Shown in pieces: positions 1-64,000 of a stretch of DNA of 64,000 bases. The stretch covers positions 320,001 to 384,000 of the forward strand of contig JAXHNB010000001.1 in assembly GCA_034520945.1 (NCBI GenBank), in the 5' to 3' direction. This stretch comes from Trueperaceae bacterium (GTDB taxonomy: Bacteria; Deinococcota; Deinococci; Deinococcales; Trueperaceae). Within the stretch, counting starts at the first letter, position 1. Each line of letters starts with the position of its first letter. A program made the translations under genes and the position numbers. The notes below the pieces were generated by a model. It saw only the letters and a program-made list of their open reading frames with translations, did not search any database and was not told where the DNA came from.

Positions 1-2
1 TC

Positions 3-2864
3 GGGATCCGCGGCACGTTGGAAGAAGGGGCGCCCGCGGGCGTCGTCACCGTTCCCGGCACCTACCTCAACGGGTTTCACGAACGCGAGGAGATCGCCTA
101 CCCGGAGCCCGCCTACGGCTACGCCCGCTGGCGCCAGACGATGTTGAACGTGACCGGCTGCACGAACCTCGCGCTGCGGCTGGACGGCGAACCGCTGCAG
201 ATGGGCACCGAGCGGGTCTCGGCGTACGAACGGGTGCTGGACCTGCGCGCCGGGACGCTGACGCGCACCCTGACGTGGACGGCCTTCGATGGCGCCCGCA
301 CGCGCCTCACCTTCGTGCGGGCGGTGTCGCTGGCGCACCGTGCGCGCGTCGCGCAACGCCTCACGGTGGCGCCGCTGGACCGCGCCGTCCGGGTGGAGGT
401 CACGCACGCGCTGGACGGAACCGTCGAGAACCAGGTCGAGACCGGTGATCCGCGCATCGGCACCGCCCTCAAGGGTCAGGTGTTGGCGCCGGTGGCGCAC
501 CGGCACCAGGGCGCCCGCCGGGCGTTGCGGCAGCGCGCCCGCGGCAGCGGGATGGAGCTCGTGTGCGCCTGCGAGCACCACGCCCACGGCGCCGACGTCA
601 CCACCGAGGTCGCGTCCGAACCGTCGCGCGCCGAGCTGCGCCTGGTCGCGGGTCCCGATGCGAGCGAGGCGTTTCGGTTGGACCTGCACGCCGTGTACGC
701 CGACGCGCGCGACCATGCGCCGGAGGCGCTGGACGCCGCCGCCGACGCCGAACTGGACGCGTTTGCGCGCGACGGCGGCGTGGACGGGCTCCTGGCCGCC
801 CAGCGCGCCTGGTTGAATGAGTACTGGACGGGCGCGGACGTCGAGGTGGCGGGCGATGCGGGGGTCCAACAGAGCGTGCGCTTCAGCCTGTACCACCTCG
901 CCCAGGGCGCCGGCCGGGACGGCCGCACCAACATCCCCAGCAAAGCGCTCACGGGCGAAGGCTACGAAGGGCACACCTTCTGGGATACCGAGATCTACGT
1001 GCTGCCGGTGTTCCTGCACGTCCGGCCCGACATCGCGCGCGCCCTGCTGCAACACCGGATCCACCTGCTGGACGCCGCGCGGGCGCGCGCGACCGAACTC
1101 CACCACGACGGGGCGCTCTACCCCTGGCGCACCATCGCCGGCCCCGAGGCGTCGGCGTTCTTCCCCGCCGGCACGGCGCAGTACCACATCGACGCCGACG
1201 TGGTGCACGCCTTCGAGCGCTACCTGGCCGCCACCGGCGACGGCACCATTATGTGGGCGGGCGGGGCCGCGGTGGCGGTCGAGTGCGCCCGGTTCTTCCT
1301 GAGCGCCGGTGCCTGGGGCCAAGGCGGGGCGTTCCACCTGCACACCGTCACCGGGCCGGACGAGTACACCGCCCTGGTGGACGACCAGCACTACACGAAC
1401 CGCATGATGCAGGGCACGTTTCGCTTCGCGGCGCAGGTGGTGGAGGACCTGGCGGCGGAGGACCCCGCGCGCTTCGAGGCCGTGCGGCAGGGGCTGGGTC
1501 TTGGCGCCGACGAGCCGGACGCCTGGCGCCGCGCCGCCGACGCCGTGCACCTGCCGGTCGACCCCGGCAGCGGCGTCACCCCGCAGGACGCGACCTTCCT
1601 CACCAAGCCGGAGTGGCCCTGGGACGAGGTGCCCGCGGAGCGCTACCCGCTGTTGCTGCACTACCACCCGCTCGACATCTACCGTCACCAGGTGCTGAAA
1701 CAGGCCGACGTGCTGCTGGCGCACCACCTGCGCCCAAGCGGGGTGAGCCGCACGCAGCTCCGCCGGGACGCGGCGTACTACGCGCCCCGCACCACGCACG
1801 ACTCCTCGCTGTCTGCGTGCGTGCACGCGATCATCGCGGCCCGACTGGGACGGGCGGGGGAGGCGCTGGACTTCTTCGCGCGCACCGCCCGGATGGACCT
1901 GGACGACCTGAACGGGAACGTGAAGGACGGCGTGCACGCCGCGGCCATGGCCGGCACTTGGTTGGCGGTCACCGAAGGGTTCGGGGGCCTCGACGTCCAA
2001 GGCGGCACGCCGTGCTTTCATCCGCGCCTGCCGGCGGGATGGACGCGGCTCCGCGTTCGCGTCGCCTGGCACGGCCGGGTGATCGAGGTGGACACGGACG
2101 CGGAGGTGACGCGCTACCGGCTGCGCCGCGGCGAGGCGCTGGAGGTGCGGCACCGCGGCGAGGCGCTGCGGCTCGAGCCCGACGGCGAGGCCGTCCTGCC
2201 GAGCGGCCCCCGGCTTCGCGGCGTGGCGCTGGACCTCGACGGTGTCGTCACCGACAGCGCCGCGTACCACGATCAGGCCTGGAAGGCGCTGGCCGACGAG
2301 CTCGACATTCCCTTCGACGAGACCGCCAACCAGGCGCTGCGGGGCCTGCCGCGCATGGATTCGCTGGAGGCGATCCTCGCGCGCGGGCAGCGAGCGCTGC
2401 CCGAGGAGGAGAAGCAGCGCCTGGCCGCCCGCAAGAACGCGCACTACCAGCGTCTGATCGAGGACGTCACGCCGCGCGACCTGCTGCCCGGCATCCCCGA
2501 GTTGCTGGTGGAGCTGGGACAGGCGGGGGTGCGGATCGTGCTGGCCTCTTCCAGCCGCAACGCGCCGGCCCTGGTGCGCCGCCTCGGCATCGAGGACCGC
2601 CTGGATGCGATCGTGGATCCGGCCGCCGTGCACGCCGGCAAGCCCGACCCGGAGATCTTCGAACGGGCGGCCGAGGCGTTGGGCCTTTCGCCGGAGGACT
2701 GCGTGGGCGTCGAGGACGCGGCGGCGGGGGTCGCGTCGATCGAAGGGGCCGGCATGCCCAGCGTGGGGGTGGGGGACGTGGCCCACCTGGGCGATGCCAC
2801 GCGGGTGGTGCCGGACACGCGCGCCTTGACGATGGACGTCCTGCGCGAGGCGGTCGGTGCCTGA
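3..2864 (+). CDS. Glycoside hydrolase family 65 (maltose/trehalose/kojibiose phosphorylase-like) fused to a C-terminal HAD beta-phosphoglucomutase; 5'-partial
   Basis: GH65 motifs GEGYEGHTFWDTE, TGPDEY, KQADV and HDSSLS; C-terminal HAD domain with DLDGV and GKPDPEIF...GVEDA. The frame is open to the window edge (GIRGTLEEG). Confidence 0.9.
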   Translation, partial: GIRGTLEEGAPAGVVTVPGTYLNGFHEREEIAYPEPAYGYARWRQTMLNVTGCTNLALRLDGEPLQMGTERVSAYERVLDLRAGTLTRTLTWTAFDGARTRLTFVRAVSLAHRARVAQRLTVAPLDRAVRVEVTHALDGTVENQVETGDPRIGTALKGQVLAPVAHRHQGARRALRQRARGSGMELVCACEHHAHGADVTTEVASEPSRAELRLVAGPDASEAFRLDLHAVYADARDHAPEALDAAADAELDAFARDGGVDGLLAAQRAWLNEYWTGADVEVAGDAGVQQSVRFSLYHLAQGAGRDGRTNIPSKALTGEGYEGHTFWDTEIYVLPVFLHVRPDIARALLQHRIHLLDAARARATELHHDGALYPWRTIAGPEASAFFPAGTAQYHIDADVVHAFERYLAATGDGTIMWAGGAAVAVECARFFLSAGAWGQGGAFHLHTVTGPDEYTALVDDQHYTNRMMQGTFRFAAQVVEDLAAEDPARFEAVRQGLGLGADEPDAWRRAADAVHLPVDPGSGVTPQDATFLTKPEWPWDEVPAERYPLLLHYHPLDIYRHQVLKQADVLLAHHLRPSGVSRTQLRRDAAYYAPRTTHDSSLSACVHAIIAARLGRAGEALDFFARTARMDLDDLNGNVKDGVHAAAMAGTWLAVTEGFGGLDVQGGTPCFHPRLPAGWTRLRVRVAWHGRVIEVDTDAEVTRYRLRRGEALEVRHRGEALRLEPDGEAVLPSGPRLRGVALDLDGVVTDSAAYHDQAWKALADELDIPFDETANQALRGLPRMDSLEAILARGQRALPEEEKQRLAARKNAHYQRLIEDVTPRDLLPGIPELLVELGQAGVRIVLASSSRNAPALVRRLGIEDRLDAIVDPAAVHAGKPDPEIFERAAEALGLSPEDCVGVEDAAAGVASIEGAGMPSVGVGDVAHLGDATRVVPDTRALTMDVLREAVGA

Positions 2865-2984
2865 CGGGGTGTCGGTGGCGACCTCGTTCACGCCGGGGCC
2901 GCTGCTACGTTCGGTGCCGGCGCCTCGCCGCGGCGGACCTGCCCGCGCCCGGACGACCGGAGCCCCATGGTCACGGACGTCGCG

Positions 2985-3013
2985 TTGACGCCCCACGGCG
3001 GCAGGGGTAGCCT
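2985..3013 (+). promoter_or_regulatory. Putative sigma-A promoter of mgtE
   Basis: TTGACG (2985-2990), 17-nt spacer, TAGCCT (3008-3013). Confidence 0.6.
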
Positions 3014-3085
3014 AGCGCCCCTTCACGACCCCCCGCCCAGCACCGTGCATCCTGCACACCGTGCCCGCCGCCGAGGAGGAGGACC

Positions 3086-4474
3086 ATGGACGACGCCGAC
3101 CTCGTCGCGTTGGCCGAACGTTGCGCGGAACTGATCGCCGAACGCAAGTTCGGCGAGTTGCGCCGGATGCTGCTGGGACTCGATGCGCCCGACGTGGCCG
3201 AACTCATCGAGGAGCTCGGCAGCGAACACCAGGCGGTGGTGTTCCGGCTTCTGCCCAAGGAGCGCGCGACCGGCGTGTTCGAGCATCTCCGTGTCGACGC
3301 GCAGGAGAACCTGCTGCACGCGTTGGGGGACGAGGCGGCCGTGGCCATCCTCGCCGATATGAGCGCGGACGACCGCACCGAGCTGCTGGGCGATCTGCCC
3401 GGCAAGGTCACCAAGCGGCTCGTCAACCTGCTCTCGCCCAAGGAACGCGAGGTGGCCACCCGCCTGCTGGGCTACCCCGAGGAGTCGACCGGTCGGCTGA
3501 TGACGCCGGACTACGTGCAGGTCAAGCCGTTCTGGACGGTTCGCGAGGCCCTCGACCACATCCGGGCGTACGGGCGTGACTCCGAAACCCTGAACGTGGT
3601 GTACGTCACCGAGCGGGGCGGACGGCTCATCGACGACATCCCCACGCGCGAACTGCTGTTGATCCATCCCGACGCCCGCATCGCCGAGCTGATGGACATG
3701 AAGTTCGTCGCGCTCTCGGCCTTCGACGACCAGGAGGAGGCGGTCGCCGAGTTCCGCCGGCACGACCGGACGACGCTGCCGGTGGTCGACGGCGACGGCA
3801 TCCTGGTCGGGATCGTCACCGTCGACGACGTGCTGGACGTGGCCGAAGCCGAAGCGACCGAGGACATTCACATGTTGGGCGGCTCGCAGGCGTTCGACGA
3901 GCCCTACCTGTCGATCCGCGTCGGCACCATGGTCAAAAAGCGCGCCCCCTGGCTGGTGTTGCTGTTCTTCGGGCAGATGCTGACCGCGACGGCGATGGCC
4001 ACCTTCGAGGAGGCGCTGTCGCAGGCGTTGGTCCTGGCCCTGTTCGTGCCGCTGATCATCAGCTCGGGCGGGAACAGCGGTTCGCAGGCGGCCACCCTGA
4101 TGATTCGCGCCCTCACCACCGGCGAGGCCTCGCTGCGCAACTTCGGACGGGTCGTGGTCCGCGAGGCCGGCGCCGCCGCCATCATCGGCGCCATCCTCGG
4201 CGTGCTCGGCTTCGCGCGCATCGCGGTGGGACAGGCGCTGGGCACCGGCTACGGCGAGCACTGGCCGCTGGTCGGCGCGACGATCGGTTTGGCGCTGCTG
4301 TTCGTGGTGCTGTGGGGCTCGGTGGTCGGCACCATCCTGCCGATGGTGCTGGAGTGGTTGGGTGCCGACCCGGCCGCTAGCTCCACGCCGTTCGTGGCCA
4401 CCCTGGTCGACGTGACCGGCATCGTGCTGTACTTCACCATCGCCACCGTGGTGCTGCGGGGCACCTTGCTCTGA
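3086..4474 (+). CDS. mgtE: Magnesium transporter MgtE
   Basis: MgtE-N domain, CBS pair (GRLMTPDY, GIVTVDDV) and TM domain with SSGGNSGSQ and PFVATLVDVTG; GAGGAGG RBS. Confidence 0.95.
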   Translation: MDDADLVALAERCAELIAERKFGELRRMLLGLDAPDVAELIEELGSEHQAVVFRLLPKERATGVFEHLRVDAQENLLHALGDEAAVAILADMSADDRTELLGDLPGKVTKRLVNLLSPKEREVATRLLGYPEESTGRLMTPDYVQVKPFWTVREALDHIRAYGRDSETLNVVYVTERGGRLIDDIPTRELLLIHPDARIAELMDMKFVALSAFDDQEEAVAEFRRHDRTTLPVVDGDGILVGIVTVDDVLDVAEAEATEDIHMLGGSQAFDEPYLSIRVGTMVKKRAPWLVLLFFGQMLTATAMATFEEALSQALVLALFVPLIISSGGNSGSQAATLMIRALTTGEASLRNFGRVVVREAGAAAIIGAILGVLGFARIAVGQALGTGYGEHWPLVGATIGLALLFVVLWGSVVGTILPMVLEWLGADPAASSTPFVATLVDVTGIVLYFTIATVVLRGTLL

Positions 4475-4608
4475 GGCCCGGCCCCGGCCCTGCCACCCCG
4501 CGCGCGAAGTACCATGACCGAATCGGTAGCAAGCGCGGGCCGGTCACGGACCCGTCTCGGTCCCAGGTACGGCGTGGGCGCAGCGGACGCCTCGGAGGGT
4601 GGCGAACC

Positions 4609-6966
4609 ATGAACGGACGACGAAACGGCATCGGCGGCGCGCGGCACATAGGGACGCGGCTCCTGGTCCTGGCGCTCGGGTTCGGTCTCATACTGATGAG
4701 CCCGGGGGCGGAACGCTTCGCGATCGCGCAGATGAACCAGGAGACCGAAGAGGAGGTGCGCGCCTCGGTCGACGAGATCTTCGGTCCGCTGGAGGAGATC
4801 CGCGCCTCGCTCGACCCGCGCCGCTTCGACGTGGACGAGTTGGCGCTGGACCTGGCGTTCGAGGACGCGCCGACCATCACCGACTACGTGCACGAGCGCC
4901 TCGCCTTCGAGCCGTATCGCGGCGTGCTTCGCGGTGCCCGGGGCGCCCTGGCCGGCGGGTCGGGCAACGCCTGGGACCAGGCGTTGCTGACCGCCATCCT
5001 GCTGGGCGACGCCGGCTACGAGGTCGAGGTCCGCCGCGCCACCCTGGACGAGGCGGCGGTGGATCGCCTGCTGGCCGAGGTGCGGCCGGCGGGACGCGAC
5101 GAGGTGTCGTTGGAGGGCGTCGAGGTGGCCCTGGGCGACGTGGGCGGCGTCGAGGCGCTGCGCGGCACGTTGGACGAACGCAGGGAGGCGCTCCTAGGCG
5201 AGGTGGGGACGGCCGAGCGGCGGCTGGCCGACGCGCTTCCCGCTTCGAGCACCGGCGATGCGGCGATGAGCCGCGTCCGTGACGCGGTGCGGGACTACGC
5301 CTGGGTCGCCTACCGCTTCTCCGCGGACGAGCCGTGGGCCCATGCCCATCCCGTGTTGGGCAGCGACGCGGAGGCGTTGGACGGACTGGAGGCCGAGGAG
5401 GCCTATGAGGGGGCGCTGCCCGACGAGGTGCAGCACCGCATCCGCATTCGCTCGTTGGTCGAGCAGCGCCTGGGCAGTGAACTGCGGGTGCACGAGGTCG
5501 CCGCGCCGTGGGAACGCCCGGTCGCCAACATGTACGGCGTGCCGTTCACGTACATGAACCTGCCCGACGGCGTCGATTCCGCCCCCGAGGGGGCCGGTCC
5601 GGCCGAGATCCTGGAGCGCACCTCGTTCCTGTTCCCGTTCGTCGGCGGCGACATGGCCGACGGCGCGATGGGTTTCGACATGAGCGGCAACGCCGTCGAC
5701 GCCATGGCGGCCGAGAGCGCGTTCGCGGGCGTGTTCCAGTCGGTCGGTGGCGCCGTCGGCGACGCGGCCGGTGCGCTGGGCGGGCTCTCCCTCGGCGGGG
5801 ACGACGAGGAGCCCGAACCGACCGGCGACGCCGTCGCGCTGACGGCGCAGTGGCTGGAGTTCACCCTGATCGCGCCCGGCGGGGAGGAGACGACGCACCG
5901 CCGCATGGTGGTGGACCGGATCGGCGCCGAAGCGCGCCAGGAGGGCAGCGTGCGGCTGGAGGCGGGCGTGTCCGAGGAGGAGGCGTTCGCCGCGCTGATG
6001 AGCTCGCACACGGTGATGGTCCAGACCAATCGCTTCGGCCAGGCGTTCCTGGCGGACCGGGTGTCGGAGGGGTTGTTGGCCTCGCGCGATCACGTGGAGG
6101 AGGCCTGGGCGGCGATTCTCACCGGAAGCGAGCCGCCGGTGATGGATCCGGGCGCGGCCGACGCGCAGACGGTGGTGGCCCCGCTGTTGATGTACGGCCT
6201 GTTCGACGAGGCGCCCCTGGACGAGGACGTGGTCAGCTACCGGCCCTCCCCGGCGGTGAGTGTTTTGAGCCAGCGGCTCGACGGCACCGCGCCGCAGGTC
6301 GACGTGGTCGCCAACCCGCGCTGGAGCCTGCGCACCGGGCCCGACGGGCCGGTGTACGACGCGGCCGCCAGTCGCGCCGCGGGCGCCTGGGAGACGCGGA
6401 TGGAGGGCCTGGTGCTGCAGGCCCGCGGGGAGGCCGAGATCCCCGCCTACGCGTCGCTGGATAGGGTCGACGCCTCGTCTTGGCGTGCCCTCGAGCCCGG
6501 GGACGCGGAGGTGCTGGCCGAGCTGTCGCTTCCCGAAGCCACCCGGCGGGCCATGGCCCAGGACCTGGAACGCGGCTACCAGGTGTATGCGCCCGCCGAA
6601 ATGGCCGAAGGGCAGCGCGTGGCCGGCTGGTGGCGCGTCGACCCCGTCACTGGCGAGACGCTGGGGCGCGGCGGGGACGGCCGGGGCCAAGCGGGCGTGG
6701 AGTACATGAGCAACCTGCAGCTGGCCGGCAGCATCATCCCGGCGATCGGCTTCACCCTGCACGGGGTGCACGGCTGCACCGAGATCGAGGATGCCGAGAA
6801 GGCCGGGTGTTGCATCGTCCAGAACATCGCCTTGATGCCGATCGGCTTCGCGGGCGGCATGGTGATGGGGGCCGCGTTGAGCTTGAGCGCGCTGGCCAGC
6901 TTCGTGGCGTTCGACGTGGTGGGGAACGTCGCGATGTCGCAGATCCCGAGCGTGTGCGGTAGCTGA
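4609..6966 (+). CDS. Secreted acidic protein with a transglutaminase-like domain (catalytic residues substituted)
   Basis: Signal-peptide-like N-terminus; FEPYRGVLRGARGAL..GSGNAWDQALL..LL..AGY and YAWV resemble the TGase core; GGAGGG RBS. Confidence 0.6.
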   Translation: MNGRRNGIGGARHIGTRLLVLALGFGLILMSPGAERFAIAQMNQETEEEVRASVDEIFGPLEEIRASLDPRRFDVDELALDLAFEDAPTITDYVHERLAFEPYRGVLRGARGALAGGSGNAWDQALLTAILLGDAGYEVEVRRATLDEAAVDRLLAEVRPAGRDEVSLEGVEVALGDVGGVEALRGTLDERREALLGEVGTAERRLADALPASSTGDAAMSRVRDAVRDYAWVAYRFSADEPWAHAHPVLGSDAEALDGLEAEEAYEGALPDEVQHRIRIRSLVEQRLGSELRVHEVAAPWERPVANMYGVPFTYMNLPDGVDSAPEGAGPAEILERTSFLFPFVGGDMADGAMGFDMSGNAVDAMAAESAFAGVFQSVGGAVGDAAGALGGLSLGGDDEEPEPTGDAVALTAQWLEFTLIAPGGEETTHRRMVVDRIGAEARQEGSVRLEAGVSEEEAFAALMSSHTVMVQTNRFGQAFLADRVSEGLLASRDHVEEAWAAILTGSEPPVMDPGAADAQTVVAPLLMYGLFDEAPLDEDVVSYRPSPAVSVLSQRLDGTAPQVDVVANPRWSLRTGPDGPVYDAAASRAAGAWETRMEGLVLQARGEAEIPAYASLDRVDASSWRALEPGDAEVLAELSLPEATRRAMAQDLERGYQVYAPAEMAEGQRVAGWWRVDPVTGETLGRGGDGRGQAGVEYMSNLQLAGSIIPAIGFTLHGVHGCTEIEDAEKAGCCIVQNIALMPIGFAGGMVMGAALSLSALASFVAFDVVGNVAMSQIPSVCGS

Positions 6967-6992
6967 GCCGGGCCGGAGGACGGGGCCGGCGC

Positions 6993-8135
6993 TCAGGCGG
7001 TTTCGTCCAGGAGGCCCGCCCCCGCGGCCGGTGCGACGGGGTACAGCGCGGGCGCGCGGTCGGTGGCGCGCCGGTAGCCGGTCTCCACGTCGGCCAAGAA
7101 GTCCGGGACCGCCGTGCGGGCGACCAGGGCCACGGCGCAGCCGGCGAACCCCGCCCCGGTCATGCGGGCGCCAAAACAACCGTCCTGTGCCTGCGCGACG
7201 TCCACCATGGCGTCCAAGGCAGGGCCGCTGACCTCGAAGTCGTGCTTCAGGCTGGCGTGACTGTCGTTCATCAGGCGCCCCAACGCGCTCGCGTCGCCCG
7301 CGCGCATCGCCTCGGCCGCGCGCAGGACGCGGGCGTTCTCGCGCACCACGTGCCGGGCCCGCGCCAGCACCGCCTCATCCATCGCGTGGGCGTGCGCGCC
7401 GAGGTCTTCCTCGTTGGCGTCCCGCAACGTCGCCACCCCCAGCGCCCGCGCGGCCGCGTCCACCTGGGCGCGACGCTCGTTGTAGGCGCTGCCCACCAGC
7501 CCGCGCCGGGTGCCCGTGTCGAGGATCACCACGGTGGACTCGGGGGGGATCGGCACGGGGTCGGTCGCCAGCGTGCGGCAGTCGATCAGCAGGGCCGCGC
7601 CTTCCTCGGCGCAGGCGCCGATCAGCTGGTCCATGATGCCCGAGGCGACGCCCACCCAGTCGTTCTCCGCCCGGCGGCACGCCTGCGCCATGGCGCGCGG
7701 GTCCCAGGCCAGCCCGGACGCCTCCATGAGGGCGCGCGCCAGCGCCAACTCCAGCGCCGCGGAGGAGGACAGCCCCGCGCCGCGGGGCACATCGCCGCTG
7801 AACACGCCGTCCATGCCGCGTAGCGCGTGGCCCGCCTCGCGCAGCGCCCAGGCCACCCCGTGCGCGTACGCCTGCCAGCCCTCGCGGGCGTGCGGCGCGT
7901 CGGCCGCGAAGGCGTCCTCCTCGTCCAGGTCCAACGCCCGCAGGTGCACGGTCCCGTCCTCGCGGCCGCGCAGGGCCAGGCGAACCTCGCGGTCGATGGC
8001 CATGGGCAGCACGAAGCCGTCGGAGGTGTCGGTGTGCTCGCCGATCAGGTTCACGCGGCCCGGGGCGCGAACGATCGCGCCGGGATCGTGGCCGAACCGG
8101 CCCGTGAAGGCCAGGCGCAGTTCCTCGGGCGTCAC
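6993..8135 (-). CDS. galK: Galactokinase
   Basis: [24 protein letters not shown] and [12 protein letters not shown] motifs; the GTG start overlaps the galT stop (GTGA). Confidence 0.95.
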
Positions 8136-9187
8136 GGCGTTCCGTCCGGCGGGGCGGGCGTCAGCTCGCGGAGGCGCGCGGCGGCTTGTTCGGGGGTGAG
8201 GTCGCGTTGCGGCTCGCCCAGCAGCTCGAAGCCGACCATGAACTTGCGGACGGTGGCGCTGCGCAGCAGGGGCGGGTAGAGGTGCGCGTGCAGCTGCCAG
8301 TGGGCGTCGGCTTCGGCCTGCGCCTGCGGGCCGCTCGGCGCGCCGTGCCAGCCCATCGAGTAGGGGAACGGCGTGTCGAACAACGCGTCCAAGCGAGGCA
8401 GCAGGTCGGACAGCAACGCCGCGAGGTCGTCGCGCTCGGCGTCCGTCAACTCCGGCAGTCGCCCGACGGGGCGGACCGGTGTGATCAGGATCTCGAACGG
8501 CCACACCGCCCACCACGGCACCACGGCCAGCCAGTGCGCGCTGGCGCTCACCACGCGTTCGTCCCGGTCTCGTTCCAGCCGTTGGTAGGCGACCAGCAGC
8601 GGCTCGCCGTGGGCGTGCAGCCAGGCGCGTTGGGCGGCGTCCTCCTTGGCGGCTTCGCTGGGCAGGCGGTCCACGGCCCAGATCTGGCCGTGGGGGTGCG
8701 GGTTGCTGGCGCCCATCGCCTCGCCCTTGTTCTCGAAGATCTGCACCCAGCGCCAGGTGCGGCCCAGCGCCTCGGCCCGTTCGGCCCACAGGTCGACCAC
8801 GCGCCGCAGCGCCGGGCGCGGGAACTCGGCCAGCGTCAGGTCGTGGCGGGGCGAGAAGCAGATCACCTGGCAGGTGCCGCGCAGCCCTTCGCGCTGGAGC
8901 AGCGGGTGCGCGTCGGGGCCGGGCTCCGGGGCGTCCACCATCAGCGCCGGAAAGTCGTTGGTGAACACGAAGGTGCCGTCGTAGTCGGGGGTCCGCTCGC
9001 CTCCGGCGCGTTCGTTGCCGGGGCACAGGTAGCAGCTCGGATCGAAGCGCGGCTTGCCTGCGGGGGCGGGCGCCTCCTGCCGGCCCTGCCAGGGGCGCTT
9101 GGTGCGGTGGGGGCTGACGACGACCGCCTCGCCCGTGAGGGGGTTGCGGCGTCGGTGCGGGTGCTCGTCCGGATCGAACGGCGTCAT
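8132..9187 (-). CDS. galT: Galactose-1-phosphate uridylyltransferase
   Basis: [17 protein letters not shown] and [20 protein letters not shown] (HPH motif). Confidence 0.95.
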
Positions 9188-9327
9188 CGGTCCTCCAAGA
9201 TGTCGAGGTTCGGGCTCGTGCCGGGAGCCTACCGCAGGGCGGGCCCGCTGCGGCCGTGGCGGGGTGTTTCACGTGCGTCGTGCTGCGCCGCCGTCCGAAT
9301 CGGGGGCGGGGTGCGCGCGGCGGCTGC

Positions 9328-9356
9328 TTGCGCGGCCCGCGGCGCTCTGCTAAACT
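9328..9356 (+). promoter_or_regulatory. Putative promoter of the rplU-rpmA-obg operon
   Basis: TTGCGC, 17-nt spacer, TAAACT with an extended TG; implies a leader of about 155 nt before rplU. Confidence 0.55.
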
Positions 9357-9516
9357 CATGTGCTCGGCGTCCCGGGTCGCGCCGTCCTGGCGTGGCGGCG
9401 GGGCCGGGCATGGCCCCTCGGCCGCGGGGCGGCAGACGCGGGCGGCCGCGAGGTGCGACCGCTCGATTCCATCACGGCACACCGCTCGGCCCGCCGGGCG
9501 TTCGGAGGATGAGGAC

Positions 9517-9822
9517 ATGTTCGCGATCGTGAAGTCCGGTGGCAAGCAGTACCGCGTGGAGGAGGGCGACCTGCTCCGGCTCGAGTTGCTCCAGGCCGAG
9601 GTGGGGGATTCGGTCGAGTTGCCGGTGATGATGCTGGGTGGCGACGAGACGAAGGTGGGCACCCCCTGGGTCGACGGGGCGCGCGTGCAGGCCGAAGTGG
9701 TCTCGCACGGGCGGGGCGACAAGATCTACATCGAGAAGTTCAAGGCCAAGAAAAACTATCGCCGGCGTGCCGGGCACCGACAGGGCTACACCGAAGTCCG
9801 CGTCACGGCCGTGGCCGGCTGA
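9517..9822 (+). CDS. rplU: 50S ribosomal protein L21
   Basis: [18 protein letters not shown]...GHRQGYT; GAGGA RBS. Confidence 0.97.
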
Positions 9823-9840
9823 ACGGGGAGGGGACCCGAC

Positions 9841-10119
9841 ATGGCACACAAGAAAGGCGTCGGCAGCACCAAGAACGGCCGCGACAGCGAATCCAAGCGC
9901 CTCGGCGTCAAGCGGTTCGACGGTCAGGCCGTCACCGCCGGGCACATCCTGGTGCGGCAGCGCGGCACCAAGTTTCACCCGGGGCGCAACGTCGGGACCG
10001 GCAACGATTTCACCCTGTTCGCCCTGCGGGACGGGGTGGTGCGGTTTCACGACAAGGGGCGCAAGGGGCGCTTCGTGTCGATCGAGCAGGCGCCGAGCCA
10101 GGCGCTCAGCGCCGACTGA
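9841..10119 (+). CDS. rpmA: 50S ribosomal protein L27
   Basis: [24 protein letters not shown]. Confidence 0.98.
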
Positions 10120-10212
10120 TTCCTACGCGGCGTACGGGCGCGGCATGTTCCGCGCTTCAGGTTCGTTCCGGGCGCGGCCGCACGGCCGCGCCCGGTGCGT
10201 GTGGGGGGCATG

Positions 10213-11505
10213 ATGGCGTTTCGTGACCTGGTCGACGTCGAGGTGCAGGGCGGCCGCGGCGGCGACGGGGCGATGTCGTTCCTGCGCCTGAAGTACGTGC
10301 CCAAGGGCGGGCCCGACGGAGGCCACGGCGGCGGTGGCGGCGACGTGGTGTTGCGCGCCGTCGACGACGCGTCAGCCCTGACGCGCTTGATTCCGCACAA
10401 GCGGTACCGCGGCGGCACCGGACAGCAGGGCGAAGGGCGGGACCGACACGGCCGCGGCGGCGAGGACGTGGTGCTGGAGGTCCCGGTCGGCACGTTGGCG
10501 CGCGACCAGGACGCGGGCGAGGTGCTGGCCGATCTCACCGAGGAGGGTCAGAGCGCGGTGGTGGCCCGGGGCGGCTCGGGCGGGCGCGGCAACACCGCCT
10601 TCGCCAGCGCCGAGCGGCGCGCCCCCCGCTTCGCGGAGCTCGGCGCGCCGGGCGAGGCGCGGCGCCTCACGCTGGAGCTACGCCTCATCGCCGACGCGGG
10701 CCTGGTCGGCTTCCCCAACGCCGGCAAGTCGAGCCTGCTGGCCGCGTTGTCCAACGCGCGCCCCAAGGTGGCGGACTACCCCTTCACGACCCTGTCGCCG
10801 AACCTGGGGGTGGTCGAACGCGGGGGCTCCGGCTTCGGGCGCCTCACGCTGGCCGACGTCCCGGGCATCGTCGAGGACGCGCACGAGGGCAAGGGGTTGG
10901 GCCTGGCGTTTCTGCGGCACGTGAGTCGCACGCGCCTGCTGGTGTGGGTGTTGGACATCGCGGAGGAGCCTCGGGCGGCGTTCGACGCGTTGCGCCGCGA
11001 AGTCGGGGCGTACGATCCCGCGCTGCTGGAGGTGCCGGCCATGATCGTGCTGCACAAGACCGACCTCGCCTCCCCCGCCGAGGTCGCCGAGGCGCAGGAC
11101 GCCCTGGCCGCCAGCGGGCTTCCCGTTCTGCCGGCGTCGTCGTTGGAGGGGGGCGGGTTGGACGCCGTTCGCGAGACCCTGTTCGCGTTGCTGCCCGAGC
11201 GGCGGCCGCTCGCGCCCGCGCCGGAGGGCCCGCGCCGGGTGGAGGCCGAACCGGTGCGGGTGACGCGCGACCCCTCGGGCGACGGATGGGTGGTGACGGG
11301 CGAGGAGGTCGAGAGCCTGGTGGCGCGCTTCGACGCCACCAACGCCGAGGCGGTGTCGTACCTGCAGCGGCACTTCGAGCGGTTGGGGCTGTGGCGCCTG
11401 TTGCGGAAGGCAGGGGCGAAGGACGGCGACGACGTCCGGATCGGCGAGGCGGTCTTCGAGTACTTTGACGCCACGGCGGAGCCCGAGCGGGAGGAGGGGG
11501 CGTGA
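10213..11505 (+). CDS. obgE: GTPase ObgE/CgtA
   Basis: Gly-rich Obg fold ([12 protein letters not shown]), [18 protein letters not shown] and a C-terminal OCT domain; follows rplU-rpmA. Confidence 0.96.
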
Positions 11506-11630
11506 GGCCTGCCTCGGGGCACGGGGACGGGTGGGACGTCGTGATACCCTTTGGCCGCGTCCCAGCGGCGCCCGGCGGATTCGGACGGCCCGCCGCTCCG
11601 TTCGCTGGCACGGACCATTCCTAGGAGGCC

Positions 11631-12230
11631 ATGGCGAGCGAACCGATCTTTCCCCAAGCCAGTCCCTGCGACCGGTCCAGCGTGGCGCCGTACTGCGAGC
11701 GCGTCCGGGCCATGCTGAGGCCGTCACGGTGGGAGCACGTGCTCCGCGTGTCGATCTTGGCCGAGAACATCGCGCGCGCCAACGATTTCGATGAGGACCA
11801 GATTCGCGCCACCTCGCTGGCGGCCGTGTTGCACGATGCGGCGCGGGACCTGCCGCCCGATCGCCTGATGGCGCTGGCACCGCCCCAGTCCGAGGCCGAG
11901 CGGGCTCACCCCATGGTGCTGCATGGGCGTGCCGGCCGGGCGTTGGCGGCGTCGTGGGGCGTGAACGACGGTCGGGTGCTGAACGCCATCGAGGGGCACG
12001 TGTTCGGCGTGGCGTCGAACGACCGGATCGGCATGGCGCTGTACGTCGCCGACGTGTCGGAGCCGGGGCGCGGGGTCAACGACGACGTGCGCGCGTTGGC
12101 GATGACCAACCTGACGGCCGCCTACCGGCGGGCGGTGAAAACTAAGGTGGACTACCTTCGCGCCTGCAACAAGCCGGTCCACCCCAAGACGCTCGAGGTG
12201 CACGATGCGATCGAGGCCGACGTTGCGTGA
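11631..12230 (+). CDS. yqeK: HD-domain Ap4A hydrolase, YqeK-like
   Basis: RWEHVLRV, LHDAAR, LHG, H and YVADVSEPGRG motifs; conserved obg-yqeK-LCP-rsfS context. Confidence 0.85.
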   Translation: MASEPIFPQASPCDRSSVAPYCERVRAMLRPSRWEHVLRVSILAENIARANDFDEDQIRATSLAAVLHDAARDLPPDRLMALAPPQSEAERAHPMVLHGRAGRALAASWGVNDGRVLNAIEGHVFGVASNDRIGMALYVADVSEPGRGVNDDVRALAMTNLTAAYRRAVKTKVDYLRACNKPVHPKTLEVHDAIEADVA

Positions 12231-13581
12231 CGCCCGCCTGCTGCAGGCGGTGGGCCTCCTCGTCGCGGTGCTGGGCCTGGTGGGCTTCTGGTGGAACCGC
12301 GACGTGCCGCGCACCGAGCTGGGCACGCAGCAGCGCGAGCTGCTGGGCATCGAAGAGGACGCCTTCCACGCGAGCTTCGTCGTGGCCGGCCGGGACGTGT
12401 TCTACGGCGAGGGCGAGGCCGACCCGATCTACGGCGAGGGGGGCCGGATCGTCGGCTGGGACTTCCAGGGCCCCAGCCATACGCGGGGCATCAACACCGA
12501 CACCATTCTGTACGTGCAGATCGTGGACGCCGAGGTGATCATGGTGGCCATCCCGCGCGACCTGTTCGTCGGCAGCGGGACCCGCCGCATCAACGGGGTG
12601 CTGGCCCGCGAGGGGTCCGACGGACTGGTCGAGCGGGTCGAAGCGATCATGGGCGTCCCGATCGACTATCACGCCATCATCGACCTCGACATCTTCGAAC
12701 GCGTGGTGGACGCGCTGGGGGGTGTGGAGGTCAACGTCCCCGAGCGTATGTACTACCGCGACGTGGCCGGAGGGCTCGAGATCGACCTGCAGCCGGGCCC
12801 GCAGGTGCTGGACGGGGAGGAGGCGGGCGACTTCGTTCGCTACCGGCAGTTCCGCCGCGGCGACATCGACCGCATCGACAACGTCAAGCGCTTGGCGTAC
12901 GCCATGCTGGCGCGCGTCAAGGAGTTGCACGTCCGCGCGGCGGGCGCGTTGCCGGACCTAATGTCGACCTACTTCGACCAGGTGGAGACCAACGCCTCGC
13001 CTGCGTTGCTTAGGCGGTTGATTCCGCGCATCGACGCCTTCGAGATCCGCTCGGCGACGCTTCCGACCCGGGACGTCGTCCGCGACGGGGCGCAGGGGCT
13101 AACCACCGATCCGGCCGAGGTCGAGTCGTTTCTGGCGACCACGTTCGGCGGCTCCGCCCGCGCGTTCCGCGACGCGCCGGAGGGCACGCTGTTGATCACC
13201 GACCGCTCGGACACGCCGGGCCTCGGAGCCTGGTACCGCGACCGGCTGATCGCCTACGGCGTTCCCGAGGAGCGACTGCTGCTCCGCGAGGGCGACCTCG
13301 ACCCGTCCGGAACGCGGGTGGTGGCGGTGGCCGACGCGTGGAGCGACGCCGACTACTACGCCACCCTGCTGGGCACCGGCAAGCAGCAGGTGGCGGACCT
13401 CCCCCGCGTGGACGGAACCGAGATCCGCCTCGAGCTGGTGTTGGGCGGCGACGCCCTCGCCATGACGCCGCTGGGGGCGGCCGGCAGTTCCGTGGACGGG
13501 GTGCCGGCCGGGCCTCCGCGCGCGGTCCCCGTGCTTTCGCCCGGCGCCGAAGGCGCCGCCGTCCCGGAGGAGGAGCTTTGA
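12223..13581 (+). CDS. LCP (LytR-CpsA-Psr) family protein
   Basis: N-terminal TM helix, NTDTI, IPRDL, VDALGGVEV, FVRYR and GDIDR. Start could instead be 12205. Confidence 0.9.
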   Translation: MRDARLLQAVGLLVAVLGLVGFWWNRDVPRTELGTQQRELLGIEEDAFHASFVVAGRDVFYGEGEADPIYGEGGRIVGWDFQGPSHTRGINTDTILYVQIVDAEVIMVAIPRDLFVGSGTRRINGVLAREGSDGLVERVEAIMGVPIDYHAIIDLDIFERVVDALGGVEVNVPERMYYRDVAGGLEIDLQPGPQVLDGEEAGDFVRYRQFRRGDIDRIDNVKRLAYAMLARVKELHVRAAGALPDLMSTYFDQVETNASPALLRRLIPRIDAFEIRSATLPTRDVVRDGAQGLTTDPAEVESFLATTFGGSARAFRDAPEGTLLITDRSDTPGLGAWYRDRLIAYGVPEERLLLREGDLDPSGTRVVAVADAWSDADYYATLLGTGKQQVADLPRVDGTEIRLELVLGGDALAMTPLGAAGSSVDGVPAGPPRAVPVLSPGAEGAAVPEEEL

Positions 13582-13585
13582 CACG

Positions 13586-13990
13586 TTGACGCACGATCCC
13601 GACGCGATCCCGAACGACGCGGTCCACGGCGGACCGGACGGCGCCCGCGCGGCGCTGCCCGAGTTGCAGTGGATCGTGGACGCGCTCGACGACAAGCGCG
13701 CCAAGGACATCCGCGCGTTGCACTTGGCGCCGCTCACCCCCACCATGGAAGCGTTCGTGATCGCGAGCGCCGAGTCGCTGCCGCAGATACAGGCGCTCGA
13801 AGAGGCGGTGAAGGGCCGCATGAAGGAGGAGGGCCGCATGCCGCGTCACGTCGAGACGCCGTCCAGTCGCTGGGTGCTGATCGACTTCGGGGCCGTAGTG
13901 GTGCACATCATGAGTCCCGAGGCGCGCGAGTTCTACGATCTCGAGGGCTTGTGGGCAGATGCCGAGCCGATCGAGATCTCTCCGACCTGA
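13586..13990 (+). CDS. rsfS: Ribosome silencing factor RsfS
   Basis: DDKRAKDI and WVLIDFGAVVVHIM...REFYDLEGLW. Confidence 0.93.
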   Translation: MTHDPDAIPNDAVHGGPDGARAALPELQWIVDALDDKRAKDIRALHLAPLTPTMEAFVIASAESLPQIQALEEAVKGRMKEEGRMPRHVETPSSRWVLIDFGAVVVHIMSPEAREFYDLEGLWADAEPIEISPT

Positions 13991-14345
13991 GGCGCTAGCC
14001 TGGGGCGTGCGGCATTGGGCGGAAGCGCTGGCACGTACGCATCTGGAGGCGCGAGGGTTCGCCTTTCTGGACGCCAACGTGGTGCTGCCAGGCGGCGAGC
14101 TGGACCTGGTGATGCGCCACGGGCGGACGATCGTGTTCATCGAGGTCCGGCAACGCAGGAGCGCGCGCTACGGCTCGGCGGCGGAGTCGCTCACGGCGGC
14201 CAAGCGCGCTCGCCTGCGTCGCACGGCGCGCAGCTGGGCGGTGCGGCGGTACGGCGCCGCGGACCGCCCCATGCGCATCGACGCGGTGCTGGTTCAGGGC
14301 GGGCCCGACCGCCCTCGGATCGAGCATCTGCAGGACGTCGCCTGA
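13959..14345 (+). CDS. YraN family protein (UPF0102)
   Basis: GELDLV, VFIEVRQR and RIDAV motifs. Confidence 0.85.
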   Translation: MPSRSRSLRPEALAWGVRHWAEALARTHLEARGFAFLDANVVLPGGELDLVMRHGRTIVFIEVRQRRSARYGSAAESLTAAKRARLRRTARSWAVRRYGAADRPMRIDAVLVQGGPDRPRIEHLQDVA

Positions 14346-14370
14346 CGTGCGGCGCGCCGGCGCCCGCCCC

Positions 14371-15156
14371 TCACTTCGGCAGGCCGGCCGACAGCGCCCC
14401 GCCCGCCACCTCCAGCGTGGTGGCGTCGATCGCCTCGTTCTCCACCACGTGCGCCAGCAGGGCCGTGATCTCGGAGGGGTCGATCAGGCGGCCCAGCGGC
14501 ACGCGCGACAGCACCCGTTCCAGGGCCGTCTCGGACATCGCTTCCAGGATGGGCGTACGCACGTAGCCGGGGGCGATGCCGACCACGCGGATGCCGTGCA
14601 CGTCCTGCGCGTGGAACTCGCCGACCAGCAGCTTGGGCCACATCGCCACGGCCGCCTTGCTGGCCGCGTAGTTGATCTGCCCGAGCTCGCCCGCCTTGTT
14701 GATCGACGACATGGTGAACAGCACCCCGCGATGCCCCCCATCGATCATGCGGGCGGCCGCTTCGCGCACGGTGAGGAAGGTGCCCGTCAGGTTGACGTCG
14801 ATCACGGCGCGAAACTGGTCCGCGCTCATGGTGCGCGTCACCTTGCCCTCCTTGACCCGCACCGTGAACGCGTCGCGGAAGATCCCGGCGGCGGGCAGCA
14901 CCACGTGAACGGCGCCGAAGCGGTGCAGCGCCAGGTCCATCAGCGCCGCCACCTCCTCCTCGGCGGTGACGTCGGTGCGGCGCATCGCGACCTGCGCGCC
15001 GCTGCCTTCCAGTTCCTCCGCGACGTCGCGCAGGCCCTCCTCGCTCACGTCGCCCAGGACGAGGCGCGCACCCTTGGCGGCGAAGGCGCGGGCGGTGGCG
15101 GCGCCGATGCCGCTGGCCGCGCCGGTGATGACGGTGACGGAATCTCGAATGTCCAC
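14371..15156 (-). CDS. SDR family oxidoreductase (FabG-like)
   Basis: ITGAASGIG, VNLTG, GQINYAASK and IAPGY; GAGG upstream of the GTG start. Confidence 0.9.
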   Translation of the reverse strand: MDIRDSVTVITGAASGIGAATARAFAAKGARLVLGDVSEEGLRDVAEELEGSGAQVAMRRTDVTAEEEVAALMDLALHRFGAVHVVLPAAGIFRDAFTVRVKEGKVTRTMSADQFRAVIDVNLTGTFLTVREAAARMIDGGHRGVLFTMSSINKAGELGQINYAASKAAVAMWPKLLVGEFHAQDVHGIRVVGIAPGYVRTPILEAMSETALERVLSRVPLGRLIDPSEITALLAHVVENEAIDATTLEVAGGALSAGLPK

Positions 15157-15314
15157 GACCCGAGGATGCCACATTCCCTGCGCGCGGCCCGCCACCGGTC
15201 CTATACTCCCCGTATGCTCTGTTGCTCGTTTCCCAGGTGCGGCGTCCGCTTCGGCCTGCCTGGCGCGCCGTCGCCGGAGGGGGCGCGGAGCCGGCCGGTC
15301 ATGGAGGCGTGGCC

Positions 15315-15917
15315 GTGCGGGTGAAGATCTGCGGGATCACGCGACCCGAGGACGCCCAGACCGCCGAGGCGGCCGGGGCGGACGCCATCGGCCTGATCTT
15401 CGCGGACGGCAGCCGCCGACGCATCACGGTGGCGCGCGCCCGGGAGATCTCAGCTGCGTTGGGGCCGTTCGTGACACGCGTCGGCGTGTTCACGGACGCC
15501 GGCGCCGACGAGGTGCTGGACGCCGCCTTAGGGGCACGCCTGGACGTGGTGCAACTGCACGGGGAGGTGCCCCCGGGGCGTCTGGCCCAGCTGCGCAGGT
15601 CGGTCCGCGTGGTGCGCGTGGTGCGCTTCCGGGTCGGGCTGACCCCCGACGAAGTGGCGTTGGACGACGCGGACGCCGTGATGCTGGACGGGGTGCGGCC
15701 GGGCAGCGGGGAGGCGTTCGACTGGAACGCGGCCACCGCCTGGCGCGGGTACCCACGCTTGGTGCTGGCGGGCGGGCTTCGGCCCGACACGGTGGCGGAC
15801 GCCGTTCGTCGCTTGCGCCCCCACGCCGTCGACGTAGCCTCCGGGGTCGAGTCCGCGCCGGGCGTCAAGGATCCGGACGCCGTGCACGCCTTCGTGCGGG
15901 CGGCCCGTGAGGCGTGA
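15315..15917 (+). CDS. trpF: Phosphoribosylanthranilate isomerase
   Basis: VKICGIT, VQLHGE, LAGGL and VDVASGVES.PG.KD; GGAGG RBS. Confidence 0.95.
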   Translation: MRVKICGITRPEDAQTAEAAGADAIGLIFADGSRRRITVARAREISAALGPFVTRVGVFTDAGADEVLDAALGARLDVVQLHGEVPPGRLAQLRRSVRVVRVVRFRVGLTPDEVALDDADAVMLDGVRPGSGEAFDWNAATAWRGYPRLVLAGGLRPDTVADAVRRLRPHAVDVASGVESAPGVKDPDAVHAFVRAAREA

Positions 15918-16033
15918 CGGGGTGTCCCCTCGCGTGCGATATGGGCGTCGCGACCGACCGGGGTCCCTGCCGAGGGCGGGGCGTACCGCCGGTACGGGCG
16001 ACGCGGATGCCTTGCCCTTCGGGCCCCCTGGAA

Positions 16034-16218
16034 TTCTCCACACTTGTCCACAGGCGAGGCGGGGGTTGTGGATAACTCTGAGCGGGTGCGACGGCGACGC
16101 ACTTCTGAAGCCCTGATTACATGAATCACGTCACAGACGCAATTCGAGAGCACCGGCTCGCTGTTCGCCCGCCTACCAGATCGGGGCTGAACGTGTCAAT
16201 GCCGCGCGGCTATCCACA
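16034..16218. promoter_or_regulatory. Cluster of DnaA boxes
   Basis: TTCTCCACA (16034), TTGTCCACA (16044), TGTGGATAA (16067, the perfect reverse complement of TTATCCACA) and CTATCCACA (16210), all in a roughly 400-bp intergenic region. Confidence 0.7.
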
Positions 16219-16314
16219 GCCCCGGCCCGCATGTGCGCGTTCGCCACGCGGGGGCGCGGCCGACGTACCATGGGGGGCCAGGGCCCCAGCCCAGGACCGG
16301 AGGAGGATTCGCAG

Positions 16315-16635
16315 GTGACCATCGTGACGATTTCCGACGCACGCCGCTTCTCGTTGGATGCGGTTCAGCGCAGCACGCTGCTACGCGAGGGGGGGCTCGA
16401 GGTCGAGCTCCTGTGCTTCGAAGCCGGCCAGCGCGACGACGAGGACCGACGCAGCGAGGCCTCGATCTACCAGGTGATGGAAGGCGAAGCCCTCCTGCAC
16501 GTGGGCGACGAGCGCCACCGGATCGGCAAGGGCAAACTGGCGGCCGTGTCCGCCGAGGAGCCGCACGTGATCGAGAACGCTGGGGGCGGCCTGCTGGTGG
16601 TGATGGCCCACCGGGCACGCTCCGACGAGGGGTGA
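16315..16635 (+). CDS. Cupin domain protein
   Basis: LLCFEAGQ...YQVMEGEA...EPHVIEN cupin pattern; GGAGGA RBS before the GTG. Confidence 0.8.
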   Translation: MTIVTISDARRFSLDAVQRSTLLREGGLEVELLCFEAGQRDDEDRRSEASIYQVMEGEALLHVGDERHRIGKGKLAAVSAEEPHVIENAGGGLLVVMAHRARSDEG

Positions 16636-16714
16636 GGCGCGCCACGGCCCCGTGCGCCCCTCGGGTGCGCGGGTGCCCCCATGTCGGCCGGACGGCCCGT
16701 GGGCCCGGCCGGTC

Positions 16715-18724
16715 ATGTCGTTGCTGAAGCGCCTCGCCGTCACGTTCCTGGTGCCGCTGGCGCTGGCGGTGGTCACCGCCATCGCGCTGCAAGCGGTGAT
16801 CGATGCCCAGCTCCGTGCCCAACGGGAAGCCGAGCGGGCCGACACCGTCCTGCAGGCGGTGGATTCGGTGCTGGGCAGCGTCGTCGCGGCCGAGACCGCC
16901 GAACGTGGCTTCGCCTTGACCGGCGCACCGCGCTATCTCGCCGAGTACGAAGAGGCGGTGCAGCAGGTCGAGGACGGCTTCGACGAGCTCGAGGCGCTTC
17001 AGGCCGGCGGGCCGGAGGGGTTTGCGGTGGAGGCGATGCGGGACGCGTTCGCCTGGCGGACAGGCTCCGCCGCAGAGGTGTTCGAGGCCCGCCAGCAGGC
17101 CCCCGTCGGGTTGGCACAGCAGGCGTCCGACGCGCTCCGAGGTTTGTTGGCGCAGCAACGCAGCCAGGCGGCCGGAGAGGCGTACGACCCGGAGCTGCGA
17201 GGCGTTCGCGCTGCGGTGGCGGGCATCCTGGAACGTCCGCTTCGCCGCGACGCGGCGGCGGACTGGAGTGAGGTACGGGCCCGCCTGGAGCTGGAGGTGC
17301 GGGTCCCGGGCAGTCAGGCGGCCGCGTTGCGAACGCTGATGGGCCGCCTGGCGGACGAGGCGCAGCGGATGGACGCGCGCGTCGCGTCGGGGATCGAGGC
17401 GGGCGAAAGGCGTCGCCGGATCGACGAGGTCCGCCGGCAGGGCGAGGCGTTGATGATGGCCCAACGCGAACGCTCGGCGGAGGTTCGTGCGCAGGTGGCG
17501 CGAACGACCCGCGTCGCGCGGGCCGCGGTCTGGATCGGCCCGGTAGGGGTGGCGGTGCTGGGGTTTTTGGCGCTTGCACTGCTGCAGTGGCGGGTGGCAC
17601 GCGACGCCCTTGGATTGTCCGCGGTCGCGGACGAGGTTTCGAAGGGGCGCCTGGAGGCACGCGCCAATCCAACCCCGCGCGACCCGCTCCGGAACGTGGC
17701 GCGCGCGTTCGACCAGATGGTGGAGCGGATCGAGCGCCGCAGCCGCTTGGCGCAATCGGAACGCCGCACCAGTACGCTGCTGCTGGCCGCTACCACGGCC
17801 CAAGAGGCCTTCGAGGTCGTCGGCGAGCACCTGCGCGCCCACCTACCCGACACCACCGGCACCATCCTGACGCTCGATCCCGGCCGCGGCGACATGCGCG
17901 TGGCGCACCGTTGGGGGCAACCGCTGGAACCGGGCGACGCCACCGTGTTCGCGCCGCAGGACTGCTGGGCCGTGCGCGGCGCCCACGCGCACGCCAGCGC
18001 CGGTGGGGCGGCCCGGTGCCACCACGTCGCGGCCGAGCGCGACGGCCTGTGCGTGCCCATCCGGGGTGCCGATACCACGCTGGGCGTGCTGTGCGTCGAG
18101 GCCGGTCGCGGCCAGATGGACGCCGACCTGCCCGATATCGTGCAGGACGTGGCGGAGCACCTGTCGTTGGCGCTGTCCGCCCTGTCGTCCCGTGCCGCGC
18201 TGGAGGAGCGCTCGGTCCGCGACCCGCTGACGGGCCTGTTCAACCGGCGCTACCTGGACGAGGCGCTCGGGGTGGAGTTGGCCCGCCACGCGCGGGACGA
18301 GTCGCCGTTGTCGGTGCTGATGGTGGACCTGGACCGCTTCAAGGACCTCAACGACACGCACGGCCACGCCGCGGGCGACGACGTGCTCCGCGAGGTCGGA
18401 CGGACCATGGCCAGCTACGTGCGCGAGGGGGACGTCCCGGCCCGGCTTGGCGGGGAGGAGTTCGTGCTGGTGCTGTCCGGGGCCGATCACGACACCGCCC
18501 TGCGCCGCGCCGACGATCTGCGGCGGGCGGTCGGTGCTGTGCGGACCACGGAGGTGGACGGTCCCATCACGGTATCGGTCGGCGTGGCGACCGCCCCGGT
18601 GCACGGCACGACCCGCGAGGCCTTGCTCGCCGCGGCCGACGCCGCCCTGTACCGGGCCAAGCACCAGGGGCGCGACCGGGTCGCGTCGCCCGCCGCCGAG
18701 GGCCAGGCCCCGGACGACGCCTGA
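16715..18724 (+). CDS. Membrane-bound diguanylate cyclase (CHASE3-HAMP-GAF-like-GGDEF)
   Basis: Two TM segments, AETAERGFALTG (CHASE3), HAMP, RDPLTGLFNRR, DLDRFKDLND, RLGGEEF and the I-site REGD. Confidence 0.92.
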   Translation: MSLLKRLAVTFLVPLALAVVTAIALQAVIDAQLRAQREAERADTVLQAVDSVLGSVVAAETAERGFALTGAPRYLAEYEEAVQQVEDGFDELEALQAGGPEGFAVEAMRDAFAWRTGSAAEVFEARQQAPVGLAQQASDALRGLLAQQRSQAAGEAYDPELRGVRAAVAGILERPLRRDAAADWSEVRARLELEVRVPGSQAAALRTLMGRLADEAQRMDARVASGIEAGERRRRIDEVRRQGEALMMAQRERSAEVRAQVARTTRVARAAVWIGPVGVAVLGFLALALLQWRVARDALGLSAVADEVSKGRLEARANPTPRDPLRNVARAFDQMVERIERRSRLAQSERRTSTLLLAATTAQEAFEVVGEHLRAHLPDTTGTILTLDPGRGDMRVAHRWGQPLEPGDATVFAPQDCWAVRGAHAHASAGGAARCHHVAAERDGLCVPIRGADTTLGVLCVEAGRGQMDADLPDIVQDVAEHLSLALSALSSRAALEERSVRDPLTGLFNRRYLDEALGVELARHARDESPLSVLMVDLDRFKDLNDTHGHAAGDDVLREVGRTMASYVREGDVPARLGGEEFVLVLSGADHDTALRRADDLRRAVGAVRTTEVDGPITVSVGVATAPVHGTTREALLAAADAALYRAKHQGRDRVASPAAEGQAPDDA

Positions 18725-18806
18725 GACACGCGCCAAAGGGTTCGGGGCACGGCGGCCCAGACGTGGTCAGCGCTGCGTCACCGTCGCTGGCGCGCCGCGC
18801 CAGGCG

Positions 18807-19307
18807 TCACCAGGCGCCGAGCGCCCGACGGATGACGACGATCTGACCGACGTGGTAGGCGAGGTGGTCGGCGGCGATCACGATCTGACGCATCGGCGTG
18901 CGGCGCCCCCCGTCCGGCAGCGCGTCCGAGTGCGGAATGTCCGCCAGCAGGTCGAACGACGGGTCGTCCAGCCATCCCTCCATCTCGGCCAAGGAGGTGC
19001 GCAGGCCCCGCAGGCTGGGCTCCCAGGTCTCGTCGGGCACGGGATCGCGAGGGGCCGGCCAGTACCCCTCCGGCCACGGCGGCGAGTCGTGGTCGGCCCC
19101 GAGCGTGTACGCCACCAGGTCCTCCTGGCCGATGCGCATGTGCTCGACCAACTCCCAGACGGCGTACGGCAGGCCGTCCGGGCGCGTGCCGCGCAGGTGC
19201 GCCGGCAGGCCGGCCAGGGCGGCATCGAGCGGAACGTGCGCGCCCTCCCCGCGGAGCAGCTCGCGCAGGGCGCGACGCATGGGGTCGCGGCTGGCGACCG
19301 TGCTCAC
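18807..19307 (-). CDS. DinB family protein
   Basis: WELVEHMRIGQED, WPEGYWP and DHLAYHVGQI; the GTG start overlaps the upstream stop. Confidence 0.85.
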   Translation of the reverse strand: MSTVASRDPMRRALRELLRGEGAHVPLDAALAGLPAHLRGTRPDGLPYAVWELVEHMRIGQEDLVAYTLGADHDSPPWPEGYWPAPRDPVPDETWEPSLRGLRTSLAEMEGWLDDPSFDLLADIPHSDALPDGGRRTPMRQIVIAADHLAYHVGQIVVIRRALGAW

Positions 19308-19879
19308 CCGTGGGGGCTCCGTCCCGGCTTCCACTTCACGGTGCACCCGACCGCCCACGTTTCGGGTTCCGCGATGTCGCGGCCCGCCAGGACCGCCTCG
19401 ATGGCGTCGCGGAACTCGTGCGTGGTGGCGGCGTCCGGGTCCTTGGGCGCGTCGTCGATCCGGCCGTGGTAGCGCAAGCGCCGGTCGCGGTCGAACAGCA
19501 GCACCTCCGGGGTGCGCACGGTGCGATACGCGCGGGCGACCGACTGGTCCTCGTCGTGCAGGTAGGGGAACGGGAGGTCGTGCTCCCGCGCGAACGCCTG
19601 CATCGCCTCGAACGAGTCGTCCTCGTAGCGGTCGGCGTCGTTGCTGTTCACCATCACGAAACGCACGCCCCGGGGTTCGTAGCTGCGGGCCAGGTCCGTC
19701 AGGCGCTCCAGGTAGGCGTGGACGTAGGGACAGTGGTTGCAGCCCTGCACGTACACGAACGCATCACGTTCGTCCAGGTCGCGCAACGCCACCCGCCCGC
19801 CGCGGGCGGCGGGGAGATCGAAGTCCGGCGCCTGGGCGCCGATGTCGAGGCTGACGTACTGCGGCGTGGTCTCGGCCAT
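19304..19879 (-). CDS. Thioredoxin-fold AhpC/TSA family protein
   Basis: APDFDLP, CNHCPYV, YHGRIDD and GCTVKW; GGAGGA RBS. Confidence 0.9.
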   Translation of the reverse strand: MAETTPQYVSLDIGAQAPDFDLPAARGGRVALRDLDERDAFVYVQGCNHCPYVHAYLERLTDLARSYEPRGVRFVMVNSNDADRYEDDSFEAMQAFAREHDLPFPYLHDEDQSVARAYRTVRTPEVLLFDRDRRLRYHGRIDDAPKDPDAATTHEFRDAIEAVLAGRDIAEPETWAVGCTVKWKPGRSPHG

Positions 19880-19955
19880 GGTGGTTCCTCCTCGCCCCGA
19901 GTATGGGATGGATCGCGGCAGCGGATCGTCGTGCGCCCTGCGCTAGCATGGGGGG

Positions 19956-21854
19956 GTGCTGACCTTCGCCGCGCCGGCGTTCCTGTGGGCGCTCCTGGCG
20001 CTCGGGGCCGTGGTGTTGTTGCACCGCGTCCGTGCGCGCCGCCCGCGCCGCGAGGTCGCCGGCCTGTTCCTGTGGCGGCGCGCCCGCGAGGCCGGTGCCC
20101 GCCGCCCCAGGTTCCGCACCGGCCTCCTGTTGGTCCTTCAGTTGTTGGCGGTCACCGCGTTGGCGTTGGCATTGGCCCGTCCCCTGTGGGGCACCACGGG
20201 CCCCGGCGCCGTGGTGGTGGTGTTGGACGGAAGCGCCAGCATGCGGGCGCGTGACGGGGCCGGTGCGCCCGCGGCGGCGGCGTTCCCGGACCTCGCGCCC
20301 GGCACCACGCGGGTGGAGGTGGCGCGCCGCGTCGCCGAGGCGGTGAGCGCCGAGGCCGGCCGGGTGGCGCTGGTGCGGGCGGGTCGCACCGCACGCGTGC
20401 TGCTGCCCCCCAGCGAGGACCCCGAGGCGATCGCCGCCGCGCTGGCCTCGTTTCGCGCGGGCGACGCGAACAGCGACGCCGAGCGCGCGCTGGTGCTCGC
20501 CCGCGACCTCGCCGCCAGGGGCGGGGCCGCCGGCGCGCCCGCCCCCATCCACTGGATCGGCGACGCGCCGCCCCCCGCGAGCGCCGGGGTGCGGGTCCAC
20601 GCCGTGGCGGGACGCGGCGAGAACGTCGGCATCACCGGCTTCGAACGCGTCGCGCAGCAGGCATGGGTGCGGCTCTCGTCGACGGCCGCTCGGCCGCTCG
20701 AGGTGCCCCTGCGCGTCCTGCGTGGCGACACGGAGGTCGCCCGCAGCACCGTGGTGGTGCCCGCGCGGGGCGACACCTCGCTCACCTTTCCCGTCGGCGG
20801 GGGCGGCGGCGCGATCGAGGCGCGCATCACGCCACCAGCCGGCGACGCGCTGGCCCTCGACGACGTCGCCTTCGCGGGGGCGCCCGAGGTCCGCGTCGCC
20901 CTCGAGCGCGACTTCGGCGCGCTGCTGCGCGCCCTGGACGCGATCGACGACGTTCGGACCACGATCGGGCCCGTCGCGCGGACGGGCACGTTCGACCTGC
21001 GCTTCTTGGTCGACGACACCCCGGCCGGGGACGGCGACGCGGCCGAATCGGGCGGCGACGACGGGGGCGCGTCGAGCCTTCCCGGCGGCGCCGTGGTGGT
21101 GTTCCCGCCGCGCGACGCCGACGCCGTCGCGGCCGAGGTCACCGATTGGGACGCCGCCGATCCCGCCCTGCGTTTCGTGGACCTGAGCGAGCTGGTGGTG
21201 GCGCTGGCCTGGCCGCCGCCGCTCGAGGAGACGTCCGAGGGGACGACGCTGGTGCACGGGGTGCCCCAGCTCGACCGCGCCCCCGGCGGGCGCGGCGAAG
21301 GGGCGGCGGAGGACCCAGGCGCGGCGCGCGAGGACGCCGAGGCGCCGCAGGCGGCGGTGTTGCTTCGGCGGATCGCACGCCCCGCCGGCCCGGTGTGGCG
21401 CTTCGCGTTCCACCCGGTCCGCGGCGACCTCACCCTGCGGCCCGCCTTCCCGACGCTGGTGGCGAACCTGGTCGACCAGGTTCGCGAAGGGGCCCGCGTG
21501 CCGTTGGGTGCGCGCCTGCCGGCGGGGGCGACGCGGGACGGCGATCCGGTCGAGGTGGCCGATCGTCCGGGGCTGTACCGGGTGGAGGGCCGCACGGTGC
21601 ACGCCAGCCTGCGCAGCGAGGAGGAGACGCGGCTGCCCGGACCCGACGCATTCAAGCCGGACGCGTCGGCCGGCGCCTCGCAGGACGCGTTGCAGGACGA
21701 AGGCGGAAGCGCCCCGCCGGCCGGCGAGGGGGCGGCCTCGAGGCCGCTGTGGTCGCTGTTGGCGGGTGCGGCCCTGCTGCTGCTCGTGGGCGAGTGGTGG
21801 GCCTTCTCGGGCATGGGCCCCGCGTGGCCGCCGTGGCGGCGCCGGAGCGGCTGA
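19956..21854 (+). CDS. BatA/vWA domain membrane protein
   Basis: N-terminal BatA double TM, MIDAS motif DGSASM and C-terminal TM LLLLVGEWW. Confidence 0.85.
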   Translation: MLTFAAPAFLWALLALGAVVLLHRVRARRPRREVAGLFLWRRAREAGARRPRFRTGLLLVLQLLAVTALALALARPLWGTTGPGAVVVVLDGSASMRARDGAGAPAAAAFPDLAPGTTRVEVARRVAEAVSAEAGRVALVRAGRTARVLLPPSEDPEAIAAALASFRAGDANSDAERALVLARDLAARGGAAGAPAPIHWIGDAPPPASAGVRVHAVAGRGENVGITGFERVAQQAWVRLSSTAARPLEVPLRVLRGDTEVARSTVVVPARGDTSLTFPVGGGGGAIEARITPPAGDALALDDVAFAGAPEVRVALERDFGALLRALDAIDDVRTTIGPVARTGTFDLRFLVDDTPAGDGDAAESGGDDGGASSLPGGAVVVFPPRDADAVAAEVTDWDAADPALRFVDLSELVVALAWPPPLEETSEGTTLVHGVPQLDRAPGGRGEGAAEDPGAAREDAEAPQAAVLLRRIARPAGPVWRFAFHPVRGDLTLRPAFPTLVANLVDQVREGARVPLGARLPAGATRDGDPVEVADRPGLYRVEGRTVHASLRSEEETRLPGPDAFKPDASAGASQDALQDEGGSAPPAGEGAASRPLWSLLAGAALLLLVGEWWAFSGMGPAWPPWRRRSG

Positions 21855-21885
21855 GACCTCGCGCCGGTTGATAGGCTGACCATGA

Positions 21886-22947
21886 ATGGTGCGGTCCGAT
21901 CCCAGTCTGCCGGTCCTGGTCCTGCTGTTGCTCGGCGGGGGCCTCCTGACGTTGTCCAGCGCCGCGCCGGGCGGCGAGTTCATGCGTCAGCTGACCTTCC
22001 TGGGCGTGTCGGCAATGATCGTGGCGGTGGTGCTCTGGGTCGGCAAGCGCCGCATCCTGCGGCTGGTGCCGCACCTGTACGTCCTGTCGCTGACGCTGCT
22101 GGTCGCGGTTCAGGCGTTCGGGACCCGCGTCAACGGCGCCAAGTCGTGGCTGTACGTCGGGCCGTTGCCCGGGTTCCAGCCCTCCGAGCTGGCCAAGATC
22201 GCGCTGATCCTGGCGCTGGCGATGGCGTTGCACGACCGGCCCATCCGCGGCCTGCGCGGGTACCTGGCGCCGTTGGCGTTGATGTTGCCGCCGTTCGCGC
22301 TGGTGCTCATCGAGCCGGACCTAGGCGGCGCGCTGGTGATCGCCGCGATCGGTGCGGCCATGCTGCTGATGCGCGGCCTGCCGTGGCGGCACCTGGCGGC
22401 GTTCGCGCTGGTGTTCGCGGTGGCGGTGCCGACGGTGGTATGGCCCAACCTGGCCCCGCACCAGCGGGAGCGCATGGTGTCGTTCATGCACCCTGGGGAG
22501 GATCCGTTGGGGTCGGGCTACCAGGTGATCCAGTCGACCATCGCGATCGGTTCGGGCGGGCTGACCGGCAAGGGGTGGGGGCAGGGTACGCAGTCGCAGC
22601 TGGGCTTCATCCCCTACCGTCAGACCGACTTCATCTTCTCGGTCCTGGCCGAGGAGGGCGGCTTCGTGGCGGCGGCGACGCTGCTGGTGTTGTACGGCCT
22701 GTTGTTCTGGCGGCTGGTCTCGATGGCGGGCGAGTGCCCCTTCGAGCGCGATCAGTTCGTGATCCTGGGGGTGCTGACCCTGATCGGCGTTCAGGTGCTG
22801 ATCAACGTCGGGGTGGCGCTCGGCATGGCGCCCGTCACCGGGCTCACCCTGCCGCTGGTGTCGTACGGGGGCAGCAGCCTGGTGACGACGCTGACGGCGT
22901 TGGCGTTGGCGTTCGTGGTGCACCGGGACCGGTACGCCCACGCGTGA
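21886..22947 (+). CDS. rodA: Rod shape-determining protein RodA (SEDS family)
   Basis: GAKSW, FQPSELAK, EPDLG, GYQVIQS..AIGSGG, TDFIFS and TGLTLPLVSYGGSS. Confidence 0.9.
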   Translation: MVRSDPSLPVLVLLLLGGGLLTLSSAAPGGEFMRQLTFLGVSAMIVAVVLWVGKRRILRLVPHLYVLSLTLLVAVQAFGTRVNGAKSWLYVGPLPGFQPSELAKIALILALAMALHDRPIRGLRGYLAPLALMLPPFALVLIEPDLGGALVIAAIGAAMLLMRGLPWRHLAAFALVFAVAVPTVVWPNLAPHQRERMVSFMHPGEDPLGSGYQVIQSTIAIGSGGLTGKGWGQGTQSQLGFIPYRQTDFIFSVLAEEGGFVAAATLLVLYGLLFWRLVSMAGECPFERDQFVILGVLTLIGVQVLINVGVALGMAPVTGLTLPLVSYGGSSLVTTLTALALAFVVHRDRYAHA

Positions 22948-22985
22948 GGGGCCGGCGCCGGGCCGGTCGCGGGTAGGATGGTGGC

Positions 22986-23510
22986 ATGAGGACGAGGGGC
23001 ATCCTGCTCACCGTCGCGGTCGCGCTGGGCGTGGCGTTCGCGGCCGCCAACTGGGGCACGCTGACCGCCAATCTGCCCGTGAACCTGCTGGTTCTGCGGC
23101 TCGAGGTGCCCGTCGGCCTGATCCTGCTGATCGCGACGCTGGTGCTCACGGCGGTGTTCTTCTTGGGCGCGTTGTTCGACCGCGCCGCGCAGCTGCGGGA
23201 GTTGGGTCGCTTGGAGCGGCGGGTGGACAAGCTCCGCGCTCAGCTGGATCAGCGTCGCCTGGAGGAGATCCGCGAGGTGCACGACGCCGTGCAGGCCTGG
23301 GGCGCGTCGCTGGAGAAGCGCGTGGACGAGCGTGTGGGCGAGGCGGAGGCGTCGCTGAGGAGCGCCATCGCGGACGCGGAGATGCGCCAGAAGAAGCGGG
23401 CGTCGTCGCTGGAGGAGCGCGTCCTGACCGTCCGCAACGAGATCGCTGCGGACGTCGGCGAGGCCGAGGATCAGCTGCGCCGCATGCTGGACCGGTCGCT
23501 CGAGGAGTGA
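22986..23510 (+). CDS. LapA-like membrane protein with a C-terminal coiled coil
   Basis: Two TM segments (FAAANW...VPVGLILL) followed by heptad-rich helices. Confidence 0.7.
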   Translation: MRTRGILLTVAVALGVAFAAANWGTLTANLPVNLLVLRLEVPVGLILLIATLVLTAVFFLGALFDRAAQLRELGRLERRVDKLRAQLDQRRLEEIREVHDAVQAWGASLEKRVDERVGEAEASLRSAIADAEMRQKKRASSLEERVLTVRNEIAADVGEAEDQLRRMLDRSLEE

Positions 23511-23603
23511 CGCGCGCCGGACCCGGGCCCGCGTCACGGCCCCGAGGGGCGTCGCGCAAGACCGGCGACGGTGCCGGTGCGCGCGGTCTGCTAGGTTGCG
23601 GCC

Positions 23604-23960
23604 ATGAGTGATGACGCCGATTCCGCCACGCAGCCGCTGGATACCGAGGCTCTCAGGGAACAGGTGCTCGAGGCGTTGAAGGTCGTCCGCGACCCGGAGA
23701 TCCCCGTCAACGTCGTCGATCTGGGCCTGATCTACAACGTCGACGTGTCCGAGGACGGCAAGGTCGACATCGACATGACGTTGACCAGCATGGGCTGTCC
23801 GGTGCAGGACATGATCCAGGCCGACGCCGAGTTGGCGGCGATGAAGGTCGAAGGCGTCCGCCGCGTCGATGTCGAGTTCGTGTGGTCCCCGCCGTGGAGC
23901 ATGGACAAGATGACCGACGACGGCAAGAAGCACATGCGGATGTTCGGCTTCAACATCTGA
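23604..23960 (+). CDS. Metal-sulfur cluster assembly factor (DUF59/SufT-like)
   Basis: DPEIPVNVVDLGLIY, MTLTSMGCP and WSPPW. Confidence 0.92.
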   Translation: MSDDADSATQPLDTEALREQVLEALKVVRDPEIPVNVVDLGLIYNVDVSEDGKVDIDMTLTSMGCPVQDMIQADAELAAMKVEGVRRVDVEFVWSPPWSMDKMTDDGKKHMRMFGFNI

Positions 23961-24032
23961 TAGGGACGCGCGCCGCGCGCCGATGAGGCGTTTTCGGCGT
24001 CCGGCCGTGCCGCTGCGCGGTAGCGTGTCGGC

Positions 24033-24707
24033 GTGTTCTTCAAGCGGCGTTCGAAGGAGGACCCTCGCGACGCGGCGTGGGCGGCGTTGGCCCAGCGGCT
24101 GGAGATGACGCGATTGCCGGAGCGGGCGGAGGAGGAGCTTCGCGCCGAGCTGGCGGTGGACACCGGCCGCGTGGCGGCGCTTCACGCGCTGCGGCGGCCT
24201 GGACAACCGGAGTTGCTGATGTTCGAGCACGCCCGCGGCCGACGGCGCTTCCGGGGCGAGGAACGCCGGGCGCGGGTCCTGCTTCGTGACGAAGAGGCGG
24301 TCTCGGGGGTGGCGTGGCGGGCGTTTCCACGCTCCCACCCGTTGATCACCTCGTTGCAGACCAGCCGTAGCGGCGGCACCCTGATCGAGACCGGGGACGA
24401 AGACTTCGACGCGCAGGTGGGCGTGCTGACCCGCGAGCCGGAGGCCTGCCGCGCGCAGGTGACCCGGCCCGTCCGCGTCGCCCTGCGACGCCTGCTGGTC
24501 GGCGACGAGCCGGCGGGCGACGCCGCGGACGCAGCCTCGCCTTCGGGCGGCGCCCCGCCCGCCGGCAACGACGCCAGCGTCACCTGCGGGGGGCGCCACC
24601 TCGCCTGGCGGGCGCGGCGGGAGCTGGACCCTCCCTTCGACGAGTTGGAGTGGGTCGCGGTGCGGATGCTGGGCCTGTGGGCGGCGCTGGTGCCCGACCG
24701 CGCCTGA
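24033..24707 (+). CDS. Hypothetical protein
   Basis: Codon usage like neighbouring genes; TAGCGT 6 nt before the GTG. Confidence 0.65.
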   Translation: MFFKRRSKEDPRDAAWAALAQRLEMTRLPERAEEELRAELAVDTGRVAALHALRRPGQPELLMFEHARGRRRFRGEERRARVLLRDEEAVSGVAWRAFPRSHPLITSLQTSRSGGTLIETGDEDFDAQVGVLTREPEACRAQVTRPVRVALRRLLVGDEPAGDAADAASPSGGAPPAGNDASVTCGGRHLAWRARRELDPPFDELEWVAVRMLGLWAALVPDRA

Positions 24708-24726
24708 TCCTGCCGCGCCCTCGGCG

Positions 24727-25185
24727 TCAGCCACGGTGGTAGGGGTGTCCAGCGCGAATCGTCTCGATCCGGTACAGCTGTTCGAGGAGCACCAGGCGGG
24801 CCAGTTCGTGCGGCAGCGTCAGTTCGGACAGCCGCCACACCTCGTCGGCGCGCCGCCGCACCTCCGGGTCCAGGCCGTCTGCGCCGCCGATCAGGATCGT
24901 CAGGCGCGACGTTCCGCGCAGTTCCAGTTCGGCCACGTGCCGCGCCAGCGCTTCGGTGCGCCACGCCCGTCCCCGCTCGTCCAGGGCCACGAGGCGTCCG
25001 TCGGCCCGCCGGAGGAGGCCGTCGCCTTCGCGGGCGCGCCCCGTGGCCGCGTCCGGGCCCCGGTCGGCGCGGGTCTCGATCACCTCGACCGGGGCGAGGG
25101 GGGTCAGGCGCTCCTGGTAGTGCCGGCAGCCGCTGCGGGCGTACCCGCGGCGGAGCGCGCCGACCGCGACGATGCGGTAGCGCAT
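24727..25185 (-). CDS. rlmH: 23S rRNA m3Psi1915 methyltransferase RlmH
   Basis: LDERG, IGGADGL, LTLPHELARLVLLEQLYR and HPYHR. Confidence 0.95.
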   Translation of the reverse strand: MRYRIVAVGALRRGYARSGCRHYQERLTPLAPVEVIETRADRGPDAATGRAREGDGLLRRADGRLVALDERGRAWRTEALARHVAELELRGTSRLTILIGGADGLDPEVRRRADEVWRLSELTLPHELARLVLLEQLYRIETIRAGHPYHRG

Positions 25186-25244
25186 TCAGGGCGCCGCGCG
25201 GCGCAGCGGCCGGGTCGCGGCCGGGCGGGCGCGCCGCGCCTTCG

Positions 25245-26102
25245 TCACGCCTCGTCGTCCAGCCCGAGCTTGCCGAGCAGCTCGCGCCGGCGGCTCTTGC
25301 GCAGGCCGGAGGCGTCCAACGCCTCGCGGAGTCGGGAGGCGTCCAGGGCTTCGCGCAGCAGCGCAAGTTCGCTTCCGGACAACCGCCGGGCGTGCAGCAC
25401 GTGCTCGTCGAAGGCGGTCATGGCCACCGGCGCCACCGCCCGGGCGCAGCGCGCCAGCGCCTCGCCGTAGGCGCGAATCTCGTGCTGGGCGTGATCGTCC
25501 ATGCGCAGGCGCAGGAAGTGCATCAGGTTGTGCAGGTCGATCTGCCAGTACATCTCGGTGTACAGCGACAGCGGCAGCCGCACGCGCGCCAACTCGCGGG
25601 CGACGCCGTCGTGCAGCATCGCCTCGTAGTCGGCGTAGGCGTGCTCGGCCCCCTCGCGCAGCCGGGCCAGGGTGCGCGCCTGCACGTCGTGCGGCAGGGC
25701 GTCGTCGGCGCGGCCCTGCTTGTCGTGCCGGGACTGCGAACGGACCTGTTCCGGGTCGGGCAGGTAGAACTCCTCGGGCAGGACCGAGTAGCGGCCGCTG
25801 ACCTCGTTGGCGCGGGCGGTGCGGTGCCGCATCCACTGGCGCGCCACGAAGATCGGCATTTTGAGGTGGAAGGTGAGCACGACCTGCTCGAAGGGGCTGG
25901 TGTGTTGGTGACGGAGCAGGTAGTCGATCAGCGCGGCGTCCTCGCGGACCGTTCGGGTGCCCTCGCCGTAGCTGACCCGCGCGGACTGCACGATGCGGGC
26001 GTCGCCGCCCAGGTAGTCGACCAGGCGCACGAAGCCGTGATCGAGCACGTTCAGGCGGGTGCCGAGGAGGGCGTCGGCTTCGGGAACGGAAGGGCGGTCC
26101 AT
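25245..26102 (-). CDS. thyX: FAD-dependent thymidylate synthase
   Basis: HTSPFE and PIFVARQWMRHR...NEVSGRY (RHRx7S motif). Confidence 0.96.
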   Translation of the reverse strand: MDRPSVPEADALLGTRLNVLDHGFVRLVDYLGGDARIVQSARVSYGEGTRTVREDAALIDYLLRHQHTSPFEQVVLTFHLKMPIFVARQWMRHRTARANEVSGRYSVLPEEFYLPDPEQVRSQSRHDKQGRADDALPHDVQARTLARLREGAEHAYADYEAMLHDGVARELARVRLPLSLYTEMYWQIDLHNLMHFLRLRMDDHAQHEIRAYGEALARCARAVAPVAMTAFDEHVLHARRLSGSELALLREALDASRLREALDASGLRKSRRRELLGKLGLDDEA

Positions 26103-26280
26103 GACCCGGCCATGGTAGCCCGGTCCCGCCCGAGGGCGGGCGTGCCGCCTGGCGGCCCGGGCGATCCGCGTCGCGTCCGCCGACGCGCCCGGTGAAAACT
26201 CTGTGAGTGAGGCCCTTCACAAGTGCCCTCTGAATCGTGTGGGACGATGCGAAGTAGTTCTCATCCGTGCTTCACCTGAA

Positions 26281-26309
26281 TTGACATGACCCCCCCGCTG
26301 TGGAATACT
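26281..26309 (+). promoter_or_regulatory. Putative strong promoter of the S-layer gene
   Basis: Perfect TTGACA (26281), 17-nt spacer, TG-extended AATACT; about 200 nt of 5' leader. Confidence 0.55.
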
Positions 26310-26515
26310 CATCCTGGATTTGTCTGCCCGCAGGGCTGCATCGAAAGGGGGTGCAACCACTTGAACCGGTTCTGCGGAAGGGCGCTCGAATCCCGATGGG
26401 GGGCGACGCGACGTCGTGCACCGTGCCGGCGAGGAAACTCGGACACTCCCGGCCCCGCCTCCAAACGCGAGACACCCCATCGTTCGACATCAATTCAGTT
26501 CAAGGGGACCCACAC

Positions 26516-29422
26516 ATGAAGAAGTTGCTCATCACCATTCTGGCCGCCGTGTTGGCCAGCGGTGCCTTCGCTCAGCAGAGCTTCCCGGACGTTCCGGAAG
26601 GCCACTGGGCGGCGAACGCCGTTGCCGACATTGCGGACCTGAACATCGTCATCGGCTTCCCCGACGGAACCTTCCGTGGGAACGAAGCCTTCACCCGCTA
26701 TCAGGCCGCCCTCGTGATCAGCCGTCTGTTGGGCGTGATCAACGACAACATCGACGCCGCGCAGGCCATGACGCAGGAGGACCTCGAGTCCCTCCGCAAC
26801 GCGGTCCAGGAACTGTCCTCGGACCTCGCGGCGCAGGACGTGCGCCTGTCCTCGGCCGAAAGCGCCATTGCCGGCCTTTCCGACGATGTGGGCGCCAACC
26901 AGGCCCGCATCGACGAGCTCGCCTCGCTCATCGAGGACCTTCAGGCCCGCGAGCCTCAGGTCGACCCCGAGGTCCTGAACGACCTCCAGAACCAGCTCGC
27001 CTCCTTGCGCGTCGCCGTCGATACGGCACAGGCCACGGCCGACCAGGCCCTGGAACGCGCCGACGCGGCGTCCGGTCGCGCCGATGAGGCCGCCGCCGCT
27101 GCCGCCGATGCGCACACGCGCGCCAACGAGGCGTACGGTCGTGCCGGTCGGGCGCTCCGCAGCGCCGACAACGCGCAGGAGACGGCCGACGAGGCCCTCA
27201 GCCGCGCCAACGCCGCCGGCAGCGCGGCCGGCGACAACGCCTCCGAGATCGCCGCGCTGAACGATCTGGTTCAGCGGCTCCGCGATCAGATCGCCGCCCT
27301 CGAAGGCATGGACGTCGGCCCGGATCAAAGCCTCCTGGACCGCGTGGCCGCCAACGAGAGCGACATCGCCAACATCCGCGAGTTCGTGATCCTGCTTCGC
27401 CGCGACCAGGTCGCCCTGCGCGACCGCGTCTCCGCCCTCGAGGCCAGCGACGAGCAGCAGAGCGCCGACATCGCCGACCTGCAGGAGCGCGTCACCGCGC
27501 TGGAAGACAACCCGCTGCAGATCTCCGGCACGATCGAGCTCGACTACTTCGTCGGCCGCCCCGGTGGTGACGGTCAAGAGTTCGACATCGACCGCGCCTT
27601 CGGCGTCGGCTTCGAGCGCAGCATGGGCCAGTCCACCTTCAGCTCCGGCACCGACGAAGAGGCGAACACCGCCGGTGACGACGACGAGGTCGACGAGCCC
27701 AACGAGTACGCCGAGGATCGTGCCGACATCTCGTACGGCAGCGACTTCGACGCCAGCCTGACCATCAACCTGGGCGCCGGCAGCGTGTTCGACGGCGAAG
27801 GCAGCCCGCGCGGCCTGAACAGCTTCGAAGCCGTGGTCGAGTTGTCCGTCGACGAAACCGACATCCCGATTTTCGAGGATGACGACGGCAACCTTACCGT
27901 GTCGGGCTACACGTTCCGGGTGGACAGCTTCACCAGCACCTTCGACCCCATCGGCGCCGAGCCGATCACCTTCGCCTTCGGCGACGAGGTCACCGGCTTC
28001 ACCACGCCCTACACCCTCAACCGCGAGGACGTGGGCTTCACGGCCTCCGTCGGCGCGCCCGACTTCCTGGCGTTCCTCGATCCCAGTGTGCACGTCGCCT
28101 ACCTGACGAACGACTACGACGATGGCGCCCCCGGGTTCGTCGCGACGGGCGGTCGCTTGAGCGTGTCGCCGCTGGATGGCGTGACGCTGGGCGGCACCTA
28201 CGTGCGCAACGCCGACAACACCGCGGATTACGCGGACGAGCTCGGCGACAACCTGAACGACACCATCTTCGGTGTCGACGGGCAGGTCGCGCTCGGCCCC
28301 GTGTCGATCGCAGCCGAGTACGCCAACGCCGATGCCAACAACGGCGGCTACCAGGACGAGGTCCTGTTCGCCACCGCGGACGCCAGCTTCGACATCCTCG
28401 GCGGCGTGGAGTTCGGCGCCAACTACCGCGACATCGCGATGGGTTGGGAGCAGAACGTCGGCACGGGCGTGGATGCGCCGGGCGAGCCGCAGCTCACCGA
28501 CGCGGACGACTACCCGTTCGCGGAAGACCAGGTGGGCTTCGGCGTGAATGCTGGCCTCGGCCTGTTCATCTTCGACGTCAACGCGTTCTTCGACACCTAC
28601 GAAGTGAATGCGGGCGACGAAGTGACCGCCTTCGGGGCGGATGCCAGCGCTGAGCTGTTCCGCGGCTTCAGCCTGACCGGCTTCTACGAGCAGGTGAGCG
28701 TGAACGGCACTGCGGCGGACGACAACCACGACCAGTTCACGTTGGACCGCGACACCGAGTACGACACCGGCTTCGGTGTCGGCCTGGTGCACGACGGCGC
28801 CGCGGACAACGCGCTGATCTCGAACCTGAACCTCGAGTTCGCCTACGAGCGTTTCGAGGAGGACTTCAGTGAGACCCGCATCTTCGCCGCCGCCGACTAC
28901 GAACTGAGCGTCTCCATCGTGTCGCTGACCCCGTACGTGTCGTTCGAGTCCGAACAGGATGACGACGCCAACACGGATGACACCCAGGAGATCAAGGTCG
29001 GCACCGGCCTCTCCACCGAACCGCTCGACGTGTACCTGCGTCCCAGCCTCGATGCCGCGGTGAACTACCGCACCAACGAGCACACGGACATGGCGGTCTA
29101 CACCGCCGAGCAGCTGCAGTGGTCGGTCGGCCTCAACCTGAACGAGTTCCTGCTGCCGTACAGCAGCCTTAGCGCCCGCTACGGCTCCTACAGCGGCACG
29201 AACATCGACGACTCCCTGCTGGGCACCGACGCCGCCACGGACATCTCCGAAGGCGACGAGAACAACGGCCTGACCAGCACCGTCAGCGGCTTCGAGGTCG
29301 AGTGGGACTATTACGACCTCGTGTTCAGCTACGGCATCTTCGATCACGATCCGGACACCTCGGTCGGCAACGACGCGTCGACGGCCCAAGCGTTCGGCGT
29401 CAGCTACACGGTCGCGTTCTGA
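26516..29422 (+). CDS. slpA: S-layer/outer-membrane porin, SlpA-like (SLH + coiled coil + beta-barrel)
   Basis: Signal peptide MKKLL...AFA, SLH domain FPDVPEGHWA...GFPDGTFRG...TRYQAA, a long coiled coil, a beta-strand-rich domain and C-terminal Phe (YTVAF). Confidence 0.85.
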   Translation: MKKLLITILAAVLASGAFAQQSFPDVPEGHWAANAVADIADLNIVIGFPDGTFRGNEAFTRYQAALVISRLLGVINDNIDAAQAMTQEDLESLRNAVQELSSDLAAQDVRLSSAESAIAGLSDDVGANQARIDELASLIEDLQAREPQVDPEVLNDLQNQLASLRVAVDTAQATADQALERADAASGRADEAAAAAADAHTRANEAYGRAGRALRSADNAQETADEALSRANAAGSAAGDNASEIAALNDLVQRLRDQIAALEGMDVGPDQSLLDRVAANESDIANIREFVILLRRDQVALRDRVSALEASDEQQSADIADLQERVTALEDNPLQISGTIELDYFVGRPGGDGQEFDIDRAFGVGFERSMGQSTFSSGTDEEANTAGDDDEVDEPNEYAEDRADISYGSDFDASLTINLGAGSVFDGEGSPRGLNSFEAVVELSVDETDIPIFEDDDGNLTVSGYTFRVDSFTSTFDPIGAEPITFAFGDEVTGFTTPYTLNREDVGFTASVGAPDFLAFLDPSVHVAYLTNDYDDGAPGFVATGGRLSVSPLDGVTLGGTYVRNADNTADYADELGDNLNDTIFGVDGQVALGPVSIAAEYANADANNGGYQDEVLFATADASFDILGGVEFGANYRDIAMGWEQNVGTGVDAPGEPQLTDADDYPFAEDQVGFGVNAGLGLFIFDVNAFFDTYEVNAGDEVTAFGADASAELFRGFSLTGFYEQVSVNGTAADDNHDQFTLDRDTEYDTGFGVGLVHDGAADNALISNLNLEFAYERFEEDFSETRIFAAADYELSVSIVSLTPYVSFESEQDDDANTDDTQEIKVGTGLSTEPLDVYLRPSLDAAVNYRTNEHTDMAVYTAEQLQWSVGLNLNEFLLPYSSLSARYGSYSGTNIDDSLLGTDAATDISEGDENNGLTSTVSGFEVEWDYYDLVFSYGIFDHDPDTSVGNDASTAQAFGVSYTVAF

Positions 29423-29462
29423 CCCCTAGCTGACCAACGGCGCGCACCACGCGCCGAAGCGA

Positions 29463-29492
29463 GGAGGGCCCCGCCAGCGAGCGGGGCCCTCC
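29463..29492. terminator. Hairpin terminator after slpA (convergent genes)
   Basis: GGAGGGCCCCGC-CAGCGA-GCGGGGCCCTCC, 12-bp stem. Confidence 0.7.
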
Positions 29493-29564
29493 TTCATGGG
29501 TGCACCCGGCCGGACGGGGCGTGTCCAGGGGAAGGCGCGGGGGCAGGCGGCGCGCGGCGTGACG

Positions 29565-30437
29565 TTAGGGCGCCAGGACGCGAAGCGACTCGGGGCGTAC
29601 GCCGAGCTCGAACAGGCGTGCCGGGGGATAGCATTCGCCGTCCAGATGCACCGCCCGGGGCGTCGCCCAGCGAAGCGACAGCGCGGTGCCGCGGAGCCAC
29701 TGCACGCGCGGATGCGACAGGTGGCGCCCGACGAGGACGCGGGGGAGGAGGCCGATCGCGCCCGCGCGGCCCACCGCCCCGGCGATGAGGACGTCGAGAC
29801 GCCCGTCGTCGATGCGCGCCTCGGGGCAGAACCGGAACGAACCCCCCGTCCTGGGGCCGTTCTGGGTGGACACCAACAGGCTGGCCCCCTCGTAGACGAC
29901 GCGGCCGTCGAGGCGGACCTCGACGCGCGCCAGGCTCAGGTCCCGCAGGCTGGTGGCCACGGCCCACAGGTAGGCGGCGAAGCCCGCCAGGGGCGCCGGC
30001 GCGGCCGCCACCCGTCGGCCCACCTCGGCGTCGAAGCCGACGCCGGCGGCGTTCAGGAACGCATTCCCGTTGCAGACGCCGGTGTCGACGGTGCGGACGC
30101 GGCCCGCCGCGATCACGTCGACCGCGCGGGCCACGGCGTCGCGGGGGATCCCCAGGGCGTAGGCGAAGTCGTCGCCCGATCCGACCGGCACCACGCCGAG
30201 GACGCGCCCGGTGCCGATGCAGGCGCCGGCGACCTCGTGCGAGGTCCCGTCCCCCCCGACCGCGATCACGGTGGCGTCGGGCGGGAGGCCCGAAGCCAGC
30301 ACGCGGGCGTGGCCCGGTCCCTCGGTCGTCCAGACCGTGGACGCCACGCCGCGCGCCGCCAGCGCCTCGCGAAGGCGCTTTGCTATGTGGCGCGCCCGAC
30401 CGCGGCCGGCCACGGGATTGTGGATCAGGTGCAGCAT
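29565..30437 (-). CDS. Diacylglycerol/lipid kinase family protein (YegS/DAGK)
   Basis: NPVAGRG, GGDGT, PVGSGDDFA, GVGFDA and DGE. Confidence 0.92.
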   Translation of the reverse strand: MLHLIHNPVAGRGRARHIAKRLREALAARGVASTVWTTEGPGHARVLASGLPPDATVIAVGGDGTSHEVAGACIGTGRVLGVVPVGSGDDFAYALGIPRDAVARAVDVIAAGRVRTVDTGVCNGNAFLNAAGVGFDAEVGRRVAAAPAPLAGFAAYLWAVATSLRDLSLARVEVRLDGRVVYEGASLLVSTQNGPRTGGSFRFCPEARIDDGRLDVLIAGAVGRAGAIGLLPRVLVGRHLSHPRVQWLRGTALSLRWATPRAVHLDGECYPPARLFELGVRPESLRVLAP

Positions 30438-30580
30438 GCGCGAGTCTATCGCGTGGCCGACGCGCGCAGGCCGCGTGGGACGCGGCCGTCGCAGCGGCGG
30501 CAGGCCCGCCGACGCATCGTGTTCGCGCCCGGCGGTACCCGGACGGGGCCCACGCGGGGGGGCGACGGTATGCTCGGGAC

Positions 30581-31246
30581 ATGCCCGACACCGCGGCCCT
30601 GTTCGACGACGCCCGCGTGCCCGACGCGCTCAGGTCGCTCGTGGCGGCGGAACGCCCCTGGGAGGTACTGGCGGCGCTGGACGGGTTCACGGCCGGGCTC
30701 CACGACCACCGCGAAGGCACGGTGCACCCCACGGCCATGGTGGAGGGCGTGGTGGTGATGGGGCGGGGCGCCTCGGTCGGCCCGTACGCGTGGGTGCAGG
30801 GTCCCGCCTGGATCGGCCCGGGCGCGCGCATCGGCCACGCCGCCGTGGTGCGGGGCGGATGCGTGCTGGCGGACGGGGCCCACGTGGGGCACGCCAGCGA
30901 GGTGAAGCGAAGCCTGCTGTTGCAAGGCGCCAAGGTGCCGCACTTCAATTACGTCGGGGACAGCGTGGTCGGTGCGGGCGTGAACCTGGGCGCCGGCGTC
31001 AAGCTGGCCAACCTCAAGAACGACGGGAGCGAGATTCGCGTCGACGGAATCGACACGGGCCTGACCAAGTTCGGCGCCGCGCTCGGGGACGACGTCCGGA
31101 TCGGCTGCAACGCCGTGTTGGGGCCCGGTACGATCGTAGGCGCGCGGACGGTGATCTACGCCGGGGCGGTGGTGCGGGGCGTGGTGGCCGGCGACCAGGT
31201 CGTCAAGCACCGGCCCGTCACCGAGATCGTGGACCGGCGCGTCTGA
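30581..31246 (+). CDS. Left-handed beta-helix acyltransferase (GlmU C-terminal-like)
   Basis: Hexapeptide repeats, EVKRS, PHFNYVGDS..G..VNLGAG and KFGA.LGD. Confidence 0.85.
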   Translation: MPDTAALFDDARVPDALRSLVAAERPWEVLAALDGFTAGLHDHREGTVHPTAMVEGVVVMGRGASVGPYAWVQGPAWIGPGARIGHAAVVRGGCVLADGAHVGHASEVKRSLLLQGAKVPHFNYVGDSVVGAGVNLGAGVKLANLKNDGSEIRVDGIDTGLTKFGAALGDDVRIGCNAVLGPGTIVGARTVIYAGAVVRGVVAGDQVVKHRPVTEIVDRRV

Positions 31247-31256
31247 GCGCCGGCGC

Positions 31257-31994
31257 GTGTTTCCCCTTCGCGACGACAACCCGCGCCATGGCCCCGCGCG
31301 GATCACCTGGACGGTGATGCTGCTGGCCATCGCTGCGTTCCTGGTGCAACTGGGCGCGGCCGGCCCCGGCGCGGCCGACGCCCTGGTTCGAGGCGCCGCG
31401 TTCGTGCCGCGGGCGTTCTTCGCCGACCCGGTCGGCCAGGCCGCCACGCTCGCGACCAGCGCCTTTCTGCACGGAAGCCCGTTGCACCTGATCAGCAACA
31501 TGTTCTTCTTGTTCGTGTTCGGCGACAACGTCGAAGACCGCATGGGGCACGCGCGCTTCGCCGCGTTCTACCTGGCCGGCGCGGTGGTGGCCGCCCTGGC
31601 GCACGCCCTGGTTCGGCCCGACAGCCCCGTCCCCATGGTGGGCGCCTCCGGGGCGATCAGCGCGATCCTGGGCGCGTACGTGCTGCTGTTCCCCCGTCAG
31701 CGCGTGCAGACCTTCGTGCCGCCGCTGTTCCTGCCGTGGCTGATGCTGCGGGTGCTGTTGCCGCTACCCAGGTTCTTCTTGTGGTGGTTGCCCGCCTGGC
31801 TGTACATCGGCTACTGGGCGTTTCTGAACCTGTTGGAGGCGGGCGGGACACTGGGCGCCGGCCCGGTCGCCGACACCGGGGTCGCCTGGTGGGCGCACGT
31901 GGGCGGGTTCGCGTTCGGGCTGGCCATGGTCCGGACGTTCACCCGCCCCCCTGGCGGCGATGGAGGCCCTCAGGCGGGTTCGATCAGCCCGTAG
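31257..31994 (+). CDS. Rhomboid family intramembrane serine protease
   Basis: FLHG..LHL..NM, GDNVED, GASGA and AHVGGF. Confidence 0.92.
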   Translation: MFPLRDDNPRHGPARITWTVMLLAIAAFLVQLGAAGPGAADALVRGAAFVPRAFFADPVGQAATLATSAFLHGSPLHLISNMFFLFVFGDNVEDRMGHARFAAFYLAGAVVAALAHALVRPDSPVPMVGASGAISAILGAYVLLFPRQRVQTFVPPLFLPWLMLRVLLPLPRFFLWWLPAWLYIGYWAFLNLLEAGGTLGAGPVADTGVAWWAHVGGFAFGLAMVRTFTRPPGGDGGPQAGSISP

Positions 31995-32497
31995 TGCCCG
32001 TCCTCCCGCAGGTAGATCACGGCGATCTCCTCGGTGTCCACGTTGCGGAACACGTAGAAGTCGTGCCCCAGCGCCTCCATCTCCATGGCGGCGTCCTCGG
32101 GCCCCATCGGCCGCATCACGTGCCGCTTGGTGCGGACGATGCGCGGCGCGTCCTCCTCTTCGGGCTGCGTGTCCGGTGCGGGCTTCTCCTCCATGCGCTT
32201 GGCCAGGCCGCGCCCCTTGTACTTCTTGAGCTGACGCTCGAGCTTGTCGACGACCAGGTCGACGGCGGCATAGTGGTCCTGGCCGCGTTCCTCGGCCCGG
32301 ACGATGCCGTTGGGCACGTTCACCTGCACCTCGACCTTGGCCGGCTGGCCGCCGATGCGGTCGTTGTACGACATCACCACGCGGGCGTCCACGATCTGAT
32401 CGCTGAAGCGTTCGAGCTTCTCGAGCTTGTCCTCGGCGTAGGTCCGCATTGCGTCGGTGACGTCGATATTGCGGCCAATCATCTTGTAGATGTTCAC
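31970..32497 (-). CDS. hpf: Ribosome hibernation promoting factor (long HPF/RaiA)
   Basis: GRNIDVTDAMR, YAAVDLVVDKLERQLKKYK and LGHDFYVFRN; GAGGAG RBS before the GTG. Confidence 0.93.
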   Translation of the reverse strand: MNIYKMIGRNIDVTDAMRTYAEDKLEKLERFSDQIVDARVVMSYNDRIGGQPAKVEVQVNVPNGIVRAEERGQDHYAAVDLVVDKLERQLKKYKGRGLAKRMEEKPAPDTQPEEEDAPRIVRTKRHVMRPMGPEDAAMEMEALGHDFYVFRNVDTEEIAVIYLREDGHYGLIEPA

Positions 32498-32661
32498 GGG
32501 TTCTCCTCGCTTTCCCACGCGGTCCAGATGGGACCGCGTGCATGCAGTCATGCCGGAAGATACCACCGCGCCCCTCCGGGGCCGCGCCGGCACCGGCGCG
32601 AACGAAGCGCGTGTAGGCCGTGCGTCCCGCGGCCCGCGGACGGGGTGGTAGCCTCGCATCG

Positions 32662-33096
32662 ATGGCCAGGACATGCTCGGACGACTCGCTCCCCTGCCCC
32701 GTGTCGCGCGCGATCGAGGTCTTGCAGGAAAAGTGGGTCTTGAACATCGTCCATACGCTTCTGCGCGGCCCACGCGGCTTCAACGAGTTGGGACGGGACG
32801 TGGGCGGTTGCAACCCCACCACGCTGACGCAACGCTTGGCGCGGCTGGAAGCGATCGGCCTGGTGCACCGTAGCAGTTGCGGGGAAGGAAACCGCAGCGT
32901 ATACGCGTTGACCGAGGCTGGCGAGGCGCTGAGGGACGTGATCGACGCGATCTACGCCTGGTCGGTGGCGCACCTGGACCACGCCGAGACCGTGGATCTG
33001 CCGCGGGTGGAGGTCCGGCTTCCCGAGAAGTACACGGTCGGGCGCGCCAAAGAACGTCCCGGACATGATGTCCCGCACCCCCCTGCCGCATCCTGA
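32662..33096 (+). CDS. HxlR family transcriptional regulator
   Basis: CPVSRAIEVLQEKW...GFNEL...TLTQRL..LE..GLV...YALTEAG. Confidence 0.88.
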   Translation: MARTCSDDSLPCPVSRAIEVLQEKWVLNIVHTLLRGPRGFNELGRDVGGCNPTTLTQRLARLEAIGLVHRSSCGEGNRSVYALTEAGEALRDVIDAIYAWSVAHLDHAETVDLPRVEVRLPEKYTVGRAKERPGHDVPHPPAAS

Positions 33097-33120
33097 GCCT
33101 GTCGCAGTCCGATCGGCGCG

Positions 33121-33960
33121 CTACTTGCGGCGCCCGAACAGGCCGCCGCCGCGCCCCTCGTTGCCGCCGCGGCCCTTCAATTCCTCCAACGCGTCCAGCA
33201 GGGATTTGTTGCGTCGTTCCAGCTCGGTGATGGTCTTCTGCGTCGCCTCGTCCCGCGCCTTGCGCTCGTTTGCCCGCTCCGCCAGCTTGCGGCGCAACTG
33301 CGTGTTCTCGAGCTCCAGGCGCTCGACCTCGTGCCGCAAGCGCGCCAGCGTCTCCTGGTCCTCCGGCGAGGCCTGGTCCGCATCGGATGCGCCCGCGAGC
33401 GTGGCCGGCTCGTCGGCGGGTGGGGGCGTGGCGTTGCGCGGAGCGGGCGGAGCCTCCTGCGCGTCCCGTCCGGGCGGGGGGGCCGCACCTTCGCCCTCCA
33501 AGGGGATCTCCTCCAACGCCTCCTCGATGATCACGGTGCTGTGACCCTCGCGCGGCGGCGTGTACTCGCGCGCGTCCAGGAGACCCTGCACGCGTTCGCG
33601 CAGGTTCTTGTCGCCCAGCGGCCGCGGCAGCACCAGGTCGGCCCCGACACGGCGGGCGCGGGCGCGAGAGGCATCATCGAGGCCGAACCGACCGGACTGC
33701 GGCGCGATCAGGATCACCGGCGTGCGCGCCAAGCGTGACACGCGGCGGATCTTGCCGCAGATCACGTCCCCCGGCACGTCGTCGAGGTTCAACGCCAACA
33801 GGGCAATGTCGGGCGTGGCGCCCTTGAGGTGCTCGAGGGCGTCGCGGCCCGACTCGACCATGTGCACGTCGTACTGCCCCGAAGACAACAACATGTCCAC
33901 CAGCTGCAGTTGCATGCGGTCCGGATCGGCAACCAGCACGTGGAAGGTCGGCGAGGCCAT
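33121..33960 (-). CDS. Atypical receiver-domain protein with a Pro/Ala linker and C-terminal coiled coil
   Basis: REC fold (VLVAD...GRDALE...PDIALL...TPVILI) lacking the phospho-Asp; heptad region after the linker. Confidence 0.8.
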   Translation of the reverse strand: MASPTFHVLVADPDRMQLQLVDMLLSSGQYDVHMVESGRDALEHLKGATPDIALLALNLDDVPGDVICGKIRRVSRLARTPVILIAPQSGRFGLDDASRARARRVGADLVLPRPLGDKNLRERVQGLLDAREYTPPREGHSTVIIEEALEEIPLEGEGAAPPPGRDAQEAPPAPRNATPPPADEPATLAGASDADQASPEDQETLARLRHEVERLELENTQLRRKLAERANERKARDEATQKTITELERRNKSLLDALEELKGRGGNEGRGGGLFGRRK

Positions 33961-34029
33961 GTCGTGTGAGGCTACCACGCATGCCCGCGTGCCGGCGCCC
34001 CCCGCACGCGGGCAGCGCGGGGTCGGCGC

Positions 34030-34263
34030 CTACTCGCGGACCGGCAGGTTGGCGACCATCACCATGCGGTCGCCCTGTTGTTCCAGCTTGACGTCGTACT
34101 CGGACTCGTCGGCCGGAAAGTACTTGCCGATCACCTCCAGCAACTCGGCCTTGAGGTCCTCCATCTTGCCCGGGGTCAGCTTGGCCCGGTCGTAGGAGAG
34201 CACCAGCTTCAGCCGCTCTTTGAGGTGGTCCTTGCTCTTGCGGCGGCCGAACCATCGGAACAT
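34030..34263 (-). CDS. minE: Cell division topological specificity factor MinE
   Basis: SKD.LKERLKLVL.YDR, LK.ELL.VI.KY and ANLP. Confidence 0.95.
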   Translation of the reverse strand: MFRWFGRRKSKDHLKERLKLVLSYDRAKLTPGKMEDLKAELLEVIGKYFPADESEYDVKLEQQGDRMVMVANLPVRE

Positions 34264-35069
34264 CAGCGTCCTCCGAACAAACGCCGCAACCCGCCCAGCA
34301 GGCCGCCGCTGTTGCGCTCGAGCGCCAGGTAGGGGATCTCCTCGCCGAGGATGCGGCGCGCCACGTTGCGGAACTCCGTGCCGGCCTTGTTGGCGTCGTC
34401 CAGGCTGGCGGGATTGCCGAGGTTGGTGGAAACCAGGATGCGCTCGTCCTCCGGGATGATCCCGATCAGCTTGACGCCCAGGATCTCCAGGACGTCGTCG
34501 ACCTCCAGCATGTCGCCACGGTGCACCATCTCGGCGCGCATGCGGTTGATCACCAACCGCACCTCGCTGATGCCCCGCGCCTCCAGCAGGCCGATGATGC
34601 GGTCGGCGTCACGCACGCTGGACACCTCGGGGTTCACCACCACCAGCGCCCCCTCGGCGCCGCTGGCGGCGGTCTGAAAGCCGGACTCGATGCCGGCGGG
34701 GCTGTCGATCACCACACGGTCGAACCCCTCCTCGTCCAGCAACAGGCGCACCGTCTCCTGCATGCGGGCCTCGGACAGGGCGCTCTTGTCCTTGGTCTGC
34801 GAGGCGGCCAGCAGGTAGAGGTTGTCGACCCGCTTGTCGCGGATCAACGCCTGCTTGAGCTTGCAATGCCCCTCGAACACGTCGATCAGGTCGTACACGA
34901 CCCGACCCTCCAGGCCCATCACCACGTCCAGGTTGCGGAGGCCGACGTCGGTGTCGATCACCACGACCTTCTCGCCCTGTTTGGCCAGGGCCGCGCCGAC
35001 GTTCGCGGTGGTGGTGGTCTTGCCGACGCCCCCCTTGCCGGACGTCACCACGATGGATTTGGCGTTCAA
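34263..35069 (-). CDS. minD: Septum site-determining protein MinD
   Basis: SGKGGVGKTT, DVGLRNLD, DSPAGIE, PEVSSVRDADR and the C-terminal MTS GLRRLFG; TTG start after GGAGG. Confidence 0.97.
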   Translation of the reverse strand: MNAKSIVVTSGKGGVGKTTTTANVGAALAKQGEKVVVIDTDVGLRNLDVVMGLEGRVVYDLIDVFEGHCKLKQALIRDKRVDNLYLLAASQTKDKSALSEARMQETVRLLLDEEGFDRVVIDSPAGIESGFQTAASGAEGALVVVNPEVSSVRDADRIIGLLEARGISEVRLVINRMRAEMVHRGDMLEVDDVLEILGVKLIGIIPEDERILVSTNLGNPASLDDANKAGTEFRNVARRILGEEIPYLALERNSGGLLGGLRRLFGGR

Positions 35070-35222
35070 GCTGGCCTCCCTCTCGCCGCGACGCACCGGC
35101 GATGGCGCGGAGTCGCATGCGTGTGGCGCGGGTCGTCTCGAGTGCGAACGATATCATACGCGCCGCGCCCGAGCCGCCGTCCTGGCCGGTTCTCCGGCGC
35201 CCCGGCGGGGACGTTCATGAAA

Positions 35223-35250
35223 CCGGTCACGCGTCCGGTCACGCGTCCGG

Positions 35251-35258
<8 letters not shown>
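35223..35258. repeat. Perfect 12-bp tandem repeat x3 (CCGGTCACGCGT)
   Basis: Copies at 35223, 35235 and 35247; the third contains the pcrA stop codon. Confidence 0.9.
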
Positions 35259-37479
<2,221 letters not shown>

Positions 37480-37633
37480 CGGCCGGACAGTGTACCGTCG
37501 CGCGCGCCGGCGGGTCCGGCGCCGGGCGCTGCGTGGCGGTACGCGGCGGCGCGCGGGGCGCGCGGGGCGCGCGGCGTGGCGCGTGCGTTGCCGCGTGCGT
37601 GACGCGGCAACGAAGCCGGTGCTACCTTCGGGC

Positions 37634-38866
37634 ATGCCCGACGCCGTCCGGTTCGATCCCACCGACCCCGCCTTTCTCCGCGACCCCTACCCGACCTACG
37701 CCCGCCTCCGCGAGGCCGCGCCGGTGCATTGGCACGCGCCGTGGCAGGCGCACGTGATCACGCGCTACCGCGACGTGGACCGCCTGCTGCGCGACCGGCG
37801 GCTGGGACGGGTGTTGGACGGGGCTGGGAAACGACCGCCGAACCCCGAGCACGCGCCGTTCGACCGCATCCAGGAGGGGTCGCTGCTGGAGATCGAGCCG
37901 CCCGACCACACCCGCATCAAACAGGTCGTGCATGACGTGTTCACGCCGAAGCACGTGCGGGCGTTGAGCGCGCGGATCGAGCGGCTCTGCCGCGCCCAGG
38001 CCGATGCCCTCGCCGTCGCGGTCGAGGAGGCCGGCGAGGACGGCGCGGACCTGCTGACCACCTTCGCCGAGCCGATCCCCGTCACCGTCATCGCCGAGCT
38101 GCTGGGCGTGCCGGAGGAGGACCGGCCGGCGTTGCTGCCGTGGTCGAAGGCGATCATCGGCATGTTCGAGCCCGAACGCACCGCCGAGGACGAGGCCGCC
38201 GCGATCCGCGCCGCCGACGAATTCGCGGCCTACCTGCGCGGCCTGGTGGCGGCCAAGCGGCGCCGGCCCGCGGGCGATCTGATCACGCGCATGACGCGCC
38301 TGCATGACGAGGACCCCGCGCGCCTCAGCGAGGACGAGCTGGTCGCCAACGCGATCCTGTTCCTCGACGCGGGCCACGAAGCGGTGGTGAACGTGCTGGG
38401 CAACGGCTTCTGGGCGTTGTTGCGGCATCCCGACGCGCACCGCCGCGTCCGCGACGACCGCGCGTTGCTGCCGACGGCGGTGGAGGAGATGATGCGCTTC
38501 GACACGCCGCTGCAGTTCTTCGAACGGCTGGTGCGCGCGCCGCTTCGGTTCGAAGCCGACGACGGCTCGGTCCACGCCTGGGAGCCCGGCACCAAGCTGG
38601 CGCTGTACTACGCCAGCGCCAACCGCGACTCGGCCGTGTTCGAAACGCCGGACGACTTCGACGTGGCCCGCACGCCGAACCCCCACCTGGCGTTCGGCCT
38701 CGGGGTGCACTACTGCATCGGCGCCCCGCTGGCCCGCTTGGAGCTGACGCACGCGGTGGGCGCCCTGCTGGACCGGCTTCCCACGCTGCGTGCCGCCCAG
38801 GGCGAGGTCGCCTACGTGCCCAAGAACGTGTTTCGCTACCTCGACGCGTTGCGCGTCACCGCCTGA
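37634..38866 (+). CDS. Cytochrome P450
   Basis: DPYP.Y, PPDHTR, AGHEA, EEMMR (ExxR) and the heme motif FGLGVHYCIG. Confidence 0.95.
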   Translation: MPDAVRFDPTDPAFLRDPYPTYARLREAAPVHWHAPWQAHVITRYRDVDRLLRDRRLGRVLDGAGKRPPNPEHAPFDRIQEGSLLEIEPPDHTRIKQVVHDVFTPKHVRALSARIERLCRAQADALAVAVEEAGEDGADLLTTFAEPIPVTVIAELLGVPEEDRPALLPWSKAIIGMFEPERTAEDEAAAIRAADEFAAYLRGLVAAKRRRPAGDLITRMTRLHDEDPARLSEDELVANAILFLDAGHEAVVNVLGNGFWALLRHPDAHRRVRDDRALLPTAVEEMMRFDTPLQFFERLVRAPLRFEADDGSVHAWEPGTKLALYYASANRDSAVFETPDDFDVARTPNPHLAFGLGVHYCIGAPLARLELTHAVGALLDRLPTLRAAQGEVAYVPKNVFRYLDALRVTA

Positions 38867-38910
38867 TCGGCGGCGGGGGGCGGGCCGGGCGCCGTTGGCG
38901 GGCGTTGCTT

Positions 38911-39054
38911 CGGCGCCCCTTGATGCCCATGGGCATCAACGGGCCGAACGTGCGCATGATGCGCGCCGGAGGTAGGACGAACGCCGTGTGGGACGCATCG
39001 TCGTTTTGGAGATGGGTACGCGGGCCCCGTTGCTGCGCATGGGCATCGAGGCGG
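38911..39054. repeat. 144-bp palindromic-ended element, copy A (REPIN/MITE-like)
   Basis: Perfect palindrome TTGATGCCCATGGGCATCAA at 38920-38939 and a degenerate copy 110 bp downstream; collinear with 60344-60487. Confidence 0.85.
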
Positions 39055-39114
39055 CATGCGGAACGAACACCGCGACGCCCGCCCTGCGGGGCGGCGGTGC
39101 GCTATGCTTCGGGC

Positions 39115-39519
39115 ATGGATGATCAGGACAAGGCCTTCTACCAGGCCTGGGCGGAGTTTTTGACGTGGATGCGGGAGATCGCGGCGGAACGCGAGGGCGT
39201 CCGGTTCGAGAAGGAGGGCGACTTCCCCGACTACATCTACCGGATGGAACGGTCCTACGACCTGCCGACGACGGTGATGTCCGCCAGCCTGTCGTTGCCG
39301 GGCGGCCGGCCGGTGCTCCTCGCCTACGCCAGCCCGCGCCACACCGTGTTCAAAGAGGTGGTGCTGCACCCCTTCGACTCTCATGCCTACCGCCAGTTGG
39401 CGCTCGCCAAGGATGGCAAGGGGTTGAGCGAAGGGTCGCGCCGCTTCACCCGAGAACGGCTCGAGCACATGGCGGACGAACTGTTCGCGCTGCCGCGCGT
39501 CACGCAGGCGCCGGCCTGA
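39115..39519 (+). CDS. nqo15: NADH-quinone oxidoreductase subunit 15 (frataxin-like)
   Basis: YQAWAEFLTWMRE...GVRFEKEGDFPDYIYRMERSYDLPTT.M.ASLS...SPRH closely resembles Thermus Nqo15 as I recall it. Confidence 0.88.
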   Translation: MDDQDKAFYQAWAEFLTWMREIAAEREGVRFEKEGDFPDYIYRMERSYDLPTTVMSASLSLPGGRPVLLAYASPRHTVFKEVVLHPFDSHAYRQLALAKDGKGLSEGSRRFTRERLEHMADELFALPRVTQAPA

Positions 39520-39567
39520 AGCCGACCGTTCTGCGCTGAGCGCCGCCTCGACCCGGTCCGCGCCGCT

Positions 39568-40629
39568 TCAGGGCGCGGCCGGGTCCGCACGCGCGTCGGC
39601 CCAGCGCGAGGCCTCCAGCGCGGCGCAGAGGAATCCGCGTCCCCCGAACGCGCCGAACCACCACAACCCGCCGCGTAGCTCCTCGACCCAGGGCCGCAGG
39701 TCGCTCGTGCGGGCCCGCACGCCGGACCAGGCGTCCACCGCGTGCGCCCGGTCCATGCCCGGCACGTGCCGGGCGAGGGCGGCCCGAAGGCGGGCGGGCG
39801 CTTCGGGGTCGGTCGATTCGGGTGGGCGATGGCCGCCGCCGGCGTACGTCACGGCGCCCGCGCTGCCGCCGTACACGCCGCCGGCCAGCGGCAGCGGGAG
39901 CGCCGGACCGCCGCGCAGGGTCACGATGTCGCCGCGTAGCCGCTCCAGCGCGGGCGGGGTCCAGGCACGGCCGGCGTCGTGCACCTCGGGCGCGTCGTCG
40001 GCGCCGACGCACAACACCACCCGGTGCGCCATGGCGATCCGTGCGCCCGCGGCGTCGTGCAGCGTCCAGGGATCGGTGGGGCGTTCACGGGCGAGGCGCG
40101 CGACCCGCACGCCGGACCGAAGGGTCGCGCCGTGCGCGCGCGCCGAGGCGGACAGGGCCGCAAGCCAGGCGGCGGGGTCGATCCAGCCGCCGTCCGCCAC
40201 CCGGATCGCCCCGAGCGGCGCGTGAAACGGGGCTGGGACCGCCTCGGGCGACAGCCACGCCAGCGGGCCGGCCTCCGCTTCGGCGCGTGCGCGCCAGGCG
40301 CGGGCCTGGCGGCGATCGGTGGGCAGGCGCAGCACGCCGCTGCGGTGCGCGCCCGGCGCGCGCCCCTCGGCGCGAAGCGCCTCGGCCCAGCGCCACATGG
40401 TGGCCAGGCCGAGAAGGTCGTCGGGATGGGCGGCGCCCTTGCGGCCGCGCCAGGGGTTCAGCACCGCGAGGGGGAGCGCGGAGGCGCCGGCCGTCGCCGC
40501 GCAGCCCGGAGAGGCGGGCTCGGCGGCCTCCAGCAGCGTCGCGGGGCGGCCACGCACGGCCATGGCGCGCGCCAGCGACCGGCCGGCCACCCCGCCCCCC
40601 ACCACCACGACGTCGGTCGGGTCGGACAC
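39568..40629 (-). CDS. FAD-dependent oxidoreductase (DAO family; MnmC C-terminal-like)
   Basis: VVVGGGVAG, GASA, RG, WSGVRART.D..P and GGRGF. Confidence 0.85.
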   Translation of the reverse strand: MSDPTDVVVVGGGVAGRSLARAMAVRGRPATLLEAAEPASPGCAATAGASALPLAVLNPWRGRKGAAHPDDLLGLATMWRWAEALRAEGRAPGAHRSGVLRLPTDRRQARAWRARAEAEAGPLAWLSPEAVPAPFHAPLGAIRVADGGWIDPAAWLAALSASARAHGATLRSGVRVARLARERPTDPWTLHDAAGARIAMAHRVVLCVGADDAPEVHDAGRAWTPPALERLRGDIVTLRGGPALPLPLAGGVYGGSAGAVTYAGGGHRPPESTDPEAPARLRAALARHVPGMDRAHAVDAWSGVRARTSDLRPWVEELRGGLWWFGAFGGRGFLCAALEASRWADARADPAAP

Positions 40630-40674
40630 GACCCGAGCCTACCGCCGGCGCGCGTCCGGTAGGATGCCGGCACG

Positions 40675-41103
40675 ATGCTAGAGTTCCTGCGCGGCCTCCA
40701 CAACCTGCTTCGTTGGATCATCGTCCTGGGCGGCGTGTACGCCCTGGTGCTGATGCTCCGCGGCCTTCTCGCCCGCGCCCGCTGGACCGCCAAGGAAGGG
40801 ACGGCGGCGCGGACGTTCACCTACGCGCTGCACCTGCAACTGCTGATCGGGTTGATCCTGTACGCCATCACGCCGTTGGTGTCGGGCGGCATGGGGGCGG
40901 CGCTGAGCGGTCGGCTGCTGCTGATCGAGCATGCGGTCCTGATGATCCTGGCGGTCGTCGCGGCGCAGCTCGGGACCTCGCTGGCGCGGCGCGCCCCGCA
41001 GGACCGCACCAAGTTCGTGCGGTCCTTCACCGGCTACCTGGTGGCGATGCTGTTGATCTTCTGGTCCACGCCGTGGGGTCAGAATCTGATTCCCTGGGCC
41101 TGA
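40675..41103 (+). CDS. Four-TM membrane protein (cytochrome b-like His pattern)
   Basis: LHNLLRW, HLQLLIGL.LY, EH..LM and a terminal PW. Confidence 0.75.
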   Translation: MLEFLRGLHNLLRWIIVLGGVYALVLMLRGLLARARWTAKEGTAARTFTYALHLQLLIGLILYAITPLVSGGMGAALSGRLLLIEHAVLMILAVVAAQLGTSLARRAPQDRTKFVRSFTGYLVAMLLIFWSTPWGQNLIPWA

Positions 41104-41877
41104 GTCGAGGCGCTGCCGTCCGGCGCGCGCGCCACCAGCGTGTGCCGTTTGCCGCCCATCGGTCCGGGGCGCTTGCGAACCGTCGAGCCCGGCCGCGGCC
41201 AGCGCGCGTCGCACCTCGCCCGCCACCGTGTAGGTGACCAGGGCGCCGCCCGGCGCCAGCACCGACGCCAGGCGTGCCAGCACGCGCGGGTGCCACGCCT
41301 CGGGGTTGGCGGCGGGGCTGAAGGCGTCGTGGAAGATGGCGTGCGCCCAGCCCGGCGTCAGCAGCGCCTCCGCCGGGGGCGTGAAGGTACCTTCCTCGGC
41401 GAAGGCCTCGCCGAGCGCCACCTCGACCGTGATGTCGGGACCGAACGTCCCCTCGGCGATCCGCCACGGCCGCGGGGTGCGGGGCGCGTCCGCCAAGGCT
41501 GCGCGTGCGCCGATCCAGGCCGAGGCCAGCTCGGGGTGCGCCAGGTGCCGGCCGTATTCCAGCGCCGCCAGCACCTCGGGGGCGGGCGGACGGCGTTCCA
41601 GCGCCCGGTAGTGCAGGTCGGCGCCGTGCGTGGCGGCGGCGTCGGCGCACGCCAACAGGTTCAGGCCCGTGCCCAGGCCGATCTCCAGCACGCGCGTGTT
41701 TTGCCCCGCGGCCAGCCGCTCGGCGACGCCGCTGGCGGCGAGGAACACCTCGCGCGCCTCCTGCAGCGCGCCGTGGTGGGAGTGGTAGGTCTGGCCGGTG
41801 GCGGGGTCGAACAGGGTGCGACTGCCGTCGGCGGTCTCGACGATGCCCATGCGGGGCGGGGGCGGGTCGGTGCGCAT
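41079..41877 (-). pseudogene. mnmD: tRNA mnm5s2U34 methyltransferase MnmD (MnmC N-terminal-like), frameshifted near the 3' end
   Basis: TADGSRT, YHS.HGA..E...VF, LEIGLGTGLN, DAFSP..NPE.W and LVTY. The conserved tail VRKRPG..GKRH.L lies in the +1 frame after about 41184 and stops at 41079. Confidence 0.75.
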
Positions 41878-41912
41878 CACGGGAAGCCTAGCGTTCCGGT
41901 AGGCTCTGCACC

Positions 41913-42587
41913 ATGGGTCGGCTGTTCGAGATGATGGGCAATGCGCTGGCCGAGACCTGGCAGGCCGTGATCCCCTGGTTGGCGGGCCTGCCCGCCTGGG
42001 TGTGGGCGGTGGCGGTGACGGTGGTGCTGCTCGGGGTGGCGTTGCGGCTTCTCCTGCCGCGCACGGGGGTGTTCGGGGGCAGCCGGCCCGAGCTGTTTCT
42101 GTCCCGTGCCGAGTTGATGCCGGCCGAAGGGTCCGAGGGCGGATTCCAGTTGCTGGCCGCGTTCAGCAACCTGCACCACGAGCCGGTGCAGCTGTTGTGC
42201 ATCGCCGCGCGGGGCGGGGCCGGCGAGCTGTCGGTGGTGGACGCCACCGCCCTGGTGTCGCCGCGCCGCGCCGTGGAGCTGGAGGCCGAGCTGGCGTTGA
42301 GCGGCGGCGAGGGGGGCGTGCTGGAGTTGTACCTGTACGTCCCCGCCTCCAACGCGCGGGCGTGGCGGCTTCGTGTGCCGCTCGCCTGGGAGCCGTGGGC
42401 GCGCCGCTACAAGGCGGACACGCTGCGCCAGTCGCTGGCGCGGGTGTCGCACCTGCCCGAGCCCCCCACGCCGCCGCGCGACACGCCACCTGACACGCCA
42501 CCTGACACGCCGCCCGAGACGCCGCCCGAGACGTCGCCGGAGCCGGCGCCCGCCCGCGAAAAGCTGAACTTCCCCGACGACTTCTGA
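41913..42587 (+). CDS. Hypothetical membrane-anchored protein with a Pro-rich tail
   Basis: One TM segment; TAGGCT 7 nt before the ATG; (D/E)TPP repeats. Confidence 0.7.
   Translation: MGRLFEMMGNALAETWQAVIPWLAGLPAWVWAVAVTVVLLGVALRLLLPRTGVFGGSRPELFLSRAELMPAEGSEGGFQLLAAFSNLHHEPVQLLCIAARGGAGELSVVDATALVSPRRAVELEAELALSGGEGGVLELYLYVPASNARAWRLRVPLAWEPWARRYKADTLRQSLARVSHLPEPPTPPRDTPPDTPPDTPPETPPETSPEPAPAREKLNFPDDF
42480..42539 (+). repeat. Coding 12-bp tandem repeat x5 (DTPP/ETPP)
   Basis: GACACGCCACCT x2, GACACGCCGCCC, GAGACGCCGCCC, GAGACGTCGCCG. Confidence 0.8.
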
Positions 42588-42669
42588 GGATCCGGCCGGC
42601 CCGGCGTCGGCCGATCGGGTGCGTTCGTAGCCCGCACGTACGCGCCTGGCCCGGTAGCATCGAGGCGAT

Positions 42670-43599
42670 ATGGACGATGCATCGCGTTCCCATCCATCGC
42701 ACGTGGCGCCTTCAGCGGACCTGAGCGGCCGCGAGGCCCTGGTGACCGGCGCCAGCGGCGGGATCGGCTACCAGATGGCGCGGGGGTTGGCCCGTGCTGG
42801 CGCGCGCGTGTGGATGGCATCCCGGCCCGGCGGGCGCGGGGCGCGCGCAGCGGAGGCGATCCGGGCCGAGGTCGGTCGCGAGGATGCCGCCGTGTACGTG
42901 CCGGCGGACCTGAGCGTCCTGGCGGAGGTCCGCGACCTGGCCGAGCGGGTGGCCGCGGAGGTGCCGTGCTTGGACGTGCTGGTGAACAACGCGGGGCGGT
43001 TCGTTCAGCGGCGGACCCTCACCGCGGACGGGTTCGAGATGACCTGGGCGCTGAACCACTTGGCGCCGTTCCTGACCACCCACCTGCTGATGCGGTCGCT
43101 GCGGGCGGCGGAGGCGCCGCGGGTGATCACCACCAGTTCGAACGCCGAGCGTTCGGGTGGCGCGCTCGACCTGGACCGCGCCGCCAACGGGGTTCCGTAT
43201 AGCGCCTGGCGGGCGTACGGCTGGTCGAAGCAGGCCAACGTGCACTTCGCGCGCGAACTGGCGCGCCGCACCGAGGGCACGGGGCTGCGTAGCTACGCCT
43301 TCCATCCCGGCTTCGTACGGTCCGGCTTCGCCCGGGACGGCGGCGCGACGGGGTGGGTGGTGGCGTTGGCGCAACGCCTGTTCGGTCGCAGCGCGGAACG
43401 CGGGGCGGAGACCGGCCTGTGGTTGGCAGCGCTCGAGCCGGCCCCGGAGCCGAACGGCGGCTTTTTCGTGGACCACGCCGCGCGCACGCCGTCGCCTGCT
43501 GGCCGCGACGCGGAGATGGCGGCCGAGTTGTGGGCGCGGAGCGAGGCGTGGGTGGGGCTGCGCCCCGAGGAGCGGCTGCCTGCGCCCGATCGCCGGTGA
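42670..43599 (+). CDS. SDR family oxidoreductase (retinol dehydrogenase-like)
   Basis: VTGASGGIG, LDVLVNNAG, NHLAPFL, YGWSK and HPGFV. Confidence 0.9.
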   Translation: MDDASRSHPSHVAPSADLSGREALVTGASGGIGYQMARGLARAGARVWMASRPGGRGARAAEAIRAEVGREDAAVYVPADLSVLAEVRDLAERVAAEVPCLDVLVNNAGRFVQRRTLTADGFEMTWALNHLAPFLTTHLLMRSLRAAEAPRVITTSSNAERSGGALDLDRAANGVPYSAWRAYGWSKQANVHFARELARRTEGTGLRSYAFHPGFVRSGFARDGGATGWVVALAQRLFGRSAERGAETGLWLAALEPAPEPNGGFFVDHAARTPSPAGRDAEMAAELWARSEAWVGLRPEERLPAPDRR

Positions 43600-43654
43600 G
43601 GCGCAGGTACGTGTGCTCGCGACGCGCGGACGCGGACCTGGCTCGCGCCGACGC

Positions 43655-43849
43655 TCAGAAGGCGTCGGAGCGCGGCATGATCAGCCACAGCACCAGGTAC
43701 ACCAGCAGGCCGGTGCCGGCGCCGAGCAGGGCGACGATGAAGATCAGTCGGATGATGGTCGCGTCGATGTCGAAGTAGTGGCCGAGCCCGCCGCACACGC
43801 CGCCCAGCCACTTGTCTTGCGTCGCGCGTTCCAGTCGTTTGCGTTCCAT
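43655..43849 (-). CDS. pspC: PspC domain protein
   Basis: DKWLGGVCGGLGHYFDID.TIIR...YLVLWLIMP. Confidence 0.9.
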   Translation of the reverse strand: MERKRLERATQDKWLGGVCGGLGHYFDIDATIIRLIFIVALLGAGTGLLVYLVLWLIMPRSDAF

Positions 43850-43916
43850 GCCGCCACCATAGGCCAAGGCGGCGGCGGAAACCTCCACCCTTCGGTGGAA
43901 CGGCGGGCCGCGCGCG

Positions 43917-44258
43917 TCAGGGGTCGCCGGGCCCCTCGCGATCCTCGTCCCCCAGCCGCGCCCGGCAGTGGACGCAATGGTCCTGGTCGGGGACCCGGTG
44001 CCCGCAGGTCGGGCAGACCGTCTGCCTGCGAAGCGAGGCGCGCGCGCCTCGCTCGGTCAGCTCGTTCGCGATCAGCACGGCGTCCTCTTCGCTGACGTCG
44101 CGGATGGTGAGCTCGACGTCGCCGGCTTCGGCGTGCACCAGGTAGGCGCCCGAGCGGTAGGGCTGGGGGCCCTCGCCGGCGTTGCCGCGCGTCACGGCCT
44201 CGCGTACCTCGCGGAAGTAGGCCCACAGCGGGCCGGAGCGGATGGGATCGTCGGGCAC
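43917..44258 (-). CDS. Hypothetical protein with a C-terminal zinc ribbon
   Basis: CPTC-x9-CVHC; TAGCAT 6 nt before the GTG. Confidence 0.7.
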   Translation of the reverse strand: MPDDPIRSGPLWAYFREVREAVTRGNAGEGPQPYRSGAYLVHAEAGDVELTIRDVSEEDAVLIANELTERGARASLRRQTVCPTCGHRVPDQDHCVHCRARLGDEDREGPGDP

Positions 44259-44446
44259 GAGGTCATGCTAGCGCGTCGTGGGCCTGGGGACGGTCGTCCT
44301 GGGCGCGGGGACGGTCATTCGCGGTGCCGGGACATTCGTCCTTGGCGCCGAGCGCCGCAGCGCCCGATAGTACGACCCGAACATACGAGTTTCGTCCGGG
44401 TGCGCCCGGCGTCCTGGGCCCCGCATCCCCGAAAGGAAGGTGCGAG

Positions 44447-46078
44447 ATGCGTGATCGTTGGTTCTACGTCGTTCCCCTGATGCTGGCCTGGTTGCTGTCG
44501 TTCGGTTCCGCCGTGGCGCAGGGCGAGGAGCAGACCGCCCTGAGCGAGGAGGAGCGGGCCGAGATCGCCGAGATCTACTTCGATCGCTGCGCTGGGTGTC
44601 ACGGCGTGCTGCGCAAGGGCGCCACCGGCCCGTCCTTGGAGCCAGAAAACACCCGCCAGCGCGGGATTCCCTACCTGGAGGCCGTCATCTTCGGCGGGCT
44701 GCCCGGCGGGATGCCGGACTGGGGCCGGCAGGGGGTGCTGAGCGAGGATGAGATCTCGCAGATGGCGCGCTTCCTCACCGAGGCGCCGCCCGAGCCGCCC
44801 CAGCAGTCGCTGGAGGGCATTCTGGAGACCTGGACGGTGCACGTCCCGCCCGAGGAGCGCCCCACCGAGCCGCAGCACGACCTGGATTGGGAGAACTTCT
44901 TCGGCGTGATCCTTCGCGACATGGGGCAGGTCGCCATCGTCGACGGCGCCACCCGCGAGCTGGTGCAGCTGGTCGACACCGGCTACGCGATCCACATCCT
45001 GCGCGCCAGCAAGGATGGCCGCTACTTCACCGCGATCGGGCGGGACGGCAAGGCGTCGCTGATCGACCTGTGGTCGTCGCCGCCGGCGGTGGTGGCCGAG
45101 GTCAAGCCCTGCTTCGACGCCCGCAGCATCGAGTCCAGCAAGTACGAGGGATACGAGAACGAGTACGCCATCGTGGGCTGCTACTGGCCGCCGATGTTCG
45201 CGGTGCTCGACGGCCTCACCCTGGAGCCGCTCAAGCTGGTGTCGACCATGGGCTACGAGCGCGGCGCCGGAGACTTCGTCGAGGAGGCGCGCGTCGCCGC
45301 CATCGTCGCGTCCGAGGAGCACCCCGAGTGGGTCGTCAACGTCAAGGAGACCGGCCAGACCTGGCTGGTCGACTACAGCACCCTGGATCAGAACGGCCGT
45401 CCGATGGCGGTCACCATGATCGACACCGAGCTGTACCTGCACGACGGCGGCTGGGCCCGCGACCGCTACTTCATCGTCGCCGCCAACGCGATGGACAAGC
45501 TGATCGTGATCGACACCCGCGAGCGCGAGGTCACCGCCGAGATCGAGGCGGGCGTCACACCGCACCCTGGCCGGGGCGCCAACTGGGATCACCCCGAGCT
45601 GGGCCCGTTGTGGGCGACGGGGAACATGGGCAGTCCCGAGATGACGGTGATCGGCGCCGACCCCGAGGGGCACCCCGAGAACGCCTGGGAGGTGCAGGCG
45701 TCGGTGGAGCTGCCGTTCACCGGCACGCTGTTCAACAAGACGCACGAGAACAGCCCCTGGATCATCGTCGACTTCACCATGAGCATGAACCCCGAGGGCG
45801 CGGCGACGCTGTGCGCTATCGGCAAGGAATCGCTGGAGGCCGAGCGCTGCTGGGAGGTTCCCGGCGCGCAGGACATCGGGGCCCGCATGGTGCACATCGA
45901 GTTCGACCGGGGCGGCCAGGCGTTCTGGGTCTCGGCCTGGGCCGATATGGAGACCCCGAGCTTCATCGCCGTCTACGACGCCGAGACGCTGGAGGAGATC
46001 GATCGGATCGAGGGCGACTGGGTGCGCACCCCGACCGGCAAGTTCAACGTGTTCAACACGGCGCACGACGTGTACTGA
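44447..46078 (+). CDS. nirS: Cytochrome cd1 nitrite reductase
   Basis: Signal peptide, YFDRCAGCHGVLRKGATG (heme c), d1 domain with TGYAIHI, catalytic LHDGGW and PHPGRG, and TPTGKFNV.NT. Confidence 0.93.
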   Translation: MRDRWFYVVPLMLAWLLSFGSAVAQGEEQTALSEEERAEIAEIYFDRCAGCHGVLRKGATGPSLEPENTRQRGIPYLEAVIFGGLPGGMPDWGRQGVLSEDEISQMARFLTEAPPEPPQQSLEGILETWTVHVPPEERPTEPQHDLDWENFFGVILRDMGQVAIVDGATRELVQLVDTGYAIHILRASKDGRYFTAIGRDGKASLIDLWSSPPAVVAEVKPCFDARSIESSKYEGYENEYAIVGCYWPPMFAVLDGLTLEPLKLVSTMGYERGAGDFVEEARVAAIVASEEHPEWVVNVKETGQTWLVDYSTLDQNGRPMAVTMIDTELYLHDGGWARDRYFIVAANAMDKLIVIDTREREVTAEIEAGVTPHPGRGANWDHPELGPLWATGNMGSPEMTVIGADPEGHPENAWEVQASVELPFTGTLFNKTHENSPWIIVDFTMSMNPEGAATLCAIGKESLEAERCWEVPGAQDIGARMVHIEFDRGGQAFWVSAWADMETPSFIAVYDAETLEEIDRIEGDWVRTPTGKFNVFNTAHDVY

Positions 46079-46137
46079 CGCGCGCCGCGTCGTGCGCGCG
46101 CCGGCCGGGCCCCTGCCCGGCCGGCTATCCTCGCCCC

Positions 46138-47103
46138 ATGGATCATCCCCACCCGCCCGAACCGGAGGACGCCCACCCGCCGGCCCGCCGCATCGACGCG
46201 CTGATCGGCGACACGCCCGTGGTGAAGCTACGCTCCGTGGTCGAGGAGGACATGGCGGAGGTGTGGCTCAAGCTGGAAGGGTTCAACCCCGCCGGCAGCA
46301 TCAAGGACCGCACCGCGTTGGGCATGATCCTCGACGCCGAGGAGCGCGGCGTGCTCACGCCCGGCAGCGGCCAACGGATCGTGGAGCCCACCAGCGGGAA
46401 CACCGGCATCGGACTGGCGTTCCTGTCGGCGGTGCGGGGGTACACCTGCACGATCGTGCTGCCGGACAACATGAGCTCCGAGCGGGTGCGGACGCTGCGC
46501 GCCTACGGCGCCGAGCTGGTGTTCACGCCGGGCGAGCAGCGCATGCAGGGCGCCATCCCGCGCGCCGAAGAGCTGGTGGAGGAGACCGGCGCCTGGATGC
46601 CGAACCAGTTCGAGAACCCCGCCAACCGCGCCTACCACCACCGCGTCACCGGCCCCGAGGCGTGGGCGCAGATGCAGGGGCGGATCGACGCCTTCGTATG
46701 GGCCAGCGGCACGGGCGGCTCGATCAGCGGCATCGGCCGCTACCTGAAGGAGCAGAACCCAATGGTGCGCGTGGTGGCGGTCGAGCCGGCCCGCAGCGCC
46801 GTGATTCACGGCCGGGAGCGCGGCGCGCACGCGTTTCAGGGCATGGGGCCGGGCTTCATCCCCGGCAACCTGGACCTGGGCCTGCTGGACGACTGCAAGG
46901 ACGTCTACGAGGAGGACGCCTTCCCGCTGGCGCGGCGCCTGATGCGGGAGGAGGGGATCGCGATCGGCATGTCGTCGGGCGCCACGGTGCACGCCGCGCT
47001 CGAGGTCGCCCGCGAGCAGGGCCCCGGCAAGGTCGTGCTGGCCCTGGCCGCCGACGCCGCCGACCGCTACCTCAGCACCGAACTGTTCGAGGACCTGGGC
47101 TGA
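46138..47103 (+). CDS. cysK: Cysteine synthase A
   Basis: IGDTP, KLEGFNPAGSIKDR, EPTSGNTGIG, NQFENP and GTGG. Confidence 0.92.
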   Translation: MDHPHPPEPEDAHPPARRIDALIGDTPVVKLRSVVEEDMAEVWLKLEGFNPAGSIKDRTALGMILDAEERGVLTPGSGQRIVEPTSGNTGIGLAFLSAVRGYTCTIVLPDNMSSERVRTLRAYGAELVFTPGEQRMQGAIPRAEELVEETGAWMPNQFENPANRAYHHRVTGPEAWAQMQGRIDAFVWASGTGGSISGIGRYLKEQNPMVRVVAVEPARSAVIHGRERGAHAFQGMGPGFIPGNLDLGLLDDCKDVYEEDAFPLARRLMREEGIAIGMSSGATVHAALEVAREQGPGKVVLALAADAADRYLSTELFEDLG

Positions 47104-47193
47104 CGGCGGCGGCCGCGCCGGTGTGGCCGGTCCTGGGGGCGCGCCTCCCCCGCACGGGGTTGACGCCGCCCAGCGGCGTGCGGCGCCTGGGGA

Positions 47194-48018
47194 TCAGCTG
47201 CCGGCCAGGGTCGTGCCCAGGTCCAGCAGGCCCAACAGGCGGGCGTGCAGGCTGCCGTTGCTGGCCACCAGCGCGGCCGCGTCCAACTGGTAGGGGGCGC
47301 CATCGGGGCCGGTGACGGTACCGCCCGCCTCGCGGATCAGCAGCACGCCGGCGGCGACGTCCCACGCGTTCAGCTTCAGTTCCCAGAAACCGTCGAGGCG
47401 GCCCGCCGCGACGTAGCACAGGTCCAGCGCCGCGGCGCCGGGCCGGCGGACCGCCCGCACGTGCGGCAGCGCCCGGGCGAACACCTCGAGGTTCTGGTGC
47501 TGGGTCTCCTCGACGTAGGCGAACCCCGTGGCCAGCATGGCGTTCAGTAGGGTCGGCTCGGTTGTGACGGCCAGCGGCCGGCCGTTCAGGGTCGCACCCC
47601 GGCCGCGGACGGCCTGGAACAGCTCGTCGCGGACCGGGTCCAGCACCACGCCGATCTCGACGCGGCCGTCGACCTCCAGCGCCACCGACACGCAGAAGAA
47701 TGGAAAGCCGTGCGCGTAGTTCAGGGTGCCGTCCAGCGGGTCGACGATCCAGCGGCAGCGGGCATTGCCCTCCTGCCCCTGCTCCTCGCCCAGCACCACG
47801 TGGTCTGGGAACGCCGCCGCGATTACCTCGCGGATGCGGGCCTCGCAGGCGCGGTCCACCTGGGTGACGAGGTCGGTGGCGCTGGACTTGGTGTCGATCT
47901 CCAGCGCCCCGCCCATGTGGGTGCGTTGGATCCGGCCGGCCTCGTCGGCGGCGCGGATCGCCACGCGGAGGGCGTGGTCCAGGTCGACGGGGCCGGGGGC
48001 GGAGGAGGCGTGGGTCAT
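47194..48018 (-). CDS. suhB: Inositol monophosphatase family protein
   Basis: DLVT..D, GEE, WIVDPLDGT.N and WDVAAG. Confidence 0.9.
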   Translation of the reverse strand: MTHASSAPGPVDLDHALRVAIRAADEAGRIQRTHMGGALEIDTKSSATDLVTQVDRACEARIREVIAAAFPDHVVLGEEQGQEGNARCRWIVDPLDGTLNYAHGFPFFCVSVALEVDGRVEIGVVLDPVRDELFQAVRGRGATLNGRPLAVTTEPTLLNAMLATGFAYVEETQHQNLEVFARALPHVRAVRRPGAAALDLCYVAAGRLDGFWELKLNAWDVAAGVLLIREAGGTVTGPDGAPYQLDAAALVASNGSLHARLLGLLDLGTTLAGS

Positions 48019-48112
48019 GCCGCGATGATACCGGCACCGACCCTCCGCGGGCAGGCGGGCGGGCGCAGGGCCGCGCGCACGGTCGTTCGCGCGGCCGGCG
48101 TGGGCCCCGGCG

Positions 48113-49552
48113 TCAGTGGCCGACCGGCGCCGGTTCGTCCAGCTCGAACGCCTCCTCGCGCCGCCGTGCCTGCTCCACGGTGCGTTCCGAGGCGCGTGCG
48201 GGCGTGTCGGCGGCCACCACCGCGCCGGTCCGGCCGGTGATTTCGGCGGGCGAGGGGACCATCTCGCCGATGAGGCGGGCGTGACGGTCGAAGGTGAGGT
48301 ACTCGTACGCCCAGCTGGTGAACGCCCCGATGCGGTTCTTGTGGCCGGGCAGAAAGGCCAGGTGCAGGAACAGCCACGCCAGCCAACCGGCGAAGCCGCG
48401 CACCTTCAGGCCGCCCAGTCGCGGGGAGAGCTCGGCCACACCGGCGTTGCGGCCGATGATGGCCATGATGCCCTTGTTGGCGTAGGTGAACGGCGCCGTG
48501 GCGCGGCCCTCCAGGCGGGCGCGGATCTGGCGGGCAAGGTGCTGGCCGTGCTGGATCGCCACCGGCGCCAGTTGCGGGTGCAGCCGACCTTCCCGGTCTT
48601 GCGAGGCGGCCACGTCGCCGGCGGCCCACACGTCGGGACGGCCGGGCAGGGCGAGGTCGTCCTCCACCACCAGGCGGCCGCCACGGGTGGTTTCGGCGCC
48701 CACGGCCTCGACCAGCGGGTGGGCGCGCACCCCGGCCGCCCACAGCAGCGTGCGGCTGGGCAGGAACGATCCGTCCGCCAGCACCGCGCCGTCCCCGCGG
48801 AGCTCGCGCACGGCGGTGCCGAGGCGAACATCGACGCCGCGGCGTTCGAGGGCCCACAGGGCGTGCCGCTGCGATCCGGCGGAGAACGGCGGCAGCACCG
48901 CGTCCGTCATCTCGAGCAGCACGATGCGCGCCCGGGAAAGGTCGAGTTCGGGGTAGTCGCCGGGCAGGACCCGCTGGAACAGCTCGGCCAACGCGCCGGC
49001 CATCTCGACCCCGGTCGGGCCCGCACCTGTGATCACGAAGGTGAGCATGCCCTCCTCCACGGTGCTCGGGTCCTGCGCGGCGGTCTCGAAGCAGCGCAGG
49101 ACGTGGCTGCGGAGGTTGACCGCCTCGGTGAGGCTCTTGAGGAAGAAGGCGTGCCGGCGCACGCCGGGCGTGCCGAAGTCCTCGTAGATGGCGCCGGGGG
49201 CGATGACCAGCTGGTCGTAGCCGATGCGGGCTCCGTCCACCAGCACCACCTCCTTGGCGTCCCCATCGATGTCGGTGACGGTGCCCTGCCGGAAGCGGGC
49301 GTTGGCTTGGCGGCGCAGCACCGCGCGGACCTGGTGGGCGACGTCGCCCGCTTCGAGCTGAGCGGTGGCCACCTGGTACAGCAGCGGCTGGAAGGTGTGG
49401 TGGTTGTGCTGGTCGAGAAGCAGGACCTCGACCGGCGCGCGCTTCAGGCCTTTGACGACCTCGAGGCCCGCGAAGCCGGCGCCGATCACGACCACGCGGG
49501 GGCGCGCCTGGGGGCCGGCGACGGCGGGTGCAGGTGCGGGAATGTGGCTCAT
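48113..49552 (-). CDS. ndh: Type II NADH dehydrogenase-like FAD-dependent oxidoreductase
   Basis: IGAGFAG, FQPLLYQVAT, GAGPTGVEMAG, WAAGV, AGD and KG.MA.IGR. Confidence 0.9.
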   Translation of the reverse strand: MSHIPAPAPAVAGPQARPRVVVIGAGFAGLEVVKGLKRAPVEVLLLDQHNHHTFQPLLYQVATAQLEAGDVAHQVRAVLRRQANARFRQGTVTDIDGDAKEVVLVDGARIGYDQLVIAPGAIYEDFGTPGVRRHAFFLKSLTEAVNLRSHVLRCFETAAQDPSTVEEGMLTFVITGAGPTGVEMAGALAELFQRVLPGDYPELDLSRARIVLLEMTDAVLPPFSAGSQRHALWALERRGVDVRLGTAVRELRGDGAVLADGSFLPSRTLLWAAGVRAHPLVEAVGAETTRGGRLVVEDDLALPGRPDVWAAGDVAASQDREGRLHPQLAPVAIQHGQHLARQIRARLEGRATAPFTYANKGIMAIIGRNAGVAELSPRLGGLKVRGFAGWLAWLFLHLAFLPGHKNRIGAFTSWAYEYLTFDRHARLIGEMVPSPAEITGRTGAVVAADTPARASERTVEQARRREEAFELDEPAPVGH

Positions 49553-49710
49553 GGGTCCGTCCTTCGGGCCGGGAGGCGAGGGTCGCGGCGGGGCCCGGGG
49601 TCGGCGCGACCGGGACGAATGTCCCTCGTGAAAAAATGTACGTGAAATCGCTGGTGCGATCAAGCGCTTCGGATACCGTTGCCTCTCCACCCTCGTACGA
49701 AGGCGGCGCC

Positions 49711-49881
49711 TTCGCACGAGGGTACGGACATGCCGACCTCGAGGCCGGGCTCCCCGTCGGCCCCGACACCACGCTGTTCCGTATCGGCGCGGTCACCAAG
49801 ACGTTCAGCTGCACCGCCCGCATGATGCTGATCCCCGAGCACGACCTGGGCGTGTTCGGGGCCTACGACGCCGCCGGCGGA
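49711..49881 (+). pseudogene. Remnant of a serine hydrolase (beta-lactamase/AmpC family) gene with a large internal deletion
   Basis: FARGYGHADLE...PV.PDTTLFRIGAVTKTF (SxxK region) is joined directly to the C-terminal-type motif LIPEHDLGVF.AY. Confidence 0.7.
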
Positions 49882-49908
49882 GCAGCCGCCGCCGCGGGGC
49901 CGGTCCGT

Positions 49909-50757
49909 TCAGCCGCGCTCGGCCATCTGAAGCGCGATGCGGCGGCCGGTGGGGGTGTCGGCCACGCCGCCCTCGCCGGTCTCGCGCAGCTCGGGCGGCA
50001 GCATGCGGCCGACCGACGCCATCGCCTGCACCACCTCGTCGGCCGGGATGAACGATTCCACTCCGGCCAGCGCCAGCTGCGCCGCCGACACGGCGTGCAC
50101 GCTGTAGAAGGCGTTGCGCGACACGCACGGCACCTCCACGTACCCTCCGACCGGGTCGCACACCAGGCCGATGGTGTTCATCAGGGCCATCGCCGAGGCG
50201 TGCACGCAGGCGGGGGCGTCGCCGCCGCGCAGCTCGGTGATGGCGGCCGCCGCCATCGAGGCGGACGGGCCGATCTCGGCGCCGCAGCCGCCCGAGGCGC
50301 CGGCGATGAACATGGTGCGCGAGATGATCTGGCCCACGCCCGCCGCCGTTACCAGGGGCAGCACCAGCGCCTCGTCCTCCAGGCCGAGGTGGTCGGCGAC
50401 GCCCAGCAGCGCGCCCGGCAGGGTGCCGGCGCTGCCGGCGGTGGGGGCGGCGACGATGCGGCCCATGCGGGCGTTCTCCTCGTTGACGGCCATGGCGTAG
50501 GCCTGCACCCGCTTCATGAGCGGTGCGTCCAGCGGGTCCTCGCTCTCGTACAGGCGCTTGGCGTTCCAACCGACCATGCCGCTGCGGCTCTTCGCCTCGC
50601 TGGCCAGGCCGCGCTCGACGCTGTCCCGCATGGCGGCCAGCCGCGCCCGCATCTTGTCCAGCAACGCCGCGCGGGCCGCCTCGTCGTCGCCCACCTCTTG
50701 GGTCAGGAACCAGGTGGAGGCGGCGCCCTGGACGGCCTGCAGCTCGGCGAAGGTCAC
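49909..50757 (-). CDS. sdaAA: L-serine dehydratase, Fe-S-dependent, alpha subunit
   Basis: [38 protein letters not shown] and RETG.GG.A.T. Confidence 0.93.
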
Positions 50758-51464
50758 GCCGCCGCTCCGGGCCGTGGAAGCGGCGCGTCGCCCGAGAGCA
50801 CCTCGGGCAGCATCCGCATCCAGCGCACGTAGGTCAGGTGCGCCAGGTAGTCCAGCGCGTGGCGGGAGAGGCGCCGGTCCATCTCGATCGACATCATCGC
50901 CTCGCCCCCGCGGGTGCGGCGGGCGCTATGAAGGGTGGCGATGTTGCTTTCGTCGTCGGCGATGACGCGCGCCACGCGGGCGATCACGCCGGGGCGGTCG
51001 TCGTGGCGGATCAGCAGCGTGTGCGACCCGCCACCGAAGTCGATGCCGAAGCCGTCCACGTCGAAGACGCGCACCATGCCGCCGCCCAGGCTGGAGCCCG
51101 TCAGGCGGGCGTGCTCGACGTCGTCGCCGCTGCCGCCTTCGGTCTCGATCCGGACGGTGTTGGGGTGCACGTCGCCCAGGTCGGCGCTGCGCAGGGTCAC
51201 CTCGAGGCCCTGGCGGTCGGCCTCCGCGCGCGCGTCGGGCAGCCGCGGGTCGTCCGGCGCCATGCCCAGCAGGCCGGCGATCAGGGCGAGGTCGGTGCCG
51301 TGCCCGCGGGCCGTCTTCGCGAACGAGCCGTGCAGCGTGAAGGTCGCGCGCGTGGGCGGGACCCGGCGCGCGTGGCGCGCCAGCAGCGCCAGGCGGCAGG
51401 CACCTGCGGTGTGCGAGGAGGACGGCCCGATCATCACGGGACCGATCACGTCGAGGAGACCCAT
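50754..51464 (-). CDS. sdaAB: L-serine dehydratase beta subunit with an ACT domain
   Basis: [31 protein letters not shown] and DRPGVI...NIA. Confidence 0.93.
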
Positions 51465-51519
51465 GGCCCGAGCCTAGCGCACCGGGCCTGTGCCCCTAGT
51501 GCGCGGCGCCCGGTACACG

Positions 51520-51545
51520 AGGGGCGGCCACGTACGGCCGCCCCT
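51520..51545 (-). terminator. Hairpin downstream of the HU gene
   Basis: AGGGGCGGCC-ACGTAC-GGCCGCCCCT. Confidence 0.55.
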
Positions 51546-51575
51546 GCGTCCCCATGATCTGCAGTCCGGAGGCGC

Positions 51576-51869
51576 TCAGTTCTTGACCTTTTCCTTCAGG
51601 CTCTTGCCCGGCTTGAAGGCGGGGTACTTGCTGGAAGGGATCTTGATCTTCTGGGTGGTGCCGGGCTTCACGCCGGTGCGGGCCTTGCGCTCGCGCACCT
51701 CGAACGTGCCGAAGCCGGTCAGCTGGACCTTGAAGTTGTTGTCCAGGTTGCTGCTGATCTTGTCCAGCATGACGTCCATGACTTCCTTGACGTCCTTCTT
51801 CTTCATGCCGGTTTCGTCAGAAACGATGTCGACGAGTTCCGCTTTCGAGACAGTCTTGCTTTTTGCCAT
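51576..51869 (-). CDS. hup: DNA-binding protein HU
   Basis: KAELV, V.L.GFGTFEVRERKARTG and PAFKPGK.LK; GGAGG RBS; TTGCCC-17-TACGGT promoter at 51905-51933. Confidence 0.95.
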   Translation of the reverse strand: MAKSKTVSKAELVDIVSDETGMKKKDVKEVMDVMLDKISSNLDNNFKVQLTGFGTFEVRERKARTGVKPGTTQKIKIPSSKYPAFKPGKSLKEKVKN

Positions 51870-51974
51870 GTCAGCGCCTCCTCCTTGAGCTTTGGCTTGA
51901 GAGCACCGTAGCACGCGTTTTCGCGCGGGGCAAGTGTGCGACGACGAAAAATGGATTGTTCGACATTCACCGCC

Positions 51975-52634
51975 TTATGCACCGGGGTCGCGTGCCCCCT
52001 CGGACGCCCCCTCCGGAGGCGCCTCGTCGGGCGGGAGGATCTTCGCGTGGGACGGCAAAAGTTCGTTCACGCGCTTCATGATGGTGCGGGTCGCGTCGCG
52101 GATGGCAGGGCGCCCGCGACCCTCCACCCGGAACGGCTCACCGAAGCGGACCCGGAAGCGTCGACCCTCGCGATGGATCGCCGCCGGCACCAGCGGTACG
52201 CCCCCGCGCTGCGCCAGGAAGGCGGCGCCGTCCAGCGCCTCGGCGTCCCGGCGGTGGCGCGTGCCTTGCACGAAGATCCCGATGGCGCGCCCCTGCTGCA
52301 GGCGGCGCAAGGCCTCCTTGATGGCGCCGATGTCGTTCGCGCTGCGGTCCACCGGAAACGCGTGCAAGCCCCGGAACAACAGGCGCGAGGGCAGCGAGAC
52401 GAAAAGCTCCTTCTTGGCCATGAAGCTGATCTCGCGCGGGACCGACACGCCCACCATGGGCGGATCCCAGCCGCTGAAGTGGTTCACCGCCAGCACCATG
52501 CCGCCCTCGCGCGGCAGGTGCGCCGTCCCCTCGATGCGCAGCCCGTACGCGACCCGCGCGAAAGCCTTGAACAGGAACCGGGCCGTCCAGTAGAACCAGG
52601 GGTGTTCGGCGACCCGCAACAAGAAGCGCGCCAT
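51975..52634 (-). CDS. plsC: 1-acyl-sn-glycerol-3-phosphate acyltransferase
   Basis: NHFSGWD (HxxxxD), FMAKKELF, FPVDR and F.QGTR. Confidence 0.88.
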   Translation of the reverse strand: MARFLLRVAEHPWFYWTARFLFKAFARVAYGLRIEGTAHLPREGGMVLAVNHFSGWDPPMVGVSVPREISFMAKKELFVSLPSRLLFRGLHAFPVDRSANDIGAIKEALRRLQQGRAIGIFVQGTRHRRDAEALDGAAFLAQRGGVPLVPAAIHREGRRFRVRFGEPFRVEGRGRPAIRDATRTIMKRVNELLPSHAKILPPDEAPPEGASEGARDPGA

Positions 52635-52738
52635 GCCCGCATGCTACCCGAGGGGCGAGCGGCCATCAGGCGTGGCCTCGGGGCGGCCGGGCCTGGTGGT
52701 GGCCGGCGGGGGCCGCGAGGCGGCGCGGACGCGCCGCG

Positions 52739-53668
52739 TCAGGGCCCGTCGCCTGCCTCTGTGGGCGTGTCCTCTGGGCGTGCGGTGGTGGCGGACGCCT
52801 CGGCCGCGACCAGCGCCCCCACCAGGAACAGCAGCAGCGCCAGGTACAACCACAACAGCAGCACCACCAGCGAGGCCACCACGCCGTACACCACGTTCAG
52901 GCGCGCCTCGTCGAACGCGTAGGGCAGCACGATTCGCATCCCCTGCAGGCCGGCCACGCTCACCAGCGCGCCGGCCGCCGCCCCGCGCCAATCGCTGGCC
53001 TGGCGCGGCAGGTACCGGAAGCACAGCGTGAACACCGCCACCGCCAACAGGATGCGCAGCGGCCCCGGGTCGGCCAGGAAGGCGGGCGGGTCCGGCAGGA
53101 CGAGCCCGACCGCCTCCAGGCGTTCGCTGGCGGCGCCCAGCACCGACCACGTCCAGCTGAGCAGCGAGCCGGCGATCAACTCCAGGATGATCACCATCCC
53201 CACGGTGGCCACCAGCAGCAGGGCCACGAATCGGGTGCGGACGAACCCGCGCGTGACGGGCACCTCGAAGATGACCTCCAGCGCACGCTGCAGCGAGGCG
53301 AAGAAGCCGCTGGACGCCCACAGCAGCACCAGCAGCGACAGCGCCGTCCGCACCAGCGTGCCTTCGGACAGTTGCGTGAGGGCGGCCTCGAAACTGCGGT
53401 CGATCAGCTCCTGCGAGTCCAGGCCCTCGGGCAGGACCGGCGTGAGCAGTTGCGCCAGCGCCTCGCGGTAGCGGGCCGCCAACTCCGGGCGCGCCCGCAG
53501 GGTCGACCCCAGCCAGCCGCCGAGCAGCAACAGCAGCGGCCCCAGCGAGAAGGCCGCGTAGTACGCCAGCGCGGCAGCCAGCATCGTCACGCGCGCGCGG
53601 CTGGCGCGCGCCACGAAGCGGCGCAACGGCGGGACCAGCCGGCGACCCAGGTCGCGCGCGGTCTTCAC
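52739..53668 (-). CDS. YihY/virulence factor BrkB family membrane protein
   Basis: AAALAYYAAFSL.P, LWASS and VYG...SLVVLLLWLY. Confidence 0.88.
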   Translation of the reverse strand: MKTARDLGRRLVPPLRRFVARASRARVTMLAAALAYYAAFSLGPLLLLLGGWLGSTLRARPELAARYREALAQLLTPVLPEGLDSQELIDRSFEAALTQLSEGTLVRTALSLLVLLWASSGFFASLQRALEVIFEVPVTRGFVRTRFVALLLVATVGMVIILELIAGSLLSWTWSVLGAASERLEAVGLVLPDPPAFLADPGPLRILLAVAVFTLCFRYLPRQASDWRGAAAGALVSVAGLQGMRIVLPYAFDEARLNVVYGVVASLVVLLLWLYLALLLFLVGALVAAEASATTARPEDTPTEAGDGP

Positions 53669-53673
53669 GGGTC

Positions 53674-54165
53674 TCAGGCGTCGTGCTTCAGGCGGCGGCG
53701 CTCCAGCAGGATGGCCGCCAGGATGCCGCCGACGGCGATGAGGGCGTGCAGCAGCACCCAGCCGGCGGCGTTGGGCTCCCAGGGGAGCTCGACGCGGAAC
53801 AGGGTGCGCTGCGACAGCAGCAGGGTGGCGAGCTGCGGCGCGATCAGCAGGGCGGGGGATAGGATCAACGCCGGCCAGCGCCAGGCGTACTCCAGGCCCA
53901 GCATGCCCAGCAGGTTGCCGGACAGGACGACCGGCATCATCACCAGCCATTCGCTGTCGCCGGCCAGCAGGCCGAGGGGCGGCGCCAACAGCGCCGCCAG
54001 GTACGCCCACGGCATGCCGCCCATGGCGAATCCGAGGTAGGCGCAGGCGAGGATCCCCACGCTGCGCAGCACCAGCGGGATCGGCGCGACGGCGAACACG
54101 AACGCGGCCAGCAGCAGGAACACGCCCGTGAATATGCTTTGCGGCGCGGGGGCCGGTCGGATCAC
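53674..54165 (-). CDS. Hypothetical integral membrane protein
   Basis: About five hydrophobic segments; TAGGAT 6 nt before the GTG. Confidence 0.7.
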   Translation of the reverse strand: MIRPAPAPQSIFTGVFLLLAAFVFAVAPIPLVLRSVGILACAYLGFAMGGMPWAYLAALLAPPLGLLAGDSEWLVMMPVVLSGNLLGMLGLEYAWRWPALILSPALLIAPQLATLLLSQRTLFRVELPWEPNAAGWVLLHALIAVGGILAAILLERRRLKHDA

Positions 54166-54209
54166 GCCCGCATCCTAGCCCGGCCGTCCGTCCGGCGCCC
54201 TGCGCGCGT

Positions 54210-57098
54210 TCATGCCAGCTCCGTCGCTCGGGCGGCGTCCTCGTCGCGGATCCCCAGGCGCGCAGCGATGGCCGGCACCTTGCGGAGGAAGGCGCCGGTG
54301 GAGGAGTCCGGGTTGGCGGCCACCTGCTCGGGCGTGCCGGTCGCGACCAGCTCGCCGCCGTACGCGCCGCCGGCCGGCCCGAGGTCCACGATCCAGTCGG
54401 AGGTCTTGATCACGTCCATGTCGTGCTCGATCACCAGCACGGTGTTGCTGCCCTCCACCAGGCGGTGCAGCACGTTCAGGAGTTTCTGCACGTCGTCGAA
54501 GTGCAGCCCGGTGGTGGGCTCGTCCAGGATGTACAGCGTGCGGCCGGTGGAGCGCTTGCCCAGCTCGGAGGCCAGCTTGACGCGCTGCGCCTCGCCGCCG
54601 GAGAGGGTGGGGCTGGGCTGGCCGATCTTGGCGTACTCCAGGCCGACGTCCTTCATGAGCTGCAGCTTGCGCGCGATGGAGGGGATGTTCTCGAAGAAGC
54701 CGAGGCCCTCCTCGACCGTCATCTCCAGCACGTCGCTGATCGACCTGCCGCGGATCTTGACCTCGAGCGTCTCGCGGTTGTAGCGGGCGCCCTTGCACAC
54801 CTCGCACGGCACGTACACGTCCGGCAGGAAGTACATCTCGACCTTGACGGTGCCGTCGCCCTTGCAGGCCTCGCAGCGCCCGCCCTTGACGTTGAAGCTG
54901 AAGCGGCCCGGCTTGTAGCCCCGCTTGCGCGCCTCCGGCGCCCGCGCGAACAGGTCGCGGATCTCGGTGAAGATCCCGGTGTAGGTGGCGGGGTTGCTGC
55001 GCGGCGTGCGGCCGATGGGGCTCTGGTCGATCTCGATCACCTTGTCGACGTGCTCGGTGCCGAGGATCTTGTCGTGCGCGCCGGGGCTGGCCTTGGCGCG
55101 GTACAGCTGCTTGGCCATCGACTTGTGCAGGATCTCGTGCACCAGCGTGCTCTTGCCCGAGCCCGACGCGCCGGTGATGCAGGTCAGGGTGCCGAGGGGC
55201 AACTCGACGTCCAGGTTCTTCAGGTTGTGCTCCCGCGCGTTCTTGATGGTCAGCCGCTTGCCGGTGCCGTCCCGTCGCGTGGTGGGGGTCGCGATTTCGC
55301 GGTCGCCGCGCAGGTAGGCGGCGGTGAGGCTGGTCTCGTGCTGCGCCAACTCGTCGGGCGTGCCGCTGGCGACGACCTCGCCGCCGTACACCCCGGCGCC
55401 GGGCCCGAGGTCGACGATCCAGTCGGCGGCGCGCATGGTGTCCTCGTCGTGCTCGACCACGATCAGGGTGTTGCCCAGGTCGCGCAGGTTCTTCAGGGTG
55501 CGCAACAGCCGCGCGTTGTCGCGCGGGTGCAGCCCGATCGAGGGCTCGTCCAGCACGTACAGCACGCCGGTCAGGCCGCTGCCGACCTGCGTCGCCAGGC
55601 GGATGCGCTGCGCCTCGCCGCCCGAGAGGGTGTTGGCGCTGCGGTCCAGGCTCAAGTAGTCGAGCCCGACGTCCTCCAGGAACCCCAGCCGGTTGGACAC
55701 CTCCCGCATGATCGGCTTGGCGACCTCGCCGGCGGCGCCCGCCAGGTTCAGCCCGCCGAAGTACGCCGCGGCGTCCAGCACCGTCATCCCGCTGACCTCC
55801 GCGATGTTGCGGCCGGCCACGGTGACGGCCAGCACCTCGCGCTTGTAGCGCGTCCCCCCGCAATGCCCGCAGGGGACCAGGCTCATGAACGCCTCCAACC
55901 GTTCGCGGGCGGTCTCGCTGCCCGCCTCCGCCAGGCGCCGATCCAGATTGGGGATGACCCCCTCGAAGTCGGCCTTGAAGCGCATGGTCTCCTTGCCGCC
56001 CCGCCGGTACACCACCTCGATCGGCTCCTGACTGCCGTACAGGATCGTCTGCTGCGCCTCCTCGGGCAGGTCCTTCCAGCGCGCGTCCAGCTCGAAGCCC
56101 AGGTTGTCGGCCAGCGCGCGAAGGCGGTCCCAGTAGAACACCTTGCTGCCGCCGTCCCGGGCGCCGGTCCACGGCACGATCGCGCCGCGCGCCAACGACT
56201 TGCTGGTGTCCGGCACCACCAGGTCCGGGTCGAACTGCTGCAGGAACCCCAGCCCGGAACAGTGCGGGCAGGCGCCGTAGGGGCTGTTGAAGCTGAACAC
56301 GCGCGGCTCGAGCTCCTCGAGGAAGGTGCCGTGCTCGGGGCAGGCGAACCGCTCGCTGAACAGCTCGTCCACCTCGCGGTCCGGCAGCCACACCCGCATC
56401 AGGCCGTCGCCGCGCGCCAGCGCCAACTCGGTGGACTCGGCCAGCCGGGAGCGGTCCTCCTCCTTGATGACGACCCGGTCGACCACCACGTCGATGTCGT
56501 GCTTCTCGTAGCGTTCCAGTTCGACCTTGAGCGCCTCGTCCAGCGTCTGCACCACGCCGTCGACCCGCACGCGGGCGAAGCCTTCCTTCTTGAGCTCCTC
56601 GAACAGCTTCTTGTACTCGCCCTTGCGGCGCCGCACTACCGGCGCCAGCAGCATGGCGCGGCCGTCGGAATAGCGCTCCAGCATGCGATCCACGATCTCG
56701 CTGGGCGACTGGCGGGTGATCTCGCGGCCGCACTCGGGGCAGTGCGGCGTGCCCGCCCGGGCGAACAGCAGGCGCAGGTAGTCGTGAATCTCGGTGACGG
56801 TGCCGACGGTGCTGCGCGGGTTGTGGCTGGTGGTCTTCTGGTCGATGCTGATGGCGGGGCTGAGGCCCAGGATGGCGTCGACGTCGGGCTTGTCCATCAC
56901 CCCCAGGAACTGCCGCGCGTACGCGGACAGACTCTCGACGTAGCGCCGTTGCCCTTCGGCGTAGATGGTGTCGAAGGCCAGGGTGCTTTTGCCCGAGCCG
57001 GACACGCCGGTGAACACGATGAACGCGTTGCGCGGCAGCGTGATGTCGACGTCCTTGAGGTTGTGTTCACGGGCGCCACGGATGGTGAGGTCCTGCAA
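54210..57098 (-). CDS. uvrA: Excinuclease ABC subunit A
   Basis: [23 protein letters not shown], two LSGGEAQR signatures and zinc fingers; GGAGG RBS before the TTG. Confidence 0.98.
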
Positions 57099-57367
57099 GG
57101 GAGGTGCCTCCTTCGTGCCGGAGCACGAGATATTGCGTCAAGAACGCGCGTATGGGCGTGATGCCCCTCCGCGCGCGAACGGGCTAGTCTATCAGAGGAA
57201 CGCACCCGGGCGCACGGCCGGACGTAGGGGCCGCAGCCGCGCGCCGCGGCGGTCTGCTAGAATCCGCCCGATCAAGGCGCACGGCCACTGCGCTCATGGC
57301 GCGCCGTGCAGCGCGACGCGGCCGCGCGGACCCGGGCCGCTCGCGCGCACCAAGGAGGCACATTCCC

Positions 57368-57676
57368 ATGCCACGCATCGACCCCACCCTGGCCCTGTAC
57401 GCCCTCGCCCTCGCCATCGGCGGCGCCCTGTTCGTGCTGTTGTTCTGGGCGATCGCCGCCATCAACCTCCAGACCGGCAGCGGGCTGATCGCGGATCTGG
57501 GCCTGAGCGGCCTGTGGCAGACGCTGTTCTACGCCTACCCGTTCGTGACGTTCTTGGCCGTGGTCGGCGGGATCGTCGCCTTCCTGGTGGACCGCTACCA
57601 GGCGGCGCTCGGCTTCGCGGGCCTGCCCGTGGCCGGGGTGGCGGTCTACTACCTGGCGCTCACCCTCTGGTACTGA
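57368..57676 (+). CDS. Small hypothetical membrane protein
   Basis: Three TM segments; AAGGAGG RBS. Confidence 0.7.
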   Translation: MPRIDPTLALYALALAIGGALFVLLFWAIAAINLQTGSGLIADLGLSGLWQTLFYAYPFVTFLAVVGGIVAFLVDRYQAALGFAGLPVAGVAVYYLALTLWY

Positions 57677-57747
57677 TTCGCGGGGGTCGAGCGCGCCGCA
57701 GGTCCTGAGCTGCCGGCTCGAGGCCCCTGCGTGTCCGAGTCCTACAC

Positions 57748-57787
57748 AACGCGCTGCGCGGCCGGGTCGCGGTCCGCGCAGCGCGTT
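57748..57787. terminator. 14-bp-stem hairpin between convergent genes
   Basis: AACGCGCTGCGCGG...CCGCGCAGCGCGTT. Confidence 0.55.
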
Positions 57788-57831
57788 CGTGCGTCGTGCG
57801 TGGGGAGCTGCCCCGTGCACGGGGGTTCAGG

Positions 57832-58743
57832 TCACGGAATGTCGACGCGTGCCACGTTGAACGGAAGCTCCGGCTCGCCGCCCTGCCGGTCGAACTGCGA
57901 GTTCACCACCAGCAGGTTGCCGTCGGCGATGGCGGCGGTGGTGGGGAACTGGAACAGGTCGCTGCTGATGGGGTCTCCGGCCGGGTCGACGCTGTCACCG
58001 GACTCGGAGAGCGTCAAGCGGTCCACCTGCCCGAACTGGTTGCGCACCACGTACAGCGTGTCGCCGTCGCGCACCAAGCCGTCGCCGGCCGTCACCGGCT
58101 CGGCGCTGCTCTCCACCTGGCTGACCTGCAGCGTGCCGAGATCGACCCGGTACAGGTTGCCGTTGCCGGAGTGCACGATCACCAGCGCGTTTCCGTCCGG
58201 GCTGACCACGATGCCGTTGGCGTTGAACTGCTGATCATAGGGGAACACCGTGTCTTCGAACGACATGAAGCTGGTCAGCTCGCTCAACATGTTGCCCGCG
58301 CCGATGCGGAACAGCTCCGGGCGGGCCGAGTCGGTCACGTACACGGCGTCGTTCACGAAGGTGAGGTCGTTCAGGAAGGTCGCCTCCGCCTCGGGCGTGG
58401 CGTACTCCTCGATCAGTTCGCCGCTGTCGGTGTCGTACACGAACACGTTGCCGGTCGGGCCGCCGGCCACCCACAGGCGACCGTACGGGTCGACCTCCAA
58501 ACCGATCGCGGTCGGTGCGGCGCCCTCGGCCAGGACACTCACCTCGCCGCTCTGCACGTCGCCCTGGTAGATGGTGCCGCTGGTGGTGCTGCCGACATAG
58601 AAGGTGCTGCCGTCCTCGCTCACGGCGATCCCTTCGGGGAAGACCTGGTCGCCTGGAAGTTCGTACCTGTCGGGCTGAGCTACGACGGCTCCGAACAGAG
58701 CCACCACGAGTGTGACGAGTACGGTGCGTGCGAAATCGGTCAT
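57832..58743 (-). CDS. Secreted SMP-30/gluconolactonase-like beta-propeller protein
   Basis: Signal peptide, FPEGIA, FLNDL, YVTDS, NGIV, GDGL and FPTT; GGAGGGAG upstream. Confidence 0.85.
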   Translation of the reverse strand: MTDFARTVLVTLVVALFGAVVAQPDRYELPGDQVFPEGIAVSEDGSTFYVGSTTSGTIYQGDVQSGEVSVLAEGAAPTAIGLEVDPYGRLWVAGGPTGNVFVYDTDSGELIEEYATPEAEATFLNDLTFVNDAVYVTDSARPELFRIGAGNMLSELTSFMSFEDTVFPYDQQFNANGIVVSPDGNALVIVHSGNGNLYRVDLGTLQVSQVESSAEPVTAGDGLVRDGDTLYVVRNQFGQVDRLTLSESGDSVDPAGDPISSDLFQFPTTAAIADGNLLVVNSQFDRQGGEPELPFNVARVDIP

Positions 58744-58820
58744 GGTGTCACTCCCTCCGCCCTTCACCGTAGGACGGCAGACCCGCACGATTCGTGTTCC
58801 GGCCATCAGTGCCGTGCCCG

Positions 58821-60200
58821 TCACGGGTCGTTCAGGTCGACGGGGATGACGGTGCGCCCCACGGCCGCGATGCGGTCCAGGCCCGGCCGGCGGCCCGCGG
58901 GCTGCGCCTTCACGCCGAGCGCATCGGCCACCGCCGAGACGCGGAACACGGTCGGCAGGCCGTAGGCCGTGGGCACGATCACGCCCAAGCGTTGCAGGGC
59001 CCGCAGGTAGCGGCCCGCCGTACGGCGCTGCGCCACGCCGGCTGCGACCAGGTGCTGGATGCCGACGTAGGGCTGGCGCGCCAGCAGCTGCGCCAGGCGC
59101 GGGGCGCCGATACGGCGCCGGCCCAGCAGGTCGCGGCCGTCGGGGCCCTCCAGTCGTGCGAGCACCGCCCGGTACGCCCGCACGTAGGCGCACCAGCGGG
59201 CCCACGTCGCGTCCACGGCGCTGCGGACGAGCTCGAAGAACGTACGGACCCACGCGTCCCACGATCCGGTCCGGCCGACGGCCCGCAGCGCCTGCACGCA
59301 TGCCGCCTCCCGCGCGCGCAGTTCGTGCGCCAGACCGATGCGCGCCGCGGCGCCACCCGGCACGCGCCGGAGGGCGCGATCGACGGCCAGGACCGCCATG
59401 CGCCCGTTGGCTTGCCGGAAGGGGTGCAACAGCCGCATCCGTCCGTACACGACCGCTGCGCGCAGCAACGGGTCCGGCGGCGGCGCGTGCGGGGCCAGCG
59501 CGGCGGCGTGCGCGGGCGTCTCGTCGGGGGCGCCGCCGTGCGCGTCCGCCGGCTCGCGGGGGCCGCCCGGATCGTAGGGTTCGTCGGGGGCGGCCCAGGT
59601 GGCCAGCGCCGCCAGCTGGGCACGCAGGTAGGTGCGGCCGGCCGGCGGGCGGCGGAGCACCTTCGATCGTTGGATGGGACCCTGGTACCCGCGCGTGTGC
59701 CGCAGGCGCGTACCCGGACCGCAGGCGCGAGACGCCAGCGCCTCCAGTCCCGCGGGGCCGAGCGCCGTTCGTAGGCCGCCCGGTCCGGACGTGTTCGGGA
59801 TCGGCGCCACGGATCCGCCTCGTTCCGCCGTGTACCAGGCGTGAACGTCGACCAAGCTGGCCTCGAGGGAGCGTTCCGGCAGGGCGCGGTCGCCCATCGC
59901 GGCGCGCCACAGGACCGTGTCCACCTCGAACGGGAACCCGTCCAGCGCGCAGGCGTGCACGGTGTCGAGCCAGCCCTGCAGCCGCCAGAACCCTTCGGCG
60001 TCCGGCGTCCTGGGCGCCCCGTCGTCCACGAGCGTTGGCTGCAACGCCAGGTTCACCCGCAGGTCGGCGGCGTGCGGGAGCAGGTCGCGCAGCGCGTCGG
60101 GGCCGGTCGGCAGGTCCGGCATCTCTCGTTTCCGTCGGTCCTGATCCAGCCTGCGGGCAGTGCCCAGATCTTCGTCGTGCTGCGTTCCATCGTGCGCCAT
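58821..60200 (-). CDS. Divergent Fic family protein with a C-terminal winged helix
   Basis: DPLLRAA...LHPFRQANGR, W..W..F and QPY....LV..G...RTA..YL..L...G. The start is uncertain (alternative 60122). Confidence 0.75.
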   Translation of the reverse strand: MAHDGTQHDEDLGTARRLDQDRRKREMPDLPTGPDALRDLLPHAADLRVNLALQPTLVDDGAPRTPDAEGFWRLQGWLDTVHACALDGFPFEVDTVLWRAAMGDRALPERSLEASLVDVHAWYTAERGGSVAPIPNTSGPGGLRTALGPAGLEALASRACGPGTRLRHTRGYQGPIQRSKVLRRPPAGRTYLRAQLAALATWAAPDEPYDPGGPREPADAHGGAPDETPAHAAALAPHAPPPDPLLRAAVVYGRMRLLHPFRQANGRMAVLAVDRALRRVPGGAAARIGLAHELRAREAACVQALRAVGRTGSWDAWVRTFFELVRSAVDATWARWCAYVRAYRAVLARLEGPDGRDLLGRRRIGAPRLAQLLARQPYVGIQHLVAAGVAQRRTAGRYLRALQRLGVIVPTAYGLPTVFRVSAVADALGVKAQPAGRRPGLDRIAAVGRTVIPVDLNDP

Positions 60201-60343
60201 GCCGCATGATCCGTTGCGAGACGCGGCGTCGTGGGCGGCTTCGGTTCGGCGGCCGAGCAGGCGTCGGCGCAGGCCCGCACCCCCGCAGCATGCACCGCCC
60301 GGTCCCCCTTCATACGCCCGGTGCGGGGCGCGGGGATTCGTTG

Positions 60344-60487
60344 CGGAGCCCCTCGATGCCCATGGGCATCAACGGGCCCAACGTGCGCATGTCGACAATC
60401 GCGGTGCGTGAGGGACGGGGCTCCTCCCCCGATCCGGCCCGAGGTTGGGTATTTCGGCGTCGTTGATGCCCATGGGCATCAAGGCGG
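60344..60487. repeat. 144-bp palindromic-ended element, copy B (REPIN/MITE-like)
   Basis: TCGATGCCCATGGGCATCAA and TTGATGCCCATGGGCATCAA with centres at 60361 and 60471, 110 bp apart. Confidence 0.85.
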
Positions 60488-60530
60488 TTCGCGAGGAGGT
60501 AGACAGCGAGCCTCGGCCGCCCCCTCGTCC

Positions 60531-61241
60531 TCAGCGGTACTCCGGGTTGGGGTGGTCGAAGCGTTCGCCCGCGTCCCAGGCGGTTCGCTGGTTGCCGTGG
60601 GCGGGAATGCCGCCGGCGGCGCGCAGCATGCGGGCGAGGTGGAGCAGGTTGTAGGACATGAAGGTGGTGTTGCGCTGCGTGAACTCGTTCTCGGGCCCGC
60701 CGGAGCCGGGATCGAGGTAGGAGGGGCCGGGCCCCACCGCGCCGATCCAGCCGGCGTCGGCCTGGGGCGGGATCACGCAGCCGAGGTGCTGCAGCGCGTA
60801 CAGCATGCCCATGGCGCAGTGCTTGACGCCGTCCTCGTTGCCGGTCACGATCACGCCGGCCACCTTGCCGTAGTAGCGGTACTGGCCTTGGGCGTTGGTT
60901 TGCCCCGACATGGCGTACAGCCGCTCGATGACGCGGCTGATGACCGAGGAGCGCTCGCCCAGCCAGATGGGCGTGCCCAGCACCAGAATGTCGGCCGCGT
61001 CGATGCGGGGCCACAGCTTGGGCCAGTCGTCGCGTGTCGCGCCGTGCTCGGTCATGTCGGGCTGCACGCCGGGCGCGAGCTCGTGATCACTGGCGCGGAT
61101 GACCTCGACCTCGACACCGTTCGCTTCGAGGATGGCGCGCGACACGTCCATCAGCCCTTGCGTGTGCGAGATCGCGGGGCTGGGCTTCAGGGTGCCGTTC
61201 ACGAACACGGCGCGCAGGGGTGGTTCGGGCGTGTCCGTCAT
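60531..61241 (-). CDS. Flavodoxin-like NAD(P)H-dependent FMN reductase family protein
   Basis: NGTLK.SP..SHT, ADILVLGTPIWLGE and TGNEDG. Confidence 0.88.
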   Translation of the reverse strand: MTDTPEPPLRAVFVNGTLKPSPAISHTQGLMDVSRAILEANGVEVEVIRASDHELAPGVQPDMTEHGATRDDWPKLWPRIDAADILVLGTPIWLGERSSVISRVIERLYAMSGQTNAQGQYRYYGKVAGVIVTGNEDGVKHCAMGMLYALQHLGCVIPPQADAGWIGAVGPGPSYLDPGSGGPENEFTQRNTTFMSYNLLHLARMLRAAGGIPAHGNQRTAWDAGERFDHPNPEYR

Positions 61242-61660
61242 GGGCGAGTGAACCACGCCCGGAGCCCGTCGAGCCCCGATTCGTACACCGTGCGCATGGT
61301 GGACTCGAGCTCGTCTGCGGCGCCTTCCGGCGCGCCGAACTGGGCGGCCCAGACCACCGTCGAGGCCGAGTCGCCCTCGGGAACGACCTGCATGGTGCTG
61401 CGGTAGTCCTGCACCGGCATCGGCGCCTCTTCGATGGTGTACGTCAGGCGTCGCTGGTCGTCGTCGACCTCTTCGAGGCGCTCACGGAGCTGGCCGCCGT
61501 CGGTCATGGTGCAGACGCGCGTCGCGCCCGCGCCCTCGCCGCGGACCTCGGAACGTGTGATCACCGGCAGCCAGTTCTCGATCCCTTCGAACGATCGCAG
61601 GGCGTTCCAGACGTCGTCCGCGGGGGCGGGTACGGTTCGGCGTACGTCGATTTCGATCAT
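61238..61660 (-). CDS. SRPBCC (polyketide cyclase/START-like) family protein
   Basis: PADDVW...F....W.P, GATR, ERL...DD..R.LTY; GAGGAGGA RBS. Confidence 0.88.
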   Translation of the reverse strand: MIEIDVRRTVPAPADDVWNALRSFEGIENWLPVITRSEVRGEGAGATRVCTMTDGGQLRERLEEVDDDQRRLTYTIEEAPMPVQDYRSTMQVVPEGDSASTVVWAAQFGAPEGAADELESTMRTVYESGLDGLRAWFTRP

Positions 61661-61924
61661 CAAATCCTCCTCGGCGCGCCCTACTTCGGGTTCGCACGCG
61701 GCCGGCCTGATCGCCGCCTCGTGTGCAGGGCTGGGCGTGCCCAGAGGTTGCCGCAACGGCGCCCGGCCGCGCGGTCCTGCGCTTGACACGCCAGGCGGGC
61801 GCGTCTTCGCGTTCCCAAGCCCTTGCGTCCCCGCGTGCCCGTGCCCCCGCGTCATCGAGCGTCATCGATTAGACGGATACGGCGGCGTCCGGGCTGGTCT
61901 CCTCTTGGGCGAGGAGGTCGAGTC

Positions 61925-62281
61925 ATGCACAAGATCGCCATCGTGGTACTCGCCGATACCGAAACGCACGGGGATCTCGGTCGGGCCGTGAACGCCCTGG
62001 AGGTCGCCAAGGAGTTCCAGGAGGCCAATGATGAGGTCGCCATCGTGTTCGACGGGGCCGGCACCAAGTGGGTGCCCGCCTTCGAAGACGCCTCGCACAA
62101 GCGGCACGAGCTGTGGACGCAGGTGAAGGGGAGCGTCGCCGGCGCTTGCTCCTTCTGTTCCGCCGCCTTCGGCGCCAAGAGCGGCGTGCAGGCCGCCGGC
62201 GTGGCGCTGCTGGACGACTACGAGCAGCACCCCAGCCTGCGTGGCTACGTGGCGCGCGGGTTCACGATCCTGACGTTTTGA
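61925..62281 (+). CDS. DsrE family protein
   Basis: GR..NAL..A.E, IVFDGAG and GACSFCS.AFG; GAGGAGG RBS. Confidence 0.8.
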   Translation: MHKIAIVVLADTETHGDLGRAVNALEVAKEFQEANDEVAIVFDGAGTKWVPAFEDASHKRHELWTQVKGSVAGACSFCSAAFGAKSGVQAAGVALLDDYEQHPSLRGYVARGFTILTF

Positions 62282-62327
62282 GCGCCCCCAGGGGCGCCAC
62301 CCACAAGGCAAGGAGAAGGAGGACGTT

Positions 62328-62615
62328 ATGCCGCAGGTGAGCTACCGAGGAACGAGCGTGGCCCGCAGTGACGCGGTGGAGCGGGTCGAGGGCACCACGT
62401 ACTTCCCGCGGGCGGACGTCGAGATGGGTCTGCTGGAACCGAGCGCCACCGCCTACACCTGCCCATGGAAGGGCGACGCGCAGTACTACCACCTGCGGAT
62501 CGGCGACACGCAGCTCGAGGACGCCGCCTGGTCGTACCCCGAGCCCAAGCCGGCCGCACGGGCGATCGCGGGGCACATTGCGTTCGACCCAGGGCAGGAT
62601 CTCGAGATCGGTTGA
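62328..62615 (+). CDS. DUF427 domain protein
   Basis: VEG..YFP, CPWKG.A.YY and AAWSYPEP...A..I.G.IAF. Confidence 0.9.
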   Translation: MPQVSYRGTSVARSDAVERVEGTTYFPRADVEMGLLEPSATAYTCPWKGDAQYYHLRIGDTQLEDAAWSYPEPKPAARAIAGHIAFDPGQDLEIG

Positions 62616-62642
62616 CCCGGCCGGGTGCCGCTCCGCGTCGCC

Positions 62643-63998
62643 TCATCCGTGTACGGAGGCGGCGTCGGACCCGGCGCCCGCGGCGATGCACGCCTCCAGC
62701 GTTTCGTCGGCGGGAAACGCGAACGGGTCCGGCGCCGCGGGGTCGCCGAGCAGCGCGTCGGCGGCCAGAACGCCGGCGGCGCTCCAGGTCTGTCGCAAGC
62801 GGGCGTAGCGGCCGGTCAGTCCCCCGAGGGGGCCGTCGTAGTACTCCGGCCAGCCGTCGCGGCGTAGGCGCTCGGCCCCTCGCACGATCGCGTCGGCAGG
62901 CCAGGAGGCGCCGAGCGTGCGGGCGGCCTGGGCCAGCGGCCAGGTCAGGAACGGCCAGCTTCCGCCGTTGTGGTACGACCAGGCGGCGTTCTTGGGGTCC
63001 GCGCCGGTGCCCGAGCGCCAGGCGTCGCCTTCGAGGGCGGGGTACAGAAGCTTCATGGGCACGATGCCCAGCAGATCCTCCTGGTGCGTCTCGAGCAGCT
63101 CCAGCAGGGCGCGGCCCTGCGCCGCGGTCGCCAGGCCGCTGGCGACGGCCATGAGGTTGCCGAGCGCGAAGAAGCGGAAGTCCATCCGCGCAGGGCCGAG
63201 GTTGCCGGCGAAGTAGCCGCCGCCTCCCTGCAACCAGCGCATCGACCAGGTCGGAATGGTGTCGGGGTAGATGTTGAAGCGGTTGCGGGCGTCGTCGCCG
63301 AACTGCTCGACGCCGTAGCGGTACAACTCGTTCAACCGTTCGGCGTCCAGCCAGTAGTGGCGCCGGAGATGCTGCCCGAGCCGGGCCAGCCGGTCGAGCA
63401 GCGGCGCTTGCGAGCGGTGGCCTGTGGGGAGCAACTCGCGGGCCGCGCGGAGCGCGGCGAAGAACAGCACCTGCACGTCGAGGGGGTGCCCGTAGACGCC
63501 CATGCGGCGGTCGATCATGGCGGCGCCGTCGGGCACGAGCAGGGTCGGGACCATCTCGAAACGGGGCGCGAGGTAGAGATCCAGGATGCGCTCGATCGCG
63601 GCGCGCGTTTCGGGGGCACGTACCACCGAGTCGTCGCCGCTGGCGTGGTGGTGGGCGCGCACCAGCAGCAGCCACCACAGCGCCGCATCCACCGGCGTGA
63701 CGCGGCCGATGGCGCGTTGGCCGAAGTCGGCGACCAGGCGTTCCTCCCCGGTCAGGGCGTCGATCTGGAACGAGGCTGGCATCAGGCCCTGGCTGGGACG
63801 CACGCAGTCGAGGTGTCGGTCCTGCGCCTGCAGCGACCGCAGGGTCGTCAGGAAGGCGCGGACGGTGTCGAACTCGTGGCGCGACATCAGGGCCGCGGCG
63901 GCGACCGCGAAGTCGCGCGTGAAGCACTCGCCGTAGTTGAGGGCGTCGCCTTCCTCGGCGCTGGCCCGGATGCCGACGGGTACCCCGCTCAGGTACAT
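62643..63998 (-). CDS. Alkaline/neutral invertase (GH100), probably 5'-partial
   Basis: LNY..CF.RDF, GLMPASF, DFGQRAIGRV.PVD..LWW, MIDRRMGV.GHP, DFRFF.LGN, WSYHNGGSWP, WPEYYDG and QTWS. Confidence 0.93.
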   Translation of the reverse strand: MYLSGVPVGIRASAEEGDALNYGECFTRDFAVAAAALMSRHEFDTVRAFLTTLRSLQAQDRHLDCVRPSQGLMPASFQIDALTGEERLVADFGQRAIGRVTPVDAALWWLLLVRAHHHASGDDSVVRAPETRAAIERILDLYLAPRFEMVPTLLVPDGAAMIDRRMGVYGHPLDVQVLFFAALRAARELLPTGHRSQAPLLDRLARLGQHLRRHYWLDAERLNELYRYGVEQFGDDARNRFNIYPDTIPTWSMRWLQGGGGYFAGNLGPARMDFRFFALGNLMAVASGLATAAQGRALLELLETHQEDLLGIVPMKLLYPALEGDAWRSGTGADPKNAAWSYHNGGSWPFLTWPLAQAARTLGASWPADAIVRGAERLRRDGWPEYYDGPLGGLTGRYARLRQTWSAAGVLAADALLGDPAAPDPFAFPADETLEACIAAGAGSDAASVHG

Positions 63999-64000
63999 CC

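Follow-up and report, generated by a model that had tools for sequence, protein, structure and literature searches.

A probable small family of REP-doublet-like palindromic repeats, with a core found in both orientations, in part of one bacterial genus

Two similar elements, copies A and B, lie in the 64,000-nt stretch of Trueperaceae DNA that we analysed (the window), and they probably belong to a small, non-autonomous family of palindromic repeats, resembling REP doublets or MITEs, that is carried by part of one genus. Among the options raised by the original prediction, a non-autonomous mobile element or REP doublet is the one that our data support, as the element occurs in several copies that lie between genes, are found in a single lineage and vary in their presence at orthologous loci. 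Its mobility would be a deduction from comparisons of loci between genomes. As we read it, the family is selfish or semi-domesticated DNA of a known type, and not a new regulatory device.

Results

Nested palindromes flank a 54-nt core

Copies A (38911-39054) and B (60344-60487) are present as predicted and contain no indels relative to each other, with MAFFT gaps confined to the outer flanks. Their left blocks are identical at 45 of 48 nt (94% over 48 nt by BLAST) and their right blocks at 24 of 27 (read from the pairwise alignment). These limits nevertheless fall short of the element, since homology continues for about 25 nt past each end. When semi-conserved outer arms of roughly this length are added to both sides of the model span (38918-39051 in A, 60351-60484 in B), copy A extends from approximately 38893 to 39076 and copy B from approximately 60326 to 60509, both on the + strand. 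Between orthologues, homology that preserves register reaches some 20-30 nt beyond the model span, and the whole element measures ~190 bp.

Each element carries two stem-loop palindromes of 20-22 bp, termed P1, which are mutually inverted and have no strand of their own. The left P1 of copy A (TTGATGCCCATGGGCATCAA, 38920-38939) has a complete stem (8/8) and the loop CATG, and its right partner (TTGCTGCGCATGGGCATCGA, 39030-39049) is degenerate (stem 5/8). In copy B, the left P1 (60353-60372) was assigned by a 16-mer match and a stem-loop check, and the right P1 (60463-60482) is perfect (8/8). The 16-mer GATGCCCATGGGCATC occurs at 38922, 39032 (with two mismatches), 60355 and 60465, and thus the palindrome centres are 110 bp apart in A and B alike, in agreement with the CATG-to-CATG spacing reported initially. 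With up to three mismatches allowed, this 16-mer has six matches in the window compared to 0.45 expected, a number reached by none of 100 shuffles. Across the copies compared, the left P1 and the reverse-complemented right P1 agree at 14-21 of 22 positions, the loop is CATG at 28 of 34 sites, and the mean stem is 6.0/8.

A second pair of sites, P2, lies ~24 nt inward of each P1 and consists either of TGCGCA within the palindrome ACGTGCGCACGT or of the variant TGGGTA. The left P2 of copy A is TGCGCA inside arm I (AACGTGCGCATG, 38951-38956), and the corresponding site in B occupies 60384-60389. On the right, both copies have the predicted TGGGTA hexamer, the arm II variant, at 39013-39018 (A) and 60446-60451 (B). 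These sites, again unstranded, bound a non-palindromic core of 54 nt that is found in either orientation: that of B (60391-60444, + strand) is in the alpha orientation, with its left half conserved (...TCGACAATCGCGGTGCGT-GAGGG-ACGG) and its right half less constrained, and that of A (38958-39011, - strand) is in the flipped, or beta, orientation.

The core is found in two orientations

The two cores had been described as having no visible similarity, which is true only when they are compared in the same orientation (15/54 identical). When one core is reverse-complemented, 27 of 54 positions match, compared to a shuffle null of 15.6 +/- 3.2 with a maximum of 26, and the best window for the flip in copy A spans model positions 42-93. 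The effect is larger for another copy, C6, which matches the core of B at 13/54 positions directly and at 35/54 when flipped (null 15.6 +/- 3.2); flipping positions 41-94 lifts identity over the whole element from 85 to 107 of 134. All 17 cores align without gaps once they are re-oriented. The ‘variable core’ therefore appears to be largely one sequence turned around, and the proposal that selection acts on geometry, made because the core seemed to vary freely at a constant length, gives way to that of a conserved sequence present in two orientations, whose length stays constant because inversion preserves length.

This arrangement recalls a programmed switch, in which a site-specific recombinase acting at the inner inverted sites would invert the 54-bp core to produce phase variation. 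The order of arms I and II is constant while core orientation differs (A and C6 versus B and the copy at C385920), orientation differs between genomes G000 (which holds A and B) and G004 at both loci common to them, and a 5-nt loop within the core is read both ways, as CAGGG or CCCTG. Nevertheless, we consider such a switch very unlikely. To our knowledge, 54 bp is far below the length of known protein-mediated invertible segments. In contrast to invertons, there is no promoter inside the element, no recombinase is encoded by the 12 flanking genes scanned, and differences in orientation are confined to comparisons between paralogues or between species. In all four orthologue sets checked among those shared by G004, G005 and G007, the members have the same orientation, and so flips are rare evolutionary events. 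Contigs from a related strain carry copy B intact; excised or inverted forms with good support were absent from the covered parts of these contigs, which drop rare variants, and none of the joints listed for them changes strand at a core. Two joints, 4372->9916 and 4377->4464, were treated as repeat artefacts, with sides of 20-33 letters that fall within repeated P1. The flip probably arose instead by recombination, or by template-switching during replication, between the inverted P2 or P1 repeats.

Copy number and distribution

The family is not limited to the two copies in the window, as genome G000 carries six. Genome-wide, it has 12 P1 16-mer sites at no more than one mismatch (eight of them perfect), of which 11 are intergenic and paired, and the six P1 pairs are spaced by 110 bp in five cases and by 109 bp in the sixth. 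A covariance-model census of 11 genomes of the same genus found six loci in G000, eight in G004, five in G007 and two in G005, and none in the remaining seven. One further copy in G004 is cut off at a contig end, bringing that genome to nine, such that carrier genomes hold 2-9 copies each. Of 20 complete copies, 17 have a model span of 134 nt and the others spans of 133, 135 and 136 nt, and the 110-bp spacing is retained in copies from G007 and G004 that have a different P1 sequence.

The family is restricted to part of one genus and to a few related salt-loving bacteria. The covariance model found no match in a sample of 150 further genomes from the order. A loose pattern scan of a wider genome collection (14 fixed bases), whose matches came from scattered taxa, yielded no family member among the 80 matched loci examined, and its two best matches proved to be an unrelated actinobacterial hairpin repeat. 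The exact P1 20-mer was found at nine metagenome loci, none of which is a family member, and plasmid and phage collections gave no match.

A segment of 47.5 kb holds four of the six G000 copies (P ~1.6e-4 by simulation), a clustering that is consistent with local spread. We rejected the idea that these are origin-proximal partition or organising sites, given that dnaA and parB are at ~35 kb on contig C1 and the copies are at 359-406 kb. The junction of the C1 end with the C6 start, which would merge two locus clusters, found no match in G005.

Presence, absence and replacement at orthologous loci

Comparison of orthologous loci for empty sites, as had been proposed, revealed a present/absent pattern with clean empty sites. 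The gap between the P450 gene and nqo15, which holds copy A, is 248 bp in G000 compared to 14 bp in G002 and ~50 bp in G003, both of which are empty. Conversely, at five loci filled in G004, G005 or G007, G000 has neither an element nor a remnant of one. Deletion could explain this pattern of presence and absence as readily as insertion. Moreover, five sets of copies at orthologous loci shared among G004, G005 and G007 are mutual best matches, suggesting that most copies are old residents. Orthologous elements form indel-free islands in otherwise unalignable intergenic DNA; flanks were compared by ungapped bins, as gap-permissive global alignments were too noisy.

Replacement of one element by another is indicated at some loci. 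Copies G004_C42 and G005_C1 have flanks that are 92-93% identical, but the elements match at only 55 of 134 positions and differ in P1 and in arm type, such that the subfamily at this locus differs between close relatives. Similarly, the G000 copy at C385920 is closer to its neighbour B (109/134) than to its positional orthologue G004_C169 (80/134), a locus whose flanks have no match in G007 or G005.

We propose that the elements spread and overwrite one another either by means of a trans-acting enzyme, other than a RAYT, that recognises the P1 stem-loops, or by recombination or gene conversion between copies. We also considered a more elaborate possibility, wherein the nested palindromes would be sites of a RAYT-independent recombination or homing system that copies elements locally, overwrites residents at fixed intergenic landing pads and flips the core between TGCGCA and TGGGTA. 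Overwriting at landing pads would account for the different subfamilies found at one locus in genomes that are 92-93% identical there. We regard this reading as unlikely, and if it were true, the family would represent a new class of repeat in bacteria, self-maintaining and served by an enzyme of its own.

Genomic context and folding

All six G000 copies are intergenic and lie among unrelated housekeeping genes. The 11 loci placed in G000 coordinates, the only ones used for these counts because a simple GC3 gene caller was unreliable in the other genomes, comprise seven between tandem genes (one of these, at C2:207.7 kb, assigned partly by eye), four between convergent genes and none between divergent genes, and every one adjoins at least one gene 3' end.

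Such positions bear on the earlier suggestion of a protein-binding, DNA-looping module, in which a dimeric protein would occupy both P1 sites, separated by 110 bp or about 10.5 helical turns, and the core would be a site for an architectural protein. The near-constant spacing (110 bp in all measured pairs except the one at 109), the equally constant span and the eight perfect P1 16-mers in G000 fit this arrangement, as does the fact that P1 changes symmetrically between species in the manner of dimer half-sites. However, symmetric change is equally expected of hairpins and of transposase sites. The element is located away from promoters, no sigma-70-like promoter overlaps it, the absence of divergent loci and the presence of four convergent ones are contrary to a looping role, and the neighbouring genes share no theme. 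Close relatives differ in the presence of the element and can have two P1 types at one locus. Looping thus seems to us distinctly improbable.

The proximity to gene 3' ends fits a possible role for the host at the RNA level. P1 stem-loops in 3' UTRs, or a long hairpin formed between the two P1 sites, might shield upstream mRNAs from 3' exonucleases or aid termination, as proposed for REPs, and the family would then be kept for that role and not by its own spread. In favor of this hypothesis, sequences fold far better than their shuffles in all 12 folds (z -3.0 to -7.3; none of 200 shuffles equal), the empty orthologous sites of G000 bear ordinary GC-rich hairpins at the corresponding positions, and the elements persist as indel-free islands between orthologues. 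Yet no T-tract terminator was found at the elements, their orientation relative to the upstream gene is inconsistent, both strands fold about equally well compared to their own shuffles, and close relatives lack the element at the same loci.

Compensatory pairing likewise does not extend beyond P1. Watson-Crick pairs within a copy exceed those between copies for P1 (16.3/20 versus 13.8; none of 5000 permutations reaches the observed value), but not for the arms (10.3/18 versus 10.1) or the core (8.1/27 versus 9.6). Specific pairing is limited to the terminal palindromes, and the core is excluded. Rfam gave no match at gathering score in the window, and none at the elements at E <= 0.1 (eight loci). 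With no Rfam match, promoter or terminator, strands that fold alike, and arm and core pairing at chance, the predicted structured RNA with a variable cassette is not upheld. We hold the broader role in host RNA to be unlikely. If the elements benefit the host at all, they would do so in the way of REP-like hairpins at transcript 3' ends.

A small protein gene that starts at an ATG in one P1 and stops at a TGA in the other would have 36 codons at the 110-bp spacing, and in copy B this frame is indeed open for 36 codons on both strands. This peptide reading was rejected, and its probability is negligible, as the 17 copies have no consistent ORF: start, stop and length vary, with stops at codons 11 to 36, some frames remain open past the element, four copies have no CATG at the position scanned on one strand or both, and one G000 copy has the 109-bp spacing. 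Substitutions between B and the copy at C385920 (counted by eye) number 8, 6 and 6 at codon positions 1, 2 and 3.

Search for a mobilising enzyme or parent element

The window contains no cognate transposase, as noted at the outset, and none was found in the four carrier genomes. Y1_Tnp/RAYT (PF01797) gave no match in any of the four at E <= 0.1, in assemblies that are 83-97% complete and so do not prove absence; a control search with the same profile gave matches in 7 of 14 named reference genomes. The only trace of TnpB in G000 is a domain fragment of 23 positions. Neither G000 nor G004, nor any of the nine metagenome loci with the exact 20-mer, yielded a parent IS flanked by P1 on both sides. 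P1 sites in G000, and those in G004 at no more than one mismatch, all belong to 110-bp pairs except for one chance match in a coding region in each genome. Copies of IS elements are often missing from assemblies of this kind.

Discussion

Most work on REP and REPIN repeats has concerned Proteobacteria, in which these repeats are linked to RAYT transposases. The family described here resembles REPINs as these are portrayed in the account of P. fluorescens SBW25 (Bertels & Rainey 2011, PMC3116915), wherein two invariant palindrome-bearing ends lie inverted at a fixed distance (GI, 71 bp; GII, 110 bp; the shared value of 110 bp is a coincidence), the less conserved spacer is constrained chiefly in its length, and the elements are extragenic. 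REPIN populations are further described as long-lived, vertically inherited and able to persist in RAYT-less genomes (bioRxiv 10.1101/2021.07.10.451892). The differences are several. No RAYT was found in the four carrier genomes, copy number is 2-9 per genome rather than the tens to hundreds of REPINs, and the lineage is of Deinococcota type rather than proteobacterial. The GTAG tag is present at 0 of 34 P1 sites, and the spacer is not a maintained hairpin, its arms and core pairing no better within copies than between them. Finally, the core is non-palindromic and found in both orientations, and there is a second, nested palindrome in P2.

A second comparison is offered by CGTC-tagged REPs, whose dimers are characterised by Di Nocera et al. 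2013 (PMC3733652) as head-to-head palindromes with spacers of 20-100 bp that are conserved in sequence or length. Stem-loops are present in some of those spacers, small families are known, and the class is stated to ‘apparently lack[s] a dedicated transposase’ (PMC3733652). Our family shares the head-to-head arrangement, the length-conserved spacer and the lack of a dedicated transposase in our searches. CGTC, CCTC or TGTC is found inconsistently, at the outer end of 12 of 34 P1 sites, overlapping the first stem positions. As described there, the stems of CGTC-tagged REPs have 8-9 bp and start with two A.T pairs, and the loop has 4-5 nt; here the stem averages 6.0/8, and the first two pairs are both A.T at 9 of 34 sites. 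Neither Deinococcus nor Thermus occurs in the text of PMC3733652.

Like MITEs, the elements have inverted repeats around a short non-coding body, are intergenic and are present or absent between relatives. Unlike MITEs, their inverted repeats are self-palindromic and subterminal, and our searches found no parent IS with matching ends. No target-site duplication is definable, as the outer limits are fuzzy, distant empty sites are unalignable, and the sole close pair of filled and empty sites meets a run of 100 N in G007. The mosaic SNRs of D. radiodurans (PMC1978522), compared by description only, are also small, intergenic, species-variable mosaic repeats from the same phylum-level lineage; our model found nothing in the 150 genomes sampled from the order. 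A search for literature linking Truepera with REPs or MITEs found no paper in the collection searched.

We conclude that the most probable identity of these elements is a REP-doublet-like or MITE-like repeat family, which offers no pointer to a new regulatory mechanism. For annotation, it accounts for contig breaks and unannotated intergenic sequence in the carrier genomes. The family is very small, belongs to a Deinococcota-type lineage and comes with no RAYT that we could find, and because the copies are so few, every one can be traced across species. This tracing shows persistence at orthologous sites, clean gains or losses, replacement of subfamilies and inversion of an inner segment. The family is therefore a tractable case for understanding how palindromic repeats without a transposase persist and homogenise.

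Six copies of one element in the genome

The repeat at positions 38911-39054 (copy A) and 60344-60487 (copy B) of the window is real and was correctly observed. A BLAST comparison of the two left blocks returned the 45 of 48 identities claimed in the original prediction, and alignment of the right blocks likewise gave 24 of 27. In A, the 16-mer GATGCCCATGGGCATC is found at positions 38922 and 39032, and in B at 60355 and 60465, which places the CATG centers 110 bp apart in both copies, as had been described. With three or fewer mismatches, GATGCCCATGGGCATC is matched six times in the window compared to 0.45 times expected, a count that was reached in none of 100 shuffles.

The window corresponds to C1:320001-384000 of this genome. 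In the full assembly (3.47 Mb, 10 contigs, 71% G+C), GATGCCCATGGGCATC occurs eight times exactly and 12 times with at most one mismatch. Six element pairs take up 11 of these 12 sites, and we rejected the twelfth as a chance match within coding sequence. The pairs are located at C1:358922 (copy A, whose right site carries two mismatches), C1:380355 (copy B), C1:385920, C1:406382 (spacing 109 bp, with one mismatch in the right site), C6:33503 and C9:51598, where C1, C6 and C9 denote contigs. Three of the copies are on the opposite strand. Four of the six fall inside 47.5 kb, a clustering for which simulation gives a P of about 1.6e-4. The cluster resides 320-370 kb from dnaA and parB, and a reading as origin-proximal sites was therefore rejected.

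Anatomy and folding

Each end of the element carries a larger CATG-centered dyad (P1), with a second site approximately 24 nt inward. This inner hexamer is TGCGCA, found inside ACGTGCGCA(C/T)G, in arm I and TGGGTA in arm II, and the combinations (I,I), (I,II) and (II,II) all occur across elements. Beyond each P1, a further ~25 nt (the outer arm) are semi-conserved, which brings the full element to approximately 190 bp. Of 20 complete copies, 17 have a span of 134 nt under our covariance model, and the distance between CATG centers is also 110 bp in the copies measured in two same-genus genomes, G007 and G004.

Each of the two single strands of the element folds far better than shuffled sequences (z between -3.0 and -7.3), as is expected for inverted repeats at the DNA level. 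Specific pairing with the partner in the same copy is confined to P1; the arms and core exhibit none, and covariation outside P1 is absent among 21 copies. In the consensus fold, only the two distant P1 sites and parts of the arms are paired.

A core that is inverted relative to the arms

The original prediction described a variable core of fixed length. The constant length stands, but the dissimilarity is only apparent. The 54-nt cores of A, C6, C9 and a G004 copy (G004_C18a) match the B-type core only once they are reverse-complemented: identities out of 54 rise from 15 to 27 for A, from 13 to 35 for C6, from 14 to 28 for C9 and from 12 to 25 for G004_C18a, compared to a shuffle null of 15.6 +/- 3.2 (maximum 26). 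None of these cores is self-complementary. The best flip window, model positions 41-94, is bounded exactly by the two inner hexamers, and flipping it raises the identity of C6 to B from 85 to 107 of 134. Since the order of arms I and II is unchanged in A, B, C6 and the copy at C1:385920, it is the core that is inverted relative to the arms, and this inversion accounts for a constant length together with an apparent lack of similarity. After re-orientation, 17 of 17 cores align without gaps. Their left halves are conserved and end in GCGT-(5 nt)-GACGG, where the 5-nt loop is found as CAGGG or CCCTG. Core orientation is opposite between this genome and G004 at both of their two shared loci, which could reflect either in-situ inversion or replacement.

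Distribution, inheritance and replacement

Exact palindrome pairs are found in none of 40 relatives. At the orthologous P450-nqo15 locus, G004 nevertheless contains a clear relative of the element, cut by a contig end, which shares arm I and the core and has a different P1 (TTGTCGCGCATGCGCAACAA). We therefore built a covariance model, based on eight copies. Among 11 genomes of the genus, it locates six loci in this genome, eight in G004, five in G007, two in G005 and zero in the remaining seven; there are no matches in 150 sampled genomes from elsewhere in the order. Because the carriers other than this genome have fragmented assemblies, with several copies falling at the end of a contig or within a scaffold gap, the copy counts are lower bounds.

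The P450-nqo15 gap is 14 bp in the same-genus genome G002, about 50 bp in G003 and 248 bp here. In another, G008, this intergenic region holds a different insert, which is rich in inverted repeats and about 215 bp long (about 2072-2287 of extracted stretch L024). It lacks P1 and is not matched by the model, and has the short motifs GAGGGCATTC, CCGTACC/GGTACGG and AGAGGGACC in common with the arm II and core of the element; it may be a rearranged relative of the family.

When the flanks of G004, G005 and G007 copies were mapped onto this genome, five sets of copies proved to occupy orthologous loci in two or three species. Where these map cleanly, this genome has short intergenic DNA and no element remnant. 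The orthologous copies are mutual best matches, indicating that most copies descend vertically. The flanks of G004 and G007 copies show 86-91% identity, and the elements agree at 97-99 of 134 positions with no net indel; homology that preserves register extends over the element and a further 20-30 nt and drops to background beyond.

At C2:207.7 kb, the flanks of G004 and G005 are 92-93% identical, yet their elements agree at only 55 of 134 positions and differ in both P1 type and arm type. The copy at C1:385920 matches its neighbor B at 109 of 134 positions versus 80 of 134 for its positional orthologue, G004_C169. These sequence comparisons suggest that resident copies are sometimes replaced or converted. 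Separately, three tandem 15-bp units (GCGCGAGGTCGTGGC) lie in the right flank of one G005 copy (G005_C1, stretch L075), immediately next to the element.

Genomic context

All six copies in this genome are intergenic, and are flanked by P450 and Nqo15, Fic-like and FMN reductase, YjeF_N and unknown, LacI and UppS, astacin and epimerase, or FTHFS and P-type ATPase genes. Adding the five loci occupied in relatives, all in coordinates of this genome, the neighboring genes are tandem at seven of 11 loci, convergent at four and divergent at none. Copies A and B have neither a sigma-70-like promoter nor an intrinsic terminator, and the element has no match in Rfam.

The sequence GCTATGCT directly upstream of the nqo15 start codon (window 38867-39114 compared with G002 and G003, stretches L026 and L029) is kept in this genome, G002 and G008, with or without an element, and may be a leader or promoter-proximal signal belonging to nqo15 itself. 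Outside the window, at C1:~407714-407798 (L072:2837-2921, + strand), there is a near-threshold, full-length match to the c-di-GMP-II riboswitch model RF01786 (50.4 bits, E 1.5e-8; the gathering score is 53.5). Shortly before the window begins, C1:289346-290534 and C1:309635-310823 give identical BLAST hits to one G004/G007 flank, and thus 1.2 kb or more of sequence appears to be duplicated about 20.3 kb apart.

Relationship to known repeat kinds

The original prediction that the window lacks a cognate transposase was borne out, and searches of the four carrier genomes likewise gave no Y1/RAYT transposase; this genome has only a TnpB-domain fragment. No gene is bracketed by a P1 pair in this genome, in G004 or in nine metagenome loci with the 20-mer, and plasmid and phage collections gave no match. 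A GTAG tag is present at 0 of 34 P1 sites, and CGTC-like tags are inconsistent (12 of 34).

A metagenome contig (L217:555-819) carries, in 48% G+C DNA, a tandem array of ~24-bp units, each with GATGCCCATGGGCATC-like palindromes; its context is unrelated to that of the family. Two contigs of an Actinomycetota MAG (L093:391-520 and L126:391-520) hold a hairpin repeat of CGTGATCATGCGCAGATGGCCCCTC and its complement, with an extra half-copy ~60 nt downstream, that is unrelated to the family.

The closest known elements in anatomy are REP doublets, which are described as long-lived and vertically inherited (PMC3116915; bioRxiv 2021.07.10.451892); CGTC-type REP dimers are described as having no dedicated transposase (PMC3733652). 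The family differs from REPINs in the lack of a RAYT, a GTAG tag and a whole-element hairpin and in its low abundance, and from MITEs in the lack of a parent IS. We therefore classify it as a variant of the general REP-doublet/MITE kind and as a member of neither. It is a small repeat family with palindromic ends and a flippable core, restricted to one lineage.
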